Shown here: positions 1 through 64,000 of the stretch, in pieces
How the letters are laid out: each line of letters opens with the position of its first letter
Position numbering within the stretch: the stretch's first letter is position 1
The notes under the pieces: generated by a model
Database searches by the model: none
Seen by the model: only the letters and a program-made list of their open reading frames with translations
Told to the model about the DNA's origin: nothing
IMG/VR virus record: IMGVR_UViG_3300010396_000041
Origin: a virus
Lineage: Duplodnaviria; Heunggongvirae; Uroviricota; Caudoviricetes
Reading direction: 5' to 3' (one strand)
DNA: 64,000 bases
Translations under genes and position numbers: made by a program

Positions 1-2341
1 GCTGCGGCGCCCCGGTCGGAACCGGCGCCGCAATGATGTCGCTCGCCTTGTTCGACGGCGAGTCAGCAGCCCGGCCAGCGGTCAGGTAACCCCGGTCGAA
101 CTGGGCAGCGTCGATCGAAGACTGAGGCACCGAGTGCGTGTTCGGGCCGTCATAGTCCATACCCGGAACCGCGCGGCCAGCCGACTGGAACGGCCGGTTG
201 AACGACCCCGGCTTGATCTGCGTCGGGTTCGGGAAGTTCGCAGGCCCAGGGTTCGCGTCACGGAACGCCTTGTGCGCCTCCAACGCGGCACCGAAGTACG
301 AATCCGAGTCCATGCCCTTCAGCGCGGTGGCCTGACGCAGCAGCGCCGCAGCTACCCGCGCCTGCTCGAACGACCCGCCGTACACGGCGTTCTCGGCCTT
401 CTCCGACCAGTACCGCAGATCCAACGTCGGGAACGTCACACCCGGGTGGCACTTCGCTGCATCTACCGGGTGGAACCCAGCGCACAGCAGATCGTGCAAC
501 GCACCCAACTCATACGGCGCGCCTGCATCCTTGATCCGGCGTGCCGCCTTCATCTCCATCAGGTACGGGCCGTCAGGGTCCGTCGGCAGCTGGGCGTCGT
601 GCTCCAGCGACTCGATGAACGGACCGTCAGGCTCACGGTGCGCAGGCACCGGCTGAATATCCACCGCGCCGACACCGACCGCGTCGCCGTCAGGCGTGGG
701 CTTGCCTTTCTCCACAGTGCCTCCTTCCGCACCCTTGACCTTGTTGTCCGCCATCGGCAGGTAGCCAGGGTTCTGCTTGCCGCACCCCGGGCAGAACTTC
801 TCACCCTTATCCAGCTGCTTCTCGCAGCCAAGGCACGTGAAATCGTGGTTCTTCGACAAAGCCTTCTTAATCGGCTTCGCCTTCGCCATCGACCCACCAC
901 ACTCAGGGCAGAACGCGTGCTTCGCGTGAATGTTCGCGCCGCACCCCGGGCACATGTTCTTCGCCTTCGCAGCCTTCTCCGACGCGACCTCGGCGGCCTT
1001 GTTCGCCTTCGGGAGCTTCGTGCCGCAGTTCTCGCACGTCTTCTGCTTCGAATCCGCGTGATAGTTCTTCCCGCAGTTCGGGCAGGCCTTCGCGCCGGTC
1101 TTCTCGACGTCGGGCTCTTCCATCTCCTCGGTCGCCTTCGCGCCCTTCTTGGAGCTGCCCGGCTTCACCTTCGGTTCCTTGCCGGTGTCATCCAGCTTGG
1201 AACCAGGCTTATCAGCGTCGGTGCCATCACCGTCAGAGTCGGTGCCGTCGAACGCGGGAGCAGCGCCAGGGAACGCCTTCTTACCCTTAGTCGACTTCTC
1301 CTCGTCGTCGCTCTCCGGCTTCGACCCGCCCATGTTCGAGGTCGGGGTCTCGTCGTCCTCGGTATCGTCCTGAGCGCCGGAAGCAGCGTCAGCGTTCATT
1401 CCCTTGTTGCTGCTCATCTCGTCCTTCCACGCCTGTGGCAGCTCAGCGACAAACGACGGGCCCTTACGCTTGGCGATCCGGATGATGTTCGACTTCAGCT
1501 TGTCGCTGGAGTAGTTGTCCGGTCCTGCCCGCCCGATCGAGGAAGCAGCGTCGGAGACGTCGCCAGGGGTCACGATCGGGAACGAGCGGTCCTTGCCAGC
1601 GAAGTCCTCAGCCGGGATCTTGTCGCGGTCCACCCCGCCACCGACGTCCGGGTCCATCTTGCGCTTCTCTACCTCGACCTCAAGGTCCTTCTTCACACCG
1701 AGCAGCTTGGCCATATCGGCGGGAGAGAAGGCGGTGGAGATCTCTTCCGGCATCTCATACGTGGTGGTGGTGGTCTTCGTGATCGACTTGGTGATCATGC
1801 GGGGGGTCTCGTCCTCAACACCCCAGACCTTGCCCACCCACTCCGGCTCACCGCTGTCAGCGGACTTCACCAGCTGGATGCCACAGTTCTTATTTGCCGG
1901 ACGGTCTACGAGGGAAATCTCAACGATCTGCCCGTCCACGATCCGCCCACCCCGGGCGACACCATCACGCACGATCTTCGGCCGGGCGATACCCACGCTG
2001 TAAGCGCGCAGAGCGCCCTTCTCCACCAGCCGCTGCGCAACAGGCTCCACCACCAAGGACTTCACCCAGGTCGAGCCGTCAGCGTCCGTGTTTGCCTCAA
2101 CCCCCACACCGGCAGGGTCGCGCTGCGAATTGTGCTGAACCCGGACGTTAGCGCCCGACGCCAGCCAATCCTGAATGGCCTTCGAAGAGAAGTCGGGATC
2201 GACGATCTGCTCGTCAGAATCAACCGAGCCGTCAGTGGCCTTGCCGTATACAACCAGGTCACCGTCGTCGTTCTTCTCGAACTTAGTGATCGGGAACGAC
2301 AGGTACGTCAGCTCGTTGGTGTTGGTCAGCGTCGCTGCCAC
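1..2341 (-). CDS. capsid maturation (prohead) protease, HK97 family, with a long C-terminal extension carrying three CxxC..CxxC zinc ribbons; 3' end runs off window start
   Basis: Manual minus-strand translation from GTG at 2341-2339 (GAAGGAG 4 nt upstream, in-frame TGA just before) stays open to nt 1. Contains the prohead protease motif ...GRIVDGQIVEISLVDRPAN, then CPNCG..CENCG, CPGCG..CPECG, CLGCE..CPGCG. Absent from the ORF track because it is truncated by the window edge. The antisense + ORF 134..2386 is R-rich junk. Confidence 0.7.
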   Translation of the reverse strand, partial: MAATLTNTNELTYLSFPITKFEKNDDGDLVVYGKATDGSVDSDEQIVDPDFSSKAIQDWLASGANVRVQHNSQRDPAGVGVEANTDADGSTWVKSLVVEPVAQRLVEKGALRAYSVGIARPKIVRDGVARGGRIVDGQIVEISLVDRPANKNCGIQLVKSADSGEPEWVGKVWGVEDETPRMITKSITKTTTTTYEMPEEISTAFSPADMAKLLGVKKDLEVEVEKRKMDPDVGGGVDRDKIPAEDFAGKDRSFPIVTPGDVSDAASSIGRAGPDNYSSDKLKSNIIRIAKRKGPSFVAELPQAWKDEMSSNKGMNADAASGAQDDTEDDETPTSNMGGSKPESDDEEKSTKGKKAFPGAAPAFDGTDSDGDGTDADKPGSKLDDTGKEPKVKPGSSKKGAKATEEMEEPDVEKTGAKACPNCGKNYHADSKQKTCENCGTKLPKANKAAEVASEKAAKAKNMCPGCGANIHAKHAFCPECGGSMAKAKPIKKALSKNHDFTCLGCEKQLDKGEKFCPGCGKQNPGYLPMADNKVKGAEGGTVEKGKPTPDGDAVGVGAVDIQPVPAHREPDGPFIESLEHDAQLPTDPDGPYLMEMKAARRIKDAGAPYELGALHDLLCAGFHPVDAAKCHPGVTFPTLDLRYWSEKAENAVYGGSFEQARVAAALLRQATALKGMDSDSYFGAALEAHKAFRDANPGPANFPNPTQIKPGSFNRPFQSAGRAVPGMDYDGPNTHSVPQSSIDAAQFDRGYLTAGRAADSPSNKASDIIAAPVPTGAPQ

Positions 2342-2382
2342 AGAGCTCCTTCAAGTGAAAGGCGGGGCCCGTTGGCTGCCCG

Positions 2383-2598
2383 CTAAAGGTCGTCCTCTTC
2401 CAACGGCTCAAACTCTGTATACACCAAAGTTCGAGCTACCCACTCGGAATCAGTCGGAAGCACATACCCATAGTCGGTGAATACTGCATTGTGTCGTAGT
2501 TTGATTTTCATGCCCGCTGCTTCAAGGGCAGTCAGCGCCGCCGCCGCCTCCGTCAAAAGACGAGAGGCGACGGCAGGGTCAATGCGCTGCTTACCCAT
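2383..2598 (-). CDS. hypothetical protein (71 aa)
   Basis: ORF track. ATGA overlap with the upstream portal stop. Balanced composition. Confidence 0.5.
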   Translation of the reverse strand: MGKQRIDPAVASRLLTEAAAALTALEAAGMKIKLRHNAVFTDYGYVLPTDSEWVARTLVYTEFEPLEEDDL

Positions 2599-5500
2599 CA
2601 GTCATCCCGAGGGTTCGGCTTACCAGTGGCCTGGATGTGCCGCTCCTGGCAGAACCCCCACGCCTGGTCACTCGACATGTGCCGTGAGGCAATCGCGTGA
2701 CACGCCGTAAGGTCGCCAGGTCCACCCCAATTGATCGCCCCACCAGCGCCAGAGGCATACCAGTTACGCAGCGCCGTCGGGTTACCGCCATCCTTATGCA
2801 GCTGCTCCGCCATCTTCAGCACCGTAGGACTGATGCCCTTCGTTGCCTCCGGAGCCCACTCGTCACACACCATCTCCGGCAGGATGCTGCCTTCAACCAG
2901 AGTGCACGAATAGGTCTCGAAGTCCGGCGGGTTGATCCGGATCATCGAGCAGGTGCCGCACGCCCGCTCAGCGCTGGCAGACTCCCGGTAGTTCACCGAA
3001 GCCTTCGACACCTTGCCCTTGTTCGCAGGGTCATCACCCTGATGCAGCTGAGAGGAGTGCGTCTCTTCCCAGTCCTTATCACCAGCGGTAACCCGCGCGA
3101 TGTAGGCAGGTACCGGCTTACCCAGCGCCTTGTACGCCAGAGTGCGGTGGTGCCCATCGACGACCTTCAGCTTCGGATCGCCAGGCTCCTTCACCATGAT
3201 CGCCGGATGCAGCGCCTCACCAGCCTGGATCTTGTCCTTGAAGTGATCAACCTTGTCCCGCTGGTGATGAGCCGCCCACTTCTCCTCATCGTCGAAGTCG
3301 ATATCCGACAGCGCCACCTCGGTAGGGCCAGACCAGTCAGCCCGATCCACCCAGCCCAAAGCCGACGCCGGGAAGTTGCTGAGCATCAGCTCCTTCACCT
3401 TCGAACCGAGCGAGTCCTTCCGCGCGCCAGGGATACCCGTCACCGGTGAAGTACTCGTCCCGATCGAAGCCATCGACGGCGCCCCACCCCGAGGACCACC
3501 ACCCTGAGAAGGCTGCGGTGCCCTCGACTGCGGGTAGTCAGCGTCATCCTCGTCCGGCGGAGCGCTACGCACCCGCCGCCTCGGCTTCGACATCGTCTCA
3601 CCCGACGAGGTGCCCTCCGCAGGAGCCCAACGCGGCGGCTCTCCACCCGCACTGGGACCTGGCACCCCGCCGGGAACCTCCGGCTGCACCGGCTCATCCA
3701 TCACGACCCTACGTCCGGCACCCACCTCGATCCCGTTGACGTCGTGAGCTGGGAACACCCGGCCCCCACCGCCAGCAGGCACCCGCGCGGCAGCGGTCGG
3801 CAGCTCGTCATAGTCCGGGGCGGGTACCTCAACCACCTGCCCGTTCGTCAACACCCGCCGCAGCGTCGGACCCTTGGCGATCTCGATCGCCTGCTCGATC
3901 GACAGGCCCTTGGTCACATCCTCCTCGATGCTCATCAGCATCATCGAAGAGATGTGCTTCGGCTTCCACGAGATGATCGACCGACCCTTGCGGTAGTGCC
4001 GCGCCAGCGCAGCCAGCTCGGCATCCATCGCCTTGACCAGTCCGGGGATCAACTCGCCCTTGCCCATCTGGTCGACGACCTCGGCGATCTGAGCGGCGGT
4101 GATATCACCCCACTCCACCGACACGCCGTGGTAGCCGCCACCGGCACGGATCGCTTCGTTCTCCAGCGCAGCCAGCTCGGCGGCGATCTGGTCGCGGGTC
4201 ATCGCTTCCACAGCCGCCTGCTCGGGGATACCGGCGAGGAAGTCAGCGCGGTTAGCGATCGTCTGATCCCGCATCGCAGTAATGTCCTGCAACTGCTCGG
4301 CGTAGTAGTTCGACGCCCAGGGGCGCTGGACGTTCTCACCCCACAACGAGTCCATGTCCGGCTGGGTGTACTCCAGTGAGCAGTGGCAGTTCGGGCCGCC
4401 CAGACACACCGGGCCGCCGAACCCTCCGTTACCGGGGTAGCCAGGCAGGTTATCGAACGTGAACTTCTTGCCGTCCCGGGCGACACACAGCGAGCAGTGC
4501 TCTGCGTTCCCGAGATGCCAGATGATCGCGTACTCAGGGTGCGAGCCTTGGATCGTCTGCCCGAACGCCTGGTTGTACGCCATGTTCACGGTGTTCTCGT
4601 AGGCAGTAAGCCGGGAGTTGAGCCAGTCGAGCTCAGCCTGAGCCATACCCATCGCCGCGTAGAACAGCCCGCCGAGGAACGTCTGCTGGCTGGTCGCCAG
4701 CGTGACCGCGAGACCGGCAAAGTCCATCAGCGCGGTATCGGCATAGTCAGCGACAGCGTCTTCGCTGGCAGCGGCCATCGCCTGCTGATAGCCGTCGGCG
4801 AGGGTGTCGGTCGCGTCCGTCATCGCCTGGGCGTGAGTGATCTGCCCTGCCTGGTAGGCGGCGACAGTATCGCGCAGCGTCTGGCGCACCTGAGAGGCAG
4901 CGTCGTTCACCCGCTGCTCTCGACGGGCCTGGTGCGTCTCCTGAGCCTTGGAGATCACCGGGGTGATCGACTTCGAGGTGCCTGATGCGTCAGCTGCCTG
5001 CGCTGCCGCGTGCCCCGGGTTCGCTGATGCCCCACCCGACCCGCTCGGCTTCTTAGGGGCAGGCTTAGCGGGGGCGGAGCCGCCTCCTGAGGGCTTCCCC
5101 GGCCCGCCCGTGGGCTTGGCAGGGGCAGCGCCGTTTGCGGGCGGCTGACCGCCTCCAGCGGGCTTCGCTCCGGTCGCGCCAGGCTGCTGCCCGGCCGGGT
5201 TCTGCGCCGTCGGCTGCTGCCCCGGTGCCACATCTCCGGTCGTGGTGAGCTGACCCAGCGGAACAAACCCGGTCGCCGTCGCCCAACCCGGGTCGACAGT
5301 CTCGGGAAGACCCCACGGCTGGAGACCGAGTTCGCCGCGCGCCTCGTCAATCGAACGAAGACCCGCACCGATCTGAGTCACCAGCATCGTTGTCTGGCGC
5401 TCTTCGTCCTCGTCCTCCTCCAGGCCTTCGAAGACGAACTGCATGTCGTCCTGCTCGCAGACGTCCTGGAGCACCATGTTGAAGATCGAGGTGAGGAACG

Positions 5501-6884
5501 TCAGCAGCGGCTTGGTGGCCTTACGCTCCTGAGTCGACTGGCTTGCCTTCGCCATCTGGTTGGAAGCGCCAGGGGAGGTCGTGGTGCTCACCTTCGGCTG
5601 GATACCCAGCTCCATCGGCTGCACCCCGAATGCCATACACACCTGCGTCATGACGATCTCGTCGAACTGGTCCGCCAGCTCGGTCGGCTTCTGCGGCATC
5701 ACCTTCGAGTCGGCAGGCAGCACGATGATCTTGTGCTTCCAGGCGACATCACCAGCGATAGCGTTCAGCGCGTCCTGCAACTCACGGATCTGATTCGGCG
5801 TCATATTCGAGTTCGCGCCACCAGGCGAGACATATACCGCAGGGACCGTGCCCTCACGGAAGAAGTCCAGCTGATAGCCCTGCTTCTGCAAGCCAGCCAT
5901 CACCGGGATAAGCGCCTGCTCGATCGGCGCGAACCCGTACGGCGTCCACCGGCGAGGCGTCATCCGGTGATACAGCAGCTGATCGCCTCGGAACGCCGGA
6001 CCCTCCAGGCCCTTGTAACGCTCGATGTCCTCCTGCGTGATCATCGTCTGCAAGTCCGTACGCGGCACCCCGTACAGGTACTGCTGGAACGCCGGAGCAG
6101 GCGGGCGAGGCTTCGCGCCGTGCATATCCACCAGCGGGCGGATCGTCGGCGCCGTCACCAGACGAAGGTGCTTGAGATCAGTGCCGAACACGCCCTTGCT
6201 GTTTCCCCACGACGGCTGCATCAGCAGGGCGCAGGTGTCGTAGACCAAGACCTCTTCGAGGACCACACCGAGCCATTCAGTCCACGTATCATAGTCGGGG
6301 TCTGCGTGGTTGAAGAACTTGATCGCTTCGGCGCGGCGCTTACCGAAATCAGCTGCCTTCGTGGGGGAGCCGCGCATCGCTTTCGCGGCGTCCTTCGTCG
6401 GCATGATGTCCCAGTTCAGGCCCCGGATCTCGTTCTTACGCAGCTCGATACAAGCACGGGCGACCGAGTAGAGGTCTGCCAGGGTCCGCAGCGTCGAGAA
6501 GTCCGCCAGCTTGACCCCGCCCTCGGACCCAGGGGTGCCTACCGGAAGGTTCCAGCCGACCGGGTACTCCCACCAGCGCGGTTCCGCACGCGGGGTGTCC
6601 GGCGAGGCGGGAGCGTCAACAGGGACCGGCAGGATCGGGGAGAACGGCCCGAACGCGCCTTCAGTGAAGTCCTGAGGCAGCCGAGGCAGGAACCCGCCAT
6701 ACGCATACGACCATGACGGCCCCTGGCTGCCGCCGGTCTGGAGCTGCGCTGTCAGCGGTGAAAGCTGCCCGAAGTTGGGGTTAGCCATCTGCGGAGGCAT
6801 AGAGCCCTGGGCTCCGCCAGGGACGTGCTTAGAGAGCGGCGAGAGAGCACGAGCCACCCGGCGGGCATCCGAAGCCACAGACAA
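2598..6884 (-). CDS. portal protein fused to a MuF-like head-morphogenesis domain and a C-terminal ParB/Srx-like (DGHHR) nuclease domain (1428 aa)
   Basis: N-terminal portal-like region (GYQLDFFREGTVPAVYVSPG). G/P/A/K low-complexity linker. MuF-like region (HCSLCVARDGKKF, CLGGPNCHCSLEY). C-terminal KVVDGHHRTLAYKALG, a ParB/sulfiredoxin-type motif. Confidence 0.85.
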   Translation of the reverse strand: MSVASDARRVARALSPLSKHVPGGAQGSMPPQMANPNFGQLSPLTAQLQTGGSQGPSWSYAYGGFLPRLPQDFTEGAFGPFSPILPVPVDAPASPDTPRAEPRWWEYPVGWNLPVGTPGSEGGVKLADFSTLRTLADLYSVARACIELRKNEIRGLNWDIMPTKDAAKAMRGSPTKAADFGKRRAEAIKFFNHADPDYDTWTEWLGVVLEEVLVYDTCALLMQPSWGNSKGVFGTDLKHLRLVTAPTIRPLVDMHGAKPRPPAPAFQQYLYGVPRTDLQTMITQEDIERYKGLEGPAFRGDQLLYHRMTPRRWTPYGFAPIEQALIPVMAGLQKQGYQLDFFREGTVPAVYVSPGGANSNMTPNQIRELQDALNAIAGDVAWKHKIIVLPADSKVMPQKPTELADQFDEIVMTQVCMAFGVQPMELGIQPKVSTTTSPGASNQMAKASQSTQERKATKPLLTFLTSIFNMVLQDVCEQDDMQFVFEGLEEDEDEERQTTMLVTQIGAGLRSIDEARGELGLQPWGLPETVDPGWATATGFVPLGQLTTTGDVAPGQQPTAQNPAGQQPGATGAKPAGGGQPPANGAAPAKPTGGPGKPSGGGSAPAKPAPKKPSGSGGASANPGHAAAQAADASGTSKSITPVISKAQETHQARREQRVNDAASQVRQTLRDTVAAYQAGQITHAQAMTDATDTLADGYQQAMAAASEDAVADYADTALMDFAGLAVTLATSQQTFLGGLFYAAMGMAQAELDWLNSRLTAYENTVNMAYNQAFGQTIQGSHPEYAIIWHLGNAEHCSLCVARDGKKFTFDNLPGYPGNGGFGGPVCLGGPNCHCSLEYTQPDMDSLWGENVQRPWASNYYAEQLQDITAMRDQTIANRADFLAGIPEQAAVEAMTRDQIAAELAALENEAIRAGGGYHGVSVEWGDITAAQIAEVVDQMGKGELIPGLVKAMDAELAALARHYRKGRSIISWKPKHISSMMLMSIEEDVTKGLSIEQAIEIAKGPTLRRVLTNGQVVEVPAPDYDELPTAAARVPAGGGGRVFPAHDVNGIEVGAGRRVVMDEPVQPEVPGGVPGPSAGGEPPRWAPAEGTSSGETMSKPRRRVRSAPPDEDDADYPQSRAPQPSQGGGPRGGAPSMASIGTSTSPVTGIPGARKDSLGSKVKELMLSNFPASALGWVDRADWSGPTEVALSDIDFDDEEKWAAHHQRDKVDHFKDKIQAGEALHPAIMVKEPGDPKLKVVDGHHRTLAYKALGKPVPAYIARVTAGDKDWEETHSSQLHQGDDPANKGKVSKASVNYRESASAERACGTCSMIRINPPDFETYSCTLVEGSILPEMVCDEWAPEATKGISPTVLKMAEQLHKDGGNPTALRNWYASGAGGAINWGGPGDLTACHAIASRHMSSDQAWGFCQERHIQATGKPNPRDD

Positions 6885-6894
6885 CCCCTTCCTG

Positions 6895-9528
6895 TTAATC
6901 CAGCACCCAAGCTGTCGTGGGAGCCGTGCCGGTCGAAGCGTTGACCACCCACCAGCAGCCCGCAGGCACCCGGAACGTGATCAGCGGGAGCGCGCCAGCG
7001 GCCTGCGAGTAGATCGTCGTGAGCGCAGGAGCAGTAGCACTACCCGCCAGCGACGATACCTGGATGGAGGTGATATTGGTGCCGCCGGAAGCCACCACCG
7101 TGGCATCACGCCAGAACGTGTTGGCCTGTGCGGTGTTCAGAGTGAAGCTCGGCGAAGCGACCGCGCCGCGCACCTGCTGCTCTTTGATGATCCGCAGGTT
7201 CGTTGCGAACGTCGGGGTGATCGACGAAGGCGACCCGGTGAACCTGATCTCACCCGCTGCCGCCGCGAGGCTGGTGCCGGTGTTCGGGTTGTCGCGCAGC
7301 TGGACGGTGCCTTCAGTGTCGAGCACTGCGTGAACGATCGGGCCGATACCGGCGGCGCCGGGTCCGAAGAAGTTCAGGTGGTAGGTGCATGCCTCCACGC
7401 ACGCCTGGTCGAACCAGGAGGCGTGCAGCGCGGAGACCACTCCGGCCGAGCCGCCGTCGCCGTAGTTACCGACCGGGCACAGCCCAGACCAGCAGTACAG
7501 CAGGGTGACGTTGTTGCCGACGGTGTGTTCCATCGCCAGCAGGGCGTAGGTGTAGCCGCCGTTGCACACCACGTTGTTGAGGTAGTTCGAGGCGTTGTTG
7601 CCGTTCGACGGCATGATCAGCCCAGCCGACAGGCCGCCGGAGAACAATGTCACGTTCGTGAAGTCGCCGCTGTTGCCGTTGTACAGCTCGATCACGCCTG
7701 TGGTGCCGTACGCGAAGTTCCGGGCGTGGAAGCGGGCAGCGCCGAACATGTTCGCGGCGCTGTAGGTCCACCCGGCGTTCGAGTGCGTGGTCAGGATCGA
7801 GATGTCCTGGAAGACCACGCAGGTGTTCGAGTACACCGGGGTGGGGGTGCCGACCCCGAACCCGTTGAACCCGGTGCCGCAGCCGATCACCGAGGGGTTG
7901 CCTCCGAAGCCGCCAGAGGTTCCGGCGATTGATTGCGACTGAAGGGCGGCAGTGGTGAACACCCCGAAGGAGACCAGCGGCGACCCGGACCAGAACGGGT
8001 AGGAGGCGTTCCAGTAGCGGGTCTGCCCGCCGTCTCCTGCGCCCTTGAACACCAGGGTGACACCCGGGTTGCGTTCCGGGTTGATCGGAATGGTCAGCTG
8101 GGAATTAAACGCGATGTTGGTGCCGTCGGTGTGCTTGAGCGGGCCGCCGATCCCGAAGAACTTGCCCGTCGGGCTCGGGATGGTGATCTCTGCCAGCCCG
8201 TGCGCCTGGGCGTAGGTGTTCGCTGCCGCGATAGCCGACTGGAACGCGGCAGTGTCATCGGTGGCCCACAGCACCTGGAGACCGGACGCGGTCAGCGTGG
8301 GCGTGGTGTTCCAGGTGGCGGTGAAGCTGGTTGCGGAGTTCACGGCGGTGATGGTGCCCACCGAGGTGGTCTGCCCGCTGGTGGTCTGATTCTGGAGGGC
8401 GTTTTTGACCATGACGACCTTGCCGACGTCGCCGGAAGTCAGGACCGACTCGCCGATAGTGACGGTGCTGGAGGTCGCGGTGGTCGCCCCAGTGTTGCTG
8501 ACCTTCCCATCGCCTTTGGCGCCGTAGGCGTAGACGCTGAACTGGTAGGCCTGCAAGGGGTGGGTGTGCCCGAGGTCTGCTGCGGTGTTGGTGGTGCCGA
8601 GCGCGGCAGGTCCGTCAGGCTGAAGCAGCGTGGCGTTCGAGCCGTATTCCACTGCGCCTTGCGCGAGGGTGGTCGCGGCCGGGAGATCGGCTGCCTGGAT
8701 CGCTGCCAGCGCCGCGTTGACGCCATCGGAACGCAGGTAGTGCCCTGCCGACTGGGTGCCGGTGAGGGTGTTGATGGCTGCCTGCGCGGTGGCTGCTGCT
8801 GTACCGCCCTGGGCGAGGGGCAGCGGCGCGGCAAGGTGGGTGGCGGTGACCTGTGGGCTGCCTGCGATGCCGCCGAGGTCTCCGGTCAGCTGGACGATTC
8901 CTTCAGCGGCGTTCGTCGCGGCAGGTAGCTGGGTGGGGGTGGCGGTGCCGGAGATCTGCGCGAAGGAGTAGTCGCCGGTCTGTGCGGTGACGGCTCCGGT
9001 GCGGGTGAAGACGGAGGAGACTCCGCCGCTGATGGTGTGCCAGGTTCCGTCGCCTGCCAGGAACTCGGTGCTGATTCCTGGCGGGGTGGTGATGGGGGTG
9101 GTGCCGAGGGTGAAGGTGCCGGTGAAGGTGTTGGCACCGCTCCAGGTGTTGGGTCCTGCCAGGGTGCCGTAGGCGGTGAGGGTGGGCGCGGTGGAGTACT
9201 GGGCGAGGTCGGCGATATTGAGGGTGCCGGTGCCGGTGGGCTTGATGTAGTAGCTGGAGGTGACGGTGCTGATGGAGTTGTACTGGATGGTCTCGACGAC
9301 CTTGTAACCCCAGCCGGTGGGGGTGACGCCTGCGGTGTCGGTGGGTAGCAGCGCGACGGAGAGGGCTCCGTTGGTCAGGGCGGCGGTGATGGTCAGCTGC
9401 GGGAGCATGACGCCTTGGGTGGTGGCGGCGAGTTCTGCGGTGGGGGTGAAGGTGACGGTGCCTCGTACGGGGTTGCCGGAGGCGTCGCTGTAGGTGCCGA
9501 TCACGGTACAGGTCGGCGGAAAGCTCAT
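6895..9528 (-). CDS. tail fibre/tailspike-like protein with pectate-lyase-type right-handed beta-helix (877 aa)
   Basis: T/G/S/A-rich. Motif YAYGAKGDGKV...TDDTAAFQSAIAAANTY is typical of the pectate-lyase-3 / tailspike beta-helix N-cap. The + ORFs 6775..7932 and 7933..8928 are antisense artefacts. Confidence 0.7.
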   Translation of the reverse strand: MSFPPTCTVIGTYSDASGNPVRGTVTFTPTAELAATTQGVMLPQLTITAALTNGALSVALLPTDTAGVTPTGWGYKVVETIQYNSISTVTSSYYIKPTGTGTLNIADLAQYSTAPTLTAYGTLAGPNTWSGANTFTGTFTLGTTPITTPPGISTEFLAGDGTWHTISGGVSSVFTRTGAVTAQTGDYSFAQISGTATPTQLPAATNAAEGIVQLTGDLGGIAGSPQVTATHLAAPLPLAQGGTAAATAQAAINTLTGTQSAGHYLRSDGVNAALAAIQAADLPAATTLAQGAVEYGSNATLLQPDGPAALGTTNTAADLGHTHPLQAYQFSVYAYGAKGDGKVSNTGATTATSSTVTIGESVLTSGDVGKVVMVKNALQNQTTSGQTTSVGTITAVNSATSFTATWNTTPTLTASGLQVLWATDDTAAFQSAIAAANTYAQAHGLAEITIPSPTGKFFGIGGPLKHTDGTNIAFNSQLTIPINPERNPGVTLVFKGAGDGGQTRYWNASYPFWSGSPLVSFGVFTTAALQSQSIAGTSGGFGGNPSVIGCGTGFNGFGVGTPTPVYSNTCVVFQDISILTTHSNAGWTYSAANMFGAARFHARNFAYGTTGVIELYNGNSGDFTNVTLFSGGLSAGLIMPSNGNNASNYLNNVVCNGGYTYALLAMEHTVGNNVTLLYCWSGLCPVGNYGDGGSAGVVSALHASWFDQACVEACTYHLNFFGPGAAGIGPIVHAVLDTEGTVQLRDNPNTGTSLAAAAGEIRFTGSPSSITPTFATNLRIIKEQQVRGAVASPSFTLNTAQANTFWRDATVVASGGTNITSIQVSSLAGSATAPALTTIYSQAAGALPLITFRVPAGCWWVVNASTGTAPTTAWVLD

Positions 9529-9549
9529 GGTGGGCGCACCCTCTCCGTT

Positions 9550-9564
9550 ATGCTACGCTACTCA
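9550..9564 (+). promoter_or_regulatory. conserved 15-bp upstream motif ATGCTACGCTACTCA (plus orientation)
   Basis: 36 nt upstream of ATG 9601. One of about 27 copies. Confidence 0.6.
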
Positions 9565-9600
9565 CAGGCTGTCAGATCGGCAGCGCAGAAGGGTCCTGCT

Positions 9601-9930
9601 ATGACGTTGTTCCACATCGAAAACAAGCTCACCAGCGACCGGCACCGCTACGTCCAGTACCACCGCCTCGGCGGGTTGACGTTCTGCATCGACGTCACCT
9701 TCTACCCCGAGGGTATCGAGTACTCGCAGGCAGACATCTCGGTCCTGTCCGAAGGACGCGAGTGGACCGAGCTCGCCGAGTTCACCGCCGACAACTGGCA
9801 CGCCGGAGCCAAGGCCGTCGAAGGCGACGAGCGGATCGCGGTGTTCAAGCAGATCTGCGCGTTCCTCCTCGAAGTCGGCTGCCAGGCCACCGGGCTGATG
9901 GCCGCGACCGCAGCGGAGGACGAGGAGTAG
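9601..9930 (+). CDS. hypothetical protein (109 aa)
   Basis: ATG 9601 follows the motif plus a GAAGGG RBS. Balanced composition (MTLFHIENKLTSDRHRYVQYHRLGG...). Confidence 0.5.
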   Translation: MTLFHIENKLTSDRHRYVQYHRLGGLTFCIDVTFYPEGIEYSQADISVLSEGREWTELAEFTADNWHAGAKAVEGDERIAVFKQICAFLLEVGCQATGLMAATAAEDEE

Positions 9931-10175
9931 TGCGTACCCGGGTGCGCGCCTACCTGGCGCGGGTGATCAAAAGCACGTTCGGGTTCCACGCCCGGGGCGA
10001 CGTCGAGTTCTCCAACGCCGAGGTGGTCAACGGCATGGTCGTGATGACCATGACGATGACCGCGATCAACGCGACGCTGCGGCTGACCCTGAAGCCCGAG
10101 ACCGCGTGGCTGGTCGGCAACCGGCTGAGCGACGCGGGACACGAGGCGAGCAAGGACCGCGATGGCAGCCGGTGA
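9930..10175 (+). CDS. hypothetical protein (81 aa)
   Basis: GTG start overlapping the upstream stop (TAGTG). Real-looking part of ORF 9762..10175 (VRTRVRAYLARVIKSTFGFHARGD...). Confidence 0.45.
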   Translation: MRTRVRAYLARVIKSTFGFHARGDVEFSNAEVVNGMVVMTMTMTAINATLRLTLKPETAWLVGNRLSDAGHEASKDRDGSR

Positions 10176-10338
10176 CGTCTACAGCGTCACCTGGTTAGAA
10201 GAGGACCAGGAATGGGTGGCGACCCACAACGGGTTCCCCTCCCTCTCCTACCTCGCCCCGATGCCGGTGCACGCACTCGCTGGGCTCCAGCGGTTGATCG
10301 CTGACTACCGCAAGGAGCAGGCGCAGCAGCAGAAGTAG
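10162..10338 (+). CDS. hypothetical protein (58 aa)
   Basis: Manual: ATG 10162 to TAG 10336-10338 (MAAGDVYSVTWLEEDQEWVATHNGF...). Below the ORF-track length cutoff. Confidence 0.4.
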   Translation: MAAGDVYSVTWLEEDQEWVATHNGFPSLSYLAPMPVHALAGLQRLIADYRKEQAQQQK

Positions 10339-10345
10339 CGCAACG

Positions 10346-10370
10346 CCCCCGCCCGCCTGGGCGGGGGTTC
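10346..10370 (+). terminator. rho-independent terminator-like hairpin (CCCCCGCCC/GGGCGGGGG)
   Basis: Perfect 9-bp GC stem plus TT, immediately after the stop at 10338. Confidence 0.55.
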
Positions 10371-10393
10371 CTCATCTCAGAGATGGAGGCACC

Positions 10394-10543
10394 ATGACCA
10401 CCCCGCCTAAGAAGCCGCAGTCCGACAGCTACAAGACCCGGCGCGGCAAGGACGCGGTCTATCAGCAGGAGCGGGCGTACAAGAGCTCGCAGCGGGAGCG
10501 GCTGCCGCGCCTGCGTGAGAAGCGCGAGAAGAAGGACAAGTGA
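10394..10543 (+). CDS. hypothetical basic protein (49 aa)
   Basis: Manual: GGAGG RBS then ATG 10394 (MTTPPKKPQSDSYKTRRGKD...). TGATG overlap with the next gene. Confidence 0.4.
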   Translation: MTTPPKKPQSDSYKTRRGKDAVYQQERAYKSSQRERLPRLREKREKKDK

Positions 10544-10797
10544 TGGGGCGCGTCCGTAGCTGGTGGAACGGGTCGATCAAGCACGTTGGCTGGTCTCCGT
10601 GGCATGTCACGAAGGTGGTGTCGGTCACGGTGGAGGTCAACTCTGGCGGGGCGACTCCGCCTGGCCAGCGCGGACGCGTCATTCACTGCGCGATGACTCC
10701 CGAGCGGGCTCGGGTGCTGGCGCTGCTCTTGATGAAGTACGCGATGGAGGCGGAGGCTGAGCAGCGGCGACTTCTGGGTGGTGCCGACCCCGACTAG
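10543..10797 (+). CDS. hypothetical protein (84 aa)
   Basis: ORF 10540..10797. ATG at 10543. Confidence 0.5.
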   Translation: MGRVRSWWNGSIKHVGWSPWHVTKVVSVTVEVNSGGATPPGQRGRVIHCAMTPERARVLALLLMKYAMEAEAEQRRLLGGADPD

Positions 10798-10799
10798 TC

Positions 10800-10814
10800 A
10801 TGCTACGTTGCTCA
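10800..10814 (+). promoter_or_regulatory. conserved upstream motif variant ATGCTACGTTGCTCA
   Basis: Abuts ATG 10816. Confidence 0.5.
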
Positions 10815-10815
10815 C

Positions 10816-11034
10816 ATGACTTCGACAGTGCCCGCCGCCAAGCTCGCCAAGCTCACCACCGCCGCGCTCATCGAGCAGTACGAGATCGCCGTGGCCGACC
10901 GCGTCACCGTATTCGCCGCCGAGGGCTCGAAGCACGGCGGGCACTCCCCGAAGCAGAAGCGCGTCGACCGGATCGTGGACCTGCTCTCCACCCGCGCCGA
11001 TCAGGGAGACGCTGACGCGCTCGCCTGGTTCTAG
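10816..11034 (+). CDS. hypothetical protein (72 aa)
   Basis: ORF track. Motif immediately upstream, hairpin downstream. Confidence 0.55.
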   Translation: MTSTVPAAKLAKLTTAALIEQYEIAVADRVTVFAAEGSKHGGHSPKQKRVDRIVDLLSTRADQGDADALAWF

Positions 11035-11042
11035 ATCCACTA

Positions 11043-11075
11043 AGGCCCCCCGCCCGCAAAGGTGAGGGGCCTCCT
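11043..11075 (+). terminator. terminator-like GC hairpin (AGGCCCC...GGGGCCT)
   Basis: Follows the stop at 11034. Confidence 0.5.
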
Positions 11076-11127
11076 TCATGCCCAGAACGCTCGGAGAGCG
11101 CGTCTCCCGGTCTCCCAGCGCTTTCAG

Positions 11128-11319
11128 CTAGACCAGGGCGGGCGCGGGCTTGAAAGCGCCCTCACAGCGCCCCTCGTGCTCCTGACGGGAGCGCACCGCA
11201 TCCGCCCACACCTCGACGTGGTTCACCGTCCACGCCGCCTGGCAGCAGCGGTGACAGATCAACACCCACGGCAGCCGAGGCGGCAGCGTCGCAGTCTCGT
11301 CGTACTCTTCCTCGCTCAT
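11128..11319 (-). CDS. hypothetical Cys/His-containing protein (63 aa)
   Basis: Real part of ORF 11128..11424 from M36 (MSEEEYDETATLPPRLPWVLICHRCCQ...). Upstream part is a wrong-frame R-rich run. Confidence 0.45.
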   Translation of the reverse strand: MSEEEYDETATLPPRLPWVLICHRCCQAAWTVNHVEVWADAVRSRQEHEGRCEGAFKPAPALV

Positions 11320-11765
11320 GCCAACTCCGGTCCATCTCGAAAGATCACGTTCTCGGTAGGCCAGGCGCCGTCCGGCCAGTACTCCACCCGCTTGAGGGAG
11401 CCGTTCTCCTGATACTCGACGCACTTGACCCTAGGGCAGGCGCGGGCGTGGATGCCCTGGCAGTGCTGGCAGGCTTCGCCCTTGTCGAAGTACTCCATCA
11501 CCCGGTCGCGGTCAGCGCCTTCCAGCGCCACCTCGGGCGGCGCCATCGCCCGCAGCGCCATCAGGTAGGAGGCGGCGTCTTCCCCGACCGGGGTGGCCCC
11601 CTTCTCGTATGCCTCGATACGGGCGGGAGAGACCCCTAGGAGCTCCGCAAGCCGAGCGCGCGTGATACCCGCCCCCTCACGGGCTGCGCGCCGCTCCTGC
11701 GCGCTCATAGCGGTCAGCGCGCGATGAGCGACCGACCACTCAGCCAGCGTGTTCAGGACGCTCAC
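11316..11765 (-). CDS. XRE/Cro-CI-type helix-turn-helix transcriptional regulator (149 aa)
   Basis: HTH signature ITRARLAELLGVSPARIEAYEKG. Confidence 0.7.
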   Translation of the reverse strand: MSVLNTLAEWSVAHRALTAMSAQERRAAREGAGITRARLAELLGVSPARIEAYEKGATPVGEDAASYLMALRAMAPPEVALEGADRDRVMEYFDKGEACQHCQGIHARACPRVKCVEYQENGSLKRVEYWPDGAWPTENVIFRDGPELA

Positions 11766-12067
11766 GAACCCACCGCCTGATCGGTGCCGTCCCAGGTGAA
11801 CTCAGCCACCGGCAGATGCTTCGAGCAGGCGACGCAGTAGGTAGCGCCGTAGAACTTCGGATCACGTGCGTAGGTCTCTGCCAGCGCGGTACCCATCGTG
11901 GTGAGCGATCCGCAGGCCTTGTGGATGTAGGAGCGGCGAACCGGGCGCACGAAGCCCTTGGCACGTTCTTCCTCCGACAAGACAAGGTAGACCTCTGCTT
12001 GCGACACCTGGTGCTCATCGACGCCGTGAGTCAGGCGCGGGTCGTCAGGGTCAGTGGTCAGCGACAT
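11762..12067 (-). CDS. hypothetical protein (101 aa)
   Basis: ORF track, balanced composition. Confidence 0.55.
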   Translation of the reverse strand: MSLTTDPDDPRLTHGVDEHQVSQAEVYLVLSEEERAKGFVRPVRRSYIHKACGSLTTMGTALAETYARDPKFYGATYCVACSKHLPVAEFTWDGTDQAVGS

Positions 12068-12088
12068 CTAGGCTCCTTGGAACGAGCT

Positions 12089-12119
12089 GTAGGGCGCCCC
12101 GTCCCCGTGGGCGCCCTAC
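12089..12119 (-). terminator. perfect inverted repeat GTAGGGCGCCC..GGGCGCCCTAC
   Basis: 11-bp stem. Lies between the tRNA block and gene 11762..12067. Confidence 0.45.
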
Positions 12120-12126
12120 ATGATCA

Positions 12127-12203
12127 TGGTAGCGGTGACGGGGTTCGAACCCGTGCTCTCTGCATTGAAAGTGCAGTGTCTTAGGCCACTAGACGACACC
12201 GCC
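12127..12203 (-). tRNA. tRNA-Glu (anticodon TTC), CCA encoded
   Basis: Manual fold: acceptor GGCGGTG/CACCGCT, anticodon loop CTTTCAA, T-arm ACGGG-TTCGAAC-CCCGT. Confidence 0.65.
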
Positions 12204-12204
12204 G

Positions 12205-12279
12205 TACCCCCGGTCGGACTCGAACCGACGACCCGCGCATTAAGAGTGCGCTGCTCTAGACCAGCTGAGCTACAGAGGC
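12205..12279 (-). tRNA. tRNA-Lys (anticodon CTT)
   Basis: Acceptor GCCTCTG/CGGGGGT (3 G-U pairs), D-arm TAGCTCAGCTGGTCTAGAGC, loop CTCTTAA. Confidence 0.6.
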
Positions 12280-12289
12280 TTGCCTTGCG

Positions 12290-12364
12290 TACCCCGTACC
12301 GGACTTGAACCGGTGTCCTCCGCCTTGAGAGGGCGGCGTCCTAGACCATCTAGACCAACGGGGC
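12290..12364 (-). tRNA. tRNA-Glu (anticodon CTC)
   Basis: Acceptor GCCCCGT/ACGGGGT, loop CTCTCAA, T-loop TTCAAGT. Confidence 0.6.
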
Positions 12365-12381
12365 GCTGTCTGCTACGTGAC

Positions 12382-12687
12382 TCATTCTAGCTCAAAGCCG
12401 AGCGCGCCCGCCACCGCCTTCACCGTCGCACACGGCCAGGCAACCGCGTACTCATCCGGCACTCCGCATGCCGCGCACACCGCCCGCATCGGCCCGTACG
12501 TAGCCAGGTCAGTACCAAAGCCCATCCCGTGCTCCACGCAGTCGTGGATCTCCAGGACCGCCAGCAGCGCATCCACCGCCGCCGAGCACTGCTGGCAGCC
12601 ACAGTCGAACTCGCAGCCTTCACAATGCCCCCGATCGTCCGTCAGCGCTGCCAGCCGCTCACGCAAAGCTTCAACAGTGTTGATCAT
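12382..12687 (-). CDS. hypothetical Cys-rich protein (101 aa)
   Basis: ORF track (HCEGCEFDCGCQQCS...). Confidence 0.55.
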   Translation of the reverse strand: MINTVEALRERLAALTDDRGHCEGCEFDCGCQQCSAAVDALLAVLEIHDCVEHGMGFGTDLATYGPMRAVCAACGVPDEYAVAWPCATVKAVAGALGFELE

Positions 12688-12688
12688 G

Positions 12689-12776
12689 CGGAAGGGGGGA
12701 GGGTCGAACTCCCACGAGTGTTACCTCAAACGCTTTTCGAGAGCGTCGCCGCCGCCATCTATCGGCTGGCCCTTCC
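12689..12776 (-). tRNA. tRNA-Ser (anticodon CGA), class II
   Basis: Acceptor GGAAGGG/CCCTTCC, loop CTCGAAA, long variable arm. Confidence 0.6.
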
Positions 12777-12786
12777 AGGAACTACG

Positions 12787-12861
12787 TACCGTCGGCGAGA
12801 CTCGAACTCGCAACCACCGCCACCTGAAGACGGCGCCTCTACCAGATTGGGCTACGACGGC
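12787..12861 (-). tRNA. tRNA, anticodon read as CAG (identity uncertain; short variable arm, irregular D-stem)
   Basis: Acceptor GCCGTCG/CGACGGT, T-arm GCGAG-TTCGAGT-CTCGC, best loop TTCAGGT. Confidence 0.4.
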
Positions 12862-12862
12862 G

Positions 12863-12945
12863 CGGAGGGCACAGGGATCGAACCTGTGCTGGTGACCCAG
12901 GCCTCTGCTTAGCAAGCAGGCCCCTTACCTCTCGGGCAGCCCTCC
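12863..12945 (-). tRNA. tRNA-Ser (anticodon GCT), class II
   Basis: Acceptor GGAGGGC/GCCCTCC, loop TTGCTAA, variable arm GGCCTGGGTCACCAGC. Confidence 0.6.
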
Positions 12946-12948
12946 AAG

Positions 12949-13146
12949 TCACGAAGATCGTGACAGGAGACTCCGAAGGTCCTCGACCAGCAGCTCGTGG
13001 TAGAAGCCGTCCTCGCCCCGGACACCAGCGACGCCCGCAGGTTCCAGCGGCGACTTCTCCCGAGCCCCGACAGCATCCAGGAAAGCCTGCACCCGATCAC
13101 GGGGCGACTCACCGGGATACGGAGGCAGCTGGTTCACGCTTGGCAT
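12949..13146 (-). CDS. hypothetical protein (65 aa)
   Basis: ORF track. Confidence 0.4.
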   Translation of the reverse strand: MPSVNQLPPYPGESPRDRVQAFLDAVGAREKSPLEPAGVAGVRGEDGFYHELLVEDLRSLLSRSS

Positions 13147-13321
13147 CGTCGCACACCTTGTGGCACGGCGCCAGCTTTACCGGGTGCCGCAGGATCGCCG
13201 GTCGCCCGCAGTGCATACACGGCCCCGCGTAGTCCCTGGCAGCAACCGGAGCGTGAGACCAGTCGACAGTGCCCCACGTCGTACGACCCGGTTCCGTCGC
13301 GGTCGTCTTCCGTGGGGCCAT
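13109..13321 (-). CDS. hypothetical Cys/His protein (70 aa)
   Basis: ORF track (GPCMHCGRPAILRHPVKLAPCHKVCDD). Confidence 0.4.
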   Translation of the reverse strand: MAPRKTTATEPGRTTWGTVDWSHAPVAARDYAGPCMHCGRPAILRHPVKLAPCHKVCDDAKREPAASVSR

Positions 13322-13379
13322 GCCGTACTCCTTCGCGCTGAGGGCTTGGCATGCCCGGCACGCTGTCTAGAGCTCCAGC

Positions 13380-13589
13380 CTAGCTGGTAGGCCGGGAGAG
13401 CGCCTGATACGCCCGCTCCGCCCGCGCCCAGCGATCCAGCGGGTCAGAGTCAAGACCAAGCGCCTGATCCTGCGAGAGGAACCCGTCAGCGAGCAGCTTG
13501 GTCGCCGTATACCGCTGAAGGTCTTCCCACGTGGTCTCCGGCGGGTCAGGGTAGCGGCGCGCCTGCCAGCGGCCAGCCACCTCAGTCAC
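13380..13589 (-). CDS. hypothetical protein (69 aa)
   Basis: GTG start in a GTGA overlap with the upstream stop. Real part of ORF 13380..13715. Confidence 0.4.
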   Translation of the reverse strand: MTEVAGRWQARRYPDPPETTWEDLQRYTATKLLADGFLSQDQALGLDSDPLDRWARAERAYQALSRPTS

Positions 13590-13927
13590 TCGTCGCGTCC
13601 ATACGCGGCATCCCGAGCCTTGCGCAGCAGCCGGATCAGCCGGTTCAGCTGATCGCGCTCCAGGTTCGCGGTATACAGCTCGTCCTGCGGGGTCTCCGGC
13701 GGCGGAGGCCAGCACGTTGCCTGGTCGTAGTCTTCCTTCGACACCGGCGGGTAGGGCAGGATCGAGAGAGAGACCCCGCCACTGAGTTCCATGTCACTGG
13801 AGGACAACGTCGACCAGTGCAGCGTCAGGCGGGGGGAGGTGATCATCACCTTGCCGGTGACTTCGCCCAGCTCGTTCCAAGAGTTCGACTCTTCGCTGTG
13901 CGGCCATGCAATGACTTCTTTCGGCAT
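13586..13927 (-). CDS. hypothetical protein (113 aa)
   Basis: ORF track. Confidence 0.5.
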   Translation of the reverse strand: MPKEVIAWPHSEESNSWNELGEVTGKVMITSPRLTLHWSTLSSSDMELSGGVSLSILPYPPVSKEDYDQATCWPPPPETPQDELYTANLERDQLNRLIRLLRKARDAAYGRDE

Positions 13928-13937
13928 CGCGCCGAAC

Positions 13938-13988
13938 CTCCATCGCGGAGTAGAGGCAGCCTCGCGCCGCCTACTACTCCGCGATGGT
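13938..13988 (-). terminator. long inverted repeat CCATCGCGGAGTAG...CTACT(ACT)CCGCGATGG
   Basis: 14-bp stem between the genes ending at 14011 and starting at 13927. Confidence 0.4.
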
Positions 13989-14010
13989 ACTAGCTAGAGC
14001 TCACCCACGC

Positions 14011-14202
14011 TCAGGCTTCGAACTCTTCCCACTCGAAGCCGCAGCCAGGCTGAAGGCATCGCAGCAGGACGAGTACCTGCTTGTTCAGGGTCCGGCGGCT
14101 GACTGCGACGTTGCGGTTGTGCGAGCAGCCAGGTGCGGGCCTGGTCGACCCTGCGGGAGCCCCCGACCAGGTGTTCGGGGTCTCCTTCTTCCGCCAGCCC
14201 AT
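14011..14202 (-). CDS. hypothetical protein (63 aa)
   Basis: Real C-terminal part of ORF 14011..14436 from M79 (MGWRKKETPNTW...CLQPGCGFEWEEFEA). TGATG coupling. Confidence 0.45.
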   Translation of the reverse strand: MGWRKKETPNTWSGAPAGSTRPAPGCSHNRNVAVSRRTLNKQVLVLLRCLQPGCGFEWEEFEA

Positions 14203-14321
14203 CAGGCGTACTCCTCGTAGGTGCCCTGGCAGTCGTTGCACCGGTAAATGATGATCGTGTACCCGCCTTCGGTGCGGCGGGAGATCTCGGTGCGCGAGCC
14301 GGTGTGACGGCAGTTCGGCAT
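14202..14321 (-). CDS. zinc-ribbon mini-protein (39 aa)
   Basis: Manual: MPNCRHTGSRTEISRRTEGGYTIIIYRCNDCQGTYEEYA. TAG-ATG junction with the upstream gene. Confidence 0.4.
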   Translation of the reverse strand: MPNCRHTGSRTEISRRTEGGYTIIIYRCNDCQGTYEEYA

Positions 14322-14513
14322 CTAGATCGCCTCGTCCCAGTTCGAGCCGCAGGCCTGGCAGGTCATGTGCTTGATGCCCTTGGAGGCGTCGCGGCCGTAC
14401 TCGCTGACCGCGCCGACGTGGCTGTTGCCCTGGCACTGGGGCGGGGTGTACAGGTTCTCGGTGCCGGGGTTGCGGGTGTCGTAGTTGTTGTCGCCGCTGC
14501 GGTGCTTGGCCAT
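14322..14513 (-). CDS. hypothetical Cys-containing protein (63 aa)
   Basis: ORF track. Motif copy 49 nt upstream. Confidence 0.5.
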   Translation of the reverse strand: MAKHRSGDNNYDTRNPGTENLYTPPQCQGNSHVGAVSEYGRDASKGIKHMTCQACGSNWDEAI

Positions 14514-14562
14514 AGGTGGCCTCCCTTGTGGATCAGTGGTTTCTGATGGGCGTTCAGCCCTA

Positions 14563-14577
14563 TGAGTAATGTAGCAT
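14563..14577 (-). promoter_or_regulatory. conserved upstream motif TGAGTAATGTAGCAT (minus orientation)
   Basis: Upstream of ATG 14513. Confidence 0.55.
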
Positions 14578-14601
14578 CAGAACCCTGATCTTGCACGTAG
14601 G

Positions 14602-14677
14602 GCGGGCAGGCGGGACTCGAACCCGCAGAAGTACCACGCCAACTAAGGCGCCGCTCTACCAATTGAGCTACTGCCCG
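14602..14677 (-). tRNA. tRNA with atypical anticodon arm (apparent 6-nt loop TTAGTT); identity unresolved
   Basis: Acceptor CGGGCAG/CTGCCCG, D-arm TAGCTCAATTGGTAGAGC, T-arm GCGGG-TTCGAGT-CCCGC. Confidence 0.45.
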
Positions 14678-14680
14678 ACG

Positions 14681-14753
14681 TGCGCCTGAAGGGACTCGAA
14701 CCCCTGACTCGCCGCTTAGGACGCGGCAGCTCTATCCACTGAGCTACAGACGC
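14681..14753 (-). tRNA. tRNA-Arg (anticodon CCT)
   Basis: Acceptor GCGTCTG/CAGGCGC, loop GTCCTAA. Confidence 0.6.
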
Positions 14754-14758
14754 TTGCG

Positions 14759-14837
14759 TACGCTCGGCGGGAGTCGAACCCGCACCCCGAAGGAGCGGCT
14801 TTTGAGGCCGCCGTGTCTGCCGTTCCACCACGAGCGC
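14759..14837 (-). tRNA. tRNA-Leu (anticodon CAA), class II
   Basis: Loop CTCAAAA, variable arm TCCTTCGGGGT, T-arm GCGGG-TTCGACT-CCCGC. Confidence 0.6.
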
Positions 14838-14843
14838 CAGCGT

Positions 14844-14976
14844 CGGGCAGGGCAGGAGTTGAACCTGCCTCGGCGGGGCCAATCACCGCTGTCAACAACC
14901 GCAGGCCCCTATTCGGCCACTGCCATCCACCAGGACGCACCGGAATCGAACCGGCTACCGCCCACTCTGCCCGACG
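14844..14976 (-). ncRNA. about 132-nt tRNA-like structured element with two T-arm-like hairpins and paired termini GTCGGGCAG/CTGCCCGAC
   Basis: Contains GCAGG-TTCAACT-CCTGC and GCCGG-TTCGATT-CCGGT. No canonical cloverleaf found. Confidence 0.35.
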
Positions 14977-15049
14977 TAGGCGCTGAGAGACTTGAACTCC
15001 CGACATCCGGTTTGTAAGACCGGCGCTCTTCCAACTGAGCTAAGCACCC
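14977..15049 (-). tRNA. tRNA-Val (anticodon TAC)
   Basis: Acceptor GGGTGCT/AGCGCCT, loop CTTACAA. Confidence 0.6.
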
Positions 15050-15169
15050 ATCACCACCCACATTCTTAGCAGCACTTTGCGGGCCGCGCCCCACCATAGA
15101 CCTGGCCACGAAGACCTGGTCACAGGCGAGGTGCGAGTCTGCACCCGGAGGGTGGCCCCACCGTCCCGT

Positions 15170-15242
15170 TGGCGTAGAGGGAATTGCACCCCCGCGCAAC
15201 ACTGCTTATCAGGCAGCTGCTCTACTGCTGAGCTATACGCCT
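15170..15242 (-). tRNA. tRNA-Ile (anticodon GAT) with non-canonical T-loop TGCAATT
   Basis: D-arm TAGCTCAGCAGTAGAGC, loop CTGATAA. Confidence 0.5.
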
Positions 15243-15252
15243 TCGTCGTGCG

Positions 15253-15326
15253 TGGATGTGGGAGGAGTTGAACCTCCGACCCCTGCCTTATCAGGGCAGT
15301 GCTCTCACCACCTGAGCTACACATCC
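15253..15326 (-). tRNA. tRNA-Ile (anticodon GAT)
   Basis: Acceptor GGATGTG/CACATCC, loop CTGATAA. Confidence 0.6.
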
Positions 15327-15415
15327 GGGTGCGGGCGGCCGAGAGCTTCCGCGCGGTAGTCCTCTCGGTATCCGGCCCAGGCTTCGCCATGCACAGCTCA
15401 GCCAGCTTTCCCGCG

Positions 15416-15488
15416 TGGACGCTACAGGATTTGAACCTGCGACCCCCTGCTTGCAAGGCAGGTGCTCTACCAGCTGAGCTAAGCGCCC
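15416..15488 (-). tRNA. tRNA-Ala (anticodon TGC)
   Basis: Acceptor GGGCGCT/AGCGTCC with G3-U70, loop CTTGCAA. Confidence 0.65.
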
Positions 15489-15497
15489 TGGTGTGAC

Positions 15498-15553
15498 GGG
15501 CAGACGTTGCTTCCGTGGATGCGCCGTTCCCGGCTCATCGCCAACGTCTGCCC
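15498..15553 (-). other. 12-bp inverted repeat GGGCAGACGTTG...CAACGTCTGCCC with a 32-nt loop in a tRNA spacer
   Basis: Seen directly. Shares CAGACG with the hairpin at 16583-16620. Confidence 0.4.
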
Positions 15554-15557
15554 ATCG

Positions 15558-15631
15558 TGGCTGGAGGCGGGTTCGAACCGCCGACCCCTCGCTTTTCAGG
15601 CGAGTGCTCGTACCAACTGAGCTATCCAGCC
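15558..15631 (-). tRNA. tRNA-Phe (anticodon GAA)
   Basis: Acceptor GGCTGGA/TCCAGCC, loop CTGAAAA. Confidence 0.65.
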
Positions 15632-15733
15632 ATGCTGCGCCGCCTCTGATTCATGACGGATCGTCCCCCGCTCCTGGAAGGGGTGCCCACGCTGCCACAG
15701 GATCTCCCTGGACAACACAACAGCGGCGCTGCG

Positions 15734-15806
15734 CTGCCCACCGTGGATTCGAACCACGAACCGCCTGATTCAGAGTCAGGTGCGCTGCCAATTGCGCTAG
15801 CGGGCA
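15734..15806 (-). tRNA. tRNA-Gln (anticodon CTG)
   Basis: Loop CTCTGAA, T-arm CGTGG-TTCGAAT-CCACG. Confidence 0.6.
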
Positions 15807-15823
15807 TCGATATCAAGTTGTAG

Positions 15824-15898
15824 AGCTGATGGCCGGACTCGAACCGGCGACCGCCCGATTACGAGTCGGGTGCTCTAGGCCAGCTGAGCTACACCAGC
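15824..15898 (-). tRNA. tRNA-Thr (anticodon CGT)
   Basis: Acceptor GCTGGTG/CATCAGC, loop CTCGTAA. Confidence 0.6.
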
Positions 15899-15899
15899 G

Positions 15900-15972
15900 T
15901 CCGGATGGCAGGACTCGAACCTGCGATCTCCTGGTCCCAAACCAGGCGCCTTTCCAACTAGGCCACATCCAG
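15900..15972 (-). tRNA. tRNA-Pro (anticodon TGG)
   Basis: Anticodon stem CCTGG/CCAGG, loop TTTGGGA. Confidence 0.6.
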
Positions 15973-15995
15973 TCTTGCTATGTTTCTGTACTGCG

Positions 15996-16069
15996 TCGGG
16001 GTAGCCGGACTTGAACCGACGACCTCTTGTCCCCCAGACAAGCGCCCTACCAAGCTGGGCCATACCCCG
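15996..16069 (-). tRNA. tRNA-Pro (anticodon GGG)
   Basis: Acceptor CGGGGTA/TACCCCG, loop CTGGGGG. Confidence 0.6.
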
Positions 16070-16120
16070 GTGGAGCCGAAGGGGGCGGGGTTGCGCGCCC
16101 CGGCGCTTCCCCCCTCGACG

Positions 16121-16193
16121 CTCCCTCGGCAGGGCTCGAACCTGCGACCCACGGATTAACAATCCGTTGCTCTGCCAACTGAGCTACAAGGGA
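16121..16193 (-). tRNA. tRNA-Asn (anticodon GTT)
   Basis: Loop TTGTTAA. Confidence 0.6.
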
Positions 16194-16214
16194 ATGCTAT
16201 GAAGTTGGCAGGCC

Positions 16215-16312
16215 CGTTTCCCCTAACGCTGGTACGGCCAGCGCAAACAGGGCACGAACTGAGTTCGGACCTCAGCCTTCCGGCGTTCAAACCCCACGGG
16301 CCAACAGGGTCA
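16215..16312 (-). ncRNA. tRNA-like element without canonical T-arm (paired ends GGCCCG/CGGGCC, anticodon-like hairpin CTGAG-GTCCGAA-CTCAG reading CCG)
   Basis: Manual folding only. Confidence 0.3.
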
Positions 16313-16322
16313 TCGCCTTAGT

Positions 16323-16402
16323 GGCAGGAGCAGGATTCGAACCTGCGAAGCGTGAGCGATCGGTTTACAGCCGACTTCCATTGGCCACTCGGACACCCTG
16401 CC
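16323..16402 (-). tRNA. tRNA-Tyr (anticodon GTA), class II
   Basis: Acceptor GGCAGGG/TCCTGCC, loop CTGTAAA, variable arm CGCTCACGCTTCG. Confidence 0.6.
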
Positions 16403-16422
16403 ATTGCTGTTCAGTTGTAACG

Positions 16423-16493
16423 AGTCGCTGGCCGGATTTGAACCGGCGTCCACGGCTTTGCAGGCCGTTGCCTCGCCTCTCGGCCACAGCGAC
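16423..16493 (-). tRNA. tRNA-Cys (anticodon GCA)
   Basis: Acceptor GTCGCTG/CAGCGAC, loop CTGCAAA. Confidence 0.6.
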
Positions 16494-16503
16494 ACCTCTT
16501 GCG

Positions 16504-16576
16504 AGCCGAGGACGGGACTTGAACCCGCAACATCCTGATTGGAAGTCAGGCTCCCTACCAATTGGGCGACCTCGGC
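16504..16576 (-). tRNA. tRNA-Gly (anticodon TCC)
   Basis: Acceptor GCCGAGG/CCTCGGC, loop CTTCCAA. Confidence 0.65.
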
Positions 16577-16582
16577 GAGGTG

Positions 16583-16620
16583 AAGCAGACGTTCGCTGGG
16601 GTCAGCTGTCCTGGCTATCC
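16583..16620 (-). other. 10-bp inverted repeat GAAGCAGACG...CGTCTGCTTC in a tRNA spacer
   Basis: Seen directly. Confidence 0.35.
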
Positions 16621-16630
16621 GTCTGCTTCG

Positions 16631-16704
16631 CGGTCCTGACGGGACTTGAACCCGCGACCTCCACCTTGACAGGGTGGCGAGCACTCCAACTGCTCTACAG
16701 GACC
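16631..16704 (-). tRNA. tRNA-Asp (anticodon GTC)
   Basis: Acceptor GGTCCTG/CAGGACC, loop CTGTCAA. Confidence 0.65.
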
Positions 16705-16788
16705 TTGTGATGGCAGCACGGTGATCAGTGAACTGACGGAACAGCAGCGCCCTGGGATCTCTCCAGGTTCTACTCCGTACTGCCTTCG

Positions 16789-16864
16789 TAGCGGTGGTCG
16801 GATTCGAACCGACGATCTCAGGATTATGAGCCCTGCGGGGACGACCGAGCTCCCCTACACCGCG
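16789..16864 (-). tRNA. tRNA-Met (anticodon CAT); 1-72 mismatch and GGG in the anticodon stem hint at initiator-like features
   Basis: Loop CTCATAA, T-arm GTCGG-TTCGAAT-CCGAC. Confidence 0.55.
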
Positions 16865-16868
16865 TCGT

Positions 16869-16948
16869 TGGTGCCTGACCCCTACGAGAGTAGTCAGGCA
16901 CCGGGTCGGCTGGGAGCGCTTTTCCTCGGGCGAGGTTCGCTTTCGCCC
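16869..16948 (-). terminator. two tandem GC hairpins (GGTGCCTGAC...GTCAGGCACC and GGGCGAGGTTCGCTTTCGCCC)
   Basis: Directly downstream of the toxin-gene stop at 17003. Confidence 0.5.
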
Positions 16949-17002
16949 CGCTCCCTGCCGATGCCTCTATATTACGCTACTCGCTTCGGTGTACGCCAGT
17001 GA

Positions 17003-17239
17003 CTACGGGTGGGCGCGCTCAACCATACGGATGAACGTGATCGAGTCGGCGTGCAGAGCGAACACGGTGCGGTGCCGGTAGTCCTTGAAGTACACGAACC
17101 GCTTGTCGTCTCCCCGGGCGTCGTTGCCTGCCTGCCAGTACAGCGCGGTGATCTTCTCGACTACCGGGATGTTGTCCAGGCCGTGATGGACGTAGGAGAC
17201 CTCGAAGGTGTGCATGTCGCTGGCGACAGCTTCAGTCAT
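17003..17239 (-). CDS. YoeB/Txe-like (RelE superfamily) toxin (78 aa)
   Basis: Real part of ORF 17003..17296 from M20. ITALYWQAGNDARGDDKRFVY and HRTVFALHADSITFIRMVERAH resemble YoeB (DYLYWQETDKRIV; HRLVYAVTDDSLLIAACRYHY). AAGGAAAG RBS. Confidence 0.55.
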   Translation of the reverse strand: MTEAVASDMHTFEVSYVHHGLDNIPVVEKITALYWQAGNDARGDDKRFVYFKDYRHRTVFALHADSITFIRMVERAHP

Positions 17240-17249
17240 GAGCTTTCCT

Positions 17250-17534
17250 TCATGGTTGGTTGGTAGGCCACGACGGGTGCTCGTCTGACCAGTCATCTGG
17301 CAGCCGGTCCCAGCCGTGGGCGTCCTTGATCGCAGCGACCAGCATGCCGTACAGAGCGCCCGCAGGAGCCATGTGAAGCCCGCCAGAGGCTAGATGGATA
17401 TAGCGGGCTCTCTCAGCCTCGTAGAACGCCCTGTGAGAGCTCTCTAGGGCTACCGCATCCTGGGGCCCGTCTTCGGGCGGGAGACCCAGCGCGGCGAGGC
17501 GCTTGTGTCCCCTGACCTCTTCTGCCTGACTCAT
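17250..17534 (-). CDS. hypothetical protein (94 aa); position suggests a possible antitoxin
   Basis: Real part of ORF 17250..17594 from M21. No recognisable YefM/Phd motif. Confidence 0.4.
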   Translation of the reverse strand: MSQAEEVRGHKRLAALGLPPEDGPQDAVALESSHRAFYEAERARYIHLASGGLHMAPAGALYGMLVAAIKDAHGWDRLPDDWSDEHPSWPTNQP

Positions 17535-17666
17535 GGTTGCCACCTGCATCGGAGATGATAGATGTCCGGTTCTGTCATGGTTCAACCTGGGCACTGCCGC
17601 CTGCCGTAGGAGCAGCTTACGGAAACGCCCAGGTCGTCGTTATGCCACCTGCGGTTATGTGGCACC

Positions 17667-19097
17667 CTAGTTCTCGCAGCCGCACTTCGGGCAGCGGTCG
17701 TGAATCTCAGGCAGGTACGGGTGCTTGCACTCCTGACAGGTGATCGCCCCGTACCCCTCCATCCACGAGCCCTCCGTCAGCCCCGTCAGCTCCGTCGCCG
17801 CCCACACCAGCGCATCCATCCGGTCCGGGCTGCCCGAGAGGCCAGGCACGTAGGTGCACAGCTGGTCCTCCAGCTCCGGCAACGTCCCGACATGATGCAT
17901 ACGGCCCTGCTCGTACAGGGAAGAGATCGGCTCCGCCCTGATGGTCTTGCCCCTGGAGGCACGCACCTGCTTGTAAGGAACGTTACGGTCCACAGCCCGC
18001 AGAGTCCGGCCGATGTAGTCGCCGCCGTTGTTCACCTCAGCAACGATGCAGTCAGCTTTGAACTCCCGGTACACCCACAGGGCCCGGCGCATCACCTCGT
18101 CAGGGGTGCCCCGGAACGAGTAGTCACCCAGGACGTAGCCGTGATCACCCTGATGCCCGACCACGACGATGCCTGACTCGTCCGACTCATCGCCGGAGGT
18201 CACCGCAGGGTCGATCGCTACCACGACGCGGGTGAGGTTCGGGACCTCTTCCTTCCCGACCCGGTACTGGTCGATCACCGTGCGCGACCACAGGGCGCCC
18301 TCAATGTCCTCCAACAGCTCGCCTTCGAGCTCCTGGCGGCCCAGGCGGGAACCTTCGTAGCGATGCTTGAGCTCCGCCAGCGCTGTCGCCGAGAGGTTCA
18401 GCGCGTTCTCCCAGGTCGATCCCCGGGTGATGTGGACCGAGCCGTCCTTGCGGCCGAACAGGTCCCGGATCAGCTTCGTCGGGCGCGGGGTGGTGGTGAC
18501 CACGATGCGGGGTTTCTCGCCTTTACGCAGCGCAGGGACCAGTCCCTCATGCCAGGTGGCTTCGTAGCGCCAGGAGCCGAGCTCATCACACCAGGCGCCC
18601 CACAGGTTCGCGCCTCGGGCGCGTTCGGGCTGGTCGGCGGAGTAGCCGTAGATCACGGAGTTGTTCTTCAGCATGATCTGTAGCTCGTTGCGGCGGTAGT
18701 TCGCCAGCTGGTCCTCGCCGAGGGCTTTCAGCACGCCGGTGGAGCCTTCGAGGCAGGTCTTGCGCACGTCACGGAACGTGGGTGCGAACACCGCCCATTC
18801 GGAGCCGGGGAACTTCAGCGCCTGCTTCACCAGCCAGGTCGAGCCGACCAGGGACTTGCCGAATCCTCGGCCGGACATCAGCAGCCAGATCACGAAGTCG
18901 TCGTCTGGGCCTTGGCAGCCGCAGGTGAAGCCGTTGCCGTCAGGCTTGTGGTGGTCTGGGTGGTCGGGGGGTAGCTGCTTGGGTCGGAAGGTGTCGGGGT
19001 AGCGGGAAGCGCGAAGCACGCCGAGTCTGGCTTGTAGGGCCATGTACTCGGCGTGCTTCTGCTCTAGCAGGCGTTTAATCTCCCGTGGGTCATCCAC
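17667..19097 (-). CDS. terminase large subunit (476 aa)
   Basis: Terminase-like N-terminal region (SGRGFGKSLVGSTWLVKQALKFPGSEWAVFAPTF). C-terminal Zn ribbon (CQECK...CPKCGC). Confidence 0.9.
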   Translation of the reverse strand: MDDPREIKRLLEQKHAEYMALQARLGVLRASRYPDTFRPKQLPPDHPDHHKPDGNGFTCGCQGPDDDFVIWLLMSGRGFGKSLVGSTWLVKQALKFPGSEWAVFAPTFRDVRKTCLEGSTGVLKALGEDQLANYRRNELQIMLKNNSVIYGYSADQPERARGANLWGAWCDELGSWRYEATWHEGLVPALRKGEKPRIVVTTTPRPTKLIRDLFGRKDGSVHITRGSTWENALNLSATALAELKHRYEGSRLGRQELEGELLEDIEGALWSRTVIDQYRVGKEEVPNLTRVVVAIDPAVTSGDESDESGIVVVGHQGDHGYVLGDYSFRGTPDEVMRRALWVYREFKADCIVAEVNNGGDYIGRTLRAVDRNVPYKQVRASRGKTIRAEPISSLYEQGRMHHVGTLPELEDQLCTYVPGLSGSPDRMDALVWAATELTGLTEGSWMEGYGAITCQECKHPYLPEIHDRCPKCGCEN

Positions 19098-19593
19098 GCT
19101 GTTCCTCGGCGGCGATCTGCTCGTTGAGTTCGGCGATAGCGGCGTCGAACGCGGAGGAGATGTTCACCTCTGCCTTCACGTTGATCTTCAGGGCTGCGTC
19201 CAGGCCGAGGAGCTTGGCGCGGCGTTCCTGGATCGCCAGTAGGTCCCTACGGGCACGGGAGTTGGGTGCCGTGTCGTAGATGGGGGTGCCGTCGGGGTTG
19301 ACGGCGATGCGGCCTGACTGGGTGACGTGGGGGTGGCGGGTGAGGGCTTCGCGCCAGGCGATGGCGCGCAGGGAGTCGAGTTCTTCGAGCTGTTCGGCAA
19401 CGATCTCGTCGACGGTGGAGCGGAGTTCGGCGGCGCGCTGGGAGAAGCCGAGGGAGGCGTCTTTGCGTGCGGTGCCTTCGGTGATGCCGAGTTCGCGTGC
19501 GATGTCCGCGTATCGGGCGCCGCGTGCTTTCATGGCGATGACTCGGGTGCGGCGCTCGGCGACCTCGGCCTGCTTTGCGATGTTCGCAGGCAT
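19090..19593 (-). CDS. terminase small subunit (HTH) (167 aa)
   Basis: HTH ARGARYADIARELGITEGTARKDASLG. 8-nt overlap with terL. Confidence 0.75.
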   Translation of the reverse strand: MPANIAKQAEVAERRTRVIAMKARGARYADIARELGITEGTARKDASLGFSQRAAELRSTVDEIVAEQLEELDSLRAIAWREALTRHPHVTQSGRIAVNPDGTPIYDTAPNSRARRDLLAIQERRAKLLGLDAALKINVKAEVNISSAFDAAIAELNEQIAAEEQRG

Positions 19594-19629
19594 GGAGTTC
19601 TCCTGTATGTGTGAAGTGTTGTAGCTAGT

Positions 19630-19803
19630 TTACTGGTTGGGTGGCTGCTGTGTCGTGTTGATCTTGATGAGTGCGGCGATCAACTCGATAGCTTCGGAGC
19701 GGTCGAAGCCAGCGGCACGGTAATTCTTGTACATCTCGTAGGTGGCGATGGCTCCGGCGAGGGCGTCGGGGAGTGCTTCGTTGATGTGCTGTTCTTCGTC
19801 CAT
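19630..19803 (-). CDS. hypothetical protein (57 aa)
   Basis: Manual: MDEEQHINEALPDALAGAIATYEMYKNYRAAGFDRSEAIELIAALIKINTTQQPPNQ. Confidence 0.4.
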   Translation of the reverse strand: MDEEQHINEALPDALAGAIATYEMYKNYRAAGFDRSEAIELIAALIKINTTQQPPNQ

Positions 19804-19807
19804 TGGC

Positions 19808-19966
19808 CTAGTGGAAGTAGTCGCGGCGGGCGAAGTGCAGGGCGAGGAACGTCAGTCCTGCCAGCGCCAGGGTGGTGGGGGTGAACCAGGCGTTGTTGAT
19901 GTGCGCCTGGGTGCCTTGCAGGATCGTGGCGACGGCGAGGAGTACGGCTGCGACGACGGCGAACAT
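19808..19966 (-). CDS. small membrane protein (52 aa)
   Basis: Manual: MFAVVAAVLLAVATILQGTQAHINNAWFTPTTLALAGLTFLALHFARRDYFH. AAGGAGG RBS. Confidence 0.4.
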   Translation of the reverse strand: MFAVVAAVLLAVATILQGTQAHINNAWFTPTTLALAGLTFLALHFARRDYFH

Positions 19967-20242
19967 TTAGTCCTCCTTGGGGCGGCCACTGATCTTGTCC
20001 ATCAGGTTGTTGATGGCGTCAGTGTCCATGACCTGTGCCCCGTGGATCTTGAAAGTATGCTCGTCGCGCTTCGCCCGGTACTCCGTGACGATTTCGCCGA
20101 TGACATGCAGGATCATCTCGTCGTCCCAGTCATCGAACCTCGGGTCATCGAGGTTGCGGGCAAGAGACTTGATCGCCTGGCGTAGGGTCTTGCGGGCCAT
20201 CGCGTAGTTACCTCCGATGGGCCAGCGCTTCATGTCGCTCAT
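19967..20242 (-). CDS. hypothetical protein (91 aa)
   Basis: ORF track. Confidence 0.55.
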   Translation of the reverse strand: MSDMKRWPIGGNYAMARKTLRQAIKSLARNLDDPRFDDWDDEMILHVIGEIVTEYRAKRDEHTFKIHGAQVMDTDAINNLMDKISGRPKED

Positions 20243-20502
20243 CTGCTGCTCCGGTAGGTCGCGAGGGTCGCGTGGATCTGGGCTCTAGCGAGGGTCCAGG
20301 TCATGCCGATCTCGGACATGCGGGTCGGGTCGGCAGCGAGGAGGCGTTCAGCTTCCAGGTAGTGCTCTTCCGGGGTGAACGTGGGTGCCTCGGTGCGGCG
20401 GGTGACCCGTAGCTCGGTCATCTCCTGCTCCAGCTTCTCAACCCGGTAGGCCAGCGATTGGAGGAGCTGGGTGGGGTTGCGCGGCTCGGGCCAGTCTGTC
20501 AT
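20239..20502 (-). CDS. hypothetical protein (87 aa)
   Basis: ORF 20239..20568 from M23. Confidence 0.5.
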   Translation of the reverse strand: MTDWPEPRNPTQLLQSLAYRVEKLEQEMTELRVTRRTEAPTFTPEEHYLEAERLLAADPTRMSEIGMTWTLARAQIHATLATYRSSR

Positions 20503-20852
20503 CCGCCGATGATCCTGTATCCGGCTTGTGGGCGGGCGGCTGCTGCTTTCAACGCCTTGACTTCGCATTCGAGCTGGTGAAGGCGGGAGATCAGGGTGGA
20601 GGCGAGTTCTTTGGACACGTGGGTCAAGGCGACCTCTGCCGGGAACGGGATCACCACGACCTGGCGTTCCAGTTTGGCTTCGAGGTACTGCTGGTACTCG
20701 CGTGCCTGGTTCGGGGTCAGCGCCTGGTGTAGCGGGCGGATGAACACGATGTCGTCGGGGCCGATGTTCGCCGAGCCGATCGGTGCCCAGGCGGGTCCGG
20801 CTTCGATCTTGTCGAGGCGGGCGGCGAGGGTGTGGAGCGCTTCGTCGGTCAT
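20499..20852 (-). CDS. hypothetical protein (117 aa)
   Basis: ORF 20499..20942 from M31. Confidence 0.5.
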   Translation of the reverse strand: MTDEALHTLAARLDKIEAGPAWAPIGSANIGPDDIVFIRPLHQALTPNQAREYQQYLEAKLERQVVVIPFPAEVALTHVSKELASTLISRLHQLECEVKALKAAAARPQAGYRIIGG

Positions 20853-21112
20853 CCGGTCACCGCGATCGTGTGGGCATCGCAGAAGTACTCGCCGGTCTCG
20901 GCGGGGCGGGGGCAGCGGCCCAGGCCGAGCGGGCTCATGCACAGCCCTGCGTTGCGGTGCGCTTTCGCGCGGCGGCGGCCAGGCCCGGAAGTCGGGATGA
21001 GCCGGTCAGCGTTCTGCTGGAGTAGCCGCAGGGTACGACGGTGGTTGGCCAAGCGGGCTTCGACCTTGAACAGGGCTGCCTGGCGGTTGCGGTCGCGGTA
21101 GCGGGGGGTCAC
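20849..21112 (-). CDS. hypothetical protein (87 aa)
   Basis: ORF track. Confidence 0.45.
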   Translation of the reverse strand: MTPRYRDRNRQAALFKVEARLANHRRTLRLLQQNADRLIPTSGPGRRRAKAHRNAGLCMSPLGLGRCPRPAETGEYFCDAHTIAVTG

Positions 21113-21178
21113 GTGGCTGCCTCCGTGGTTGATGGTGGGGTGCCGACCGGCGGTGCTGATCCGCCGGTCGGCGGTGGG

Positions 21179-21400
21179 TCATGGTGCGTAGATGATGCGG
21201 GTGGCGCCGCCATGTCCGTGGATCGTCTCGACGTCTTCGATGCTGGCGTAGATCGCGGTTGAGGCGACCGTGGTGCGCCAGCGTAGGGCGCAGGCACCGT
21301 CGGTGAAGATGATCCCTTCGGCGACGGTGCCGGTGCCGGAGGTGCCGGTGACGTCTTCCTCGCGGTAGAGGTAGAAGATCCGCATGCTGGGGTCGTTCAC
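21179..21400 (-). CDS. hypothetical protein (73 aa)
   Basis: ORF track (GTG start). Confidence 0.5.
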   Translation of the reverse strand: MNDPSMRIFYLYREEDVTGTSGTGTVAEGIIFTDGACALRWRTTVASTAIYASIEDVETIHGHGGATRIIYAP

Positions 21401-21549
21401 GGCTCTCGGCCTGCTCCCTCGCAGCGGGGGGCGAATGGTAGGTGGCTGGTGAGGTTCTTGTTCACGTGGTGGCGTACCAGGCCTTTGCGGGTGAGTTGGA
21501 ATTCTCGTCCGCAGACCGGGCAGATCACCCGTTCGATGTGCCTGCTCAC
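21397..21549 (-). CDS. zinc-finger mini-protein (50 aa)
   Basis: Manual: VSRHIERVICPVCGREFQLTRKGLVRHHVNKNL... GTGA overlaps at both ends. Confidence 0.4.
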   Translation of the reverse strand: MSRHIERVICPVCGREFQLTRKGLVRHHVNKNLTSHLPFAPRCEGAGREP

Positions 21550-21788
21550 GCGTGCAGGTCGGTCACTGCCTGCTCAGCTGCCGCGATAACGGCAGGAGCG
21601 GCGTTCTCCGCTGCCTTCTCCGCGTCCTGGGCCAGACCCTCGCCTGCCTTCTCCGCGTCGGCCAGAACCGCTTCTCCGGCGGTTTCTGCCGCCTCCTCGG
21701 CGATCGGGGCGTCCTTCTTAAAGACGGCCTCGAACTTGTCGGCGAACTCGTGGATCAGGTCTGCGAGGTCGTGGAAGGGGTTAGCCAT
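21546..21788 (-). CDS. hypothetical acidic protein (80 aa)
   Basis: ORF track. Confidence 0.5.
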   Translation of the reverse strand: MANPFHDLADLIHEFADKFEAVFKKDAPIAEEAAETAGEAVLADAEKAGEGLAQDAEKAAENAAPAVIAAAEQAVTDLHA

Positions 21789-21972
21789 GGTGATCCTTAC
21801 GTTTCGCTGCCTGGCAGTCCGCTGCCTGGCGCAGGGCTGTTAGGTCGTACAGGCGGCGCCGGGGATGGCTCGGGTCCTTCTGGGAGGGGACCTTGTAGAT
21901 CGAGACCCAGTACCGGATGGTGCCCGGGGCGACCTTGAACATCACGGCTGCTGCTTGAGCGTCGGCGTACAA
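21781..21972 (-). CDS. excisionase/MerR-like HTH DNA-binding protein (63 aa)
   Basis: MFKVAPGTIRYWVSIYKVPS resembles Xis-type HTH. Confidence 0.45.
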   Translation of the reverse strand: MYADAQAAAVMFKVAPGTIRYWVSIYKVPSQKDPSHPRRRLYDLTALRQAADCQAAKRKDHHG

Positions 21973-21973
21973 C

Positions 21974-22105
21974 AGGCGCCTCCCCCGGTTACTCTCTGTC
22001 GCGGGGGCGCCCAGTTCGCGCCAACTAGCAGCACTATTGTTGGTGATCTTGAAACTGTCAAGCTGGGCAACGCGAAGACCCCCGGGCCGCTAGGGCACCG
22101 GGGGT
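21974..22105 (-). terminator. two GC hairpins (GGCGCCTCCCCCG...CGGGGGCGCC at 21974-22012; GACCCCCGG...CCGGGGGTC at 22076-22105) flanking a locally AT-rich island containing TTGACA
   Basis: The second hairpin directly follows the stop at 22120. The AT-rich 22020-22070 could hold a sigma70-like promoter reading leftward. Confidence 0.4.
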
Positions 22106-22119
22106 CTGGCAGGGGTAGA

Positions 22120-22548
22120 TCAGGGCTTCGGCGCAGCGTTGCGCAGCCGCTCAGGCTCCGCCACCATGCCCGCCACCCCAAGCAGGCACGACTCCTGCAC
22201 ATCCTTGAGCTCATCGGTCACCGTGATCAACACACCGCCGTTGATCCAGATCTCGCCGACCTTCTCGATCAACGACAGCTTGGACGCAGCCTGATGCAGC
22301 CCAGGCACCACCAGCGAACGCATATACACGTTCGTCAGCGGCCACAGCGCGTCCTTCGCCGCGTCCAGGTGCCGCGCCGCCCGCTGGTAGTCCTCGTCAT
22401 CGACCGCAGAGCCAGCGGCGCGCAGAGCCTTCGCTGCCGTACCCAGCGCCGCGTACTGCTCGGGGCGCTCCAGGATCAGCGCGTCGGCGCCCAGGGAGCA
22501 GCAGCGCGCCATCGACTCCAGGCGCAGGCGGGTGCTGGAGAGATCCAT
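22120..22548 (-). CDS. hypothetical protein (142 aa)
   Basis: ORF track. Confidence 0.55.
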   Translation of the reverse strand: MDLSSTRLRLESMARCCSLGADALILERPEQYAALGTAAKALRAAGSAVDDEDYQRAARHLDAAKDALWPLTNVYMRSLVVPGLHQAASKLSLIEKVGEIWINGGVLITVTDELKDVQESCLLGVAGMVAEPERLRNAAPKP

Positions 22549-22964
22549 CAGAACCCTCCGTTCAGCTTGAGGTACTTGGCCAGGGCGGTCAGCTCGGTCA
22601 CCATCGCCGAGCCGGTCGTGTTGATCCAGTCCTCGTCGGCGGCCACCTTCGGGTGCCCCTCGGAGTAGCCGAAGCCGGACAGCACCTCGGCGAACACGGC
22701 GACAGCGGCAATCTCGTCGCTCAGTCCGCCGCCCTGGAGCGCTTCCATCGCCATCGCCAGGTACATCGTCGCGGTGCCGCTAGCGTCGATGGAGGGGTTC
22801 GCCAGCAGGCCCGTCGCCGCGCGGTAGGGGGCGGCCATGCGGATCAGGCACAGCGTGATCTCGGCGGTCTGGATGTCGCAGGCGGCGTTCTCGAAGGCTT
22901 CGGCGACTCGGGCGAGGTAGGTCGCGGCCATCGCGCGCCGCTGCCAGCCGGGTGCGTCGCTCAT
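22548..22964 (-). CDS. hypothetical protein (138 aa)
   Basis: ORF track. Confidence 0.55.
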   Translation of the reverse strand: MSDAPGWQRRAMAATYLARVAEAFENAACDIQTAEITLCLIRMAAPYRAATGLLANPSIDASGTATMYLAMAMEALQGGGLSDEIAAVAVFAEVLSGFGYSEGHPKVAADEDWINTTGSAMVTELTALAKYLKLNGGF

Positions 22965-23122
22965 GACTGCACCTCGCCGTCGGTCAGCTCGATCACGGTG
23001 CCCTCCGGCACGAGCGCGTCCAGGGACTGCTCGAAGTCCCGAGCCGCCTTACGCGCCGGGTCGGGCATGCTGGCGGATGCGTCGATGATGAACCCGAGGT
23101 CGGGGTTGATCTCGTCGGTCAT
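22961..23122 (-). CDS. hypothetical protein (53 aa)
   Basis: ORF 22961..23188 from M23. GGAAGGAG RBS. Confidence 0.5.
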   Translation of the reverse strand: MTDEINPDLGFIIDASASMPDPARKAARDFEQSLDALVPEGTVIELTDGEVQS

Positions 23123-23154
23123 GGTTCTCCTTCCGGGGCGGGCATCTCCCGCTA

Positions 23155-23169
23155 TGAGTAGCGTAGCAT
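23155..23169 (-). promoter_or_regulatory. conserved upstream motif TGAGTAGCGTAGCAT
   Basis: 32 nt upstream of ATG 23122. Confidence 0.6.
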
Positions 23170-23214
23170 GACGAAAGCCCGCCAGCACGGGGCCAGCGGG
23201 CTTTGGGAAGTTGA

Positions 23215-23634
23215 TCAGGCGCGCTCGGCAGCGACGAACTCCGCCAGGATGACCCGAATCTCCGCCACTGTCACCACCCCGCGCATGCGGCCGATCACCT
23301 GCTTGATCGCCGAGGCGGCGTCAACGAGGTCGCGCACCCTCGGCTTCTCGCCAAGGTCGTCGACCAGCTGACGCAGCCAGGCGAACTGACCCGGGCGGCC
23401 ACTGCCGGAGATCAGCATCAGGTCCTCGGCGAGGATCATCAGGCGGTGCTCGTAGGAGCCCTCCTCGACCTCGACCAGGTCCTTGGCGAAGACCAGGCTC
23501 TGGAAGTTGGGGCGCGAAAGCCAGAAGGAGAGGTAGATCCGGTCGTTTCCGTCGATGTCGTTGTAGCCGTGGGCGACCCGACCCCACTCGGTACCGTCGG
23601 TGCTGACCATCAGCTTGCCGGTCATCTCGTTCAT
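23215..23634 (-). CDS. hypothetical protein (139 aa)
   Basis: ORF 23215..23790 from M53. GAGAGGAG RBS. Confidence 0.55.
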   Translation of the reverse strand: MNEMTGKLMVSTDGTEWGRVAHGYNDIDGNDRIYLSFWLSRPNFQSLVFAKDLVEVEEGSYEHRLMILAEDLMLISGSGRPGQFAWLRQLVDDLGEKPRVRDLVDAASAIKQVIGRMRGVVTVAEIRVILAEFVAAERA

Positions 23635-23668
23635 GTTCTGCTCCTCTCGGGTGAGCGTCCTTCGCTCT

Positions 23669-23683
23669 GTGAGCAATGTAGCA
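23669..23683 (-). promoter_or_regulatory. conserved motif variant TGAGCAATGTAGCAC
   Basis: 34 nt upstream of ATG 23634. Confidence 0.5.
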
Positions 23684-23711
23684 CAACCGACCGGGGTGCG
23701 CACCGGTCCTG

Positions 23712-23735
23712 CGGTTGGCCAACTGGCCAAACCCA
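23712..23735 (-). terminator. palindromic hairpin GGTTTGGCCAGTTGGCCAACC
   Basis: Follows the stop at 23842. Related palindrome at 27268-27300. Confidence 0.45.
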
Positions 23736-23841
23736 GGACCGTCAGCGAAGCGCCAGGAGCGCCGCTCCCGCGCTGGCGACCCCTGGGCAAGGCAATGCCC
23801 CCCGGGCGGCTCCCGAGGGGCGGAGAAGCGCTCCTGAAGGC

Positions 23842-24408
23842 TTAGAGCGCCTTGATAGCGGCGATGGCCGCCCGCGCCTGCCGCGTACGCAGCGGTGCCA
23901 GAACCTTGCGGGCCGCGACCAGCTCGTCAGTCTCGACCAGGCCCGCCGCCTCCTTCAGCGCGTCCTGCGAAGCCTTGGTCAGCGCCTTCGCCGAGGCCTC
24001 CAGCAGCGTCTCGACGATCGCCTTGCGCGCCCACTGGCGGGGGAAGATCTCTTCGTCCTCGACCGCCGCGTCCTCAGCCTCGGTGATCGTCTTGGCGACC
24101 TCGGCGACCGCCTTGACCAGCTCGACCTCGACCAGCGAAACCTGCCCGGCGCCTTCGAGGTCAGCCAGCTGAGCGCGCAGGCCCATCAGCTCGTACTCGA
24201 CCTCGGCGAGCTCGGCGGTCAGCTCCTTGATCTTGTCGTCCCACCGCAGCTCGGCCTGCGAGGCGACCCGGTGGGCCTGACCCTTGGCCCAACGGCGCTT
24301 GTCGCGGGCCAGGCCCCGGCGCCCCTCGGCGTTCTCGATCTGCTCGGCCAGGCGGGCGGAGCGGGCGGTGAGGGTCTGGATCTTCTTGGCGATCTGCGTG
24401 GCGTTCAT
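23842..24408 (-). CDS. PLRTR-tail family paralog 1 (188 aa), coiled-coil N-terminus
   Basis: C-terminus AARKVLAPLRTRQARAAIAAIKAL. Confidence 0.6.
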   Translation of the reverse strand: MNATQIAKKIQTLTARSARLAEQIENAEGRRGLARDKRRWAKGQAHRVASQAELRWDDKIKELTAELAEVEYELMGLRAQLADLEGAGQVSLVEVELVKAVAEVAKTITEAEDAAVEDEEIFPRQWARKAIVETLLEASAKALTKASQDALKEAAGLVETDELVAARKVLAPLRTRQARAAIAAIKAL

Positions 24409-24447
24409 GGTTTCTGCCTCCGTCTCTGTCGCGCGTCCTTCGCGCTA

Positions 24448-24462
24448 TGAGTAATATAGCAT
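24448..24462 (-). promoter_or_regulatory. conserved motif TGAGTAATATAGCAT
   Basis: 39 nt upstream of ATG 24408. Confidence 0.55.
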
Positions 24463-24490
24463 AGCGGCGCCGGAGGTCGCACCTCCCTCT

Positions 24491-25021
24491 CTACAGCGCC
24501 CGGATCAGCGCAATCGCCTTCAGGGCCGCCTTCGTGCGCAGCGGAATCAGCACCCGCCGAGCCGCCTGCGCATCGCCGCCCTGAAGCTCCATCGCCGCGT
24601 CCAGCAGCGCCTCCCGGCTGGCCTCGGTGCGCGCCGAGCACGCAGCAGAGAACACGAAGAACCGGATCTCGTCGAGCTCGGGAGTCTCGATCACCTCGGC
24701 GGGGGCAGGCGCCTCGGTGTTCTCGATGCACTCGATCATGGAGATGTTCTCCAGCAGCGCCAGCTCCTCGCGCAGCGCGGCGATGTGGCTGGTCAGCTGG
24801 GCGATACGCACCGAGGGGCGGGAGGTCTTGCGCGCCGCCTGATAGCGCACCAGCGCCCGACCGGCGACCGCGATGTCGTGGTACAGGCCGTTGATGTTCG
24901 CCTGCTCGGCTGCGGCACGCTGGGCGTCGGTCATGCTCGCGGCGTTGCGCTCGGCGCAAGCGGTGATCGCCGCGTAGCCGGAGTGGCGCTTGCCGCAGGT
25001 CACGCAGTACATCGCGCTCAT
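24491..25021 (-). CDS. PLRTR-tail family paralog 2 (176 aa)
   Basis: ORF 24491..25096 from M26. C-terminus AARRVLIPLRTKAALKAIALIRAL. Confidence 0.6.
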   Translation of the reverse strand: MSAMYCVTCGKRHSGYAAITACAERNAASMTDAQRAAAEQANINGLYHDIAVAGRALVRYQAARKTSRPSVRIAQLTSHIAALREELALLENISMIECIENTEAPAPAEVIETPELDEIRFFVFSAACSARTEASREALLDAAMELQGGDAQAARRVLIPLRTKAALKAIALIRAL

Positions 25022-25056
25022 GATCTTCTCCCTTCCGGCGAGCGTGTTTCGCTCTG

Positions 25057-25071
25057 TGAGTAGCGTAGCAT
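25057..25071 (-). promoter_or_regulatory. conserved motif TGAGTAGCGTAGCAT
   Basis: 35 nt upstream of ATG 25021. Confidence 0.6.
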
Positions 25072-25136
25072 TGCCGCACCTGGGCTGGCACGACAAAGGC
25101 GCCCGCCTCTTTCGAGGGGGCGCCTTCGCGCGGGTC

Positions 25137-25586
25137 TTACAGGGCCTTGATCGCCGCGATGCCCGCCAGCGCCACCCGGGTGCGCAGCGGCACGAGCACC
25201 TTGCGCGCCTCCTCGGTCTTGCCTTCGAGCACCAGCGCCGCCGCCTTGGTCAGCGCGCTCATCGACTCGTGCGTCTTCGCGGCGTGGGCGCCCTTGTCCA
25301 GCTTCTCGGCGATCTCCGCCAGCGCCGGGTTCACCGGGGCCTCGACCTCGACCGGAGCCGCCTCGGCGCCTTCGATCTTGACTTCGACCACCAGCGCGAC
25401 CGGGCCGTACTCGTTCTTGCGCGAGGCCTGAGCGGCGGAGCCGTGGAAGGTGACCCCGTAGCCGCCCGACTGGTACGGGCCGCGCACGGCCGCGTGGGTG
25501 TAGGCGCGGTGGCTGGTGCGGGTGGAGCGGATCTCGGTGCCGTTGATGGTGGCTTCGGCGATGTAGGTGATCTTCTTGGCGGCCAT
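25137..25586 (-). CDS. PLRTR-tail family paralog 3 (149 aa)
   Basis: ORF 25137..25715 from M44. C-terminus EEARKVLVPLRTRVALAGIAAIKAL. Confidence 0.6.
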   Translation of the reverse strand: MAAKKITYIAEATINGTEIRSTRTSHRAYTHAAVRGPYQSGGYGVTFHGSAAQASRKNEYGPVALVVEVKIEGAEAAPVEVEAPVNPALAEIAEKLDKGAHAAKTHESMSALTKAAALVLEGKTEEARKVLVPLRTRVALAGIAAIKAL

Positions 25587-25626
25587 TGTGATCTTCTCCT
25601 TCTCTGCGGCGCGTCCCTCGCGCACA

Positions 25627-25641
25627 TGAGTAATGTAGCAT
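25627..25641 (-). promoter_or_regulatory. conserved motif TGAGTAATGTAGCAT
   Basis: 40 nt upstream of ATG 25586. Confidence 0.6.
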
Positions 25642-25773
25642 GGCTGCACCTGGGCGCGCACCCCCCTGGCCACAGCGACTTTCCGCCCCTCTCCCACCCT
25701 GGCGAGCCCAGGCATGCGCGAAGCCCTCGGGAAGCTCTCCCGAGGGCTCCTAGCGCGCGCTCCGCGCCTCCTG

Positions 25774-26082
25774 CTAGCGGCGGAAGGCGATGGCGCTCTC
25801 TTCGATGTGAGCGGTCTTGCCGCTGGGCAGCTTCACGAAGATCTGGATGCCGTTGAAGCCAGCGTTCGAGGTGGAGAGCACTTCGACCTCGGCGCCCGCC
25901 TCGACCCACTCGTCATCGACGACCTCGTTGTTGACGAAGTTGGTGAAGTAGGCCCGCTGCATCGTCACCAGGGTCTTGCCCTTGAACAGCGTCGAGAGAA
26001 TCCAGGCCGCGTCGTGCGGGATCTTGCGGTTCTGGGCGATCTTGGCGGTGTCGACCCGGCTCAGCGTGATCAGCTCGGACAT
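25774..26082 (-). CDS. hypothetical protein (102 aa)
   Basis: ORF 25774..26121 from M14. GAGAGGAG RBS. Confidence 0.55.
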   Translation of the reverse strand: MSELITLSRVDTAKIAQNRKIPHDAAWILSTLFKGKTLVTMQRAYFTNFVNNEVVDDEWVEAGAEVEVLSTSNAGFNGIQIFVKLPSGKTAHIEESAIAFRR

Positions 26083-26120
26083 CGTCTGCTCCTCTCGGTG
26101 GGCGCCCCCTTGGCGCCACA

Positions 26121-26135
26121 TGAGTAATGTAGCAT
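26121..26135 (-). promoter_or_regulatory. conserved motif TGAGTAATGTAGCAT
   Basis: 38 nt upstream of ATG 26082. Confidence 0.6.
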
Positions 26136-26154
26136 CATGGCGCCGGTGCTGGCA

Positions 26155-26466
26155 CTACCGCATGCAGAGGCAGGTTCCGCCAGCAGGACCGCAAGCAGGG
26201 GTATCGTGCGGCCATTCGATCTTCGGCCAGGGCATCGCCTTGACCACCCGCTCCAGCTCATCACGCACCGCCTGCGCACGCTCGTACGTCTCCCGCGCCG
26301 AGCGGGCATGATCTTCCGGGATCTCCAGCTGCTTCGGCGGCTGCTCGAAGAACAGCGCATCGCTGCACAGCCGCTCCACCCCGGTGCCCAGCGCGTAGCG
26401 CAGCGCCAGCAGTTGATCGGCACTCAGCCTCAGTAGGTAGTCGCCTTGGTTGTAGCTGATCTCCAT
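26155..26466 (-). CDS. hypothetical protein (103 aa)
   Basis: ORF 26155..26769 from M102. AAGGAG RBS. No motif; lies behind the hairpin at 26476-26510. Confidence 0.5.
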   Translation of the reverse strand: MEISYNQGDYLLRLSADQLLALRYALGTGVERLCSDALFFEQPPKQLEIPEDHARSARETYERAQAVRDELERVVKAMPWPKIEWPHDTPACGPAGGTCLCMR

Positions 26467-26475
26467 CGTGCTCCT

Positions 26476-26510
26476 TAAAAGCGAGAGGGGCGCCCCCCTT
26501 GCGGAGGGCG
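26476..26510 (-). terminator. twin palindrome GGGCGCCC..GGGCGCCC hairpin
   Basis: Follows the stop at 26523. Confidence 0.45.
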
Positions 26511-26522
26511 CCCTGTGAGGGT

Positions 26523-26720
26523 TTAGAGGATCATGAACTCGTCGTCGTCGACCAGGACGTTCAGGCGCCGGTCGGCGTAGGGCGAGTCCCACTTGACCTC
26601 GATGACCTTGAGTGCCGGGTGCCAGGCCCTGATGATGCCGGTGGCGCCGTCGGGGATCGGGTCGGAGTCGGTGGAGTGCAGGAGCTTGATCTTTTGGCCC
26701 TTGAGGTACTGCTCGGTCAT
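26523..26720 (-). CDS. hypothetical protein (65 aa)
   Basis: ORF track. GGAAAGGA RBS. Confidence 0.55.
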   Translation of the reverse strand: MTEQYLKGQKIKLLHSTDSDPIPDGATGIIRAWHPALKVIEVKWDSPYADRRLNVLVDDDEFMIL

Positions 26721-26754
26721 GGAGATCCTTTCCGTCGCGGGACCTTCCCGCTAC

Positions 26755-26769
26755 GGAGTAGCGTAGCAT
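26755..26769 (-). promoter_or_regulatory. conserved motif variant GGAGTAGCGTAGCAT
   Basis: 34 nt upstream of ATG 26720. Confidence 0.55.
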
Positions 26770-26814
26770 GACGAGAGGGGTCCGGCACGAGGCACGGACC
26801 CCTCTCTTTGCAGG

Positions 26815-27189
26815 TCAGCTGGAGTGACTGGCGATCTCTCGCGCCCGCCCCAGCACAGCCACCAGCGCGTTCGACAGGTTCATCCGGACCGAGGTGACGA
26901 TGGCGTCAGCCTGCATCGCGGTGCCGTAAGCCAGCAGGGCCGCGCCGAGCTCGTCGAGGTTGAACCCGTGACCCTCCCAGCTGCGCACCGTGCCGCGCAG
27001 CAGCTCCAGCGCCAGCTCGTACTGCTCGGCTTCAATGTTGCTCACGATGCCGTAGAAGTCGAGCGCCAGGGCTTCCAGGGTCCGCTTCACCGAGGTGTCG
27101 GCGACCCCCGGCTCGTCCGCCACCTGCTCCAGGTGCCAGGCGCACGCGTTGAGGTGGGCGCGGGCGACGGTGGCGGTCAGTCGGTTCAT
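26815..27189 (-). CDS. hypothetical protein (124 aa)
   Basis: ORF 26815..27240 from M18. GAAGGGAG RBS. Confidence 0.55.
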   Translation of the reverse strand: MNRLTATVARAHLNACAWHLEQVADEPGVADTSVKRTLEALALDFYGIVSNIEAEQYELALELLRGTVRSWEGHGFNLDELGAALLAYGTAMQADAIVTSVRMNLSNALVAVLGRAREIASHSS

Positions 27190-27225
27190 GTTCGCTCCCT
27201 TCGTGAGCCGGCCTCTCCGGCTACG

Positions 27226-27240
27226 TGAGTAGCGTAGCAT
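27226..27240 (-). promoter_or_regulatory. conserved motif TGAGTAGCGTAGCAT
   Basis: 37 nt upstream of ATG 27189. Confidence 0.6.
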
Positions 27241-27267
27241 GACGGCCCATCAGATGGCACTACAACG

Positions 27268-27300
27268 GAAAGACCCCGCAGTTGGCCAGTTGGCCAACTG
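27268..27300 (-). terminator. 15-bp perfect palindromic hairpin CCCCGCAGTTGGCCA GT TGGCCAACTGCGGGG
   Basis: Follows the stop at 27381. Confidence 0.55.
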
Positions 27301-27380
27301 CGGGGCCCTACCCGGGGTCGGCTGAAGGGAGGAGCAGCCCGACCCATCTACCGCCGAGACGTCTAACCGGCGGGAACCTA

Positions 27381-27728
27381 TCAGGGAGTTACCAGCCCAA
27401 GATCCACCACACTGAACCCACGCGGCCCAGCCTGCTGCATCTCCGTGCCTTCACTCACCCGAGCCTGATAATCAACCGCGTGCGCCCCAATCGAAAGCAA
27501 CTGCATGTAGATCAGCCCATACTCCGTCGGGGCCTTCACCACCTCCGTGCCATCGATCACGAACCGCACCCACGCGTCCTCACCCAGACCCAGCACATAG
27601 CCCTGGAGCTGAACGACAAACCCCAAGCCCGTGATGGTCAGCGGACCGCCCACCAGCGAAACCCAGGCATCGTCCGTGACCAGAGTGCTGGTCGTCGAAG
27701 CGAAGGCGACATCAGTCAGCAGCGCCAT
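27381..27728 (-). CDS. hypothetical protein (115 aa)
   Basis: ORF track. Coupled to the upstream gene (TGATCATG). Confidence 0.5.
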   Translation of the reverse strand: MALLTDVAFASTTSTLVTDDAWVSLVGGPLTITGLGFVVQLQGYVLGLGEDAWVRFVIDGTEVVKAPTEYGLIYMQLLSIGAHAVDYQARVSEGTEMQQAGPRGFSVVDLGLVTP

Positions 27729-27730
27729 GA

Positions 27731-29758
27731 TCAGATCCGCATACCGGGATCGCGCGAGTCACGCGGGTCGCGGTCGTAGTCATCGCCAGCGCGCGAGGAA
27801 GCAGCGTACGAACGCGCCCGGTTCCAGTTCACGGACCGGTTCGAGTCCTCGATCACGACGTTCACGTACTGGCGCGGGTCATCGCGGTCGCGCTCACGCC
27901 GCCCGCCACACCCGCAGGGGTCTTCCTTCTTGCAGCAGCACGCCAGCTGCAACTCCAGCGTGTCGATCTTGGTCTTCAGCTGCGTCTCGGTCGCCAGACC
28001 CCGCGCAAAGCGCCGCTCAGCGCCTTCCTCGTCGAGGTGCCGGATAAGGCTGCGGGTGCGGTCCTCATCGTCGCGGGAACGGCGCTCGAAGCCGCGCATC
28101 TCATCCAGGTTGCGGTCAGCCAGAGCACGCAGCAGGTCGTGCGTGCGGTCCTCGCGGTCCCGGAGGTAAAGACGCGTCTCCAGGTCCGTCTTGGTGTTGT
28201 GCTCCCGCGTGCGGTCACCCTGGTGCCGCACCTCGTCGCTGATGTGGATCAGCCGCTCCGAGGTACGCCGGTCGTGGTCACCCAGCGACTCGGACAGTTC
28301 CTCCAGGTTGTGGGTGACCTGCCGCTCAATCTGGTGCTCGATGCGGCGCTCAGAGTCATCCAGGTTCTTGGTGGAACGACGCTCGAACGCATCCAGGTTG
28401 TGCGTCTGACGCCGCTCGGCGTCGTCCGCGTTCTTGGTGAGCCGCAGCTCCTCCTGGTAGATGTCGCGTTCGATGTTGCGCTGGACCATGTCCAGGCGCT
28501 CCTGATCGCGCCGTTCTGCGTCACGCTGGTAGTTGCTCAGGCGCCGCTCAGCGTCACCAAGCTGTTCCTGCGTTTCCTCACCCACGTGCCGCACCACGCC
28601 GTCGATCCGGCGTTCGGTGTCACACAGGTCCTTCTCCAGCGCACCGAACGCCTCGGCGTTCTCCTCGCCGTAGTGGTCGACCTTGTCACCAAGGCGCCGC
28701 TCGGAGTTGGTGATGTGCTCTGCCAGCCGCTCGCGGCCGAAAGCACCTTCACGGCGGTCCTCGTCGATATCGCGTTCGATCCGGCGTTCCGCGTTGGCAA
28801 GGTGCTCGTTGGTGTGACCGAAGCCGTGTACCGACTCGCGGCGACCGCCATCGATGTTGCCATCCAGCCAGCGGGCGTTGGCGTCAGCACCTTCGTGCAG
28901 GTAACGGGTGTTCGCACCGTTCTGCTCCGCCAGGCGCCACGCGTTCGCGTCCTGACCCGAGTGCAGCCAGCGGGCGTTGGCATCCTGTCCGGTGTGCAGC
29001 CAGCGCGCGCTATCGCCGACCTCGTCTTCGACGTCGTCGATCTCACGGGAAAGGTAGCGGGTGTTGGCATCGACGTTCGCGTCAGTGCGACGCTGCCCGT
29101 CACCAAGCCAGCGGGCGCTCTCCTCGACGCGGTGATCGGTGCGGCGCTGGCCTTCGTGCAGCCAGCGGCCGTTGGCGTTGACGTCCTTCTCTACGTCATC
29201 GACTTCACGCGCCACCCACCAGGCGTTCTGGTTGACGTTTGCGTCGGTCTGGCGCTGGCCGTCGCCGAGCCAGCGGGCTTCACTGTCGGACTGGCGCGAA
29301 GCGCCGAGGAATCCGTGATCGACGTTGCGGTCGGTCGCGGCCTGGCCCTTGGCGGTGCCGTAGAAGCCTGCTGCGGTCTCGGCGCTCATCGCGCGGTGCT
29401 CGCCCGACAGGAACCGGCCGTTGGCATCGACGTTACGGTCGGTCGCCGCCTGGCCTGCGGCGGTGTTCTGGAAGCCTCGGTCGATCTCGTTGTCGAGGAA
29501 CAGCGCGTCGCGGTTGATCTCAGCAGACAGGTGCTGGGTGTTACGGTTCGCCTCGGCGTCGATGTAGCCGGTGCTGTCGGCGATGGCACGGTTGGTGTGC
29601 AGGAATTCGTTGTCGACGTTGCGGAAGCCAGCGTCGACGTTGTTGTCCGTGTGGCGCTGGCCTTCAAGAATCAGGGCAGTGTCATAGGAGGGTACGGGTA
29701 CGGGGATGGGCACCGGGTGGTTGTGGTGGTGCCAGGGGCCCGGCATGGAATCGCTCAC
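27731..29758 (-). CDS. large D/E/R/N-rich tandem-repeat protein (about 675 aa) with C-terminal Cys cluster CCCKKEDPCGCGG
   Basis: About 10 repeats of ..ARWL..GQRRTD.NVD.N.. then ERR/coiled-coil-like repeats. N-content argues against a GC-driven spurious frame. Antisense + ORF 28037..29836 is junk. Start GTG 29758 (GGAGG 8 nt upstream) or ATG 29746; the ORF track's TTG 29827 start is less likely. Confidence 0.6.
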   Translation of the reverse strand: MSDSMPGPWHHHNHPVPIPVPVPSYDTALILEGQRHTDNNVDAGFRNVDNEFLHTNRAIADSTGYIDAEANRNTQHLSAEINRDALFLDNEIDRGFQNTAAGQAATDRNVDANGRFLSGEHRAMSAETAAGFYGTAKGQAATDRNVDHGFLGASRQSDSEARWLGDGQRQTDANVNQNAWWVAREVDDVEKDVNANGRWLHEGQRRTDHRVEESARWLGDGQRRTDANVDANTRYLSREIDDVEDEVGDSARWLHTGQDANARWLHSGQDANAWRLAEQNGANTRYLHEGADANARWLDGNIDGGRRESVHGFGHTNEHLANAERRIERDIDEDRREGAFGRERLAEHITNSERRLGDKVDHYGEENAEAFGALEKDLCDTERRIDGVVRHVGEETQEQLGDAERRLSNYQRDAERRDQERLDMVQRNIERDIYQEELRLTKNADDAERRQTHNLDAFERRSTKNLDDSERRIEHQIERQVTHNLEELSESLGDHDRRTSERLIHISDEVRHQGDRTREHNTKTDLETRLYLRDREDRTHDLLRALADRNLDEMRGFERRSRDDEDRTRSLIRHLDEEGAERRFARGLATETQLKTKIDTLELQLACCCKKEDPCGCGGRRERDRDDPRQYVNVVIEDSNRSVNWNRARSYAASSRAGDDYDRDPRDSRDPGMRI

Positions 29759-29917
29759 GTGAGATGCCTCCGGAAAGAGATGTGCCGTGGCTCGGAGGTA
29801 GCCAGGCGCTGGCACATTATCACGCAAAGAATGTAACGATCTTGGGATTGAGTGAACCCTTCGTGGACAGCTTAGAACCCCAGCCCGAAGGCTGGGGTTG
29901 CGCAGGTCAGAGGCCTA

Positions 29918-30220
29918 TCACGACTCGTTGTTCAGCACCCTGCGATTGACCATCAGAACTGCCGCCGCGTTCCGCGCCAGCTCGAATATCCACTCGCTGG
30001 TGTCCTGCCGCGTGATCGATTCGAGGGTGGTGCGGGCCAGCTCCAGGTGCTCGCTGGCGGCGATTGGGGTGCGGGTGAGGTGCACGGCGGCCAGTCGGGT
30101 CTCCCCAGCTGCCTTGGTGAGCTTCACGGCGGTCTGATAGGAGACATCGTCGCGGGAAACGAGCTGGTCAAGGGAGGTAGCCCAGTGGCGCAGCTGGGTC
30201 GCGTCGCTGCCGAGGTTCAT
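29918..30220 (-). CDS. hypothetical protein (100 aa)
   Basis: ORF 29918..30424 from M69. GAAGGAG RBS lies inside the end of the upstream mini-gene. GC hairpin AACCCCAGCC..GGCTGGGGTT downstream. Confidence 0.55.
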   Translation of the reverse strand: MNLGSDATQLRHWATSLDQLVSRDDVSYQTAVKLTKAAGETRLAAVHLTRTPIAASEHLELARTTLESITRQDTSEWIFELARNAAAVLMVNRRVLNNES

Positions 30221-30222
30221 CT

Positions 30223-30369
30223 TTAGTTCTCCTTCACGCGCAGAACGTAAACGGTGACCGTTGCGACCGCGCCGAGGATCAGGGTGGGCATGGCGTAGCG
30301 CCACTCGACGAAGTCGGTCAGCGCGGTGCCGACGCCGTTGAAGACGTCGGAGAGCAGGCGGGTGATCAT
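30223..30369 (-). CDS. small membrane protein (48 aa)
   Basis: Manual: MITRLLSDVFNGVGTALTDFVEWRYAMPTLILGAVATVTVYVLRVKEN. Confidence 0.4.
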   Translation of the reverse strand: MITRLLSDVFNGVGTALTDFVEWRYAMPTLILGAVATVTVYVLRVKEN

Positions 30370-30409
30370 GGTTCACTCCTTTCGGTGGCTCGGGCGGTCC
30401 GAGCGGATA

Positions 30410-30424
30410 TGAGTAACGTAGCAC
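30410..30424 (-). promoter_or_regulatory. conserved motif TGAGTAACGTAGCAC
   Basis: 40 nt upstream of ATG 30369. Confidence 0.55.
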
Positions 30425-30605
30425 AGCGCCACGGGGGACGCACTATCAGCCCTACCTCGCCCCTTCCCGCCTCGGAGCGGGCTTCTGCGCCCCTCCCAGC
30501 CCGCCCCCTTGCCCCAGGGCTAGAGCCCTCTCGGGAGCGCGGGAGAGCGCCCCATGGCAGCGCGAAGGCCCCCGCCCGGGTGAGGGGCGGGGGCCTTCGG
30601 TCAGG

Positions 30606-30914
30606 CTAGTTCGAGTCCGGACGGTTCGCCTTGATCAGGTTCATCACCCAGCGCGGGACGTTCTCCATCTTCGAGTAGCGCCAGATGATCCGGTCGTTCG
30701 GACGAAGCTCGCCGCGCACGATGTGAGCACCGACGACGGAGACCGCAACCGGTGCCCAGTCACCCTTGTTCACCCGCGACCAGGTGGCCATGATCGTGTC
30801 GGCCTCCATCTTGGTCCGGCCCTGCTCCATCACCTTGTCGGGGTGATCGATGACTTCGATCTCCACCGAGCAGGCGTAGCTCTTGGTGATGGCGCCGACC
30901 TCGTAAGCCGTCAT
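30606..30914 (-). CDS. hypothetical protein (102 aa)
   Basis: ORF 30606..30992 from M27. GAGAGGAG RBS. Confidence 0.55.
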   Translation of the reverse strand: MTAYEVGAITKSYACSVEIEVIDHPDKVMEQGRTKMEADTIMATWSRVNKGDWAPVAVSVVGAHIVRGELRPNDRIIWRYSKMENVPRWVMNLIKANRPDSN

Positions 30915-30953
30915 GTGCTGCTCCTCTCCGCTGCCCGGCGCTTCCGGGCTACG

Positions 30954-30968
30954 TGAGTAGCGTAGCAT
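30954..30968 (-). promoter_or_regulatory. conserved motif TGAGTAGCGTAGCAT
   Basis: 40 nt upstream of ATG 30914. Confidence 0.6.
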
Positions 30969-30988
30969 TGCTGCACGCTCGGTGGCAC

Positions 30989-31129
30989 TCACGGCTTCTT
31001 TTCCCGCTCCGCCTGCTCCCGAGCCTCCTCCTCCGCCAGCCTCCGCCGACCCTCCTCGGCAACCCGCACCGCCTCAGCAATCTGCCGCGCAGTCTCACGC
31101 GAGTACTCCGCATCGCTCTGCTCGCCCAC
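30989..31129 (-). CDS. possible small E/R-rich protein (46 aa)
   Basis: Manual. GTG start with GGAGGTG RBS. Low-complexity. Confidence 0.3.
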   Translation of the reverse strand: MGEQSDAEYSRETARQIAEAVRVAEEGRRRLAEEEAREQAEREKKP

Positions 31130-31131
31130 GA

Positions 31132-31464
31132 CTACACCTCCGAATTCAGCAGCTGAGCACGGCTCGCCGCCTCCAGCCGCGCCTTAAGCACCTGGTCTTC
31201 CCAATCCTCAGCGCCATCCGGGACGCTCGCCACCACCACCCGGCCCAGCACCTCACCCTCGTCCGTCACCCGCTGCACCACAATCAGCATCGCCTGACGC
31301 GTCGAGATATCAGCCACCTGCCACTGCGCCGACCGCTTGACCTCCGCACGCTTCACCGCCTCCACCCGCGTCTGGCCACGCACGGCCCGGCCGATGACAA
31401 GGATCGTCACGGCCAGGCCGACGCACAGCAGCCCGATGGACATGGCTGCCAAAACTACATCCAT
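31132..31464 (-). CDS. membrane-anchored protein (110 aa)
   Basis: ORF track. N-terminal TM helix. Confidence 0.5.
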   Translation of the reverse strand: MDVVLAAMSIGLLCVGLAVTILVIGRAVRGQTRVEAVKRAEVKRSAQWQVADISTRQAMLIVVQRVTDEGEVLGRVVVASVPDGAEDWEDQVLKARLEAASRAQLLNSEV

Positions 31465-32456
31465 TACTTCGCGCCCACCGCGAGACCAGCACCCGGCGCA
31501 TACGTCGTGATACCCGGCGGCAGCGCCTGCTCCTCAGCGATCACCCCGCACACCGGGCACGCGCTGTAGCCCTGCTGAGTGATCTCGTTCGCCTGTGCCG
31601 TGAGCTTCGCAGCGTTCACCTTCGCCTGCGCCGTGGAGACCTGAGCGAACGCGGCCTGAGCCGAGTCGATCGCCGACTGGACCCCACCAGGCAGCGTCAC
31701 CGTCGAGATCGTGAACCGCAGACCCGTCAGGTAGTTACCGCCGAGCTGGGACTTCAAGTCGCTCGCCAGCTCGGTGTTGATCGTGTTCTGGATGTTCGCC
31801 AGATTCCCGTTGCTCGACGCGCTCGCCACCGCCGCCACCGACGTGTTCGTCGCGTTCTTCACCAGCGCACACGCAGGGTCCACGTCAGCGCAGCTGACCG
31901 CGCTCATCGCGGTGCGCAGCTCGTTCTGGAGCGTCGGGCGAACCACCGCGTTGATGAACGCGTTCCAGCCGTCGCTCCCGTCGTACGGGTGCAGCGCCTT
32001 CCCATCCCACACGTAGGTCTGGGTACCGTACGAGTCATCGAACGTACCGAGCACATCGTGCTTGAGGTTCAGCGAGTAGTACAACGTTCCCTGGATCGTG
32101 ATCTCCACCCCGTCGCTCGACGGGACGTTGATCGAGTCGGAGGAGTTCGTCTGCCCCTGCTTCGGGTCAGCGCTGATCGTGTACACCTGCTGCTGCGCCG
32201 GGTAGATGTGCTCCGTGCTGTAAAGCCCGGTGTAGGTCATTCCGGCGCCCGGGTCCAAGAACCCCCGGACGTTCTGGTTGGCGAAGCCGCCGTTGCGCAG
32301 CACCGCGATGTGCCCGCCGTCGATCGAGTCGAGCGACCCGACCGCCGCGAAGCAGACCGACAGGCCCACGATCAGTCCGGTGGCGCCGAGGACCGATCCC
32401 ACGCCCCACCGAGCCACACGGCCCGGGGTCCACTCCTTGTCATAGCTCATGGTCAA
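31464..32456 (-). CDS. membrane-anchored/exported hypothetical protein (330 aa)
   Basis: ORF track. N-terminal TM helix; S/T/N/Q-rich body. Confidence 0.6.
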   Translation of the reverse strand: MTMSYDKEWTPGRVARWGVGSVLGATGLIVGLSVCFAAVGSLDSIDGGHIAVLRNGGFANQNVRGFLDPGAGMTYTGLYSTEHIYPAQQQVYTISADPKQGQTNSSDSINVPSSDGVEITIQGTLYYSLNLKHDVLGTFDDSYGTQTYVWDGKALHPYDGSDGWNAFINAVVRPTLQNELRTAMSAVSCADVDPACALVKNATNTSVAAVASASSNGNLANIQNTINTELASDLKSQLGGNYLTGLRFTISTVTLPGGVQSAIDSAQAAFAQVSTAQAKVNAAKLTAQANEITQQGYSACPVCGVIAEEQALPPGITTYAPGAGLAVGAK

Positions 32457-32515
32457 TCCTTGATAGATGGTTGATAGGAGAAGGGCGGGCCCCCGAAGGA
32501 ACCCGCCCGTGGTGC

Positions 32516-34129
32516 CTAGAACGGCCAGGTGCCGTTACGACCCGCCTCCAGCAGCGGAATCAGGCGGAACGCCTGGTCCGTCAGCCCGCCGAAGGTGTGC
32601 CGGTTCTCACTGCCCGACGGAGCGTGCCCGTAGCGGTAGCCCGCCAGGTTCCAGGTGTAGACCGGCACCGTCTTCGGGACCGCTGCCGTCACATCCCAGG
32701 CGCCGTGGTAATCCGCCTGCTCGTCCGTCAGGATGATCACCCGGTCGTGTGCCTTGTAGTGCGTCGAGACCGCCTGCTGCGTCGAGGTACCACCCAGGTC
32801 GGTGAACCGGTCGATCAGCTTGAGCACCGAGTCGCCCGTGCGGAAACGCACCTCATGCGAGGAGGAGCCGAACTGAACGAGGTCAGCCTTCTCCGCGCGC
32901 AGCGCCAGCGCCGTACCGAACAAGGCTGCCGAGTCGGCGCGGTTCAACTGCGTCTTCTCGGAGATCCCGCCGAACATCGATCCGGAGCGGTCTACCAGCA
33001 CCAGAGTGCGGCCCGGCAAGCTCGGGACGTTCTCCAGCGACATGTTCAGCGCCTGCTCCAGCGGCCACGCCCAGCGCAGCCCGGAGTGCTTGTACGCGGC
33101 GAGGAACCGGAACGGGAACTGGCGCGACTTGCGGACCTCGTCGAGGTTGGCGATCCGCGCGGCGACCGCGTTCGCGGCGCCTTCGCTGATCTTCTTCTCG
33201 TCGAAGTTACGCAGGTTCCTGATCAAGGCCATATAGCCCATGGTCGGGATCTGCTTCTCCCAGGTGGCGCCGTCCATCGCGCCCTGCTTCCACCCGGCCG
33301 TCGCCTCCCAGGTCATGCCAGCCTTCGCCAGCTGCTCCGAAGCGTCGTCCGAGGCGAGCAGAGCCGCCTTCTCCTCGGCGTCGAGGGACGTCAGCTCCTT
33401 ACGGGCGGTGATGGTCTTGAGCCGTGCCGACGCCGGGTTCTCCGGGTCCTCACGGTCGTGACGGCGGTCGATCGCGTGCTCGAACAGGTCACCCTGCCAG
33501 GCCTTACCGACCGCCGGGCCCGGGTGCACCAGCTCCAGCACATCGCCCATACGCACCGCGTCGCCCTTGCTGTCGTACTTGAGCAGGCTGCGCTCGTTGT
33601 ACAGGCGCCGGGTCGCGTCGCCGAGACCGCGCTTGACCGGCTTCGGCATGGCCTTGCCGTACTTCGAGATCCAGTACGCCAGCAGCTCGGCAGGCTCGTC
33701 GGCGCGCTGGCAGGCAGCGTCGATCGCGCGGCGGTTGAAGCCGCGCACCTCGAAGACGGTGCCGACTCCCTCGCCGTCCTCGACCACCTTCGCGTCGATA
33801 CGGGCCTTCACCAGCTCGGCGGCCATGACCAGAGAAGCCGAGCGCATGTTGGCCTCGTTGCGCAGCCACGGGATCATCCGGACCAGCCAGTCCGGGTCCT
33901 CCAGCGCCACCTGGTGCACCAGCTGCTCGAAACGCGCGTCGCGCTGGTCGGCGCGCTCGTAGTAGGTGTTCTCGCCCACCATGTTGGTCACCGCGAGCAG
34001 GAACAGCTCAGACTTCGCGTCGCGGGCGAAGCCGGGGGCGCCGTTGAAGGTACGGCCGGTCGGGGTCTTCGCGGTCTTCACCGGGGAAGTGGTACGCGGC
34101 TTGGCGGTGGCGGTGTTGAACTTCGACAT
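32516..34129 (-). CDS. rsr: Ro60/Rsr ortholog (TROVE domain + C-terminal vWA/MIDAS), about 537 aa
   Basis: MSKFNT...TNMVGENTYYE TROVE-type N-terminus. C-terminal LVLVDRSGSM MIDAS. ATG 34129 with GAGGGGAG RBS; alternative GTG 34165. Confidence 0.85.
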   Translation of the reverse strand: MSKFNTATAKPRTTSPVKTAKTPTGRTFNGAPGFARDAKSELFLLAVTNMVGENTYYERADQRDARFEQLVHQVALEDPDWLVRMIPWLRNEANMRSASLVMAAELVKARIDAKVVEDGEGVGTVFEVRGFNRRAIDAACQRADEPAELLAYWISKYGKAMPKPVKRGLGDATRRLYNERSLLKYDSKGDAVRMGDVLELVHPGPAVGKAWQGDLFEHAIDRRHDREDPENPASARLKTITARKELTSLDAEEKAALLASDDASEQLAKAGMTWEATAGWKQGAMDGATWEKQIPTMGYMALIRNLRNFDEKKISEGAANAVAARIANLDEVRKSRQFPFRFLAAYKHSGLRWAWPLEQALNMSLENVPSLPGRTLVLVDRSGSMFGGISEKTQLNRADSAALFGTALALRAEKADLVQFGSSSHEVRFRTGDSVLKLIDRFTDLGGTSTQQAVSTHYKAHDRVIILTDEQADYHGAWDVTAAVPKTVPVYTWNLAGYRYGHAPSGSENRHTFGGLTDQAFRLIPLLEAGRNGTWPF

Positions 34130-34171
34130 GGTGGTGCTCCCCTCTTTCTGGGTGGCAGAGGGCACACGAAA

Positions 34172-34313
34172 GGGTGATGCCCGAGATCAAATCGTCGACT
34201 GTGTTAGCGCTCTACCGTTGAGCTATACGGCCCGAAGGCCATAACCGGATTCGAACCAGCAACCTCTTCATTACAAGTGAAGTAACAGTCAACATACGCA
34301 CCGGGCATCACCC
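34172..34313 (-). ncRNA. Y-RNA-like unit A with tRNA-like module (T-arm, loop-closed acceptor GGCCATA-TTCG-GGCCGTATA, D-arm)
   Basis: Termini GGGTGATGCCCGG/TCGGGCATCACCC pair (13 bp). Shares the GAAGTAAC...CGCACCGGG and GAGATCAAATCG blocks with units B-F. Confidence 0.5.
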
Positions 34314-34323
34314 TGACGTGGTC

Positions 34324-34447
34324 CCTCCCGAGATCAATTCGACGACGGTTTTAGAGTTCTGCGCTCAGTTGCGCGGAACGGGATTCGAACCCGAAGCCCC
34401 CGAAGGAGCTGTTCACCAGAAGTAACCGTCATCTGCGCACCGGGAGG
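34324..34447 (-). ncRNA. Y-RNA-like unit B with tRNA-like T-arm GGGTTCGAATCCCG
   Basis: Termini CCTCCCG/CGGGAGG plus GAUGACGG/CCGUCGUC pair around an internal loop. Confidence 0.5.
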
Positions 34448-34470
34448 TGCAAGTCTGTGGGTGCTGCGGT

Positions 34471-34569
34471 GGGAGGTCCCGCCTGAGATCAAATCGGCTG
34501 GGGTGTCTTGTTTTTGAATTGCGATCAATTGAAGTAACCCCGTCCTGCGCACCAGGCAGGACCTCCCAC
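34471..34569 (-). ncRNA. Y-RNA-like unit C (short, no tRNA-like module)
   Basis: Termini GGGAGGTCC/GGGACCTCCC pair. Same conserved end blocks. Confidence 0.4.
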
Positions 34570-34582
34570 TTTTCCGCGACGG

Positions 34583-34726
34583 GGCGTCCCCGAGATCAAA
34601 TCGGCGACGGGCTTTTTTACTAATGCTCTACCAGCTGAGCTATCCGGCGGCGAGCCGCCGGACTAGGACTCGAACCTAGGACCCTTAGTGCCTCATGAAG
34701 TATCCGTCGCCTGCGCACCGGGAACT
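34583..34726 (-). ncRNA. Y-RNA-like unit D with tRNA-like module (T-arm CCTAGGTTCGAGTCCTAG, loop-closed stem TCCGGCGGC-TCG-CCGCCGGA, D-arm TAGCTCAGCTGGTAGAGC)
   Basis: Manual folding. Confidence 0.45.
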
Positions 34727-34744
34727 CCCTATCAGCGGAATGAG

Positions 34745-34893
34745 GTCTCGCCAGAGATCAAATCGGGGAAGGAGACGTAGCGTGCTATCCATTACACTAC
34801 CCCTGCTTGTTCTGGTGCAGGGGGCGGGAATCGAACCCACTCTGCCGGTTCCGTAGACCGAAGTAGCCTTCTCCTACGCACCTGGCGAACCTC
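34745..34893 (-). ncRNA. Y-RNA-like unit E with tRNA-like module (GGGTTCGATTCCC T-arm, loop-closed CCCCTGC...GCAGGGG, D-arm-like TAGTGTAATGGATAGCAC)
   Basis: Manual folding. Confidence 0.45.
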
Positions 34894-34914
34894 ATATGCA
34901 GTTATCAAGAATCA

Positions 34915-34995
34915 GCCTGGCCAGAGATCATCATGGCTCTGGTGTTGGTTTCTTTAGCGAAGAAGTAACCAGTGCCTTCGCACCTAGCCAGGCAA
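34915..34995 (-). ncRNA. Y-RNA-like unit F (short)
   Basis: Variant end blocks GAGATCATCATGG and GAAGTAACCAGTGCCTTCGCACCTAGCCAGG. Confidence 0.35.
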
Positions 34996-34999
34996 GCTA

Positions 35000-35040
35000 G
35001 CGAGGCGGGGGGCGGAGCGCTTCGGGGTTGCCCCCCGCTC
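35000..35040 (-). other. GC hairpin GCGGGGGGC...GCCCCCCGC between the motif copy and the Y-RNA array (5' leader structure)
   Basis: Seen directly. Confidence 0.35.
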
Positions 35041-35050
35041 CCTGCCTCTG

Positions 35051-35065
35051 AAAGTAGCGTAGCAC
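35051..35065 (-). promoter_or_regulatory. conserved motif variant AAAGTAGCGTAGCAC heading the Y-RNA array/rsr unit
   Basis: Only copy followed by noncoding RNAs rather than an RBS. Confidence 0.5.
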
Positions 35066-35195
35066 AGCGCCAGAGCGCCCCGCCAATCGCTTTAGCGCCT
35101 ACCCCGCACGCCCCGCGTCCCGAGCGCTCTAAGCCCCCTCTCCGAGGCTCCCAGCGCCCTTCTCCCGCCCTGCCGCGCCCCGGGCATAGCGAGAG

Positions 35196-35216
35196 CCCAC
35201 GGGCGCGACCCGTGGA
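35196..35216 (-). terminator. hairpin CCACGGGCGCGACCCGTGG
   Basis: Follows the stop at 35237. Confidence 0.4.
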
Positions 35217-35236
35217 CTCTCAGAGCTCGATTGTAC

Positions 35237-35515
35237 TTACAGCTGGTTGGGCAGGCGCCCTATCGCCTCTAGCCGAGCCAGCGCCAGGCGCGAAGCGCGG
35301 GTGCGCAGCGGCCCCAGGAACTCCCGCGCCCGGTCCAGATTCTCGTTCGCCTCGATGGTCTTGCCCACCTTGATCCAGTCGGCTGCCGAATTCAGGTACA
35401 GATGGCAGACCCACAGGGTCACCTTCGCGCGTTCTCGCCTGGCCGAGCTGGAGGCGGTGGCGAGTTCTTCGCTCGCCCCCTCCAGCTCGATCAGCGTGGT
35501 CTGACGGCGGGTCAC
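35237..35515 (-). CDS. PLRTR-tail family divergent member (92 aa)
   Basis: C-terminus REFLGPLRTRASRLALARLEAIGRL. ATGA-coupled to the upstream paralog. Confidence 0.5.
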   Translation of the reverse strand: MTRRQTTLIELEGASEELATASSSARRERAKVTLWVCHLYLNSAADWIKVGKTIEANENLDRAREFLGPLRTRASRLALARLEAIGRLPNQL

Positions 35516-36069
35516 AGCAGACCCAGCGTCTTGATGTCCTTGATCGCCTTGGTGCTCACGCGGGTGCGCAGGGGACTGAGGATCTTGTGGGCGACGTGCA
35601 GGCGGACGTTCGCGTCGCCGTTGACCCCGCGCAGCAGGAACCCGCGCGCCAAGCGCACCTCGTGGGCGGCGCTGGCCAGCTGCGACTCGGCCTCGTAGGT
35701 GCGGGCGCGCTTCGAGCCGTCCATGAGCGCGAGGAACATCTGATCCAGCTTCTCCATCGCCGCCGCCTTCAGCGCGCTCGGCTGGTGCTCGGCGATGGCT
35801 TCCAGCGCCTCGGTCACCTGCCCGTCGGGCACCTCCTGCGGGTAGAAGCAGTTGAAGACCTGGTCCCAGTCGGCGAGCTCCAGCGTCGAGGTGCGCAGGT
35901 TGGACTTGTCGCGCAGGTACTGCTTCGCGTTGATCTCGAACGCGGCGCGCTCGGTGCCCATGTGCTCGAAGGCACGGCCGTAGCGGGAGCTGCGGTCGGC
36001 GCCTCCGTCGGGCCAGAAGTCCATGTCGAGGTTGCGGATCACCGCGCGGGTGGCGCCCTTGTTCGCCAT
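35512..36069 (-). CDS. PLRTR-tail family paralog 5 (185 aa)
   Basis: ORF 35512..36147 from M27. C-terminus HKILSPLRTRVSTKAIKDIKTLGLL. AAAGGAGA RBS. Confidence 0.6.
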   Translation of the reverse strand: MANKGATRAVIRNLDMDFWPDGGADRSSRYGRAFEHMGTERAAFEINAKQYLRDKSNLRTSTLELADWDQVFNCFYPQEVPDGQVTEALEAIAEHQPSALKAAAMEKLDQMFLALMDGSKRARTYEAESQLASAAHEVRLARGFLLRGVNGDANVRLHVAHKILSPLRTRVSTKAIKDIKTLGLL

Positions 36070-36106
36070 GATCGTCTCCTTTCTGTGGGCTGGTCTCTCC
36101 AGCCTA

Positions 36107-36121
36107 TGAGTAACGTAGCAG
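36107..36121 (-). promoter_or_regulatory. conserved motif TGAGTAACGTAGCAG
   Basis: 38 nt upstream of ATG 36069. Confidence 0.55.
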
Positions 36122-36210
36122 AGCGCGCGGGAGGTGGCACCATTCACTTCGCCGCCCCCTCAAAGTGAATGAGCCCGCCCCCGTGCTGGGGGCGGGCTCG
36201 GCGACCTGTC

Positions 36211-36708
36211 TTACAGGGCCTTGATCATGTGAATCGCCTTCAGGGCGACCCGGGTGCGGATCGGGTAGAGCGTCTTGCGCGCGTCGTCGAGCTGGCCCGC
36301 CTTCAGCTGCCCGGCCGCCTTGGTCAGCACCGTCTTGGACACGTCGGTCTTCGCGGTCTGCACCCCGCCGAGCACGAACTGGATGATCTCGGCGACCGCC
36401 GAGGGCACTTCGGGCTTCGCGGCCTTGCGGATGCGCTTGGCCGGAGCCTTGGGCGCCTCGACGACCGGCTCGGCCGGGGTCTCGGCGACCCTCGCCTGCG
36501 CCTTGGCCTCGTTCTTCGCGCACATCTGGCAGAAGCGACCGCCCTTGGCCATCAGCCGCTCGACCTCGGCGGGGGTGATGTGCTTGCCGCTGACGTCGCC
36601 GTAGCCCCGAGAGACCATGGAACGCGAGGCGGTGGGGCAGTAGGTCGTGTGGACGGTGCCGGTGCCGGTGAGGATGGCGTACTCGTTGTTCTGGCCGTCG
36701 ATCATCAT
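36211..36708 (-). CDS. PLRTR-tail family paralog 6 (165 aa)
   Basis: ORF 36211..36807 from M34. C-terminus DARKTLYPIRTRVALKAIHMIKAL. AGGAGGAAG RBS. Confidence 0.6.
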   Translation of the reverse strand: MMIDGQNNEYAILTGTGTVHTTYCPTASRSMVSRGYGDVSGKHITPAEVERLMAKGGRFCQMCAKNEAKAQARVAETPAEPVVEAPKAPAKRIRKAAKPEVPSAVAEIIQFVLGGVQTAKTDVSKTVLTKAAGQLKAGQLDDARKTLYPIRTRVALKAIHMIKAL

Positions 36709-36748
36709 CTGAATCTTCCTCCTGTTCGGGGCCCGTCTCTCGGGCACA

Positions 36749-36763
36749 TGAGTAATGTAGCAC
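36749..36763 (-). promoter_or_regulatory. conserved motif TGAGTAATGTAGCAC
   Basis: 41 nt upstream of ATG 36708. Confidence 0.55.
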
Positions 36764-36806
36764 AGCCGCAAGAGATGCCGCACCCCCATCTTGAACAGGG
36801 GAAACA

Positions 36807-37196
36807 CTACTTCGTGCGCTCCGGGCGGTCAGGATCAATCGAGACAGTCAGCCACACCCCGTGCAGCTCGAACGCCCTTAACTGGGCAAACATCGCCAGC
36901 TTGAACGCGTCCTCATACGAGTAGCACAGCAGGTGAAGGTCATCGCCCCACGGGACCACCACATTCACCATGTAGTCCTCCCGCAGCACCTTCGGCTCCT
37001 TCGGCGCCGGAAAGAAGATCGAGCCCATCGCCAGCAGCGTGCAGTACCCGCCCAGTGCAGCGATCACCACTGAAACCCGGGTGCCGCCATCCCACGCCGT
37101 GCCCCAAGCCCAGTAAGCGCCAGCGCCGCACAAGCCAGTGACGAACCCCATATAGCCATACGCCTGCCAGGGGCGTCGCCAGGCTGGGTACTTCAT
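36807..37196 (-). CDS. membrane protein (129 aa)
   Basis: ORF 36807..37445 from M84. AAAGGAGG RBS. W/G-rich TM helices. Confidence 0.5.
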   Translation of the reverse strand: MKYPAWRRPWQAYGYMGFVTGLCGAGAYWAWGTAWDGGTRVSVVIAALGGYCTLLAMGSIFFPAPKEPKVLREDYMVNVVVPWGDDLHLLCYSYEDAFKLAMFAQLRAFELHGVWLTVSIDPDRPERTK

Positions 37197-37287
37197 GATC
37201 AAACCTCCTTTCCGTTCCGGACCTTCCGGACTAGGCGGGCGCCGCCCCCCGGGGGGAAAGGGGGCGGTTCCCACCTGGCCCGTTCTG

Positions 37288-37638
37288 TCAGCAGGCCAAG
37301 CCTTCCGGCGAGAAGCGCACCGGCAGTTCATACAGTCGAGGGCTGAAGTCGTACACCCGCACCCCGCCATCGTCCGAGGCGGGCGCGAGCACTTCTGCCA
37401 CCACCAGCTCACGCACCACGCGGGCCATCGCATCCTCCCGGTCAAGGCGGCGCAGCGCTTCGGTCAGCGCGTCCTCGGGCACCTCGACCGGCCCGGTGAC
37501 CTTGCGTGCCTCAGCACACTGATCCCGCCGCGCCTCAGCCAGGCCCCAATACTCGGCCATCGCCTCTCGTCCTTCCTGCGTGCCCGCCAGCGCGACAGCG
37601 CGTTCGTAGGCTGCTTGCAGGTCGTCCTCAGTCACCAT
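37288..37638 (-). CDS. hypothetical protein (116 aa)
   Basis: ORF 37288..37761 from M42. Confidence 0.5.
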   Translation of the reverse strand: MVTEDDLQAAYERAVALAGTQEGREAMAEYWGLAEARRDQCAEARKVTGPVEVPEDALTEALRRLDREDAMARVVRELVVAEVLAPASDDGGVRVYDFSPRLYELPVRFSPEGLAC

Positions 37639-37643
37639 GGCGA

Positions 37644-38027
37644 TCACCGGTTCGGGATGTCGATCGGGTCCATCGGCAGCAGCGTGAAGCCGATGATCGT
37701 GACAGTCCTGGGGTCGCTCACGCGCACCTCGGCGGCGATCTCGTCGCGCATGCGCATGCACAGGTGCGCGGTGGTCTCACCCTCCTGTACCCGCAGCGCA
37801 CCGAAGGAGCTGTGCAGCCGGTGCACCCCAGCGCCCTCAGTCAGCGGGTAGGACACCTGCGCCTGGTAGAGCAGCCAGAGCACCGAGCGGAACTCCCGGC
37901 GGCAGTCGAGGCAGTCGACGTCGCTGTAGGTGGTGCTGGCGCCTTCAGAGGCGACCTCTTCCGGGTCGAACGGTTCGCCAAGCAGGGTGCAGACTGCGGC
38001 GGAGTTGTCGAAGAACTTCAAGTGCAC
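37644..38027 (-). CDS. hypothetical protein (127 aa)
   Basis: ORF track. GTG start with GAGGGAGG RBS. Confidence 0.5.
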   Translation of the reverse strand: MHLKFFDNSAAVCTLLGEPFDPEEVASEGASTTYSDVDCLDCRREFRSVLWLLYQAQVSYPLTEGAGVHRLHSSFGALRVQEGETTAHLCMRMRDEIAAEVRVSDPRTVTIIGFTLLPMDPIDIPNR

Positions 38028-38065
38028 GGTGCCTCCCTCGCTGTTTGCCCGGACCGTCCGGACTA

Positions 38066-38085
38066 GCCGAGCGCCACCCGGTGGG
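38066..38085 (-). terminator. palindrome CCACCCGGTGGGTGG
   Basis: Follows the stop at 38109. Confidence 0.4.
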
Positions 38086-38108
38086 TGGTTCTCAGCTGAC
38101 CCGGACAG

Positions 38109-38396
38109 TTACCGGCACATCGCGTAGGCGAGCAGCGGGACCTGGATCGTGATCGGCTCGTTGAAGGTGCGCATCGCGCCGGTCGGCATCGGGTCGCGCA
38201 TCAGCGCATAGGAGCCGAGGTTGGTGGTGTCGATGAACTCGGCGGCCTGGAGCAGGGTGGGGAACTCGATGTCGACGATGCCGTTCTGGTCGGTGCCGCC
38301 GTGGCGTACGCCGTTGTAGATCTGGGCGGCGGTGGACAGGTCGGTGAGCAGCTGCTCCTCGGCGGCCTTGGCGCGCTCGTTGATGTCGGTGGCCAT
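38109..38396 (-). CDS. hypothetical protein (95 aa)
   Basis: ORF 38109..38813 from M140. AAAGGAGAA RBS. Confidence 0.55.
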   Translation of the reverse strand: MATDINERAKAAEEQLLTDLSTAAQIYNGVRHGGTDQNGIVDIEFPTLLQAAEFIDTTNLGSYALMRDPMPTGAMRTFNEPITIQVPLLAYAMCR

Positions 38397-38431
38397 GGGG
38401 GTTCTCCTTTCGGGGCCCGTACCTCGGGCTA

Positions 38432-38446
38432 TGAGTAACGTAGCAT
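38432..38446 (-). promoter_or_regulatory. conserved motif TGAGTAACGTAGCAT
   Basis: 36 nt upstream of ATG 38396. Confidence 0.6.
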
Positions 38447-38477
38447 GCCTGACGGGGGAGGGGAACCCCCCGGAAGG

Positions 38478-38512
38478 GACAGGGCCCCGGGTAATGCCCC
38501 CCGGGGCCCTGC
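38478..38512 (-). terminator. 10-bp GC hairpin GGGCCCCGGG...CCCGGGGCCC
   Basis: Follows the stop at 38519. Confidence 0.5.
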
Positions 38513-38518
38513 TTGGCG

Positions 38519-38683
38519 CTACTTGCGGCGCCGCTCGACGGCGGCAGCCGCGTCGGCGACGTCCACCTTGGCGTTGGCCACCGCGATGGTGTCGGGGTCG
38601 GCGTTGTCGAGCATCGCCTGCGCCCGCTCCAGGTGCGCGTCGGCCTGGGCCGGGGTGGTCTCGCCCCGGTTGTCGGTGGGCAT
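38519..38683 (-). CDS. hypothetical protein (54 aa)
   Basis: ORF 38519..38758 from M26. GAGAGGAGA RBS. Confidence 0.5.
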   Translation of the reverse strand: MPTDNRGETTPAQADAHLERAQAMLDNADPDTIAVANAKVDVADAAAAVERRRK

Positions 38684-38723
38684 ATGGTCTCCTCTCGTTC
38701 GCGCTCGACAGTTCCGAGCGATA

Positions 38724-38738
38724 CGAGTAACGTAGCAT
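38724..38738 (-). promoter_or_regulatory. conserved motif variant CGAGTAACGTAGCAT
   Basis: 41 nt upstream of ATG 38683. Confidence 0.55.
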
Positions 38739-38764
38739 AGGGCTGCGAGGGGCGGCACGTCCCC

Positions 38765-39226
38765 CTACCAGCGCCGACGCCACCAGAACCCATGGCAGCG
38801 AACCGCCCCGCACATGTCGCAGTGCTCATGCCCAAAGCACTGATCCGCCGAGAACCCACATCCATCAGTGCAATCACGCAGACACCGCCGAGGTTCGCCA
38901 TGCCGCGTCGGACAGGCAGAGATCGGCCCCAGCCACGCCACGATCCGCCCCTGCCTGATGTACATCTGAGCCAGCGTCTTGCTATTGAGCTTCCAATGCT
39001 CCAGATCCTTCTGGAGCCTGCGCACCCACGCCAGGTGTGCCGTCGCCTCCGCCCGCGCCGCCGTCACCTGACCAGTCAGACGGGCACAACGAGCCCTCTC
39101 CGTGGCCAGAGCCTCCTCCGCCCTCTCACGGGCAAGCCGCTCCGCTTTCAGCTCGGCAACCGCGCTCTCCGCCCGCTCCCGCCAGGCATCCCGGCGGCGG
39201 GTCATCTCCTCAACGCCGGTCATCAT
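38765..39226 (-). CDS. coiled-coil protein with Cys/His-rich C-terminus (about 153 aa)
   Basis: ORF 38765..39259; start likely M12 (GGAGGA RBS). C-terminal CLRDCTDGCGFSADQCFGHEHCDMCGAVRCHG. Confidence 0.5.
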   Translation of the reverse strand: MMTGVEEMTRRRDAWRERAESAVAELKAERLARERAEEALATERARCARLTGQVTAARAEATAHLAWVRRLQKDLEHWKLNSKTLAQMYIRQGRIVAWLGPISACPTRHGEPRRCLRDCTDGCGFSADQCFGHEHCDMCGAVRCHGFWWRRRW

Positions 39227-39467
39227 CCATCCTCCACCGTGCGTCATAGCGCTCAGCACACCTCTTACACTGCTTCATCCGCCACCAATGCGGGTTATCG
39301 CTATTGACCTCACTGTCATACGGGCTGACGACCAATGATCGGTAAAACTCGCCGACCTTAATCGAACGAGCATCGCAAGGGTCACACCAGTGCGGCTTAC
39401 GTGCCTTGCGGACCGTCGCCTTGATCACGGCGCCTCGTACAGCTCGTAGCGCACCTTCTGAAGCCAC
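39210..39467 (-). CDS. hypothetical Cys-containing protein (85 aa)
   Basis: ORF track. Confidence 0.5.
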   Translation of the reverse strand: MASEGALRAVRGAVIKATVRKARKPHWCDPCDARSIKVGEFYRSLVVSPYDSEVNSDNPHWWRMKQCKRCAERYDARWRMDDDRR

Positions 39468-40108
39468 TGCTCGATCATCCAGAAGTCAGGCTCCTGCGGC
39501 AGCACCGTCGTAGCGCGCTTGAACGCCTCCTCAGCCGTCGCCATGAACGGCACCGCCGCCTGCGGGTCCTTCTCCACCGCCTCCCCGAAATCCCGGTACC
39601 GCTGCGGGTCAGCCAGACGCACTGTCAGCTCGCCCGTGGTGTAAAGCGAGAACCCTTGATCCACCAGGCGCATCAGATGACGGGCGTGCTTGGCCACCCG
39701 ACGCTCCGGAACATCACTGTCGAACTTCCCCCGGTTCAGCAGTCTGCGGAATTGCTCGGTGGCGTACCCCAGGTACGCGCCCTTGACCCGGTGAGCGCAC
39801 AGGAACGAGCTACGAATCCCGATCAGTTCAGAACCCAGCGGCGTGGTGACCTCGTACTCCTCCAGCCACAAGATCTCATTGACCGTCGGGTTCCCACCCA
39901 GCAGCAGCCGCACCGCCTTCCCAGCCTCGTGCAGGCAGATATCCGGGTCGTGCGAGTCCAGGGTGCTCTTCGGCACCACCAGCCCAAGCAGCCGGGAAGT
40001 GGGCCAAGCGAAGATCCCGAGCCGGTCCACGTCCGACTCCGGGGTCGCCAGCCCATATGCGGTCGAACCGACCACGCCCTGAAGCAGGACCTGCTCTCTC
40101 ACCTTCAC
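39425..40108 (-). CDS. nucleotidyltransferase-fold protein (Pol-beta-like NTase), about 227 aa
   Basis: GSTAYGLATPESDVD matches the GS-x9-13-[DE]x[DE] NTase signature. GTG start with GGAGG RBS (ORF 39425..40222 trimmed). Confidence 0.6.
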   Translation of the reverse strand: MKVREQVLLQGVVGSTAYGLATPESDVDRLGIFAWPTSRLLGLVVPKSTLDSHDPDICLHEAGKAVRLLLGGNPTVNEILWLEEYEVTTPLGSELIGIRSSFLCAHRVKGAYLGYATEQFRRLLNRGKFDSDVPERRVAKHARHLMRLVDQGFSLYTTGELTVRLADPQRYRDFGEAVEKDPQAAVPFMATAEEAFKRATTVLPQEPDFWMIEQWLQKVRYELYEAP

Positions 40109-40695
40109 GGCGCCTCCTTCGCCAACTCGATCAGCTGCTCCTGCGACACCGGCGTGTAATCCCACTGGTCCACCCCTACGTTGATCATCAGCGTGCCTGC
40201 CTCGGTACGCTTGGTTTTCCATGCCTCATGCACATGCCCGCACAGCAGAAGCTTGCCGTCGTCCTCTAGACGCTGCTCGCTGTAACGTTCGGTCCTGGTG
40301 TGATCCCCCGTCCCGCGATACGGCAGATGTGCGATATTCACGCGATCCCGACCAAGCGCGTAGCCCACGGCGGTGCCTTCGGTGTGGATGATGGAGAACC
40401 CTGCCTCCATGTACTCCCGTACCCACCGCTTCCACCGCTTGTGATACTCCCAGCAGGCGTCGTGGTTCCCGGCGACCAGGATCTTCGTTCCGTTCAAGCG
40501 GTTGACGTTGAGCAGACCAGGGCGCCCGATCGCAACGTCGCCGAGCACCCACACCATGTCCTCGGGAGCGACCACCTGGTTCCAGCGGTAGACCATCTCG
40601 TCGTTCATCTGCGTCACCGTCTTGAACGGCCGGTAGCACAACTCGATGATCCGCTCGTGGCCGAAGTGATGGTCCGAGGTGTAGAACACGTTCAT
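40105..40695 (-). CDS. calcineurin-like metallophosphoesterase (196 aa)
   Basis: GDVAIG...GNHD...GHVH motifs. ATGA-coupled to the NTase gene. Confidence 0.8.
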   Translation of the reverse strand: MNVFYTSDHHFGHERIIELCYRPFKTVTQMNDEMVYRWNQVVAPEDMVWVLGDVAIGRPGLLNVNRLNGTKILVAGNHDACWEYHKRWKRWVREYMEAGFSIIHTEGTAVGYALGRDRVNIAHLPYRGTGDHTRTERYSEQRLEDDGKLLLCGHVHEAWKTKRTEAGTLMINVGVDQWDYTPVSQEQLIELAKEAP

Positions 40696-41021
40696 CCCTG
40701 CTTACCCTCCCTCTTCTCCTTACGCTCCCGCGCCGCCTTCGCCTTCGAGTAGCGGTCCCAGCGGTTGAGCTTGTGCGGCCTGGTGCGCTGATACTCCCGG
40801 TTCGCGGTCGTGCACAGCTCACACCGGCACTTCCAGTTGACATAGCCGTTGTATGTTCCATGTGGAACAAGCTCCGGGTTCGCCTCGGTGATCGCCTTCT
40901 GCTTCTCCCGGCGCTCCCGCGATGCCCTAGCTGCCGCAGCCCTGCACTCCTGACAGCGACAGCCCTTCGTGTACATCGACCGGGTGCCGTGCTCAGCAGT
41001 GCCTTTCTTGCCCGCCGCCAT
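40692..41021 (-). CDS. tandem CRC-motif zinc-ribbon protein (109 aa)
   Basis: HGTRSMYTKGCRCQEC and HGTYNGYVNWKCRCELC; K/R-rich tail. Confidence 0.55.
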   Translation of the reverse strand: MAAGKKGTAEHGTRSMYTKGCRCQECRAAAARASRERREKQKAITEANPELVPHGTYNGYVNWKCRCELCTTANREYQRTRPHKLNRWDRYSKAKAARERKEKREGKQG

Positions 41022-41280
41022 CCCGCTTCTCCCTCCGCTTCCTGTTCCCGATGCTGCCCACCGCCTTGCAGCGCTCGCAGCGGCACCCCCAGTTGAAGTA
41101 GCCGCTATCAGTACCGTGCGGAACCCGGGAGTCGCCAGCGGCGACCATTGCCGTGCGCTGCGCCCGGTAGTGCTTCATGCGGTCCGAGTGGCCTGCCTTG
41201 CATGCCTCGCACCGGCAGCCCTTGGCGTAGGCGGAAGGAGTGCCGTGCTTCAGGTCACGCTCTTTCTTCACGCGAGCCAT
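40993..41280 (-). CDS. tandem CRC-motif zinc-ribbon protein (95 aa)
   Basis: ORF 40993..41304 from M9. HGTPSAYAKGCRCEAC, HGTDSGYFNWGCRCERC. Confidence 0.55.
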   Translation of the reverse strand: MARVKKERDLKHGTPSAYAKGCRCEACKAGHSDRMKHYRAQRTAMVAAGDSRVPHGTDSGYFNWGCRCERCKAVGSIGNRKRREKRDGGGQERHC

Positions 41281-41447
41281 CCGTCCTTCACCAGCTCGTA
41301 GCACAAGTCGAGTCGTACTACGAGGTCAGGGTCAAGGTATTTCGACCAGTCGACCTTCTCGCCGCACGCCCCGCAGGTGGCCCCTTCGCCAGGGACGACC
41401 TCGATCTCACACGTCGGGTGCCAGCAGGCGCCTATCTCTTGTCCCAT
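41268..41447 (-). CDS. Cys-rich mini-protein (59 aa)
   Basis: Manual: MGQEIGACWHPTCEIEVVPGEGATCGACGEKVDWSKYLDP... Confidence 0.4.
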   Translation of the reverse strand: MGQEIGACWHPTCEIEVVPGEGATCGACGEKVDWSKYLDPDLVVRLDLCYELVKDGWLA

Positions 41448-41863
41448 CCAAGATCACGCTCCATCAGCTCGATCTCCTTCGCCTTCTCCTGCGCTGCCGC
41501 CTCCCGCTGGCGCTTCGAGCTACGCCCCGACCCTGTCGCGAACCGCGCCACGCCCTTAAGCCACCAGCGCGACCCGATGAACATCCACGCCAGCGGCCAG
41601 AAGAACCCAAATACTGACGCGCCGATCAAATCGCTTTTGTGCTCGTTCTTCTGATAGTGGCGCTGTGCTTCAGAAAGGTTCGGGAACTTCTGGCGGTACT
41701 GAACGCTCCCGCCCCAGGTGCGACCATCAGGCACGTGAATGCCGCACTCCAGGTAGTTGTCGATCGTCACTGAACGCCACAGCCCGTAGAGGTACCGCGT
41801 CGTGAGAAGGCTGGCGCCGCCCTGCGCGGCCACCAGCCCAAGCACGAGTAAAGCAGTGCTCAT
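41432..41863 (-). CDS. membrane protein (about 143 aa)
   Basis: ORF 41432..41890, likely from M10. Confidence 0.5.
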   Translation of the reverse strand: MSTALLVLGLVAAQGGASLLTTRYLYGLWRSVTIDNYLECGIHVPDGRTWGGSVQYRQKFPNLSEAQRHYQKNEHKSDLIGASVFGFFWPLAWMFIGSRWWLKGVARFATGSGRSSKRQREAAAQEKAKEIELMERDLGWDKR

Positions 41864-42072
41864 CGCACCCCCAGGCCTTTGTAAAGCCACTCGATTGCCG
41901 CACCGACTCGATCATCCAGGTAGAACGGGTCGATACCTGCTTCCCGCATCCGGTTGGCCAGCTCCACATCCAACGTGCTGACCGCGTTGAACAGAGCCTG
42001 ACCCACCCGATACTGCGGGTAGCGTTCCAACATCTCCCGCCACAGGTTGAAGATCTCTTCCATCGAGTTCAT
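41860..42072 (-). CDS. hypothetical protein (70 aa)
   Basis: ORF track. Confidence 0.5.
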   Translation of the reverse strand: MNSMEEIFNLWREMLERYPQYRVGQALFNAVSTLDVELANRMREAGIDPFYLDDRVGAAIEWLYKGLGVR

Positions 42073-42875
42073 CGGACCGGCTTCGTCGGGTGCGGCGGGT
42101 ACTCGATCTCAGCCCAGTGCGTCACCTCGTCATCCAGGTGCGTGCCATTGCACTCGATGAAGCTGTCGCCGTCGAAGTAGCCGATCTCAACCGGGTAGTA
42201 GTCACCGTCCATCTTCTGCCGAGGCTTGAGCGCCAGCCACAGCGGCTCATCCCAGATGATCGCCGCCCGGTCCGTCACCGACCGCCAGGTCACCGTATGC
42301 GGGTGCGCCACCCGGATCGGGCCGAGCCAGCCAGGCGGAGGCGCCGTCACCACCACCTGCGGGCCGCGTGCGTCGATGTCGTCCAACGCTTCGTTGAACT
42401 TCTTACGCAGCTCGACGGTATGCGGGTGATCGTCTGGAAGGAACCGCCACGGGCCAGCCAGCAGCTCCTCCAGGTCCTTGTCGCCGTCAGCGTCGTACGG
42501 CTGGGATTCGACGAACTTCTTCAGCGCCTCGGTCTCCTCCGCCGTGATCGGCTTCTTCGGGTCGCGGCAGCAGCCGTCGCAGCCATGGACCGATTCGGTG
42601 CTGGCGAACTCCTCACCGCCGTTACGACGGGCGAAAGCAAGCGAGTCCGGGTCCGGATGCCCGCAGCCGTGCGGGCAGGTGCGCTCCGCCAGAACGAACA
42701 CCGGGCCGCGTACCACCGCCGTCGCGGTAGAGCCTTCGATGGTGATGGCAGGCATCTCCACCGCGCGGTCGATGCGGTAGACGATCGGCCATTCGTTCAT
42801 GTGGTGATCACTTGGGTTGTGCACCACGCAGGGATGCCCGTCACACTGCATCGGGCTGTGCGTCCTTACCGTCAT
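42069..42875 (-). CDS. hypothetical protein with Cys/His clusters (268 aa)
   Basis: ORF 42069..42920 from M16. Confidence 0.55.
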   Translation of the reverse strand: MTVRTHSPMQCDGHPCVVHNPSDHHMNEWPIVYRIDRAVEMPAITIEGSTATAVVRGPVFVLAERTCPHGCGHPDPDSLAFARRNGGEEFASTESVHGCDGCCRDPKKPITAEETEALKKFVESQPYDADGDKDLEELLAGPWRFLPDDHPHTVELRKKFNEALDDIDARGPQVVVTAPPPGWLGPIRVAHPHTVTWRSVTDRAAIIWDEPLWLALKPRQKMDGDYYPVEIGYFDGDSFIECNGTHLDDEVTHWAEIEYPPHPTKPVR

Positions 42876-43326
42876 CGGCGTGTTCCTCTCTGTTGATCTG
42901 CCGCTGCCGCCATGCCTCATATGCGTTCAACACCTCAGCAAACCCGTGCATGATCGAGCCGTTGCGGCGGTGATCTTTACCGGCGACCCGATCGAACACC
43001 GTCTTCACCTCATCGGGCACCGTCTGCGCGGTGAACGTCATCTGCTGCATCGCCGCCAGCCGTGCCGCTTTCGCTTTCGCTCGGCGGGCACGGTCGTACT
43101 CCCGTGCGTAGGCCTTGCATTCCTCACACCGGCACCGCCACATCGCGTACGCGGTAAGCGTGCCGTGCTCAGGTACCTGATTCGGGTCTACTGCCGCCAG
43201 CGCCTGGCATACCTTCCGCTGCTTCGCCGAGACCTCGGCGTTCGCGGTCTTGCACGGTTGGCAGCGGCACCCCTGGGCGTAGCGCTCAGGAGTACCGCAC
43301 TGCCGCTCGATCTTGCGAGCTACCAC
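42841..43326 (-). CDS. tandem CRC-motif zinc-ribbon protein (161 aa)
   Basis: CGTPERYAQGCRCQPC, HGTLTAYAMWRCRCEEC. Confidence 0.55.
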   Translation of the reverse strand: MVARKIERQCGTPERYAQGCRCQPCKTANAEVSAKQRKVCQALAAVDPNQVPEHGTLTAYAMWRCRCEECKAYAREYDRARRAKAKAARLAAMQQMTFTAQTVPDEVKTVFDRVAGKDHRRNGSIMHGFAEVLNAYEAWRQRQINREEHADDGKDAQPDAV

Positions 43327-43327
43327 A

Positions 43328-43501
43328 TCACTCCTTGCTCTCCTCGTAGTTGAACGAGGACCAACCGCCGAGCACAGCGGCGAACCCGGTCACGGCCGAG
43401 TACTGCCACGTGTGCAGATGCAGCACGAACCTACCGATCACGAAGGCGACCACGCCCCACACGATCAAGCCGATGAGTCCGTAGGTGAGTTTCTGCCTCA
43501 C
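43328..43501 (-). CDS. small membrane protein (57 aa)
   Basis: GTG start in a GTGA overlap. Real part of ORF 43328..43669. Confidence 0.4.
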   Translation of the reverse strand: MRQKLTYGLIGLIVWGVVAFVIGRFVLHLHTWQYSAVTGFAAVLGGWSSFNYEESKE

Positions 43502-43689
43502 TGATGCGCACCCTTCGTCAGCTTGCGGCGCAGCATGAACGCCGCGAAGATCGCCAGCACCGCGTCGGCGGCAGCCACGTACCACGAGCCGCCGGTCCCG
43601 GCCTCGATGACCGCCGAGAGCACCATGGCGCCGAGGAAGAACCCCCACACCCCGGCACGGACCTGCCACACGAACCTAACCTTCGGCAT
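43498..43689 (-). CDS. small membrane protein (63 aa)
   Basis: ORF track. Confidence 0.45.
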   Translation of the reverse strand: MPKVRFVWQVRAGVWGFFLGAMVLSAVIEAGTGGSWYVAAADAVLAIFAAFMLRRKLTKGAHQ

Positions 43690-43846
43690 GCTTGACCTCC
43701 ACGATGTGGTAGTAGCCGCACTGACAGACCTTGACCTCGTGGTCCTTGCCCGTCAGCGCCGAGCGCTTCTCGCAGGGACCGCCCGGTCCTTCAGCGTCCT
43801 CACGGCGCGAGAACTTGAACGCGCCGGGGTGCTCACACTCGCCCAT
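43676..43846 (-). CDS. Cys-containing mini-protein (56 aa)
   Basis: Manual: MGECEHPGAFKFSRREDAEGPGGPCEKRSALTGKDHEVKVCQCGYYHIVEVKHAEG. Confidence 0.4.
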   Translation of the reverse strand: MGECEHPGAFKFSRREDAEGPGGPCEKRSALTGKDHEVKVCQCGYYHIVEVKHAEG

Positions 43847-44133
43847 CACTTACCTACCAAGACCTGGTGGATACCGGGGGCCAGCTTCTGCTCGAAGAAC
43901 ACGACGATCTCGTCGTCGCCGACCTTCACCCTGATCTCGTTGTCGGGCACCGAGATGCACCGGTCGTCCTGGGCATTGATCCGCGCGGTCTCCTGGTTCA
44001 GCTCCAGCCACTTCGTCTTGGCCTGGTTGATGGCCCGCTGAACCTCGTTCCAGCAGGCGCCGAAGCCGGGGTCGACCGGCACCACCCACTCATGCCGCAG
44101 CGTGACGGCGCTGCGGTGGTACACATCAGTCAT
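43846..44133 (-). CDS. hypothetical protein (95 aa)
   Basis: ORF 43846..44169 from M13. AGGAGGAAC RBS. Confidence 0.5.
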   Translation of the reverse strand: MTDVYHRSAVTLRHEWVVPVDPGFGACWNEVQRAINQAKTKWLELNQETARINAQDDRCISVPDNEIRVKVGDDEIVVFFEQKLAPGIHQVLVGK

Positions 44134-44441
44134 TCGGTTCCTCCTGTTCCGGGGTGGGGGGGTTCCCACCTGCTAAGGATCGGTGCGGGCTTCGGTACCC
44201 GCGCCGGTGTCGAGTGCACCACGCGGTCAAAGAACCGGCACAGGCACAGATCGCAGATGTTGATCACCAGACGGGAGCCGTCCATCTCGTCGAAGACAGC
44301 CGATCCGAAGTTGCCGGGAGAGGAGAACATCACCGCGCCCCATGCCTGGGTCGAGGGGAAGTCGCCGTCAGGTACGTCGAACGCGGCAGGCAGCTCCTTG
44401 CCGCAGGTGAAGCACGGCGGGGGCAGCGTCAGGTCAGTCAT
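44130..44441 (-). CDS. hypothetical protein (103 aa)
   Basis: ORF track. Confidence 0.5.
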   Translation of the reverse strand: MTDLTLPPPCFTCGKELPAAFDVPDGDFPSTQAWGAVMFSSPGNFGSAVFDEMDGSRLVINICDLCLCRFFDRVVHSTPARVPKPAPILSRWEPPHPGTGGTE

Positions 44442-44766
44442 CGATCCCTTCCGTCCAGTACTCGTTGAGGATGTAGCCGGTGGCGAACATGTCGCCGGTG
44501 AAGCCCAGGCGCTTGGCTCCGGGGCGTCGCTCGGCGAACAGAGACCAGAACCGGTTGGCGAACCCGAAGCCTCTCGGAGAGGTCTGCTCGCGCCATTCCA
44601 GGCGCTGCGGGGTCGAGTTGGGGTTGCGTTCGCGGTCGCGTCGGACGTAATGCTCTTCTGCGTCGCGCTGTGCCTGTTCGAGGGTGCCGCGCAGACGCGG
44701 GCAGATCACCACTCCCGATTTGCCGTAGGACCAGCCGTAGGCGACCTTGTGGGCTACTTCACCCAT
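44434..44766 (-). CDS. hypothetical protein (110 aa)
   Basis: ORF 44434..44817 from M18. Confidence 0.5.
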   Translation of the reverse strand: MGEVAHKVAYGWSYGKSGVVICPRLRGTLEQAQRDAEEHYVRRDRERNPNSTPQRLEWREQTSPRGFGFANRFWSLFAERRPGAKRLGFTGDMFATGYILNEYWTEGIDD

Positions 44767-44939
44767 GGGCCGGTCACCCCCATATGCCGGTGCTGGGTGC
44801 GCAGGCAGCGCGAGCACAGGCGCGCCTCGGTCTCCGGGTCGCCGGTGGGGTACCAGGGCTCGGGCGTGTGGGCGCGGTGCTTACAGATGAGGTAGTAAGC
44901 CAGCCACTCGATCACGTCCAAGATCCATTCAGGCACCAT
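44754..44939 (-). CDS. hypothetical protein (61 aa)
   Basis: ORF 44754..45044 from M36. GAGGAGACC RBS. Confidence 0.45.
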   Translation of the reverse strand: MVPEWILDVIEWLAYYLICKHRAHTPEPWYPTGDPETEARLCSRCLRTQHRHMGVTGPWVK

Positions 44940-45075
44940 CGTCGGTCTCCTCGTCCTCGCGCGGCAGGCAGGCTGCATCGAGCCGGTTGCAGATCCAGTA
45001 GCGGATCGGCTTGGGCAGGTGAAGCCGGTGGCTGGTCTGGTCAATGAAGATCCAGGCCCGCAGGGGCAGCCGCAT
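44929..45075 (-). CDS. hypothetical protein (48 aa)
   Basis: ORF 44929..45282 from M70. GAGAGGAGAG RBS. Confidence 0.4.
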   Translation of the reverse strand: MRLPLRAWIFIDQTSHRLHLPKPIRYWICNRLDAACLPREDEETDDGA

Positions 45076-45090
45076 GATCTCTCCTCTCTC

Positions 45091-45105
45091 GGAGTAGCGT
45101 AGCAT
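45091..45105 (-). promoter_or_regulatory. conserved motif variant GGAGTAGCGTAGCAT
   Basis: Only 16 nt upstream of ATG 45075, the shortest spacer of the family. Confidence 0.5.
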
Positions 45106-45259
45106 TGCCCAGCCTGAGTACGCGAGGACCGCTACTAGGAGCCCTTCTCCCGCGCTCTCCCCCCGCCCGTGGGGCATGAGCCCAGAGAGCTCGGGAAAGC
45201 GCGGGAGAAGCCCGGAGAACGCCGCAGGGCCCCCGTAGGGGCCCTGGGCTTCGAGCGGG

Positions 45260-46078
45260 TCAGCTGCCGAGCGCGTGGTCAAGCTCCTTCAGCGCGGTCT
45301 CGTACTGCCCCGCCTCGATGTACTCGACCGCCTTGTCCATCGACGCGCACTGCTCTGGGAAGGCTGAACGCCACTCGTTCGCCAGCTCCATCAGCTTCAT
45401 GGTGATGTCGTCCGCGTGCACACCCGCCGCCTGCCCCGGCCAGATCTTGGCGGCGATCTTGTCGAGCATGTCGCGGTCGGCCGAGCGCACGACCTCGACG
45501 TTGTCAGCCGAGGTGAACACCCGCTGCCCCTGGTAGTCGAAGCCGACCCGGTAGAAGCTCGCCCAGCGGCTGGAGCGGTACTTGTCCTCGCCGAACCAGG
45601 TGATCACCAGCTCGGTGCCTACCGGGATGTTCAGCCCGCCCTTGTTCTTCGGGGTCTTGATCACCTTGACCGTCTTGACGGTACGACCGGCACGGGGGGT
45701 GTTCGCCTCCTGCTCGAACGCCCGCTCACGCTGCGCCCTGCGCTGCTCGACCTGATAGGCCTTGTACGCGGCCTTGACCTCCTCGGTCGCGTCCACGCTG
45801 GCGCTGTTGGCATAGGTCCAGCCTCGGGTGGTCGCGTACTCGATCTCGCGCGGGCCGCCGAGCTCAGCGTCCCAGACGATCGCGTAGAAGTCGCTGTCGT
45901 CATGGTGGTTGTGCTCGCCGAGGGAGAGCACGCAGCCGACCCATGTGGTCTCGAAGTACTCGGGCTTGGAGTGCTTGACGCTGGTCAGGCGCTCCAGCTC
46001 GGCGGGGTTGACCAGCTCGTAGGTCGGGCTGCCGAGGCGGGTGGGGTCCTGCTGGCTGGTCAGCCGCTTGATCGCCAT
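45260..46078 (-). CDS. hypothetical protein (272 aa)
   Basis: ORF track. GGAAGGAG RBS. Confidence 0.6.
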   Translation of the reverse strand: MAIKRLTSQQDPTRLGSPTYELVNPAELERLTSVKHSKPEYFETTWVGCVLSLGEHNHHDDSDFYAIVWDAELGGPREIEYATTRGWTYANSASVDATEEVKAAYKAYQVEQRRAQRERAFEQEANTPRAGRTVKTVKVIKTPKNKGGLNIPVGTELVITWFGEDKYRSSRWASFYRVGFDYQGQRVFTSADNVEVVRSADRDMLDKIAAKIWPGQAAGVHADDITMKLMELANEWRSAFPEQCASMDKAVEYIEAGQYETALKELDHALGS

Positions 46079-46115
46079 GGTGTTCGTCTCCTTCCGGGCG
46101 CGTCTCTCGCGCTAT

Positions 46116-46130
46116 GGAGTAGCGTAGCAT
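46116..46130 (-). promoter_or_regulatory. conserved motif variant GGAGTAGCGTAGCAT
   Basis: 38 nt upstream of ATG 46078. Confidence 0.55.
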
Positions 46131-46193
46131 AGCCCGCCTGGTCTGGCACAACGCCCAAAGACCCCGCCGTAGCGGGGCCCCCGGGGTCCTAGC

Positions 46194-47108
46194 TCACGCC
46201 GAGGCGTGGGCCGCGTTGTACAGGTCGTACAGCTTGACCGGCACGTAGTTCGGGCCGAGCTCGTCCTTCTTCACGTGCCCCTGCTCGATCGCCCAGTTGC
46301 GCACCTGCGCCTTGGTCGGGGCCTTGCCCTCGGCCGCCGGGCGAGCCGAGCGCACCGCCGGAGCGGTCGGGTTCCAGCTGGCCGGGTCCTTGACGTAGTC
46401 GTTGAACAGGCGCACCGCCCGCTTGAACGCGTCCTTGTACGACCGGCGGGTCGACTCCAGCAGCTCCTGCTTGGCCGCGTCGAACTTCGTCAGCGTCGCC
46501 GCCACGTCGATCGTGGTCAGGTCGGTCTTCTCCAGGTCACCGCCAGTCGCCACCAGCACCGCCTTGACCTTGAGCCGGTAGGCGCTCAGGGCACCGTCCG
46601 GCAGCTTGCCGTCGGCGTCGGCCTTGGCGAAGACCTCGAACAGGCTGATCGCGTTCTTGCCGTTGCCCTTGCCCTCGACCTTGGCGGGCTTGGCGGGCTT
46701 CGCCTCAGCCGCCGGGGTCTCGGTCTTCGGCTCCGGCTTGGCCGCCGCCGCCTTCTTGGCCGCCTTGGCGGGCTTGGCCTCGGGCTTCGCGCTCTCCAGC
46801 ACCGCGACGTCGCCGTTGGTCAGCTCCGGCAGGCCGGGGATGTTCGCCGACTCGGCCGCCTTCTTCTCGGCCTCCTGCTGCGCGATCTTCACGCACATCC
46901 CGCAGTGCTGCGCGCCCTTGGTGACCCGCTCGAACGCGTCGGTCAGGGAGATCTTCATGGCGCCGACCTTGGCCTGCTGCGCCGGGGTGACCGCCTTCTC
47001 GATCTGCTTGAAGTTCATGCAGAGCGGCTGCGTGTGGATCATGCCCGACTTGGCCAGGTAGGCGTAGGGCTCGGTCTCGACGACCTCGGTGTTCGGCTGC
47101 TCGGTCAT
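46194..47108 (-). CDS. Lsr2-like nucleoid-associated protein with K/A/P-rich linker (304 aa)
   Basis: ORF 46194..47183 from M26. Linker AKPAKAAKKAAAAKPEPKTE. C-terminus AQVRNWAIEQGHVKKDELGPNYVPVKLYDLYNAAH resembles the Lsr2 DNA-binding domain. Confidence 0.6.
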   Translation of the reverse strand: MTEQPNTEVVETEPYAYLAKSGMIHTQPLCMNFKQIEKAVTPAQQAKVGAMKISLTDAFERVTKGAQHCGMCVKIAQQEAEKKAAESANIPGLPELTNGDVAVLESAKPEAKPAKAAKKAAAAKPEPKTETPAAEAKPAKPAKVEGKGNGKNAISLFEVFAKADADGKLPDGALSAYRLKVKAVLVATGGDLEKTDLTTIDVAATLTKFDAAKQELLESTRRSYKDAFKRAVRLFNDYVKDPASWNPTAPAVRSARPAAEGKAPTKAQVRNWAIEQGHVKKDELGPNYVPVKLYDLYNAAHASA

Positions 47109-47147
47109 GGTCTCTAGCTCCTCTCGTTCGCCCCCCTGTGGGGCGAT

Positions 47148-47162
47148 GTGAGTACAGTAGCA
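47148..47162 (-). promoter_or_regulatory. conserved motif variant TGAGTACAGTAGCAT
   Basis: 40 nt upstream of ATG 47108. Confidence 0.5.
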
Positions 47163-47210
47163 TGACCGACAGGCAGGCCACACCCCCTGCCTGAACAGGG
47201 GGAATGGGGA

Positions 47211-47792
47211 CTAGCAGCAGCGAGTATGAGCCAAGAACTCGGCTCGCGTGGGGTCCTGCTCGCGGAAAACCCCCGTCAGCGACGTGGTCCGCATGATCGA
47301 CCCAGGCTTACGCGCGCCGCGCGTGACCATACAGCTATGGGTCGCGTGAATCGCGCAGGCAGCGCCGAGCACATCCAGATGCTTCTCTATAGCGCCCGTC
47401 ACCTGAGCCGTCAGCCGCTCCTGGATCTGGAGCGACCGCGCATACCAGTCGACCAGCCGAGCCAGCTTAGACAGACCAACCACCGCGCCGGTCGGGCCAG
47501 GGATGTACGCGACGAAGGCGTGACCCCAGAACGGCAGCAGGTGATGCTCACAGGTGCTGGAGAACTCGATCGGGCCGAGCGTGATCATCTGATCCGGCGC
47601 AGGTGAAGCGTCCGAGAACGTCACCGCCAACAGCTCCTCAGGAGCTGGCCCCGTGGGGGTCGTCGCCTCGATCAGAGCCTTCAGTACCCGACGCGGGGTA
47701 TCGAAAAGGCCCGGGCGGTCCGGGTCCTGGCCCGCCGCGATCAGAAGATCGCGCACCCCGTCGAGCGCGAACCCCTCGGTCACATGATCCAT
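47211..47792 (-). CDS. folE: GTP cyclohydrolase I (193 aa)
   Basis: ORF 47211..48026 from M79. [33 protein letters not shown]. Confidence 0.8.
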
Positions 47793-48205
47793 GCTGCCTC
47801 GTTCACATGAGTCTCCCGAACCACGCACCGAGAGATCACCGCATAGGGGGCACGCACCAAATCGCGCAGCACCTTCTGCCCCTCCTCGGCGATCATCGCG
47901 GCAACGTTCTCCACCGTCGGCCAGCCGTGCACCACGTAGACCTTGCAGCCCTCGGCGCGCAACAGCGGCACCAGCGGGTCGTCCGGGCCGAGCATCGACC
48001 CGTGATCCAGATTGTGGTCGATCCACTGGCGAAGCCCAGCCTTGAACGGCCCGAACTCAACCAGCACCCCGCCCGAAGCCAGCTGCGGCGCCTGCGCGGT
48101 CACCTCAACCCACCATGAATGACCGTGCAGAGACTTGCACTTTCCCTCAAGGTGCGGCAGCCGATGCGCGGTCTCGAAGTTATGACGCACCGTCACCTCA
48201 TGCAT
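47780..48205 (-). CDS. queD: 6-carboxy-5,6,7,8-tetrahydropterin synthase (141 aa)
   Basis: ORF 47780..48256 from M18. [12 protein letters not shown]...[13 protein letters not shown]. Confidence 0.8.
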
Positions 48206-48944
48206 CTGCCAGCACCCCCTCGGCGAAGTCGCGGTCCTCGTACTCGGTCGGGTCAATCAGTCCAGCGTCGCGGAACGCTTCGATCCGCTCGACGCAGGTG
48301 CCACACCGGCCGCAGTGCTTCGCTGGCGCTCCGTCAGTCAGGTAGGCATCGCCGTGCTTCGGAACCTGCCCGCCCTTGTAGCACGACCAGGTCAATCCGA
48401 GGGGCACCCCGAGCCGAGCCCCCTCACGGGCGATATCAGCCTTCGACCAAGTCACGAACGGCGTCACGATCCGGGGAACGTGGAACCCGTCGAGTCCCTG
48501 CGCTGCCAACTCCCGAAGCGCACCAACCCACTGCGGGCGGCAGTCGGGGTACACGGCGTGATCTCCCGCGTGGATGCCGAGCGCAACCAGCTCAGCACCG
48601 CGCGCCGAAGCAATCCCGATAGCGATATTCGCCATGATCGAGTTGCGGTTCGGCACGACCGTGGCACGCATGTTCTCTTCGGCATAGTGCCCTTCCGGGA
48701 CCTCGATCGACTTGTCGGTCAAAGCCGAGCCAGTCAGCTGCTTCCCAACCGACCGCAGATCGATCTCGTGCCACTCGGCGTCGTAATGATCGGCGATCTG
48801 AACCGCTGCCGTGAGCTCACGCTCGTGCCGCTGCCCATAGTTGAACGACAGCGCCAAGACGTCATACGTCTGATGGATGTGCGCCAAGAGCGTCGAGGAG
48901 TCCATACCCCCCGACAGCGACACAACCGCGAGTGCCCTGCCCAT
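48198..48944 (-). CDS. queC: 7-cyano-7-deazaguanine (preQ0) synthase (248 aa)
   Basis: SLSGGMDSSTLLA PP-loop. C-terminal CGRCGTC zinc site. Confidence 0.85.
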   Translation of the reverse strand: MGRALAVVSLSGGMDSSTLLAHIHQTYDVLALSFNYGQRHERELTAAVQIADHYDAEWHEIDLRSVGKQLTGSALTDKSIEVPEGHYAEENMRATVVPNRNSIMANIAIGIASARGAELVALGIHAGDHAVYPDCRPQWVGALRELAAQGLDGFHVPRIVTPFVTWSKADIAREGARLGVPLGLTWSCYKGGQVPKHGDAYLTDGAPAKHCGRCGTCVERIEAFRDAGLIDPTEYEDRDFAEGVLADA

Positions 48945-48991
48945 CTAGTGCTCCTTAGTTCGTAGTACGACCACTGTATTCGCTACATGCC

Positions 48992-50116
48992 TCATGTGCC
49001 ATCGACGGCTTCGAGGTGACCGGCGACAGTCTTCAAGTTCACCGGGATCGTCTCGGCGAGGAACACCTGCGTGCCCTCCTGCTCGCTGGCGTACTGACCG
49101 GCGCCCTTCAAGTTGAATGACAGAGAGTTCGCCAGGTACACGTTCGTGCCCGCCTCAGCCTGGTTCGTGATCTCGATCGCGTCCTTCAGGCAGTTGCCTC
49201 CCTGATCGGCGGCGAGGAACACCCCGGTGCCGTTGACCACCGGCGCGGCGGTGATCAGGTGCTGTGAGGCATCGACCGCCAGGTAGACCGAGGTGCCGCG
49301 CTGCGTGAGCGACTTCGGGGCGGGTACCTTGTGTCGCTTGGCGAGGTAGTCGCCCATGCGCAGGTAGGCGATAGCGGGAGCGCCGCGCATCATCGCGACC
49401 TCCTTGCGGAACTGAGGTTCAGTACGCTGCGACTTCTGGGCGAACCCGGGACGTCCGACCAGAGCGGGGTCAGCGCCGTGAGCGCGCAGCAGACGGGCGT
49501 GCTTGCGGGCGGCGAGCCGGTCACCTCCCTGGAGCTGGATCAGCTTGTTGGCACGGTCATCCCACAGCGTGATGGTGCCGTAGCGCATCCCTGATGCCCA
49601 GGCGGAAGAGTCCACGCTGTAGAACGGCAGCTTGCGCAGCGTCTCCAGGCGGGTCTGGCCGAAGCCGTGGAACACCGTGCCGGTCTCCTGGGCGATCTTG
49701 AAGCATTGGATCAGCCAGCGCAGCACCGCAGGGGCGTCCTTCGCGTGCGGCACCATCCCGCCAAGCGCCATGTAGTCGTACTGCTTGACTAGCTTCTCCA
49801 GCTCCGCATAGGGGGTGCCGGTGTGGAACACTGGCAGCACCGGGAGACCCTGCCGTTCGAGGGCAGCCGTGTTACGCGCGGTAGCGGCAGGGTCCCCGAT
49901 CACATCCAAGGTCGCCCGCACCGTCAGCAGGTGGTCCCATTCCTTCAGCCACGCGGCGTAGTCCGCCAGCTTGATCGTCGCGCCCAGGGTTGCTGCCGAG
50001 AACGCCCCGGAGTCAGCGAACACCTCGCACGGCCCGTGGTAGGAGTCGACGATCTCTTGAAGGTTGGTCTTCTGGTGATAGTGGAACGAGACCAGGAACC
50101 GGAATACCCCGCTCAC
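48992..50116 (-). CDS. tRNA-guanine transglycosylase-like (DpdA-like) paralog 1 (374 aa) with C-terminal about 20-aa repeats
   Basis: TGT-like FADSGAFS and ALGGMVP. C-terminal repeats TSVYLAVDAS/TGVFLAADQG/TNVYLANSLS/TQVFLAETIP. Confidence 0.6.
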   Translation of the reverse strand: MSGVFRFLVSFHYHQKTNLQEIVDSYHGPCEVFADSGAFSAATLGATIKLADYAAWLKEWDHLLTVRATLDVIGDPAATARNTAALERQGLPVLPVFHTGTPYAELEKLVKQYDYMALGGMVPHAKDAPAVLRWLIQCFKIAQETGTVFHGFGQTRLETLRKLPFYSVDSSAWASGMRYGTITLWDDRANKLIQLQGGDRLAARKHARLLRAHGADPALVGRPGFAQKSQRTEPQFRKEVAMMRGAPAIAYLRMGDYLAKRHKVPAPKSLTQRGTSVYLAVDASQHLITAAPVVNGTGVFLAADQGGNCLKDAIEITNQAEAGTNVYLANSLSFNLKGAGQYASEQEGTQVFLAETIPVNLKTVAGHLEAVDGT

Positions 50117-50994
50117 AGCTCACCCGCCGAGATCGCCGCTGGAACGTCGTCGGGGAACACCGCGAGATATAGCACGGTGCCTTTCGTCCGCCAGCCCTCC
50201 GGCGGCGTGACCTTGTGGCGAACGGCCATAGCCTCCCCCATTTTCATGTGCGCGACCATACCTGCTCGTTTCAGCATCGCACGTTCTAACTTGAATTGTT
50301 CAGGTGTGCGACGCTTCGCCTGGGCGAACCCGACCGCGCCGATCAGGTGAGTGGAGATCCCGTGCGCGGTCAGCAGCTGCCGGTCCGTTGGCGACCTGAC
50401 GGGCCGCCCACATAGCACCACCCTGAACCGGCGGGTCGAAGGGTTCCACAGCCGTGCCTCGCCGAAGCGCACCCCAGCCGACCAGGTACTGGAGTCGACG
50501 CTGTAGAACGGTAGGGCGCTAAGAAGCTGCGGGGAGGTCTGTCCGAAGCCGTGGAAGCGGGTGCCGTACTGCTCGCCGATCTTGAAGCAGCGGATCAGCC
50601 AGCGGCCCAGCGTCGAGACCTGGTTGCCGAACGGCACCATCCCGCCGAGCGCGATGTACGGGTACTCCTGACACAGCTTCTCCAGCCGGTCGAACCCGGA
50701 GCCGGTGTGGAACACCGGGATCACCTTCAGGCCGTCAGCGTTGAGTTTCACGGTGTTGCGTTGGGTGGCCTCGGGGTCGCCGATCACGTCCAAGGTGGCT
50801 GCGGTGGTGATGAACCGGCGGTGCTCGCCCAGCCAGGCCTTGTAGTCGGCGAGCTTCACCTGAGCGCCGATCGAGGCAGCCGAATACGCCCCCGAGTCGG
50901 CGAAGATCTCCGAACCCGGGGGCAGCTTGCGACTCAGCGCCGCGACGTCGGTATCACGGTGATAGTGAAAGGAGAGCAGGACCCGGACTCTCAC
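50113..50994 (-). CDS. tRNA-guanine transglycosylase-like (DpdA-like) paralog 2 (293 aa)
   Basis: Alignable with paralog 1 over about 270 aa (FADSGAYSAASIGAQVKLADYKAWL..., ALGGMVPFG...). Confidence 0.6.
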   Translation of the reverse strand: MRVRVLLSFHYHRDTDVAALSRKLPPGSEIFADSGAYSAASIGAQVKLADYKAWLGEHRRFITTAATLDVIGDPEATQRNTVKLNADGLKVIPVFHTGSGFDRLEKLCQEYPYIALGGMVPFGNQVSTLGRWLIRCFKIGEQYGTRFHGFGQTSPQLLSALPFYSVDSSTWSAGVRFGEARLWNPSTRRFRVVLCGRPVRSPTDRQLLTAHGISTHLIGAVGFAQAKRRTPEQFKLERAMLKRAGMVAHMKMGEAMAVRHKVTPPEGWRTKGTVLYLAVFPDDVPAAISAGEL

Positions 50995-51599
50995 GCATCG
51001 GCCCGCGCCTTCTGGATCAGATGCATAAACCGGTCATTGTCGTCGTTCGGGTTCATACAGCCGTTGGTCAGCTCATAGAAGTCATCGCGGACGTTCGGGG
51101 GGACCTTGAACCGCAGGGTGGGCCAGAGGTCTTCCTCGTCGTGCTCGCCGAACTCGGTCTCCAGGTCGTCGAGGGAAGGCGGCTCATCGCCTTCCTCACC
51201 GCCGAGGAGCGCTGCCAGCTCCTCGAAGTCCTCGGCGTGGTAGCCGGTGCCGGAGAAGTCGCCGTCCAGCCGCTCCAGGAGCACCAGGAGGGCGTCGTCG
51301 TCGTAGGTGGCGATGTCGCTGGTGCGGTTCGCCGAGAGCATGATCTTCAGGGCGCGGGCGTCGTCCACGTCGACCAGTACCACGTCGATGGTGTCCCAGC
51401 CGAGCTGGCGCGCGGCCAGCAGGGTGTGGTTACCCGACAGTACATATCGGGTGGATGCCTGGACGACCAGGGGGGAGTACTGGCCGTTCTCTTTCAGCGA
51501 CTCGGCGATGATGTTCGGGTCGCCCCGGCGTGCATTCTCGGGATGCGTGATGAGTGAGTCGGTTTCTACCGTCTCGATATTGTCAAGGAGGGAACCCAT
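50991..51599 (-). CDS. ParB-like nuclease-domain protein (202 aa)
   Basis: LITHPENARRGD...VLSGNHTLLAARQLG ParB N-terminal motifs. Acidic C-terminus. Confidence 0.7.
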   Translation of the reverse strand: MGSLLDNIETVETDSLITHPENARRGDPNIIAESLKENGQYSPLVVQASTRYVLSGNHTLLAARQLGWDTIDVVLVDVDDARALKIMLSANRTSDIATYDDDALLVLLERLDGDFSGTGYHAEDFEELAALLGGEEGDEPPSLDDLETEFGEHDEEDLWPTLRFKVPPNVRDDFYELTNGCMNPNDDNDRFMHLIQKARADA

Positions 51600-51656
51600 G
51601 GCGCCCAGGGTAGCGAACCCTGGGCGCCATGCTCCTGATCTGGCTCCGCTGAAGGT

Positions 51657-51821
51657 CTAGAAGGCGACCAGGCGCCGACGAGCGGCACGGCGGGCACGAA
51701 GATCGTGCATATAGTCGGTGTTGGCCTGGGTGCAGCGGGGGCAGCGGCACTTGTGGTTCACATAGCCGTTGCGCGTCCCGTGCTTGATGTCAGGAGCGAC
51801 GTACCGCTTGGTGGTGGTCAT
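51657..51821 (-). CDS. single CRC-motif zinc-ribbon protein (54 aa)
   Basis: ORF 51657..51992 from M58. HGTRNGYVNHKCRCPRC. GAGGAGAC RBS. Confidence 0.5.
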   Translation of the reverse strand: MTTTKRYVAPDIKHGTRNGYVNHKCRCPRCTQANTDYMHDLRARRAARRRLVAF

Positions 51822-52414
51822 GCCTTGTCTCCTCGGGCCTTGACGAAGTCCCCGAGCCGCGCCCGTGCCCATTGAGAGGGTAGGGCGCTGATGTCCGCAG
51901 GCTGAACATTGTCGGTGCCCAGACGCATGGCGAGCTTGGCCAGGGAGTCGGCGCACTCGTTGAGAGGGTGGCCGATGTGACCGGGCTGCCACAGGTAGTC
52001 GATCTCCGGGTGCGTAGCGACGAGCGCTGCGAAGTCTTCCAGTCTCGGCTGGGGGACGTTCTCCGGCTGATAGAACAGGGGACGGTGGCGCTTGTACTCC
52101 GGGGGGAGTATGTCCTGGTCACCGTTGCGCCAGGCCGTCAAGAACTTCACCGCGTCCTGAGAGTCAGTCAGTACGGTGATACGTGCGCCGAGCCCACGCT
52201 TGTGGAGCGCGTAGTAAACGGCGTACAGCTCATATACGGCGTTGTCAGCGAGCACCGGTTTCACGGTGCGTAGACGTGCCGCCCACGTGCCGTCAGTGGC
52301 GACGTGGGCAAGACCGATGCAGCCGGTCTCTGAACTGATGGCAGCGTCAGCGGCGATGATCAGATCGCCGGGGATGGGCTCGACGGCGCCGTCCATGGTG
52401 TATCGACGCCGCAT
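51818..52414 (-). CDS. ribonuclease H (198 aa)
   Basis: DGA...GC.G...TDSQ...QPGHIGHPLNECADSLAK. Confidence 0.7.
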   Translation of the reverse strand: MRRRYTMDGAVEPIPGDLIIAADAAISSETGCIGLAHVATDGTWAARLRTVKPVLADNAVYELYAVYYALHKRGLGARITVLTDSQDAVKFLTAWRNGDQDILPPEYKRHRPLFYQPENVPQPRLEDFAALVATHPEIDYLWQPGHIGHPLNECADSLAKLAMRLGTDNVQPADISALPSQWARARLGDFVKARGDKA

Positions 52415-52427
52415 GGAGGTCTCCTTT

Positions 52428-52598
52428 CTAGGTGCGTGCCCGGTGGCGGGCGCGCGCGGCGGTCAGGCTTTCGGGGGTGGTGACTGAGCAGTAGATGGTC
52501 GGGTCTACCTGGGAGCGCAATTCTTTGAGCGCCGCTCGCACGCTGGCGTGATTGAGCTTGCCAGCGCGCTGGAGCAACAGCGTCGGGTCCTTACGCAA
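52428..52598 (-). CDS. possible small protein (about 56 aa, TTG start)
   Basis: GGAAGGAG 10 nt upstream of TTG, downstream of the motif copy at 52647. Weak. Confidence 0.25.
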   Translation of the reverse strand: MRKDPTLLLQRAGKLNHASVRAALKELRSQVDPTIYCSVTTPESLTAARARHRART

Positions 52599-52646
52599 GG
52601 TTGCCGAGCTCCTTCCGCTTAATCGGTAGCGGCGGGAATGCCGCTT

Positions 52647-52661
52647 TGAGTAGCGTAGCAC
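52647..52661 (-). promoter_or_regulatory. conserved motif TGAGTAGCGTAGCAC (leftward member of a divergent pair)
   Basis: Back-to-back with 52706-52720. Confidence 0.55.
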
Positions 52662-52705
52662 GCGAGAGGGGGTGTACCCCAGAGTCAGGCCCTCGCGCTG
52701 GTCTC

Positions 52706-52720
52706 ATGCTACGCTACTCA
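52706..52720 (+). promoter_or_regulatory. conserved motif ATGCTACGCTACTCA (rightward member of a divergent pair)
   Basis: 31 nt upstream of GTG 52752 (queE). Confidence 0.6.
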
Positions 52721-52751
52721 GGTAAGGATCAGCTCACCCCGAAAGGCCCCC

Positions 52752-53495
52752 GTGGACAACCTTCTCGTCAACGAGATCTTCGGACCCACCATTCAAGGAG
52801 AGGGCGCAGCCGCTGGCAGGCACTGCCTGTTCGTGCGCCTGGCCCTGTGCAACCTCGAATGCTCCTGGTGCGACACCCCCTACACCTGGGCGCTGACCCC
52901 GCAGAAGGCAGCCAAGCACGCCAGCGGCAAGCAGTACGACAAGACCACCCAGGTACGCGAGATGACTCCGGGCCAGGTCATCGACGCACTCACCAACCTG
53001 TGGAACATCAAGGTCAGTCCGACCATGGTGGTGGTCTCCGGCGGCGAACCGCTGATGCAGCGCAATCAGCTTCCCGAGCTGGCGCGCAGGCTTCATGACC
53101 TGGGCTGCCCGCTGCACATCGAAACTGCGGGCACGCTCATTCCCCCGAGTGAGCTCACCGACGGGGTCGCTCAGTACAACGTCTCGCCCAAGCTGGCCAA
53201 CAGCGGCAATGTGTTGACCAAGCGGTTCAAGCCCTCCGTGCTCGCTCACTTCGCCAGCCTCGATCAGGCGTGGTTCAAGTTCGTCGCGACCTCTCCCGCT
53301 GACCTCGATGAGATCGATGGGATTGTGGCGATGACCGGCATTCGTGCCGATCGGGTCATGATCATGCCTGAGGGGGTGACCCCTGGCGGGAACCTGGCCG
53401 TGGGCAGGGCAATCGCCGATGCTGTGATCGGCCGTGGCTTTGGTCTGACCTTGAGGAGCCATATCTTGCTTTGGGGCGATGAGAGAGGGCGCTAG
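52752..53495 (+). CDS. queE: 7-carboxy-7-deazaguanine synthase, radical SAM (247 aa)
   Basis: CNLECSWCDTPYTW cluster. SGGEPL. Confidence 0.85.
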   Translation: MDNLLVNEIFGPTIQGEGAAAGRHCLFVRLALCNLECSWCDTPYTWALTPQKAAKHASGKQYDKTTQVREMTPGQVIDALTNLWNIKVSPTMVVVSGGEPLMQRNQLPELARRLHDLGCPLHIETAGTLIPPSELTDGVAQYNVSPKLANSGNVLTKRFKPSVLAHFASLDQAWFKFVATSPADLDEIDGIVAMTGIRADRVMIMPEGVTPGGNLAVGRAIADAVIGRGFGLTLRSHILLWGDERGR

Positions 53496-53534
53496 AGAAA
53501 GCTGGGCGGGCCTCTTTGCGGAAGCCCGCCCGCC

Positions 53535-53549
53535 ATGCTACGCTACTCG
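53535..53549 (+). promoter_or_regulatory. conserved motif variant ATGCTACGCTACTCG
   Basis: 63 nt upstream of GTG 53613. Confidence 0.5.
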
Positions 53550-53612
53550 ACATCGGCAACGCCCCCACAGCTGAACCTCCATTCACCACAACCCAGCGAA
53601 AGGACACCACTG

Positions 53613-54461
53613 GTGCCCGAAACCCTGATCAACCCGGTCGTCAACGCGCCGGACCCCACGTGGGTGCTCATCACTCCCGAGATGGCCGCAGAGTGGCTGA
53701 AGGAGCTCAACACCCACAACCGGCGGCTCAACATGGGCCACGTCGAGTCGCTGTCGCGCGACATGATGGCCGGTAAGTGGCTGCCGAACAACAACGCCAT
53801 CGCCTTCGGCATCAACCCGGAAGGCCGGGAAGTCCTCCTCGACGGACAGCACCGCCTGGCCGCCATCCGCCGCGCCGGGGTCGCCATCCCGATGCTGGTC
53901 CAGCGTGGCCTGCCCATGGACTCGCAGAAGGCCATGGACATCAACCGGGCGCGCACCTACAAGGACCAGCTGCACCTGGACGACATCAAGAACTCCTCGA
54001 CCATCGCCGCCGTGCTCCGGCGCATCTGCCTGTGGGAGGCAGGGTCCTACCGTTCCAACAACTCGACGTTCAAGCCCACGCGCGCCGAGATGGACGAGAT
54101 GTTCGCCGCGCACCCCGACCTCGTCAAGGACGCGGACTGGGCACGGGGCCGGGCAGCTTCACTCCAGCTGGCCCCGACGGTGGCAACCTTCGTGCGGTGG
54201 CTGCTGCGCGAGACCAACGAGAAGGAAGGCATCTGGTTCACCGACCGGATGTACGACCTGCACGAGCTGCCGCGCGACCACATCATCCAGGTGCTTCACC
54301 GGCGTATCTCTCGGGAGCGGGAGATGCGCGCGTACGGGCCGGATGACTACACGGCTCTGATCATCAGGGCCTGGAACTACTACCGGCGCGGCGAGACCCC
54401 CGTGAAGATCCAGATGCCGGGAATGCTGACCAACGAGACGTTCCCGCGTCCGGTGGTCTGA
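53613..54461 (+). CDS. DGQHR-domain (DndB/ParB-like) protein (282 aa)
   Basis: ORF 53535..54461 trimmed to GTG 53613 (GAAAGGA RBS). LLDGQHRLAAIRRAG. Confidence 0.6.
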   Translation: MPETLINPVVNAPDPTWVLITPEMAAEWLKELNTHNRRLNMGHVESLSRDMMAGKWLPNNNAIAFGINPEGREVLLDGQHRLAAIRRAGVAIPMLVQRGLPMDSQKAMDINRARTYKDQLHLDDIKNSSTIAAVLRRICLWEAGSYRSNNSTFKPTRAEMDEMFAAHPDLVKDADWARGRAASLQLAPTVATFVRWLLRETNEKEGIWFTDRMYDLHELPRDHIIQVLHRRISREREMRAYGPDDYTALIIRAWNYYRRGETPVKIQMPGMLTNETFPRPVV

Positions 54462-54473
54462 ACGCACGTTCGC

Positions 54474-54500
54474 TCTGGCCCCCTGCTTCGGCGGGGGGCC
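54474..54500 (+). terminator. hairpin GGCCCCCTGCTTCGGCGGGGGGCC
   Basis: Follows the stop at 54461. Confidence 0.55.
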
Positions 54501-54520
54501 AGCGTCATATAGGGGTAATC

Positions 54521-55012
54521 ACTGTGTTGATTTCACGGGGCGACGCGATCGTCGCCATCGCCATGTCCATCGAAGCCGGTCAGTATGTGATCTCTATCCC
54601 ACCGGCTATAGCCGTGTCGGTGATGGAGTCGCTGACGGAACTCAATCCGACGCACTATCTGGATAAGGGCGCGCCGGAGATCATGGTCGCTGACGGGGAG
54701 AATGCGATCACCGCCGTAGGGGCGATGGGCATGTATCAATCGATCTTCGGAGAGCAGAACATCGCCTCGGTGGCGGTGCTGCCCCCTGGCACCCCGCCGG
54801 AGCGGGTGAAGGCGGCGATCTCACGGGGGAGCATCGCGCCGGTGGAGCAGGTGCCGAGCCTGATTCTGCTCTCGCAGCCGGACGCGGCGGACCCGGAGAT
54901 CACCTATGTGGTGGACCTGATGATCGAGGCGCTGGCGGCCTCGGAGCCTGAGCACGCGGCGTACCTGAAGGAGGCCGCGAAGGCATACGAGGAGAAGTAC
55001 GGCGACGAGTAA
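54521..55012 (+). CDS. hypothetical protein (163 aa)
   Basis: ORF 54524..55012 extended to GTG 54521 (AGGGG RBS). Confidence 0.5.
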   Translation, partial: TVLISRGDAIVAIAMSIEAGQYVISIPPAIAVSVMESLTELNPTHYLDKGAPEIMVADGENAITAVGAMGMYQSIFGEQNIASVAVLPPGTPPERVKAAISRGSIAPVEQVPSLILLSQPDAADPEITYVVDLMIEALAASEPEHAAYLKEAAKAYEEKYGDE

Positions 55013-55025
55013 CGCTGGTGCCGGT

Positions 55026-55052
55026 GGCGCCCTATCGATCTTGGTAGGGCGC
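55026..55052 (+). terminator. hairpin GGCGCCCTA TCGATCTTGG TAGGGCGC
   Basis: Follows the stop at 55012. Confidence 0.5.
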
Positions 55053-55102
55053 TACTGTGTCATGCCGGGAGGTGGCCGAGCGGGAACGTCGCCCGGCCCG
55101 AT

Positions 55103-55117
55103 AGAGTGACGTAGCAT
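55103..55117 (-). promoter_or_regulatory. conserved-motif-like sequence AGAGTGACGTAGCAT in the minus orientation, upstream of a + gene (anomalous orientation)
   Basis: Seen directly. No convincing minus-strand gene to its left. Confidence 0.3.
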
Positions 55118-55207
55118 GACATGAGATCCGAAAGAGAGGCCCCCGGGTCAGTGGGGGCCGCTCTCGGATGCACAGGATCACGCACAACCAGCAACAGGGA
55201 GGCTAGC

Positions 55208-56401
55208 ATGACCAACGGGCAGCCGCAGCCCATCGCCCGCCAGACCCATGGGCCCGAAAGCGCCCCAGAAACGCCCGGAGAGCGCTTCTCCGCCGCTCCC
55301 GACCCCGCCGCCGCCCCTGACATCGCTCAGGCAGTAATCGCCTCTCAGCTGCCTTCCTCGTCCAAGCTGACGATGCTCACGCTCGCCGCGCTCGGCGACG
55401 TCGTTCAGATCGGCCTGGAGAGCCTGGTGAAGCTCACCGGGTTGACCAAGCCGACGGTACGGGTGCATTTGTCCGCCCTGGAGAACGACGGCTGGTTGCT
55501 GATTGACCGGCCCAGCGCCGAGGACAGCGCCCGTCGTATCCCCCCTATTTACCGCCTCGCCGTACCGGCCGAGATCTTTCACACGGGTCAAATGGCTTGC
55601 CCTGTTAACGTGTTTACAGGTCAAGCCATTATCCCCGTCACGGGTGAAATGACTTACCCTGTTAAGGCCTTTACAGGTCAAGTCATTTCACCCCCGCGCG
55701 GGAGCGCGCGCGCGCACTGCCTTTCTGAAAACCTAGATATCTATACTTCAGTTAGTTCTTCTCTCTCAGTGAGCGAAGCGAACGGTAACGCGCGAGGAGT
55801 GATCGACGAAGCGGCTGCGCCGCTGCCGCTCCCTTCGGTCGCTGAGATCGAACTCCGCACGGTGCCGTCGAAGCCCACCCGCAAGGCCACCCCGAACGAC
55901 TCGATGGAGTTCGACCGGTTCTGGAAGGGCTACCCCCGGAAGATCGGCAAGGGCGCCGCCCGCCAGGCCTGGGCGAAGCACGTCATCGCCGCCCGGATCG
56001 ACGTCGAACTGGTGATCTCCGCCGCCGAGTTCTTCGGACTCACCCGGGCCGGGCAGGACCCGAAGTACACCCCGCATGCCTCGACCTGGCTTAGCCAGCA
56101 GCGCTGGGAGGACACCCCGGACCCCGAGTACCGGGAGCTGAACAAGGCTGAGCAGCGTACGGCGCACAACCTGTCGCTGGTCGTCGCCGCTGCCGAGCGC
56201 GAAGGCACCAACCCGTTGTCGCTGCTCTTCCCGGACGAGGCTGAGCAGGCGCGGCTGAAGGCGGAGGCCGATGCCTGGTACCGGGGAGAGCCGCTGCCGC
56301 CGCGCCCGGTCGCCCCCAGTGCCCCCCAGGAGGCGCGGAGAGGCGGCTCTCCCGCCCTCGAAGGGGCAGAGTGGGGCCAGGGAAGGGGTCGCCTTTTCTG
56401 A
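55208..56401 (+). CDS. replication-initiator/replisome-organiser-like protein (397 aa)
   Basis: ORF 55121..56401 from M30 (GGGAGG RBS). Winged-HTH (LTMLTLAALGDVVQIGLESLVKLTGLTKPTVRVHLSALENDGWL). Three about 12-aa repeats (xPVxxFTGQ). C-terminal FDRFWKGYPRKIGKGAARQAWAKH. Confidence 0.55.
   Translation: MTNGQPQPIARQTHGPESAPETPGERFSAAPDPAAAPDIAQAVIASQLPSSSKLTMLTLAALGDVVQIGLESLVKLTGLTKPTVRVHLSALENDGWLLIDRPSAEDSARRIPPIYRLAVPAEIFHTGQMACPVNVFTGQAIIPVTGEMTYPVKAFTGQVISPPRGSARAHCLSENLDIYTSVSSSLSVSEANGNARGVIDEAAAPLPLPSVAEIELRTVPSKPTRKATPNDSMEFDRFWKGYPRKIGKGAARQAWAKHVIAARIDVELVISAAEFFGLTRAGQDPKYTPHASTWLSQQRWEDTPDPEYRELNKAEQRTAHNLSLVVAAAEREGTNPLSLLFPDEAEQARLKAEADAWYRGEPLPPRPVAPSAPQEARRGGSPALEGAEWGQGRGRLF
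55560..55770 (+). repeat. two about 55-bp direct repeats, each an inverted repeat (AATGGCTTG..CAAGCCATT; GAAATGACTT..AAGTCATTTC), followed by a locally AT-rich patch (55731-55770)
   Basis: Seen directly. Lies inside the initiator-like gene. Confidence 0.55.
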
Positions 56402-56450
56402 GCGCTCCTAGCCCCCGGTTGTACCGATCGACCAGAGACCAGGAGTGATC

Positions 56451-56975
56451 ATGAACCAGGACCAGGCGGCAGCCCTGCTCGCCTACATCTCGGCCATCGA
56501 CCGCCGCCCGATCCAGGACGGCGACTCGGTGCTATGGGCCGATCTGCTTGACGACATTCCGTATGACCCGGCCAAGGCGGCGGTGCGGGCTCACTACCGC
56601 GAAGAGTCGCGGTGGATTACTCCGGCAGAGGTTCGGCGGCGGGCGCTGGCGAGCCGAGCCGAGGCGACTCGCCGCCCCCTACCGCCCGGGCCCGAAGCCG
56701 TGCCAGACGCTGACCCAGACGATGAGCCCGGATACAGGCGGGCGCTGGCTGAAGGCCGCTGGCGCGAACCCGACCCGGAGGCAAGACCGCGCCCGGTCGC
56801 CGAGCTTCTGGCGGGCTACGGCGCAGTCACCGTGATCCCGCCAGAAGAGCCCTCCGGCCCGCTGGCGGTGCCCTGCCCGATGCGCTCGTGCGGCGCGAAG
56901 GCGGGCGAGGCCTGCCGGAATATGTTCGGGCGGGAAAGGGACCCGCATCCGGTACGACGCCGCGACCCTGGGTGA
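56451..56975 (+). CDS. hypothetical protein (174 aa)
   Basis: ORF 56445..56975. ATG 56451 with AGGAGTG RBS. Confidence 0.5.
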   Translation: MNQDQAAALLAYISAIDRRPIQDGDSVLWADLLDDIPYDPAKAAVRAHYREESRWITPAEVRRRALASRAEATRRPLPPGPEAVPDADPDDEPGYRRALAEGRWREPDPEARPRPVAELLAGYGAVTVIPPEEPSGPLAVPCPMRSCGAKAGEACRNMFGRERDPHPVRRRDPG

Positions 56976-57028
56976 TCTTGACCATTGGTCAATGATTTGG
57001 CTACACTGCTCCCGAAAGGAGGGGCGCC

Positions 57029-57463
57029 ATGGAAAAGCCCGTTACCTCAAAGGCCTGTAGTCGGTGCGGGAAGATGCGTCCCGCCAACCAGTACCGAGTG
57101 ATCCGTTCCCGCAAGACCGGGAAAACCCGGCTCCACTCGTGGTGTATGCAATGCCAGAGCGAATACATGGCATTGAAATGGGAGGCCACTGATACGCCCG
57201 CGCGGCGCACCAGTGAAGCCAAGCGAGTGCGCGCCTACCAGAAGGACCCGAAGGTAGCCGCACGGCGCTCCGCACGCTCGGGAGCCCAGTACCGGGCTCT
57301 CGCAGCGCTGCGGGTGCGTCACCCTGATGAGTACGAGGTCTTGCGCACCCGCCTCGGTGCACGCTCGTACCCGGCTCTCGCCGCTCTGCGCGAAGCGCAC
57401 CGCGACGAATACCAGCAGCTGTACGACGAGCAGCTGCGGGTGGCCGGAATTGAGCTGGCGTAA
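57029..57463 (+). CDS. zinc-ribbon protein (144 aa)
   Basis: CSRCGK...CMQCQ. GAAAGGAGGGG RBS. Confidence 0.5.
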   Translation: MEKPVTSKACSRCGKMRPANQYRVIRSRKTGKTRLHSWCMQCQSEYMALKWEATDTPARRTSEAKRVRAYQKDPKVAARRSARSGAQYRALAALRVRHPDEYEVLRTRLGARSYPALAALREAHRDEYQQLYDEQLRVAGIELA

Positions 57464-57674
57464 GTCAGCCGCGTGCCTCGCTGTCGAGGAGAAATGGATC
57501 TTCAATGAGATCCGCCCCGACAGCGAGGACGCATATCGTGCCGGTAGAATCTGTGCTGATTGTCCAGTCCTCCGTGAGTGCTACCAGTGGGCATTGGACG
57601 AGAAACATTACGAGGGAATCGCCGCCGGTTGGATCTGGCTCGATTCGGCATGGCATCGGAGGCAGCGGTGTTGA
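57450..57674 (+). CDS. WhiB-like Fe-S transcription factor (74 aa, TTG start)
   Basis: Frame of ORF 57327..57674. C-x19-C-x2-C-x5-C (CLAV...ICADCPVLREC). No ATG/GTG in frame after the upstream stop. Confidence 0.5.
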   Translation: MSWRKSAACLAVEEKWIFNEIRPDSEDAYRAGRICADCPVLRECYQWALDEKHYEGIAAGWIWLDSAWHRRQRC

Positions 57675-58042
57675 AGCGTAAGTCTCGGCGCCCCACGGGC
57701 CCGAGCGTCGGGGTACGCGAAGAGGTCTGGGAGCGCGCCGGGGGGTACTGCGAGAGGTGCGGGAAGGCGATCGGCACCTCTGCTATGTCAGTGCATCACC
57801 GGCGCCCCCGCCGCATGGGGGGCACCACTGATCCGACGGTGAACACCCCCGCCAATCTGGCGATCTTGTGCGGGTCGGGCACCACGGGGTGTCACGGGGA
57901 GATCGAAAGCCACCGCACCGAGGCGTACGCCGACGGCTGGCTGCTGCATGCAGGACAGGACCCTGCTGACGTTCCGGTGCGCCTGCGCGGCGGGCCGATG
58001 ATCTTCCTGACCCCCGACGGCGGGTACCGCTCTCTGGTCTAA
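57650..58042 (+). CDS. HNH endonuclease (130 aa)
   Basis: ORF 57578..58042 from M25. CERCGK...HHRRPRRMGG...N...CGSGTTGCHGEIE. Confidence 0.75.
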   Translation: MASEAAVLKRKSRRPTGPSVGVREEVWERAGGYCERCGKAIGTSAMSVHHRRPRRMGGTTDPTVNTPANLAILCGSGTTGCHGEIESHRTEAYADGWLLHAGQDPADVPVRLRGGPMIFLTPDGGYRSLV

Positions 58043-58043
58043 A

Positions 58044-58066
58044 GGGTGGTGCGTTGAGCCACCCGC
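58044..58066 (+). terminator. hairpin GGGTGGTGCGTTGAGCCACCC
   Basis: Follows the stop at 58042. Confidence 0.45.
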
Positions 58067-58073
58067 TTGCGCT

Positions 58074-58088
58074 ATGCTACGCTACTCC
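58074..58088 (+). promoter_or_regulatory. conserved motif variant ATGCTACGCTACTCC
   Basis: 34 nt upstream of ATG 58123. Confidence 0.55.
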
Positions 58089-58122
58089 CGTGCCAGAGAG
58101 CCTGGCATGCGAAGGAGTACGC

Positions 58123-58374
58123 ATGAAGATCTACCTGCTCAGAGAATCCAGCGGAGCGCCCGAAGACTTCTGGCCGCTCTCCGCCCACCGCACCAAGGAC
58201 GGCGCGGTCACCCGCATGCGCGAAAAGGCCGACGAGTACGGCCTGACCGTACGTCCCTACGGGCCCAACGACGGACCCAGCGGACCCGACGGCTACACCG
58301 GCGAGCTCCAGGCGTTCCCCAAGTACCACGACGGGCGACACCTGTTCATCGGCGAGATGGAGCTGGAGGACTGA
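58123..58374 (+). CDS. hypothetical protein (83 aa)
   Basis: ORF 58054..58374 from M24. GAAGGAG RBS. Confidence 0.55.
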   Translation: MKIYLLRESSGAPEDFWPLSAHRTKDGAVTRMREKADEYGLTVRPYGPNDGPSGPDGYTGELQAFPKYHDGRHLFIGEMELED

Positions 58375-58790
58375 TGCCAACCGCAACCGACATGCGGGTC
58401 ATCCTCGACCCGGTCCTGAAGCCAACCGTCTCCTACGGCGACGGCTACACCATCTACCGCGAGATCGAATCAGCCTTCGGTCAAGCGATCCGCCGTTCCA
58501 TCACCATGGACGTCCGGCCGTTCTTCGTGCGCATGCACGCCGACATGACCGTACGGCCCTTCACCGACCCGCTTACCGGCACAGAGCGCTGGGCGCTGGT
58601 CGTCGACAATGACGACGTCGTGATCATGCGCGACTTCCCGGCCAAGCGACACGCGATCCGCTTCTACGAGCAGCTGGCCCGCGACCTCTCCGCCGACCAT
58701 CGCGCCATCCACGGCGACCGCGCCCACGTCTGGGACTTCAGCGACGTCACGGGCGTGCCAACCAACGGAAGGCACTCCGATGGTTGGTGA
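58374..58790 (+). CDS. hypothetical protein (138 aa)
   Basis: ORF 58074..58790 from M101. TGATG coupling. Confidence 0.55.
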   Translation: MPTATDMRVILDPVLKPTVSYGDGYTIYREIESAFGQAIRRSITMDVRPFFVRMHADMTVRPFTDPLTGTERWALVVDNDDVVIMRDFPAKRHAIRFYEQLARDLSADHRAIHGDRAHVWDFSDVTGVPTNGRHSDGW

Positions 58791-59085
58791 CCTCATCGAG
58801 CACCTGACCTCCCTGGGCATCCCGATCAAGGAATCCATAGAGGCCAGGCGACGCGGCGGCGTCACCGCCCGCTGGGTCGGCACCGAACTGCACGTCAGCG
58901 TGTACTACGGGTTCGACCGCTCCCCCGACTCCTGGGACATCAACGTCGTCGACTACACCGCGCAACTCGCCACCATCCTGCGCTCCCTTGGCAGGCACGT
59001 GGCGATGGTGAAGATGGACGAGCAACACGGGGCGATGCACACCTTCGTCCCGCCCACCGATCCCTGGAGCCCTCGTGCATCCTGA
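58780..59085 (+). CDS. hypothetical protein (101 aa)
   Basis: ORF track. Confidence 0.5.
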   Translation: MVGDLIEHLTSLGIPIKESIEARRRGGVTARWVGTELHVSVYYGFDRSPDSWDINVVDYTAQLATILRSLGRHVAMVKMDEQHGAMHTFVPPTDPWSPRAS

Positions 59086-59533
59086 CGAGATTGCCACCCT
59101 GCGACTCAACGGCCAGTTCTACGGCGAAGCCGGACTAGCTGAGCTACGAGAGTTCAGGATCGATCTCAACAGCAAGGACTGGGTAGTGCGCTGCCGCGAC
59201 TGCCGCACCGAGATCGTCGAGTACGCAGGCGGCCTTTGGGCGGACGTCAACGGCGAACACGCCTGCCAAGGTCTTGACGGCGATGGCACGCTACGCCCGC
59301 ACCAGCCAGGCGAGAAGCCTGTCCCGCTCGACTGGTGCGAGCGTGCCCTGATCATCCCCGACACCGCTCAGGACTCGGTCACCGCCCGCATCGACTTGCC
59401 AGGGGCAGCGTTCTGCCTGACCCTGCGGCGCGAAAGCGACGGGACCATCACCCTGCACCTGCCCCACCCCGAACACGCCAGCAGCCGCAAGCTCATCGAG
59501 CAGGCCCCTGGCATCTACGAAATCACCGAATAA
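59075..59533 (+). CDS. hypothetical Cys-containing protein (152 aa)
   Basis: ORF track, GTG start. Confidence 0.5.
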   Translation: MHPDEIATLRLNGQFYGEAGLAELREFRIDLNSKDWVVRCRDCRTEIVEYAGGLWADVNGEHACQGLDGDGTLRPHQPGEKPVPLDWCERALIIPDTAQDSVTARIDLPGAAFCLTLRRESDGTITLHLPHPEHASSRKLIEQAPGIYEITE

Positions 59534-59543
59534 GGAGCTACAC

Positions 59544-60074
59544 ATGGTTCAGAGCCCGAAGGTCCACCCCGACAAGGCCGCCAAGCGGATCGAGGAACTG
59601 CTGCGGGGAGGAGCGTCCATCAAGACCATCGCCGACGCGGCTGGCCTGCACCCGACCGTGCTCCACCGTATCCGCTCCGGCCGTATCGACCTGATCGAGC
59701 GCGAGACCCAGACGAAGATCCTCGCCGCGAAGCCGAAGATCGGCCCGCAGATCGAAGTCACCGGCACCCGCCGCCGCCTCCAGGCGATTGCCGCGCTCGG
59801 CTACTCGCTGGAAGACGCGTGCGGCGGCACCGGCATTAAGCAGCCGCTGATCACCAACATCCGCACCGGCAAGAACGTCACCACCTCGCCCGAGAACGCG
59901 GCGGCAGTTGCCGAGTTCTACGAGATCATCAAGGACACCCCGGCGGCGAACACCGCTGGCTCCCGCCGCGCGATCTCCTTCGCCCACAAGCACGGCTGGG
60001 TGCCCCCGCAGGCCTGGGAAGGGCTCGACATCGACGACCCGAATGTCGTACCCGGGGAATACGATGCCGACTAG
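59544..60074 (+). CDS. hypothetical protein, possible HTH (176 aa)
   Basis: ORF track. AAGGAG RBS. Confidence 0.55.
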   Translation: MVQSPKVHPDKAAKRIEELLRGGASIKTIADAAGLHPTVLHRIRSGRIDLIERETQTKILAAKPKIGPQIEVTGTRRRLQAIAALGYSLEDACGGTGIKQPLITNIRTGKNVTTSPENAAAVAEFYEIIKDTPAANTAGSRRAISFAHKHGWVPPQAWEGLDIDDPNVVPGEYDAD

Positions 60075-60306
60075 GGCAGGCGACGTCAGGCAGTTCATCC
60101 GTCGCGCCCGCAAGGCAGGAGTCGTGATCACCGGCCCCGATGGCTCCGGCCATTGGGCGGTGATACACGAAGGCCACAGATGCTCCACCATCGCTGGCTC
60201 ACCCAGCGACCACCGGTGGTTGAAGAACGCCGTCGCCGACATCAGAAGGTTCACAGGCATCGACCTGCGACCCGAGCACCAAAAGCGCAAACCCGCAACC
60301 CAGTGA
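60064..60306 (+). CDS. hypothetical protein (80 aa)
   Basis: ORF 59908..60306 from M53. Confidence 0.45.
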   Translation: MPTRAGDVRQFIRRARKAGVVITGPDGSGHWAVIHEGHRCSTIAGSPSDHRWLKNAVADIRRFTGIDLRPEHQKRKPATQ

Positions 60307-60313
60307 GGTAACT

Positions 60314-61321
60314 GTGCCGAACCCGCTCCACCTGATCGCCCCGGGTGTGCGGGTGCTGTCTGAGCCAGAGACCCCCCGACCGGAATGGCTAGAACTCCGG
60401 AAGGGGGGCCTTGGTGGCTCCGACGCACTCGCCATCGCCAACCTCGACCAGTACCGCAGCCCCTTGCGGGTGTGGCTGGAGAAGACCGGCGAAGACCTCA
60501 ACGAGGAAGGCGACAACCCGCTGCTGCACTGGGGTCGGATGATGGAGGCGCCGCTAGCCGACTGGTTCGCCGAGACCAGTGGTATCGAGATCTTCGAATG
60601 CGGGATGCTCGGGCACCCCTCCATCGACTGGATGCGCTTTTCTCCCGACCGGCTTACCGCCGACGACGCCATCTTGGAAATCAAGACTGTCGGTCCGTAC
60701 GCGGTTGCCGCTGCCTGGGAGAATGGAAAGACCCCCGACCGCGCGGTGGTACAGGTGCACCACGGCATGCACGTCACCGGCAAGCAGCGCGCCTACGTCG
60801 TCGGCGGGGTCTGGGGAGCCGAGCCGCAGCTGCGCGTCATCGAACGCGACGAGTCGATCATCGAAGAACTGGTGAAGCTGGAGACCGAGTTCTGGCAGTA
60901 CGTCATCGACCTCACTCCGCCGCCCCTGGGCCAACACCCCGACGAAGCAGCCCTCCTGCGCCTGCTCTACCCCCTCGGAGACCCCGACCTAGCCGTAGAG
61001 CTCTCCCCCCGCGCGTTCGCGGCTCTGAGCGCCTATCAGAAGCTCGGAGAGCAGGCTAAGACGCTCGACGCGCAGCGCCTGGCGATGCAGGCGATCGTTA
61101 CCGCCGAGCTCGGCGAAGCCACCGAAGGCACCTGGCAGGGCAAGCCGGTCGTCAGCTGGCGCAACAACGCCCCGCTTTCGGAGAAGACGCTGCGCACCGA
61201 ACACCCCGACCTCGCCACCGAGTACACGATCCAGAAAGACGCACTCGACCGGGATCGGCTCTACCGCGATCATCCCGAGCTGACCGCCCGCTTGCGGGCG
61301 CGCCGGTTCCTCGTCAACTAA
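60314..61321 (+). CDS. YqaJ-like (lambda-Exo family) viral recombinase exonuclease (335 aa)
   Basis: LRKGGLGGSDALAIANLDQY YqaJ signature. GTG start with GAGG RBS. Confidence 0.8.
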   Translation: MPNPLHLIAPGVRVLSEPETPRPEWLELRKGGLGGSDALAIANLDQYRSPLRVWLEKTGEDLNEEGDNPLLHWGRMMEAPLADWFAETSGIEIFECGMLGHPSIDWMRFSPDRLTADDAILEIKTVGPYAVAAAWENGKTPDRAVVQVHHGMHVTGKQRAYVVGGVWGAEPQLRVIERDESIIEELVKLETEFWQYVIDLTPPPLGQHPDEAALLRLLYPLGDPDLAVELSPRAFAALSAYQKLGEQAKTLDAQRLAMQAIVTAELGEATEGTWQGKPVVSWRNNAPLSEKTLRTEHPDLATEYTIQKDALDRDRLYRDHPELTARLRARRFLVN

Positions 61322-61329
61322 GGACACGC

Positions 61330-62382
61330 ATGGCCAGCCAGCGCGACACCACCAGCCGTCAGTCGCAGAACTACATCAACCACATCGTCATGGTGCTCGA
61401 CATGTCGTACTCGATGATGCCGCACCGTAGCAACCTGATCGCCGTCGCGGACGGTCAGATCTCCCACCTGGCCCGCCGCTCGAAGGAGCTCGACCAGGAG
61501 ACCCGCATCACCGTCTACGTCTTCGACGACGTCAACGAGTGCGTGATCTACGACAAGGACGTGCTGCGTCTTCCGTCGATCGCGAAGTTCTACCACCCGC
61601 GCGGCGGTACCGCGCTGCGCGACGCCACCGGTCAGGCGCTGATCGAGCTGGCCGAGACCCCGGAGCGTTACGGCGACCACGCGTTCCTGGTATACGTGCT
61701 GACTGACGGCGAGGAGAACCGCTCCCGGATGGTCAGCGCCGCGCAGCTGAAGTCCTCGATCGCGGCGCTGCCCGATCACTGGACGGTCGCGGCGCTGGTA
61801 CCGAACGCCATGGGCAAGCACGAGGCCAAGCAGTGCGGGTTCCCCTCGGACAACATCGCCATCTGGAACCCGGACGACAAGGGCGGTGTCGCCGAAGTCG
61901 GCGAAACGATCAAGCAGGCGACCGAGAACTTCATGACCAACCGCGCCAAGGGTGTACGCGGCTCGAAGTCCCTGTTCTCCGTCGGCGCGGACGTTCTCAA
62001 CACGCAGACCGTTGCCGCTGCCGGTCTCACGCCGTTGGACGTCGACTCCTACAACATCCTGCACATCGACCCCAAGCTGCCCGAGAAGACTCCCGTGAAG
62101 CAGTACATCGAGGATGAGCTTGGGCTCAAGTTCCGGATCGGCTCCGTGTACTACGAGCTGACCCGCACCGAGCGCATCCAGCCGGGCAAGAAGGTGCTGG
62201 TGCAGAACAAGAAGTCCGGACATGTCTACGGAGGTCAGCAGGCCCGTGACCTGCTCGGCCTGCCCGACATGCAGGTCACCGTGAAGCCCGACGGGGTCAA
62301 CAAGGACTATCGGGTGCTGATCCAGTCCACGTCCAGCAACCGGCACATGGACCCGAACACCACCGTGCTCATCATGAAGTAG
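61330..62382 (+). CDS. von Willebrand factor A domain protein (350 aa)
   Basis: IVMVLDMSYSM MIDAS (DxSxS) and downstream VLTDGEEN. Confidence 0.65.
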   Translation: MASQRDTTSRQSQNYINHIVMVLDMSYSMMPHRSNLIAVADGQISHLARRSKELDQETRITVYVFDDVNECVIYDKDVLRLPSIAKFYHPRGGTALRDATGQALIELAETPERYGDHAFLVYVLTDGEENRSRMVSAAQLKSSIAALPDHWTVAALVPNAMGKHEAKQCGFPSDNIAIWNPDDKGGVAEVGETIKQATENFMTNRAKGVRGSKSLFSVGADVLNTQTVAAAGLTPLDVDSYNILHIDPKLPEKTPVKQYIEDELGLKFRIGSVYYELTRTERIQPGKKVLVQNKKSGHVYGGQQARDLLGLPDMQVTVKPDGVNKDYRVLIQSTSSNRHMDPNTTVLIMK

Positions 62383-62428
62383 CACCTTGAGAATCGCTCC
62401 CAGCATCACTTCGTGGTAGTGTTGTGCC

Positions 62429-62677
62429 GTGGAGGAAATGACTGGGAGCCAGCTCAAGGCTCTTGAAAACCGGATGCGGCGCGTCGCCGAGCGGCAGGGA
62501 CTAACCCTGACCAAGTCTCGGCGACGCGACCCGCGCGCTATCGGCTATGGCACGTTCACCCTCACGGACGGAATCGTCGTCCTCGGGGAACGGCTCACCC
62601 TGACTCAGGTGGGCCAGCTCCTCCGCGAAGACCCGGCACCCGGACCTTCGAAGGAGCGCAACGTTGCCTACTACTGA
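62429..62677 (+). CDS. hypothetical protein (82 aa)
   Basis: ORF track. Confidence 0.45.
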   Translation: MEEMTGSQLKALENRMRRVAERQGLTLTKSRRRDPRAIGYGTFTLTDGIVVLGERLTLTQVGQLLREDPAPGPSKERNVAYY

Positions 62678-63563
62678 ACTCGCCCAGCGCCTGGCCAACC
62701 GACCCGTCGAACAGGTTGACCTTCGTACGCAGCTGATGGGCATGACCGAGCAGTTCCAGCTGGCCATGCCGCGCGGCTTCGAAGCCAAGCAGCTGGTACG
62801 CGACGCCCTGACCTGCCTGCGCGAGACCCCTAAGCTCGCGCAGTGCGACCCCGCGTCGGTGCTCGGTGGCCTGATGACCGCCGCGCAGCTGGGACTTCGC
62901 CCGGCAGTACTCGGACAGTGCTGGCTGCTGCCGATGTGGAACCGGCGCGCTGGCGGACATCAGGCGACGCTCGTAGTCGGCTACCTCGGCTACCTGGAGC
63001 TGATCAACCGCTCCCAGCGGGTCGCGAAGATCACCGCGCGGAAGGTCTACGAGTTCGATAAGTTTGACGTCGAATACGGCGACAGCGAGCGGTTGAAGCA
63101 CAAGCCGATGCTCTTCGGCGACCGGGGCAGTGTCGTGGCGTACTACGCCACCGCTCAGCTGGTCCCGAAGGCCACCACCTTCCACGTGATGACGAAGGCT
63201 GAGGTCGAGGAGCACCGCGACAAGTTCGCTATGGCCAAGACCAAGGACGGCACCGTCATCGGGCCGTGGCGGGATCACTTCGACCAGATGGCGTTGAAGA
63301 CCGTCATCCTGCGTCTGGTCCGGCTGCTGCCGAAGACCCCGGAGCTGGCAGCGGCGAGCATCGCTGACGGAGCGGTACGCCAGGATCACGACCCGCGCGC
63401 CGATGTGATCACGGTGACGCAGGACGAGCCGCTGGAGGAGCCGACCCCGGCGCTGTCGCTGGAAGCAGCGAAAGCGGCACTCGGCCCGGTCAGCGACGAG
63501 GTGTGGGCTCGGGCCGAGGAGCAGGCGAAGCAGGCTGCCGCCGAAGCAGGATACGAGTCCTGA
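62664..63563 (+). CDS. RecT-family single-strand annealing recombinase (299 aa)
   Basis: GHQATLVVGYLGYLELINRS... TTG start with AAGGAG RBS. Confidence 0.8.
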   Translation: MPTTELAQRLANRPVEQVDLRTQLMGMTEQFQLAMPRGFEAKQLVRDALTCLRETPKLAQCDPASVLGGLMTAAQLGLRPAVLGQCWLLPMWNRRAGGHQATLVVGYLGYLELINRSQRVAKITARKVYEFDKFDVEYGDSERLKHKPMLFGDRGSVVAYYATAQLVPKATTFHVMTKAEVEEHRDKFAMAKTKDGTVIGPWRDHFDQMALKTVILRLVRLLPKTPELAAASIADGAVRQDHDPRADVITVTQDEPLEEPTPALSLEAAKAALGPVSDEVWARAEEQAKQAAAEAGYES

Positions 63564-63614
63564 CGTGGGTGTACCGCCACAGTGGGGGGGAGGCTGTGGC
63601 GGTACGCTCCCCAG

Positions 63615-64000
63615 TATGGTCCCTTGTGTGCGCTGCCGCCATTCGAACGAGAAGCGGCTGTGCCAGCGCTGCACCCAGGCAGTCGATGAACAACTCGCCT
63701 CTCTCCCGGGCTTCTATGCCGACCTGGCCCGGTTCCTCGCTCCAGGCTCGTCAGCGGGCGGAGAGGGCTTCTCCAAGCGCGTAGAGGCCCCCTTGCCTGC
63801 CAGGCTAGGGCCGCTCTCTTTGCGCGGCGCAGGGGGCATCGTAGGGGTTCTGGGGGCGTGGGAAGCAGACTGGCGTGACACCCTCGGCTGGTCGTCGACT
63901 CCGGCGCGTGGGCGGATTGAGCGCGCAGTTGAAGGTCATGCGACATTTCTGCGCAACAACCTGCTGTGGTGCGTCGATGAGCACCCGGCGGTCAAGGAGT
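63615..64000 (+). CDS. hypothetical zinc-finger protein, 3' end beyond the window
   Basis: Manual frame MVPCVRCRHSNEKRLCQRCTQAVDEQLASLPGFYADLARFLAPG... open to the window end. Alternative GTG start at 63582. Not in the ORF track (edge-truncated). Confidence 0.45.

Follow-up and report, generated by a model that had tools for sequence, protein, structure and literature searches.

A portal gene with a long C-terminal extension

The window analysed here, 64,000 nucleotides in all, comes from a soil phage of ~106.5 kb that was recovered in three deposited assemblies. At one end lies a single open reading frame on the minus strand (6884..2598), encoding 1428 aa, in which a portal is followed by a series of further modules. 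The locus contains the following features.

2598..6884, minus strand: whole fusion ORF, TTG start at 6884, TGA stop at 2598-2600
5250..6884, minus strand: N-terminal region and portal, aa 1-545
5328-6464, minus strand: Pfam Phage_portal (PF04860), aa 141-519, E=9.3e-14
4965..5249, minus strand: linker 1, aa 546-640, low-complexity A/G/P/Q/K, A+G+P = 60%
4044..4964, minus strand: MuF-like head-morphogenesis module, aa 641-947, helical region and Cys core
3726..4043, minus strand: module X, aa 948-1053, conserved and helical
3408..3725, minus strand: linker 2, aa 1054-1159, P/G/S-rich
3009..3407, minus strand: ParB/sulfiredoxin (Srx)-fold domain, aa 1160-1292
3144-3158, minus strand: DGHHR motif, aa 1243-1247
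2841..3008, minus strand: probable HiPIP-like Cys4 domain, aa 1293-1348
2601..2840, minus strand: C-terminal helical domain, aa 1349-1428, motif WGxPGDxxxC
2383..2598, minus strand: conserved 71-aa ORF, translationally coupled to the fusion by a TGATG overlap in which the final base of the TGA stop is shared with its ATG
1..2340, minus strand: prohead-protease-like gene cut off by the window edge, 1013 aa on the complete contig

A Shine-Dalgarno sequence (AGGAAGGGG) lies immediately 5' of the TTG start at 6884. The public gene call (P0001) uses an alternative start, ATG 6800, giving 1400 aa. However, homologue N-termini align to residues 1-5 of the 1428-aa protein, and TTG 6884 or GTG 6878 is therefore favoured. 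At some related loci the modules are separate genes, which would fit a frameshift or assembly chimera that had joined separate portal, MuF and ParB genes here. The first-pass annotation had named such a frameshift as a possible refutation of the fusion; none was found. GC3 in the fusion frame is 0.72-0.89 for every 100-codon block, and a search along the ORF for homopolymers of 7 or more bases found none. The same protein, 100% identical, is present on 106.5 kb contigs from JGI, ENA and Logan assemblies (P0001/P0122), and the single-ORF layout is kept by more than 100 diverged homologues from other samples. The uniform frame, the identical assemblies and the homologues exclude a frameshift or chimera for practical purposes, and we give an artefact next to no credence. 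Searched by nucleotide megablast, 50,697 phage records gave no match to the ORF.

Modules of the fusion protein

The portal scores 51.8 bits with PF04860 (cut-off 39.1) over profile positions 2-320 of 321, matches the PHROG portal family phrog_2662 (E=1.7e-46), and finds annotated portal proteins by tblastn at ~30% identity. It is the best conserved module, with a median identity of 69% to 119 homologues. Its gene sits in a head-morphogenesis context, with TerL (17667-19097) upstream on the same strand, although unusually distant at 10.8 kb. Downstream, the 71-aa ORF is followed by the 1013-aa gene, two genes from the fusion, which has an HK97-type prohead-protease-like N-terminus and Zn-ribbon repeats. 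The match behind the protease call is a weak one (TIGR01543, E=1e-3); this protein is the candidate processing enzyme. A 604-aa gene also lies downstream, and in the relative L001 a tail tube gene is found further along.

All three domains named in the first-pass annotation, portal, MuF and ParB/Srx, are genuinely joined in this ORF, as is the long G/P/A/K linker it described, our linker 1. The three-part architecture, however, undercounts: there are at least six modules, the additional ones being module X, the Cys4 domain and the C-terminal helical domain, and there is a second, P/G-rich linker. The linkers are otherwise variable but contain conserved short motifs. Linker 1 holds (S/T)PGHxAAxA, which recurs in homologues with and without MuF, and linker 2 carries ..IGT..SPVTGIPGARK directly N-terminal to the ParB/Srx module. 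Natural gene splits in relatives fall at linkers of the linker 1 type. A search for a shared cleavage consensus at module boundaries gave recurrent short motifs only and no defensible rule.

The MuF-like module has the core W789..C797-x2-C800...C827..N-C833-H-C835. Pfam Phage_Mu_F (PF04233) stays below its cut-off (16.5 bits vs 29.6, E=0.014), and an hhalign comparison with canonical MuF reaches E=5e-4 at a probability of only 32%, along the W..C..C...PNCxC motif. In the AlphaFold model of this region (mean pLDDT 68), the top Foldseek matches in BFVD are minor capsid and head morphogenesis proteins (probability 1.00, E 1e-5 to 1e-3). Fold matches and core motif together sustain the MuF-like reading despite the sub-threshold Pfam score. 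The homologues P0106 and P0116 have a canonical PF04233 domain at the equivalent post-portal position, after module X, while MuF is its own gene or joined to the next gene in L034, L045 and L055. Median identity of the module to homologues is 41%, and inteins in homologues are inserted before the residue equivalent to C833. Module X is found in 109 of 119 homologues, has the motifs SELEALARHxRKGR..W.P.HI and a terminal AGGGG..PHDxxGI, and its helices are modelled at pLDDT 77-89. It has no match in Pfam or PDB, and a MuF+X profile found only chance matches among PDB sequences.

The ParB/Srx module has, with high confidence, the alpha+beta fold shared with sulfiredoxin and the ParB N-domain. With a median identity of 50% it is second in conservation to the portal and above MuF. 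An exact DGHHR is present in 116 of the best 120 of 665 relatives, and the alignment check suggested with the first-pass annotation shows G1244-H-H-R1247, the Box II P-motif GxxR, invariant in 22-, 33- and 49-sequence alignments. The phosphate-binding motif is retained in the variant typical of SerK and SbnI, DGHHR. Throughout ParB-fold proteins, NTP binding depends on the GxxR arginine (PMC12704722). Among solved structures the closest are sulfiredoxin, PadC, SbnI and SerK, all of them enzymes or switches that bind ATP or CTP, and SerK/SbnI-type sequence matches came from two libraries, although the SerK-type PDB match spans only ~70 residues. Pfam ParB_N (PF02195) does not match the fusion protein even at E<=10, and only one relative (P0010) carries a precomputed ParB_N match. 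Pfam and NCBIfam profile searches detected neither an HTH nor a dimerisation domain in the fusion protein. The module is acidic (pI 5.9), as is the whole extension. Three narrower identities were rejected: a canonical ParB partition protein or DNA clamp (no HTH, dimerisation domain or ParA context, and DGHHR instead of GERRxR), a free serine kinase of the SerK family (NF053625, 20.8 bits vs a cut-off of 380, profile positions 32-87 only), and the DdrB-like ParB of polyvalent proteins (hhalign against P1 DdrB, probability 0.5%, E=0.11). The first-pass annotation had called the domain nuclease-like and DNA-acting. This label is unsupported, because the nearest solved relatives bind ATP or CTP and no HTH is present, and the acidic pI points the same way. 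Most probably the module binds a nucleoside triphosphate or diphosphate and serves as an enzyme or as a switch under nucleotide control rather than as a nuclease. Two further genes mentioned earlier could be confirmed, a standalone ParB-like gene at 50991-51599 (PHROG, 9e-42) and a DGQHR protein at 53535-54461 (DGQHR at aa 103). No paralogue of any fusion module was found elsewhere in the window, barring a weak match between the ParB/Srx module and the DGQHR protein (E=0.075).

The Cys4 domain is probably a HiPIP-like iron-sulfur domain that would hold a [4Fe-4S] cluster. Its residues Y1299, C1309-x2-C1312-x14-C1327-x12-C1340 and W1343, i.e. the four Cys, the Tyr and the Trp, are invariant in 43 sequences and match the ligand positions in PioC and 3h31. 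The family profile finds only HiPIPs in the PDB (3h31 7.6e-7, PioC 1.2e-6), and the domain matches the NCBIfam Iro iron oxidase (4.2e-4). Pfam HIPIP (PF01355) matches 14 of 43 relatives, at best with 2.3e-5, though individually scanned relatives reach ~20-21 bits against a cut-off of 22, and the fusion protein itself has no match above the cut-off. The segment is modelled at pLDDT <50, a low value that is expected without the cluster, and the model hence does not confirm the HiPIP fold. Known HiPIPs (PioC, Iro, Rhodoferax/Thermochromatium) share the Tyr, the Trp and the spacing C-x2-C-x8..14-C-x12-C. True HiPIPs are secreted periplasmic electron carriers, whereas the HiPIP-like segment lies within a phage protein that is assembled in the cytoplasm, and as an internal domain it cannot have a signal peptide. 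Nothing relevant on HiPIPs in phage virions turned up in literature searches. The C-terminal domain consists of four helices (pLDDT 70-90) and matches phrog_6439, of unknown function (E=1.9e-8). When the C-terminal model was searched against BFVD, matches to the ParB domain prevailed and the helical domain received none.

Relatives and known systems

We found 665 relatives, of which the best 120 are all portal fusions of 901-2401 aa, on contigs of up to ~111 kb. Portal and ParB share one ORF at ~63 of 80 IMG/VR loci, and at nine of the 80 the coding sequence is broken at linkers, in several cases into genes that overlap by 4 nt. Among these are L045 (portal-MuF / X-ParB), L034 (portal-X / MuF-ParB-NUDIX-HiPIP-Ct), L055 and L040; the HiPIP-like domain is a separate 165-aa ORF in L078/80/82/85, and at some loci the C-terminal domain is encoded on the neighbouring gene. 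The comparison with phages having separate genes, proposed earlier, thus finds the same modules as adjacent genes, and module order differs among relatives. Among the best 120 of the 665 homologues, a NUDIX domain is present in 60, the HiPIP-like domain in 51 and the C-terminal domain in 29. Further variable accessory domains are 2H, ART, zeta toxin, Arr and Tle3, like NUDIX nucleotide- or NAD-directed enzymes typical of injected effectors. The ParB/Srx domain behaves differently. The first-pass annotation took it for variable C-terminal cargo, yet it is near-constant and second most conserved, and it also occurs on other portals without MuF. It is joined to three further portal families; its fusion partners include Portal_Mu, Phage_portal_3, a Mu gpI-type protease and MuF. 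It also stands N-terminal on 1.4-2.1 kb-scale proteins and with ART/Tle3-type effectors, with no portal in the ORF. The DGHHR ParB/Srx domain is tied to portal, MuF or prohead protease in ~900 protein clusters. Minimal portal+ParB proteins (~650 aa) with a different, canonical portal occur in IMG/VR and on a Kitasatospora humi isolate contig, where a prophage-like region of strain RB6PN24 encodes a 646-aa portal-ParB protein without MuF. A single-protein search of genome contigs found nothing, and a profile search retrieved this protein. Searching 50,697 phage records by tblastn gave no relative of the ParB+Cys4 region or the C-terminal domain, nor of the non-portal parts of the Kitasatospora protein. 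The host range of the family is Actinomycetota. Apart from its own contig, 33 related loci have a homologue of the 71-aa ORF 3' of the fusion, whatever the C-terminal modules.

Fusions of portal and MuF are already known as a kind; the present domain set, found in hundreds of uncultured Actinomycetota phages, is undescribed. Polyvalent portal/MuF fusions and head-packaged ParB domains were described by Iyer, Burroughs, Anand, de Souza and Aravind (2017; PMC5512222). These proteins are likewise multi-domain and encoded among virion genes; portal or MuF is joined to PBECR, 2H or InPase, the products are thought to be packaged and injected, and the ParB/Srx fold is classed as a hub domain (PMC5512222). 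Homologues of the present fusion also bear 2H, ART and NUDIX. However, polyvalent ParB is of the DdrB-like family, to which the present profile has no similarity (P1 DdrB), and polyvalent effectors are swappable, whereas the present ParB/Srx module is a constant core. The text of PMC5512222 contains 'HiPIP' 0 times and 'Nudix' once. Closest among cultured phages are the Arthrobacter phages Sonali (gp3, 995 aa) and Mufasa8 (gp3, 1000 aa), whose products SEA-PHAGES annotates as 'portal and MuF-like fusion protein'. Their portals belong to the same Pfam family (28-30% identical), the ORF also holds an enzyme domain and MuF, and the gene adjoins terminase and capsid maturation protease. In contrast, their order is portal-NUDIX-MuF without ParB/Srx, HiPIP, X or C-terminal module, their MuF is canonical and above the Pfam cut-off, and their genomes are ~60 kb compared to ~106 kb here. 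Literature searches for portal-MuF fusions brought up genome announcements only. The MuF family represented by SPP1 gp7 and Mu gpF matches the present module in its W..C..C...NCxC core, fold and post-portal position, and the diversity of its C-terminal domains is mirrored in relatives of the fusion. For SPP1 gp7, 1-2 copies are reported, while covalent joining to the portal implies 12 copies of MuF. Unlike the MuF polymorphic toxins (Jamet et al., 2017; PMC5576092), the fusion has no co-varying immunity gene. Compared to SerK and SbnI, the ParB/Srx module lacks the C-terminal substrate domain and stands in a virion protein instead of metabolism; compared to sulfiredoxin, the catalytic Cys is replaced by His.

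Possible roles of the extension

In other portal structures the C-termini point into the capsid, and MuF proteins belong to the head and bind the portal (PMC5576092; PMC5512222), so that a location of the extension inside the virion is the most economical reading. This part of the virion-delivered DNA-acting activity proposed in the first-pass annotation is retained, the DNA-acting part is not. We consider it rather probable that fusion to the portal builds 12 copies of capsid-internal proteins into the particle, with ParB/Srx as their NTP-dependent core. The 883-residue, 93 kDa C-terminal extension should face the capsid interior like beads on a string, with MuF, X, ParB/Srx, HiPIP-like and terminal helical domains separated by two long linkers. 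Since portals are dodecamers at one capsid vertex, 12 copies of each module would be built into every procapsid, and covalent fusion would replace the non-covalent portal-MuF recruitment of SPP1-type phages. In relatives the modules are separate adjacent genes cut at the linkers, which indicates that fusion is a device for delivery and stoichiometry and not a functional requirement. The modules may be freed or loosened by the prohead protease two genes downstream, and would probably exit through the portal channel together with the DNA.

That almost all relatives have the ParB module speaks against a pure arms-race effector, and a role in structure or packaging would be compatible with it as well. 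Below the portal crown, twelve ParB/Srx domains might pair upon nucleotide binding, as ParB N-domains do with CTP, and together with MuF and X grip the DNA end that was packaged first or block the channel, controlling DNA retention and the onset of ejection, with the Fe-S domain as a stabilising or redox-sensing element. The conservation of the module beside the portal, its presence on four portal families and in minimal portal+ParB proteins free of effector-like domains, and the nucleotide-dependent dimerising folds PadC and KorB among the top structural matches are in line with this, and SPP1 gp7 is portal-bound and needed for efficient infection (PMC5576092). However, the best matches, Srx, SbnI and SerK, are monomeric enzymes, the acidic extension has no DNA-binding HTH, and the domain also occurs in the proteins without a portal; we regard this gating role as a minority possibility. 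A packaged and injected ParB-like nuclease that nicks or degrades host DNA or phage ends, the original reading, appears unlikely. Non-specific DNase or nicking activity is reported for Osa, Pyrococcus PF0380 (a SerK homologue) and ParB-methylase fusions (PMC5512222; PMC5120207), the invariant DGHHR/GxxR pocket is the site to which that activity is assigned, and the genome has two further ParB-like genes. Yet SerK/SbnI, the closest family with the exact motif, proved to be kinases, although PF0380 of Pyrococcus furiosus had been reported as a nuclease (PMC5120207). The domain has no DNA-binding module, is acidic and is conserved rather than variable, and no similarity to P1 DdrB, a head-packaged ParB, could be detected.

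A MuF-type polymorphic toxin directed at competing bacteria, its immunity protein being encoded by the small ORF downstream, follows the concept of Jamet et al. (PMC5576092), and relatives indeed carry swappable domains after MuF (ART, zeta toxin, Tle3, ATLF), with a small ORF directly 3' of the fusion. But the fusion protein has no recognisable toxin domain, its joining to an essential portal ties it to the virion, and the genome is that of a ~106 kb phage, not a prophage remnant. The 71-aa ORF, constant across 33 other loci irrespective of the C-terminal module, shows no immunity-like co-variation and was rejected as immunity gene. We hold the toxin reading to be very improbable. We favour the portal-built, capsid-internal proteins with a nucleotide-dependent core. 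A more far-reaching proposal, to which we attach a low probability, is that DGHHR ParB/Srx, often with the HiPIP-like domain, is a dedicated and previously unrecognised capsid-internal device of Actinomycetota phages, either a gate under nucleotide and redox control that governs how the genome is retained and ejected, or an injected phosphotransferase, needed universally, by which a conserved response of actinobacteria is disarmed. If true, this would make it the first iron-sulfur/NTP switch to be part of a portal vertex.

The proteins that capsids carry besides DNA, and how they enter and leave, are poorly known beyond T4 Alt and internal proteins, P1 Dar, N4 vRNAP and SPP1 gp7. The present family may offer a genetically hard-wired natural answer to how internal proteins enter the capsid. 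It also exposes a conserved module set missed by current domain libraries, as Pfam ParB_N misses the ParB/Srx module; a 2025 survey of the ParB fold has 0 occurrences of 'portal', 'MuF', 'virion' or 'capsid'. The minimal portal-ParB gene of the Kitasatospora humi RB6PN24 prophage-like region provides a cultured entry point. If the ParB/Srx module binds NTP and the HiPIP-like domain an Fe-S cluster, both folds would extend into virion biology and would give a handle on early infection in Actinomycetota, relevant to work on Streptomyces and Mycobacterium phages.

Integrity and modular composition of the fusion

The fusion is encoded by a single minus-strand ORF of 1428 codons (6884..2598) with a TTG start preceded by AGGAAGGGG. 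In public annotation the gene begins with the ATG at 6800, giving 1400 aa (P0001, 100% identical). Since homologues align from residues 1-5, the upstream start is the more likely one. The first-pass annotation had raised the concern of a sequencing frameshift. The GC content at third positions is 0.72-0.89 in the frame of the fusion in each 100-codon block, long homopolymers are absent from the ORF, and the same protein is found on 106.5 kb contigs in three assemblies (JGI metagenome 3300025906, an ENA assembly and a Logan assembly). Hence, an artificial joining of separate genes by frameshift or assembly is not a serious option and has a negligible probability. The window has 65% GC and no nucleotide-level relatives among 50,697 deposited phage genomes.

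The same annotation described a portal, a MuF-like and a ParB/Srx-like domain in one ORF. Profile and fold matches confirm all three; three further modules, X, a HiPIP-like and a C-terminal domain, had been overlooked. Among 5.8 billion proteins searched, 665 are relatives, of which the best 120 (119 without the self-match) were used for a census. All of these 120 are portal fusions, 901-2401 aa long, many on 90-111 kb contigs.

Modules of the fusion and their occurrence among the best 120 of 665 relatives
aa 141-519, minus: portal; Pfam Phage_portal E=9e-14, above cut-off; PHROG portal family 1.7e-46; in all 120
4965-5249, minus: linker 1, the 95 residues after the portal, 60% Ala/Gly/Pro
aa 641-947, minus: MuF-like module; Pfam sub-threshold (E=0.014); MuF in about half of the 120
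aa 948-1053, minus: module X, conserved, helical; in 109/119
3408-3725, minus: linker 2, Pro/Gly-rich, preceding ParB/Srx
aa 1160-1292, minus: ParB/Srx domain, modelled at pLDDT >90; in 117/119, exact DGHHR in 116/120
2841-3008 (aa 1293-1348), minus: HiPIP-like Cys4 domain, C-x2-C-x14-C-x12-C; in 51/120
last 80 residues, minus: C-terminal domain (Ct), four helices, sole match phrog_6439 (unknown function); in 29/120

The portal is a member of its family, while the MuF-like module has the MuF fold and falls outside the MuF profile. A profile of 19 homologues shares the W..C..C...PNCxC core with canonical MuF (hhalign E=5e-4, with a probability of just 32%). In BFVD, the AlphaFold model (mean pLDDT 68) matches "minor capsid protein" and "phage head morphogenesis domain" entries with E from 1e-5 to 1e-3, a range that also includes an Arthrobacter-phage capsid maturation protease. 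Module X has no matches in Pfam and PDB. The ParB/Srx module has the fold and the GxxR motif and lies outside Pfam ParB_N, canonical ParB, SerK and the DdrB-like group as classes. Its family profile matches SerK, SbnI and 1vk1 (a Pyrococcus SerK homologue), NCBIfam independently gives SerK, and the DGHHR string (aa 1243-1247) also occurs in SerK.

The HiPIP-like domain carries the ligand pattern of high-potential iron-sulfur proteins and is borderline by profile, Pfam HIPIP matching 14 of a set of 43 members. In the PDB, the profile of these 43 sequences has no matches other than high-potential iron-sulfur proteins (3h31 7.6e-7, PioC 1.2e-6, two more <0.01), and the set is invariant at the four ligand Cys as well as at the Tyr and Trp of the family. 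NCBIfam gives HiPIP-type iron oxidase Iro, and in four loci (L078/L080/L082/L085) the domain is encoded separately, by a 165-aa ORF that immediately follows the fusion. We predict a domain of the [4Fe-4S] type within a phage portal fusion; literature searches for HiPIP-like domains in phages or virion proteins gave nothing relevant.

Module shuffling and separate genes

Module order is variable among the relatives (ParB-HiPIP-Ct, ParB-HiPIP-NUDIX and HiPIP-NUDIX-ParB are each found), and accessory domains of the best 120 include NUDIX (60/120), 2H phosphoesterase (7), ART (3) and zeta toxin (1). In the two relatives lacking ParB, an ADP-ribosyltransferase or a zeta toxin takes its place. Median identity to the query is 69% for the portal, 51% for HiPIP, 50% for ParB, 42% for X, 41% for MuF and 38% for Ct. 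Genome records name Mycobacterium, Kitasatospora, Actinocrinis and other Actinomycetota as hosts. Inteins (Hint, Intein_splicing, LAGLIDADG) were counted in 8 of the best 120 relatives; in homologues they are inserted directly before portal Cys416 (P0023, P0054, P0086, P0118) or before Cys833 in the N-C-H-C motif of MuF (P0027, P0098, P0101, P0104, P0107). These exact positions mark both sites as functionally critical.

An exhaustive HMM search of 1.84 billion representatives, made with a profile of the ParB/Srx domain alone, recovered 921 clusters (50% identity) with E<=1e-3, of which 299 reach E<=1e-30. At the sequence level, the DGHHR ParB/Srx domain is a compact family, set well apart from ordinary ParB proteins. 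Further representatives join it to Portal_Mu, Phage_portal_3, a Mu gpI-type protease or MuF, and also to NUDIX, ART, Arr, Tle3 lipase or ATLF protease. Among relatives P0125-P0130 and L071/L072 (5650-12138), some have a tandem pair of DGHHR domains, and others are proteins of 1.4-2.2 k residues with an N-terminal DGHHR domain and without recognisable Pfam domain.

A profile scan of IMG/VR gave 175 loci, 80 of which were read. Portal and ParB lie within one ORF in ~63 of the 80. Phages with separate genes, proposed for comparison by the first-pass annotation, do exist: in 9/80 loci the modules sit on separate neighbouring genes, whose boundaries fall at the linkers and in several cases overlap by 4 nt. 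The breaks fall between portal-MuF and X-ParB (L045), between portal-MuF and X-ParB-Ct (L055), or between portal-X and MuF(+intein)-ParB-NUDIX-HiPIP-Ct (L034); L040, L051 and L063 are also split. Judged by gene structure, this shows that the modules should be able to work as separate polypeptides. Minimal proteins of ~650 aa have nothing but the DGHHR domain joined to a portal that is canonical and differs from that of the fusion (Pfam E 1e-26 to 1e-29). They are encoded at two IMG/VR loci (L054, L067) and in the genome of the isolate Kitasatospora humi RB6PN24 (L089, NZ_JAJJPA010000008.1, element at about 180-193 kb), where a 646-aa portal+DGHHR-ParB protein (4501-6441) directly follows a 521-aa terminase-sized ORF; it has no relatives among deposited phage genomes.

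Genes around the fusion

A 71-aa ORF without family match (2383-2598, minus) overlaps the stop of the fusion with its start (TGATG). In 33 related loci other than the window's own contig, a homologue of it is found downstream of the fusion irrespective of the C-terminal module, which rules it out as a co-varying immunity gene. The next gene (1-~2340, minus) crosses the window edge; its full version is L004:14460-17501. The 1013-aa product is weakly similar to HK97-type prohead proteases at the N-terminus, behind which come several zinc ribbons (DZR) and a stretch that is acidic or of low complexity. By prediction it is an unusual protease/scaffold-like fusion; a 604-aa gene comes after it. Directly upstream of the portal, an 877-aa ORF (6895-9528, minus) has one 30-residue DUF5907-repeat hint and no family match in Pfam, PHROG or NCBIfam. 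The large terminase (17667-19097) is located 10.8 kb further upstream with many small ORFs between, an atypical terminase-portal spacing. Just upstream of it, a 167-aa protein (19090-19593, minus), labelled 'RNase E' by PHROG (4e-22), is possibly the small terminase. The 549-aa product of 32516-34165 (minus) matches a PHROG 'RNA-binding protein' (5e-59).

Two other genes of the ParB superfamily, pointed out before, were recovered: a standalone ParB-like gene (50991-51599, minus; 202 aa, phrog_723 at 9e-42), with SGNH in place of GxxR in Box II, and a DGQHR protein (53535-54461, plus; 308 aa, with the motif at aa 103; matching phrog_5931 of unknown function). The domain on the portal has no close paralogue in either of them (best E=0.075).

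A proposed capsid-internal role for the modules

In portals of the HK97/SPP1/P22 type the C-terminal crown points into the capsid interior. The C-terminal extension of the portal studied here is acidic (93 kDa, pI 5.4), and the portal would put 12 copies of it inside each procapsid. MuF proteins such as SPP1 gp7 bind the portal and are thereby recruited into procapsids, and efficient infection requires them (PMC5576092). Enzyme fusions to portal or MuF have been read as packaged, injected "polyvalent" proteins (PMC5512222). We lean towards portal-tethered, capsid-internal modules as the general model of the fusion. Amid variable low complexity, the linkers hold conserved motifs, (S/T)PGHxAAxA, WPQGGHGTGQxP..G.PG..KG or IGT..SPVTGIPGARK, DPNPVxAEHV and AGGGG..xPHDxxDI, which may serve as sites for a protease or for docking. 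With a protease-like gene close by, they make release of the modules by proteolysis at the linkers plausible but unproven.

The first-pass annotation suggested a virion-delivered, DNA-acting activity for the ParB/Srx domain, which it took as nuclease-like. The observation was sound, the interpretation in part wrong. The Arg of GxxR is needed by ParB-fold proteins for ATP, CTP or GTP binding (PMC12704722), and the phosphate-binding motif is intact here. Moreover, the nearest relatives are enzymes or switches using ATP, ADP or CTP, and a DNA-binding domain is absent from the module, so that an NTP-dependent enzyme or switch is favoured and a nuclease appears unlikely. The constancy of ParB/Srx beside portals leaves two live options. 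One is an injected activity that all these phages would need, working beside the NUDIX, 2H and ART modules of relatives; the other, which is less expected, is that the domain serves the portal structurally or as a gate. That the fusion is a polymorphic toxin is very improbable, because the downstream 71-aa ORF does not co-vary with the C-terminal module.

Fusions of this kind are known. Polyvalent portal/MuF fusions are already described (PMC5512222), the SEA-PHAGES label "portal and MuF-like fusion protein" denotes the same kind, and by Pfam check gp3 of the Arthrobacter phages Sonali and Mufasa8 is portal-NUDIX-MuF. The P1 DdrB-like ParB of the polyvalent-protein paper has no detectable relation to the DGHHR domain. 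By term search, a 2025 survey of the ParB-CTPase fold, which used PF02195 among other models, has no occurrence of portal, MuF, virion or capsid; PF02195 misses the DGHHR domain in a profile scan of the fusion. We could not find an earlier description in the literature of DGHHR ParB/Srx as a conserved portal partner, or of phage structural proteins with a HiPIP-like domain. The finding points to an unrecognised conserved module pair at the portal vertex in a large clade of uncultured Actinomycetota phages, and the minimal version in the cultured host strain Kitasatospora humi RB6PN24 could serve as an experimental entry point.

What the first reader, a model, noticed from the sequence alone, without database searches (positions are those of the whole stretch)
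9550..58088. About 27 copies of one 15-bp asymmetric motif, orientation-locked to the downstream gene: a phage-specific promoter or operator family
Seen in sequence. TGAGTA[AG][CT]GTAGCAT on the + strand (that is, ATGCTAC[GA][CT]TACTCA in gene orientation) recurs 16-41 nt upstream of minus-strand start codons at 14563, 23155, 23669, 24448, 25057, 25627, 26121, 26755, 27226, 30410, 30954, 35051, 36107, 36749, 38432, 38724, 45091, 46116, 47148 and 52647. It recurs in the opposite orientation upstream of + genes at 9550, 10800, 52706, 53535 and 58074, with spacing up to 63 nt. Each copy is followed by a strong Shine-Dalgarno, and each gene usually ends in a GC hairpin, so many genes look like single-gene transcription units. 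It contains a TAnnnT-like element (TACGCT/TACTCA) but no -35 at 17 bp. It is absent before the structural genes (terminase, portal, fibre) and before the repeat-protein gene, which instead has a GTGATAATG box. One copy (35051) heads the noncoding Y-RNA array rather than an RBS, which argues for transcription rather than translation initiation. Inference: either a promoter consensus for a dedicated sigma/RNAP state, or a repressor stoperator-like site as in L5-type mycobacteriophages.
Basis: partly seen in the sequence, partly recalled or inferred. Interest (0 to 1): 0.85.

Follow-up and report, generated by a model that had tools for sequence, protein, structure and literature searches.

The report
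Repeated host-type promoter cassette in an actinophage
A 15-base motif repeated about 32 times in this uncultivated phage of a high-GC Gram-positive bacterium is most likely the core of a strong promoter read by the host RNA polymerase. It comes packaged with a small RNA hairpin and a ribosome-binding site in front of early genes. It is a tidy example of a known phage strategy, not a new mechanism.

Summary
ATGCTACRYTACTCA occurs 10 times exactly and 26 times at ≤2 mismatches, against 0.12 expected. Twenty-four copies are intergenic, co-oriented with a gene, and 13-63 nt from its start.

The 15-mer reads as an extended -10 promoter: TGn + TACnnT + an RCTCA discriminator. A pyrimidine-purine step marks +1, 7 nt after the hexamer. 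In one copy the ATG of a leaderless ORF sits exactly there.

Most transcripts would begin with a 5-7 bp hairpin supported by covariation, usually with a 5-nt loop starting in A. A Shine-Dalgarno site and the start codon follow at +32 to +42.

The motif heads ORFan, DNA-modification, recombination and Ro/Y-RNA genes, never structural or lysis genes. Related phages keep it (92.5% identity against ~73% in the flanks).

No sigma factor or RNA polymerase gene was found in ~93 of the 106 kb. The host is an actinobacterium, probably Nocardioidaceae.

Best reading: an early/middle promoter family read by host sigma-A. Its closest analogue is the promoter-stem-loop (PeSL) cassettes of T4-like phages. 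The stoperator and dedicated-RNAP readings are not supported. No transcription start site has been measured.

The parts
9550..9564 (+). motif copy, 0 mismatches (ATGCTACGCTACTCA). Predicted +1 at 9566, leader hairpin 9568-9584, start codon 9601.
   Evidence: Diverges from the 877-aa/portal late operon.
10800..10814 (+). motif copy, 1 mismatch. -35-like GTGCCG at 10781-10786 (spacer 17). Predicted +1 at 10816 is the A of the ATG of ORF 10816-11034, so the gene is leaderless.
   Evidence: (the collection's gene caller picks the same start)
14563..14577 (-). motif copy, 0 mismatches. -35-like GTGCAA at 14596-14591 (spacer 17). +1 at 14561, start codon 14513.
23155..23169 (-). motif copy, 0 mismatches. 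-35-like GTGCTG at 23188-23183. +1 at 23153, hairpin 23152-23138, start codon 23122. Preceded by a terminator-like GC stem with a TTT tail.
23670..23684 (-). motif copy, 2 mismatches (GTGCTACATTGCTCA). -35-like GTGCGC. +1 at 23668, hairpin 23667-23653, start codon 23634. The orthologous copy in L141 (19430) keeps the same variant.
24448..24462 (-). motif copy, 1 mismatch. -35-like GTGCGA (spacer 18). +1 at 24446, hairpin 24445-24431, start codon 24408.
25057..25071 (-). motif copy, 0 mismatches. -35-like GTGCCA at 25091-25086 (spacer 18). +1 at 25055, hairpin 25054-25040, start codon 25021.
25627..25641 (-). motif copy, 0 mismatches. -35-like GTGCGC (spacer 18). +1 at 25625, hairpin 25623-25609, start codon 25580.
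26121..26135 (-). motif copy, 0 mismatches. -35-like GTGCCA (spacer 18). +1 at 26119, hairpin 26117-26101, start codon 26082.
26755..26769 (-). motif copy, 1 mismatch. -35-like GTGCCG (spacer 17) lying inside a strong stem-loop. +1 at 26753, hairpin 26751-26737, start codon 26720.
27226..27240 (-). motif copy, 0 mismatches. -35-like GTGCCA (spacer 18). +1 at 27224, hairpin 27222-27206, start codon 27189. Preceded by a long terminator stem with a TCTTT tail.
30410..30424 (-). motif copy, 1 mismatch. -35-like GTGCGT (spacer 17). +1 at 30408, hairpin 30404-30388, start codon 30369.
30954..30968 (-). motif copy, 0 mismatches. -35-like GTGCCA (spacer 18). +1 at 30952, hairpin 30949-30933, start codon 30914.
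35051..35065 (-). degenerate copy, 3 mismatches (GTGCTACGCTACTTT; TGn and TACGCT intact). No ORF follows. It heads the YrlA-like RNA modules (about 34880-34190) and the Ro/TROVE gene 34129-32516.
   Evidence: 16.4 bits
36107..36121 (-). motif copy, 1 mismatch. -35-like GTGCCA (spacer 17). +1 at 36105, hairpin 36104-36088, start codon 36069.
36749..36763 (-). motif copy, 1 mismatch. -35-like GTGCGG (spacer 18). +1 at 36747, hairpin 36745-36731, start codon 36699.
38432..38446 (-). motif copy, 0 mismatches. A polyG/polyC stem brackets the -35 region (GGGGGGTTCCCCTCCCCC). +1 at 38430, hairpin 38429-38415, start codon 38396. The ortholog in L141 (2596) has TTGCCA-N17.
38724..38738 (-). motif copy, 1 mismatch. 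-35-like GTGCCG (spacer 18). +1 at 38722, hairpin 38720-38702, start codon 38683.
45091..45105 (-). motif copy, 1 mismatch. Short 15-nt leader with an SD and no hairpin. Start codon 45075.
46116..46130 (-). motif copy, 1 mismatch. -35-like GTGCCA (spacer 17). Hairpin 46112-46098, start codon 46078. Preceded by a terminator.
47149..47163 (-). motif copy, 2 mismatches (ATGCTACTGTACTCA). +1 at 47147, hairpin 47146-47128, start codon 47108.
52647..52661 (-). motif copy, 1 mismatch. Leftward member of a back-to-back divergent pair. Hairpin 52645-52628, start codon 52598.
52706..52720 (+). motif copy, 0 mismatches. Rightward member of the divergent pair. Heads the QueE-like radical-SAM gene (start 52752).
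53535..53549 (+). motif copy, 1 mismatch. -35-like TTGCGG at 53516-53521 (spacer 17). Start codon 53613, the longest leader (63 nt).
58074..58088 (+). motif copy, 1 mismatch. -35-like TTGAGC at 58054-58059 (spacer 18). +1 at 58090, hairpin 58090-58108, start codon 58123.
12370..12384 (+). orphan variant CTGCTACGTGACTCA. It lacks the -7 T and faces into the 3' end of a minus-strand gene, next to the tRNAs. Probably decayed or non-promoter.
   Evidence: 18.4 bits
55103..55117 (-). orphan variant ATGCTACGTCACTCT. It lacks the -7 T and lies in the gap before the replication-initiator gene, pointing the opposite way.
   Evidence: 16.3 bits
16969..16983 (+). variant ATATTACGCTACTCG (no TG) between the head of the tRNA array and a 78-aa gene. 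Its orientation is opposite to both neighbours. Conserved in relative L141 (12266).
   Evidence: 14.3 bits

Best explanation
The 15-mer is the core of a family of strong promoters of the principal-sigma type (sigma-A/HrdB-like, sigma-70 group 1). The host actinobacterial RNA polymerase uses them to transcribe the phage's early and middle genes as many short units.

Reading ATGCTACRYTACTCA in gene orientation:
- TG is the extended -10 'TGn'.
- TACRYT is the -10 hexamer (TAnnnT).
- RCTCA is a 5-nt conserved discriminator.
- The next two bases are a pyrimidine-purine step, and the purine is +1, seven nt after the hexamer.
- A weaker -35 hexamer (nTGCCn, like TTGACA/nTGACn) lies 17-18 bp upstream.

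Most transcripts start with 1-3 free nucleotides and then a 5-7 bp GC-rich hairpin, usually with a 5-nt purine-rich loop that begins with A. A strong SD and the start codon follow 32-42 nt after the motif.

Inferred: the hairpin protects the 5' end from 5'-end-dependent decay and/or insulates the SD. Terminator-like stems upstream of many copies separate the units. The whole module (terminator, promoter, leader hairpin, SD, small gene) behaves like a portable cassette.

Shown: the sequence anatomy, statistics, covariation, conservation and gene context. Inferred: the polymerase, the actual transcription start sites, the timing and the hairpin's role.
For: 1. Over-representation and placement. 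26 copies against 0.12 expected. 25 of 26 are intergenic (P 2e-21), and 24 are co-oriented and 13-63 nt from a start codon. The PWM score distribution is bimodal.

2. Promoter anatomy. TG is invariant; T and A of the hexamer are invariant and the final T is present in 24 of 26. The only freely variable positions are the 'nn' of TACnnT. In the distant relative L223 the hexamers are TACGCT, TACAAT and TACGAT. [GT]TG[CA] lies at a 17/18-bp spacer in 18 of 26 copies (P 1e-21), and the Y-R step is present in 18 of 26 and 37 of 51. Relatives have better -35 hexamers: TTGCCA-N17, TTACCA-N17, TTGACG-N19.

3. A leaderless ORF starts exactly at the predicted +1 (10816).

4. A degenerate copy heads non-coding YrlA-like RNAs.

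5. Match to measured host-type promoters. S. lividans: TAnnnT, nTGACn, spacer 16.5-17.4, hexamer-to-TSS 6.3 nt, purine +1 (PMC8079986). P. acnes (Propionibacteriales): TAnnnT. The strongest selected mycobacterial promoter, A37, has TGGTACACT 6 bp before a purine +1 (PMC1616969).

6. No sigma or RNAP Pfam family, and no DFDGD-type motif on a coding strand, in ~93 of the 106 kb.

7. Leader hairpin. The 30 nt after the motif fold to -9.7 against -5.8 kcal/mol for shuffles (z -8.4). 79% of cells are paired against 31-55% for slid controls, and 0 of 500 shuffles reach the covariation score. Orthologs show compensatory changes.

8. Conservation. Orthologous copies are 92.5% identical in the motif against 74% and 73% in the flanks.

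9. Gene class. The motif heads ORFans, Que genes, a gene cluster leading to the RecE/T-like genes, and Ro/Y RNA. It never heads portal, TerL, capsid, fibre or lysis genes.
Against: There is no experimental TSS and no binding data. The host is not cultivated.

About 10 bits of conservation lie at positions that sigma-A contacts do not obviously explain: C at -13, C at -10, and RCTC at -6 to -3. Something else may read them, such as a phage cofactor or a regulator.

The -35-like hexamer in this phage is mostly GTGCCn, which matches only 3-4 of the 6 positions of TTGACA.

About 13 kb of the genome, inside the structural module, was not seen. Large proteins without annotation (877 aa, 675 aa, the portal extension) could hide an unrecognised polymerase or factor.

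My shuffles in Python were mononucleotide shuffles.
Confidence: 0.7

Rival explanations
1. The motif is a promoter class that needs a phage-encoded specificity factor on the host RNA polymerase. The factor could be an unrecognised sigma, a sigma appropriator, or the phage WhiB-family protein bound to sigma-A region 4. It would read the invariant positions outside the usual sigma-A contacts, making this a 'middle' class, as with T4 MotA/AsiA promoters.
For: The near-invariance of C(-13), C(-10) and RCTC(-6 to -3), also in relatives, exceeds what ordinary host promoters show. A WhiB-family gene lies at 57327-57674, downstream of an ordinary TTGACC-N18-TACACT promoter. A triple-HTH protein with sub-threshold Sigma70_r4 similarity ends the rightward arm. 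Other gaps carry ordinary sigma-70-like promoters without the family signature, so two promoter classes exist.
Against: Every element needed for unaided sigma-A recognition is present: TGn, TAnnnT, a -35-like hexamer and the correct spacings. The SELEX-derived mycobacterial promoter TGGTACACT shows that TGnTACnnT alone is very strong. No bona fide sigma gene was found in ~93 kb. The motif also heads the divergent intergenic regions from which the first transcription would be expected.
Confidence: 0.15
2. The motif is an asymmetric operator or 'stoperator' bound by a phage repressor. It would block initiation or elongation in an orientation-dependent way, as in L5-type (cluster A) mycobacteriophages. 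It could overlap promoters.
For: The site is asymmetric, about 15 bp, present in >20 copies, intergenic, and locked to the direction of transcription, as described for stoperators (PMC9283540). Two XRE-type HTH proteins are encoded, at 11316-11765 and 59544-60074.
Against: Copies keep a fixed register with a -35-like hexamer, a Y-R step, a leader hairpin and the start codon, which a roadblock site does not need. None lies in the late, structural or lysis genes, where stoperators also occur. No integrase, and no protein annotated as a cluster-A-type repressor, appeared in ~93 kb of Pfam tables. With 24 tRNAs and a DNA-modification cluster, the genome looks lytic. The variable positions are exactly the 'nn' of TAnnnT.
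Confidence: 0.07
3. The motif is the promoter of a phage-encoded non-canonical RNA polymerase, either single-subunit T7/N4-like or a virion-packaged enzyme. Such promoters are typically ~17-23 bp, asymmetric and almost invariant.
For: The high information content (~24 bits over 15 bp) and a superficial likeness to the T7 promoter (TACGACTCA against TACGCTACTCA; my own recollection). Large unannotated proteins sit in the structural module: 877 aa, the 1400-aa portal fusion, and 675 aa. About 13 kb of the genome was not seen.
Against: No RNA_pol family and no catalytic DFDGD-type motif on a coding strand was found in ~93 kb. The conserved -35-like element at 17/18 bp and the TGn-TAnnnT layout are features of sigma-dependent promoters. 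The variation sits at the 'nnn' positions.
Confidence: 0.05
4. The motif acts in RNA, as a processing site or translation enhancer such as the cluster K start-associated sequences, and not in DNA.
For: It always lies shortly upstream of start codons and next to a conserved RNA hairpin.
Against: A separate SD is present, and the distance to the start varies from 13 to 63 nt, whereas SAS sit 3-7 bp from the start in the SD position (PMC3203893). The consensus fold does not pair the motif with anything. One copy heads non-coding RNAs. One copy would lie entirely outside a leaderless mRNA. Terminator-like stems lie between the upstream gene and the motif in many units.
Confidence: 0.03

Closest known systems
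PeSL (promoter-early stem-loop) cassettes of T4-like phages (phi1/RB49, PST, nt-1; PMC2839356, PMC4122927)
   Same: Both have dozens of copies per genome of a conserved composite module: a strong host sigma-70-type promoter, a GC-rich (often polyG/polyC) stem-loop, then an SD and start codon. Both sit mainly upstream of small ORFan or accessory genes and avoid the core structural modules. Both have terminator function between units. Here too, stems bracket the -35 region in about half the copies, and orthologous gene-plus-promoter cassettes sit at different genome positions in a relative.
   Different: The phage lineage and host phylum are unrelated (high-GC actinophage). The conserved block is only 15 bp (extended -10 plus discriminator), not ~100 bp. 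The most regular hairpin lies downstream of +1 as a 5' leader structure with covarying stems. Recombination or mini-circle formation was not tested here.
Principal-sigma (SigA/HrdB) extended -10 promoters of Actinomycetota, including SigA-like promoters predicted in mycobacteriophages (e.g. cluster O, PMC4351075)
   Same: TGn + TAnnnT, an nTGACn-like -35 at ~17 bp, a purine +1 at 6-7 nt after the hexamer, and frequent leaderless starts (PMC8079986, PMC3848588, PMC1616969, PMC4351075).
   Different: Host promoters and the 8-9 promoters per cluster O genome are individually diverse. Here >=32 copies share an almost invariant 15-mer that includes discriminator bases not known to be specified by sigma-A.
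Cluster A mycobacteriophage stoperators (L5 gp71-type repressor sites; PMC9283540, PMC6550527)
   Same: A short asymmetric site in more than 20 copies, intergenic, with orientation tied to the direction of transcription.
   Different: Stoperators are repressor-binding roadblocks spread over the whole genome of temperate phages. This motif has promoter geometry, is missing from the late genes, and no matching repressor or integrase was seen.
Cluster K start-associated sequences (SAS/ESAS; PMC3203893)
   Same: A repeated asymmetric 13-bp-class motif restricted to non-structural genes, in one orientation, sometimes with an adjacent inverted repeat.
   Different: SAS lie 3-7 bp from the start codon, contain the SD core, and are proposed to act in translation. 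This motif lies ~37 nt upstream with its own separate SD.

Membership tests
sigma-70 group 1 (SigA/HrdB-type) extended -10 promoter | -10 hexamer TAnnnT with conserved T(-12), A(-11), T(-7) | tested here: met
   T and A are present in 26/26 copies and the final T in 24/26. The middle positions vary. Relatives have TACAAT and TACGAT.
sigma-70 group 1 (SigA/HrdB-type) extended -10 promoter | TGn immediately upstream of the hexamer | tested here: met
   TG is present in 26/26 copies at -15/-14. The same form, TGGTACACT, occurs in the selected mycobacterial promoter A37.
sigma-70 group 1 (SigA/HrdB-type) extended -10 promoter | -35 hexamer related to TTGACA/nTGACn at a 16-19 bp spacer | tested here: met
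   [GT]TG[CA] lies at a 17/18-bp spacer in 18/26 copies, P 1e-21. It is mostly GTGCCn here; relatives have TTGCCA, TTACCA and TTGACG. Eight copies lack it, which is acceptable for extended -10 promoters.
sigma-70 group 1 (SigA/HrdB-type) extended -10 promoter | transcription starts at a purine 5-7 nt downstream of the hexamer | tested here: inconclusive
   Sequence proxies only: a Y-R step in 18/26 and 37/51 copies, and the ATG of a leaderless ORF exactly at the predicted +1. No 5'-end data.
sigma-70 group 1 (SigA/HrdB-type) extended -10 promoter | recognised and melted by host holoenzyme carrying the principal sigma | not testable with these tools
   Needs in vitro transcription or ChIP. Indirect support: no phage sigma or RNAP gene in ~93 of 106 kb.
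PeSL-type composite promoter/stem-loop cassette | many copies of a conserved strong sigma-70-like promoter joined to a GC-rich stem-loop and ending in SD + start codon | tested here: met
   >=32 copies in the genome. A leader hairpin occurs in 38/51 copies. Stems lie over the -35 region (z -3.4). An SD plus start codon lies at +32 to +42.
PeSL-type composite promoter/stem-loop cassette | preferential association with ORFans and accessory genes, avoidance of core structural modules | tested here: met
   Most downstream proteins have no Pfam family. No copy lies in the portal, capsid, TerL, fibre or lysis regions.
PeSL-type composite promoter/stem-loop cassette | mediates recombination or shuffling of the flanked genes (mini-circles, indels between close relatives) | not tested
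   Only a hint: orthologous cassettes sit at non-syntenic positions in L141.
PeSL-type composite promoter/stem-loop cassette | sequence homology to the T4-like PeSL elements | tested here: not met
   The consensus, GC content and phage lineage all differ. This is an analogue, not a homologue.
Cluster A stoperator / asymmetric repressor site | sites distributed through the whole genome, including late/structural operons | tested here: not met
   No copy lies in the late genes of the window, in the 3.1 kb to the left, or in the lysis/fibre region.
Cluster A stoperator / asymmetric repressor site | a cognate immunity repressor and a temperate lifestyle (integrase) | tested here: inconclusive
   No integrase/recombinase family appears in the Pfam tables for ~93 kb. 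Two XRE HTH proteins exist, but nothing links them to the site.
Cluster K start-associated sequence | located 3-7 bp upstream of the start codon, in the SD position | tested here: not met
   Median distance is 37 nt, and a separate SD is present (definition).
Single-subunit phage RNAP promoter (T7/N4-like) | the phage encodes the cognate RNA polymerase | tested here: not met
   No RNA_pol family or catalytic signature in ~93 of 106 kb. 13 kb were not seen.

The most novel reading that the evidence does not exclude
The positions that sigma-A is not known to specify (C-13, C-10, RCTC at -6 to -3) could be read by a phage-encoded factor riding on host RNA polymerase. The phage WhiB-family protein bound to sigma-A region 4 is one candidate; an unrecognised appropriator is another. 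The A-first pentaloop hairpin at the 5' end of nearly every transcript could be a protein-binding element, boxB-like, that lets polymerase read through the terminators between cassettes. Together these would form a phage-specific transcription programme (promoter class plus antitermination tag) not yet described for actinobacteriophages.
Probability: 0.15. Interest if true: 0.65.

Novelty: new member of a known kind. Interest (0 to 1): 0.35.

Why it matters
The finding gives a clean, statistically strong example of how a large uncultivated actinophage (~106 kb, probably infecting Nocardioidaceae) organises early expression. It uses more than 30 near-identical host-type promoters, each fused to a 5' hairpin and an SD, in front of small ORFan genes.

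Uses:
- The 15-mer marks the non-structural (presumed early/middle) gene set. It can be used to annotate transcription units and leaderless starts in related metagenomic phages.
- The module (about 70 bp from the -35 element to the start codon) is a ready-made strong expression cassette to try in high-GC Gram-positive hosts.
- It extends the PeSL idea of portable promoter/stem-loop cassettes flanking ORFans from T4-like phages of Gram-negative hosts to an actinophage, suggesting convergent genome design.
- The invariant discriminator offers a testable question about what tunes open-complex behaviour on actinobacterial RNA polymerase.

Tried and rejected
- Megablast of 20 kb against deposited phages found nothing. 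There is no cultured close relative: TerL is at most 47.5% identical, Ro at most 51%.
- Exact 15-mer scans of IMG/VR and of 185,579 genomes gave mostly single chance hits. Only L006/L223 and the Marmoricola MAG contig proved related. Full-text search for the sequence strings returned 0 papers.
- The 304-aa motif-headed protein has no relatives in IMG/VR. The metagenome scan with the AAA ATPase returned only 37%-identical loci.
- More distant TerL relatives (49-73% identity) carry neither the motif nor an obvious substitute repeat in the 20 kb sampled.
- The generic E. coli-tuned promoter/terminator scan misses the family, because TACGCT scores 3/6 against TATAAT, and it under-calls terminators.
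- Mini-ORF idea (ATG CTA CGC TAC TCA TAG): rejected. Many copies start with GTG or CTG, there is no SD, and the stop is not conserved.
- Pairing of the motif's GCTAC with a downstream GTAGC: rejected as a conserved structure. The register is inconsistent, there is no covariation with the R/Y positions, and RNAalifold does not predict it.
- Second hexamer TACTCA as the -10: rejected. It would put the -35-like element at 22/23 bp, and the leaderless ATG would no longer coincide with +1.
- Sequence search of the 877-aa and 675-aa proteins, the portal extension, and the 316-aa triple-HTH protein against the PDB found nothing useful.

Full report
**1. The observation**

In gene orientation the motif is ATGCTACRYTACTCA. 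It occurs 10 times exactly (0 expected) and 26 times with at most 2 mismatches (0.12 expected). 23669 and 47148 are off by one. 35051 is a 3-mismatch copy.

I called genes with a codon-usage model trained on the window. Where they can be compared, these calls agree with the gene calls stored for the source contigs.

- 25 of 26 copies are intergenic, although 87% of the window is coding or tRNA (P 2e-21).
- 24 of 26 point at a start codon 13-63 nt away, median 37.
- A PWM scan is bimodal. Twenty-four sites score >=20.5 bits, and all are intergenic and co-oriented. Five weak sites remain: 12370, 35051, 55103, 16969 and 36916.

**2. What genome this is**

The window has 65% GC. It carries:
- 24 tRNAs;
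- a portal fusion protein and a large terminase;
- a Ro/TROVE protein about 50% identical to those of Streptomyces and Gordonia phages;
- a 7-deazaguanine DNA-modification cluster: FolE, QueD, QueC, a TGT-like protein and QueE;
- RecE/RecT-like genes;
- a WhiB-family gene at 57327-57674.

There is no close deposited relative.

Exact-protein look-ups place the window on a circularly assembled genome of about 106.4 kb from soil metagenomes. A near-identical 15-kb contig is binned into a Marmoricola (Nocardioidaceae, Propionibacteriales) MAG. This is only a weak host hint, because that contig holds phage genes only. WhiB and the leaderless gene design fit an actinobacterial host.

Using two homology searches to obtain look-up handles, I read the genome out to window-equivalent 90.3 kb. 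Seven more copies lie in the rightward non-structural arm, at window-equivalent 64603, 67820, 69980, 73434, 78713, 79811 and 80364. None lies in the lysis or tail-fibre genes, or in the 3.1 kb of capsid genes to the left. That gives at least 32 copies, all outside the late genes.

**3. Anatomy around the motif**

Base counts over the copies show:
- an invariant TG;
- an invariant T, A and C, then two variable bases, then T: TACRYT;
- ACTCA.

So the 15-mer reads as TGn + TAnnnT + a discriminator.

Upstream, [GT]TG[CA] starts 19 or 20 nt before the motif in 18 of 26 copies (background 1.6% per position, P 1e-21). This is a hexamer such as GTGCCA with a 17 or 18 bp spacer to the -10 hexamer. Relatives have hexamers closer to consensus: TTGCCA-N17, TTACCA-N17, TTGACG-N19.

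The two bases after the motif are pyrimidine-purine in 18 of 26 copies, and in 37 of 51 distinct copies pooled with relatives. This puts +1 seven nt after the hexamer.

At 10800 this predicted +1 (10816) is the A of the ATG of a 72-aa ORF with no SD. The collection's gene caller chose the same start. It is a leaderless gene, as is common in Actinomycetota.

**4. The leader**

- The 30 nt after the motif fold more stably than shuffles (-9.7 against -5.8 kcal/mol, z -8.4). They also fold more stably than the equivalent region of motif-less genes (P 2e-5).
- In an alignment of 29 copies, a 5-bp helix is paired in 79% of cells, against 31-55% for slid controls. Four of its five pairs show double changes, and 0 of 500 shuffles reach the covariation score.
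- Over 51 copies, 38 have a hairpin of at least 5 bp that begins 0-6 nt after +1 (mostly 1-3 nt). 29 of the 38 have a 5-nt loop, and the loop begins with A in 34 of 38.
- Orthologs show compensatory changes, for example GGTGGTC/GATCACC against GGCGGTC/GATCGCC.
- The consensus fold does not pair the motif itself with anything. The 15-mer therefore acts as sequence and the hairpin as structure.
- An SD and the start codon follow, mostly at +32 to +42.

Upstream flanks are also structured (z -5.5). About half show GC stems with T-rich tails that look like terminators. In about half, a stem (sometimes polyG/polyC) brackets the -35 region (z -3.4).

**5. Conservation**

- The closest IMG/VR relative, L141 (TerL 86% identical), has 8 copies in 21 kb.
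- A 107-kb relative, L226 (AAA ATPase 89% identical), has 6 copies in 21.5 kb.
- A more distant 115-kb phage, L223, has a looser version, TGCTAC-(GC/AA/GA)-T-(A/G)CTC.
- Phages with 49-73% TerL identity have none in the sampled 20 kb.
- Across eight orthologous pairs the 15-mer is 92.5% identical, against 74% and 73% in the flanks. Changes fall on the weakly conserved positions.
- Orthologous gene-plus-promoter units lie at different genome positions in L141.

**6. Interpretation**

The layout matches measured principal-sigma promoters of Actinomycetota:
- S. lividans: TAnnnT in 89% of promoters, nTGACn at -35, spacer 16.5-17.4, hexamer-to-TSS distance 6.3 nt, purine +1 (PMC8079986).
- P. acnes, in the same order as the putative host: TAnnnT (PMC3848588).
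- The strongest in vitro-selected mycobacterial promoter has the extended -10 TGGTACACT, 6 bp before a purine +1 (PMC1616969). This is the same TGnTACnnT form.

No sigma, RNAP or integrase family appears in my Pfam and PHROG scans or in the precomputed Pfam tables for about 93 of the 106 kb. No DFDGD-type motif lies on a coding strand.

The most likely mechanism is therefore host sigma-A holoenzyme initiating at these sites early in infection.

The role of the 5' hairpin is inferred from established knowledge. 5'-terminal stem-loops with few unpaired 5' nucleotides protect mRNAs from 5'-end-dependent decay (Emory, Bouvet and Belasco 1992, and the other work listed in PMC3997798).

The degenerate copy at 35051 precedes the YrlA-like modules (Rfam E 5.5e-9 and 3.7e-5, below the gathering score) and the Ro gene. 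This supports a role in transcription rather than translation.

**7. What remains unexplained**

About 10 bits of conservation lie outside known sigma-A contacts: C at -13, C at -10, and RCTC at -6 to -3. These positions are also conserved in the relatives. This leaves room for a phage cofactor or an overlapping regulator site. Candidates are the WhiB protein and the 316-aa triple-HTH protein with sub-threshold Sigma70_r4 similarity at the end of the rightward arm.

Other gaps hold ordinary sigma-70-like promoters without the family signature:
- TTGACA-N17-AATAGT at about 22.05 kb, heading the packaging operon;
- TGATAATGT at about 29.8 kb;
- TTGACC-N18-TACACTGCTCC at about 57.0 kb, a degenerate family member.

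So at least two promoter flavours coexist.

**8. Comparison with known systems**

The closest analogue is the PeSL cassette of T4-like phages. These are about 50 copies per genome of a strong sigma-70-like promoter joined to a polyG/polyC stem-loop and ending in an SD and start codon. They lie mostly upstream of ORFans, and they act as terminators and as recombination points (PMC2839356, PMC4122927). The present family is an analogue, not a homologue.

- Cluster A stoperators share asymmetry and orientation. They differ in distribution, in geometry, and in needing a repressor.
- Cluster K start-associated sequences sit 3-7 bp from the start codon in the SD position, which this motif does not.
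- Cluster O mycobacteriophages have 8-9 predicted SigA-like promoters, some of them leaderless, but no invariant family.

**9. Verdict**

The feature is real and well-defined. The 'dedicated sigma/RNAP' and 'stoperator' parts are not supported. It is a new member of a known kind: a repeated host-type early promoter/stem-loop cassette, found here in an uncultivated actinophage. Interest is moderate. All functional statements await 5'-end mapping and transcription assays.

Noticed in passing
window 34190-34880 (-) and 32516-34129 (-): Four to five tandem YrlA-like (bacterial Y RNA-like, tRNA-mimic) modules sit directly upstream of a Ro/TROVE+VWA gene. Each is flanked by repeated stems GACGGwTACTTC ... 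CCGTCGnCGATTTGATCTC. Rfam YrlA hits have E 5.5e-9 (34598-34710) and 3.7e-5 (34206-34267), both below the gathering score. An RlaP nucleotidyltransferase (39425-40108) and a metallophosphoesterase (40105-40695) lie nearby.
   Followed up: partly
window 47211-50116 (-) and 52752-53495 (+): A 7-deazaguanine DNA-modification gene set: FolE, QueD, QueC, a TGT/DpdA-like protein and QueE. The phage DNA is probably modified at G. That could affect recognition of the TG and G-containing promoter positions.
   Followed up: partly
window 57327-57674 (+): A WhiB-family gene (Pfam E 2.4e-11), missed by my first gene call. It lies downstream of an ordinary TTGACC-N18-TACACT promoter at about 56.98-57.03 kb. 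WhiB proteins bind sigma-A region 4, so this is a possible modulator of host polymerase.
   Followed up: partly
window 10816-11034 (+): A leaderless 72-aa ORF. Its ATG coincides with the predicted +1 of the 10800 motif copy.
   Followed up: yes
window 16969-16983 (+); L141 12266 (-): The variant ATATTACGCTACTCR (no TG) is conserved in two phages, between the head of the tRNA array and a small gene, and oriented against both neighbours. Its opposite strand reads TAATAT and might be the tRNA-array promoter.
   Followed up: no
window 12370-12384 (+) and 55103-55117 (-): Two orphan copies share the same change, GCTACGT[G/C]ACTC, which loses the -7 T. They point antisense or away from genes. The one at 55.1 kb lies in the gap before the replication-initiator gene.
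   Followed up: no
window 12127-12945 and 14600-16864 (-): 24 tRNA genes in two arrays. One has an odd anticodon loop (14600-14677).
   Followed up: no
window 2598-6800 (-), 6895-9528 (-), 27731-29758 (-): A portal protein fused to an extension of about 900 aa (1400 aa in all). Also proteins of 877 aa and 675 aa with no Pfam family, no informative PHROG family and no PDB sequence match.
   Followed up: partly
L227 11579-12529 (+), outside the window (window-equivalent about 81.4-82.4 kb): The last gene of the rightward arm encodes a 316-aa protein with three HTH repeats. It has sub-threshold Sigma70_r4 similarity (E 2e-4, 21.3 bits against a 24.1-bit cut-off) and faces the leftward lysis and tail genes. 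It is a candidate late-gene regulator.
   Followed up: partly
window 22033-22061 (-) and about 29.8 kb (-): Ordinary sigma-70-like promoters without the family signature. TTGACA-N17-AATAGT sits in an unusually AT-rich patch ahead of the operon that leads to the terminase. TGATAATGT sits ahead of the 675-aa gene.
   Followed up: partly
L141 vs window (e.g. L141 19392-19443 vs window 23632-23683; L141 2571-2647 vs window 38471-38398): Orthologous promoter-plus-gene cassettes occupy different genome positions in the two phages. This suggests cassette shuffling, as proposed for PeSLs.
   Followed up: no
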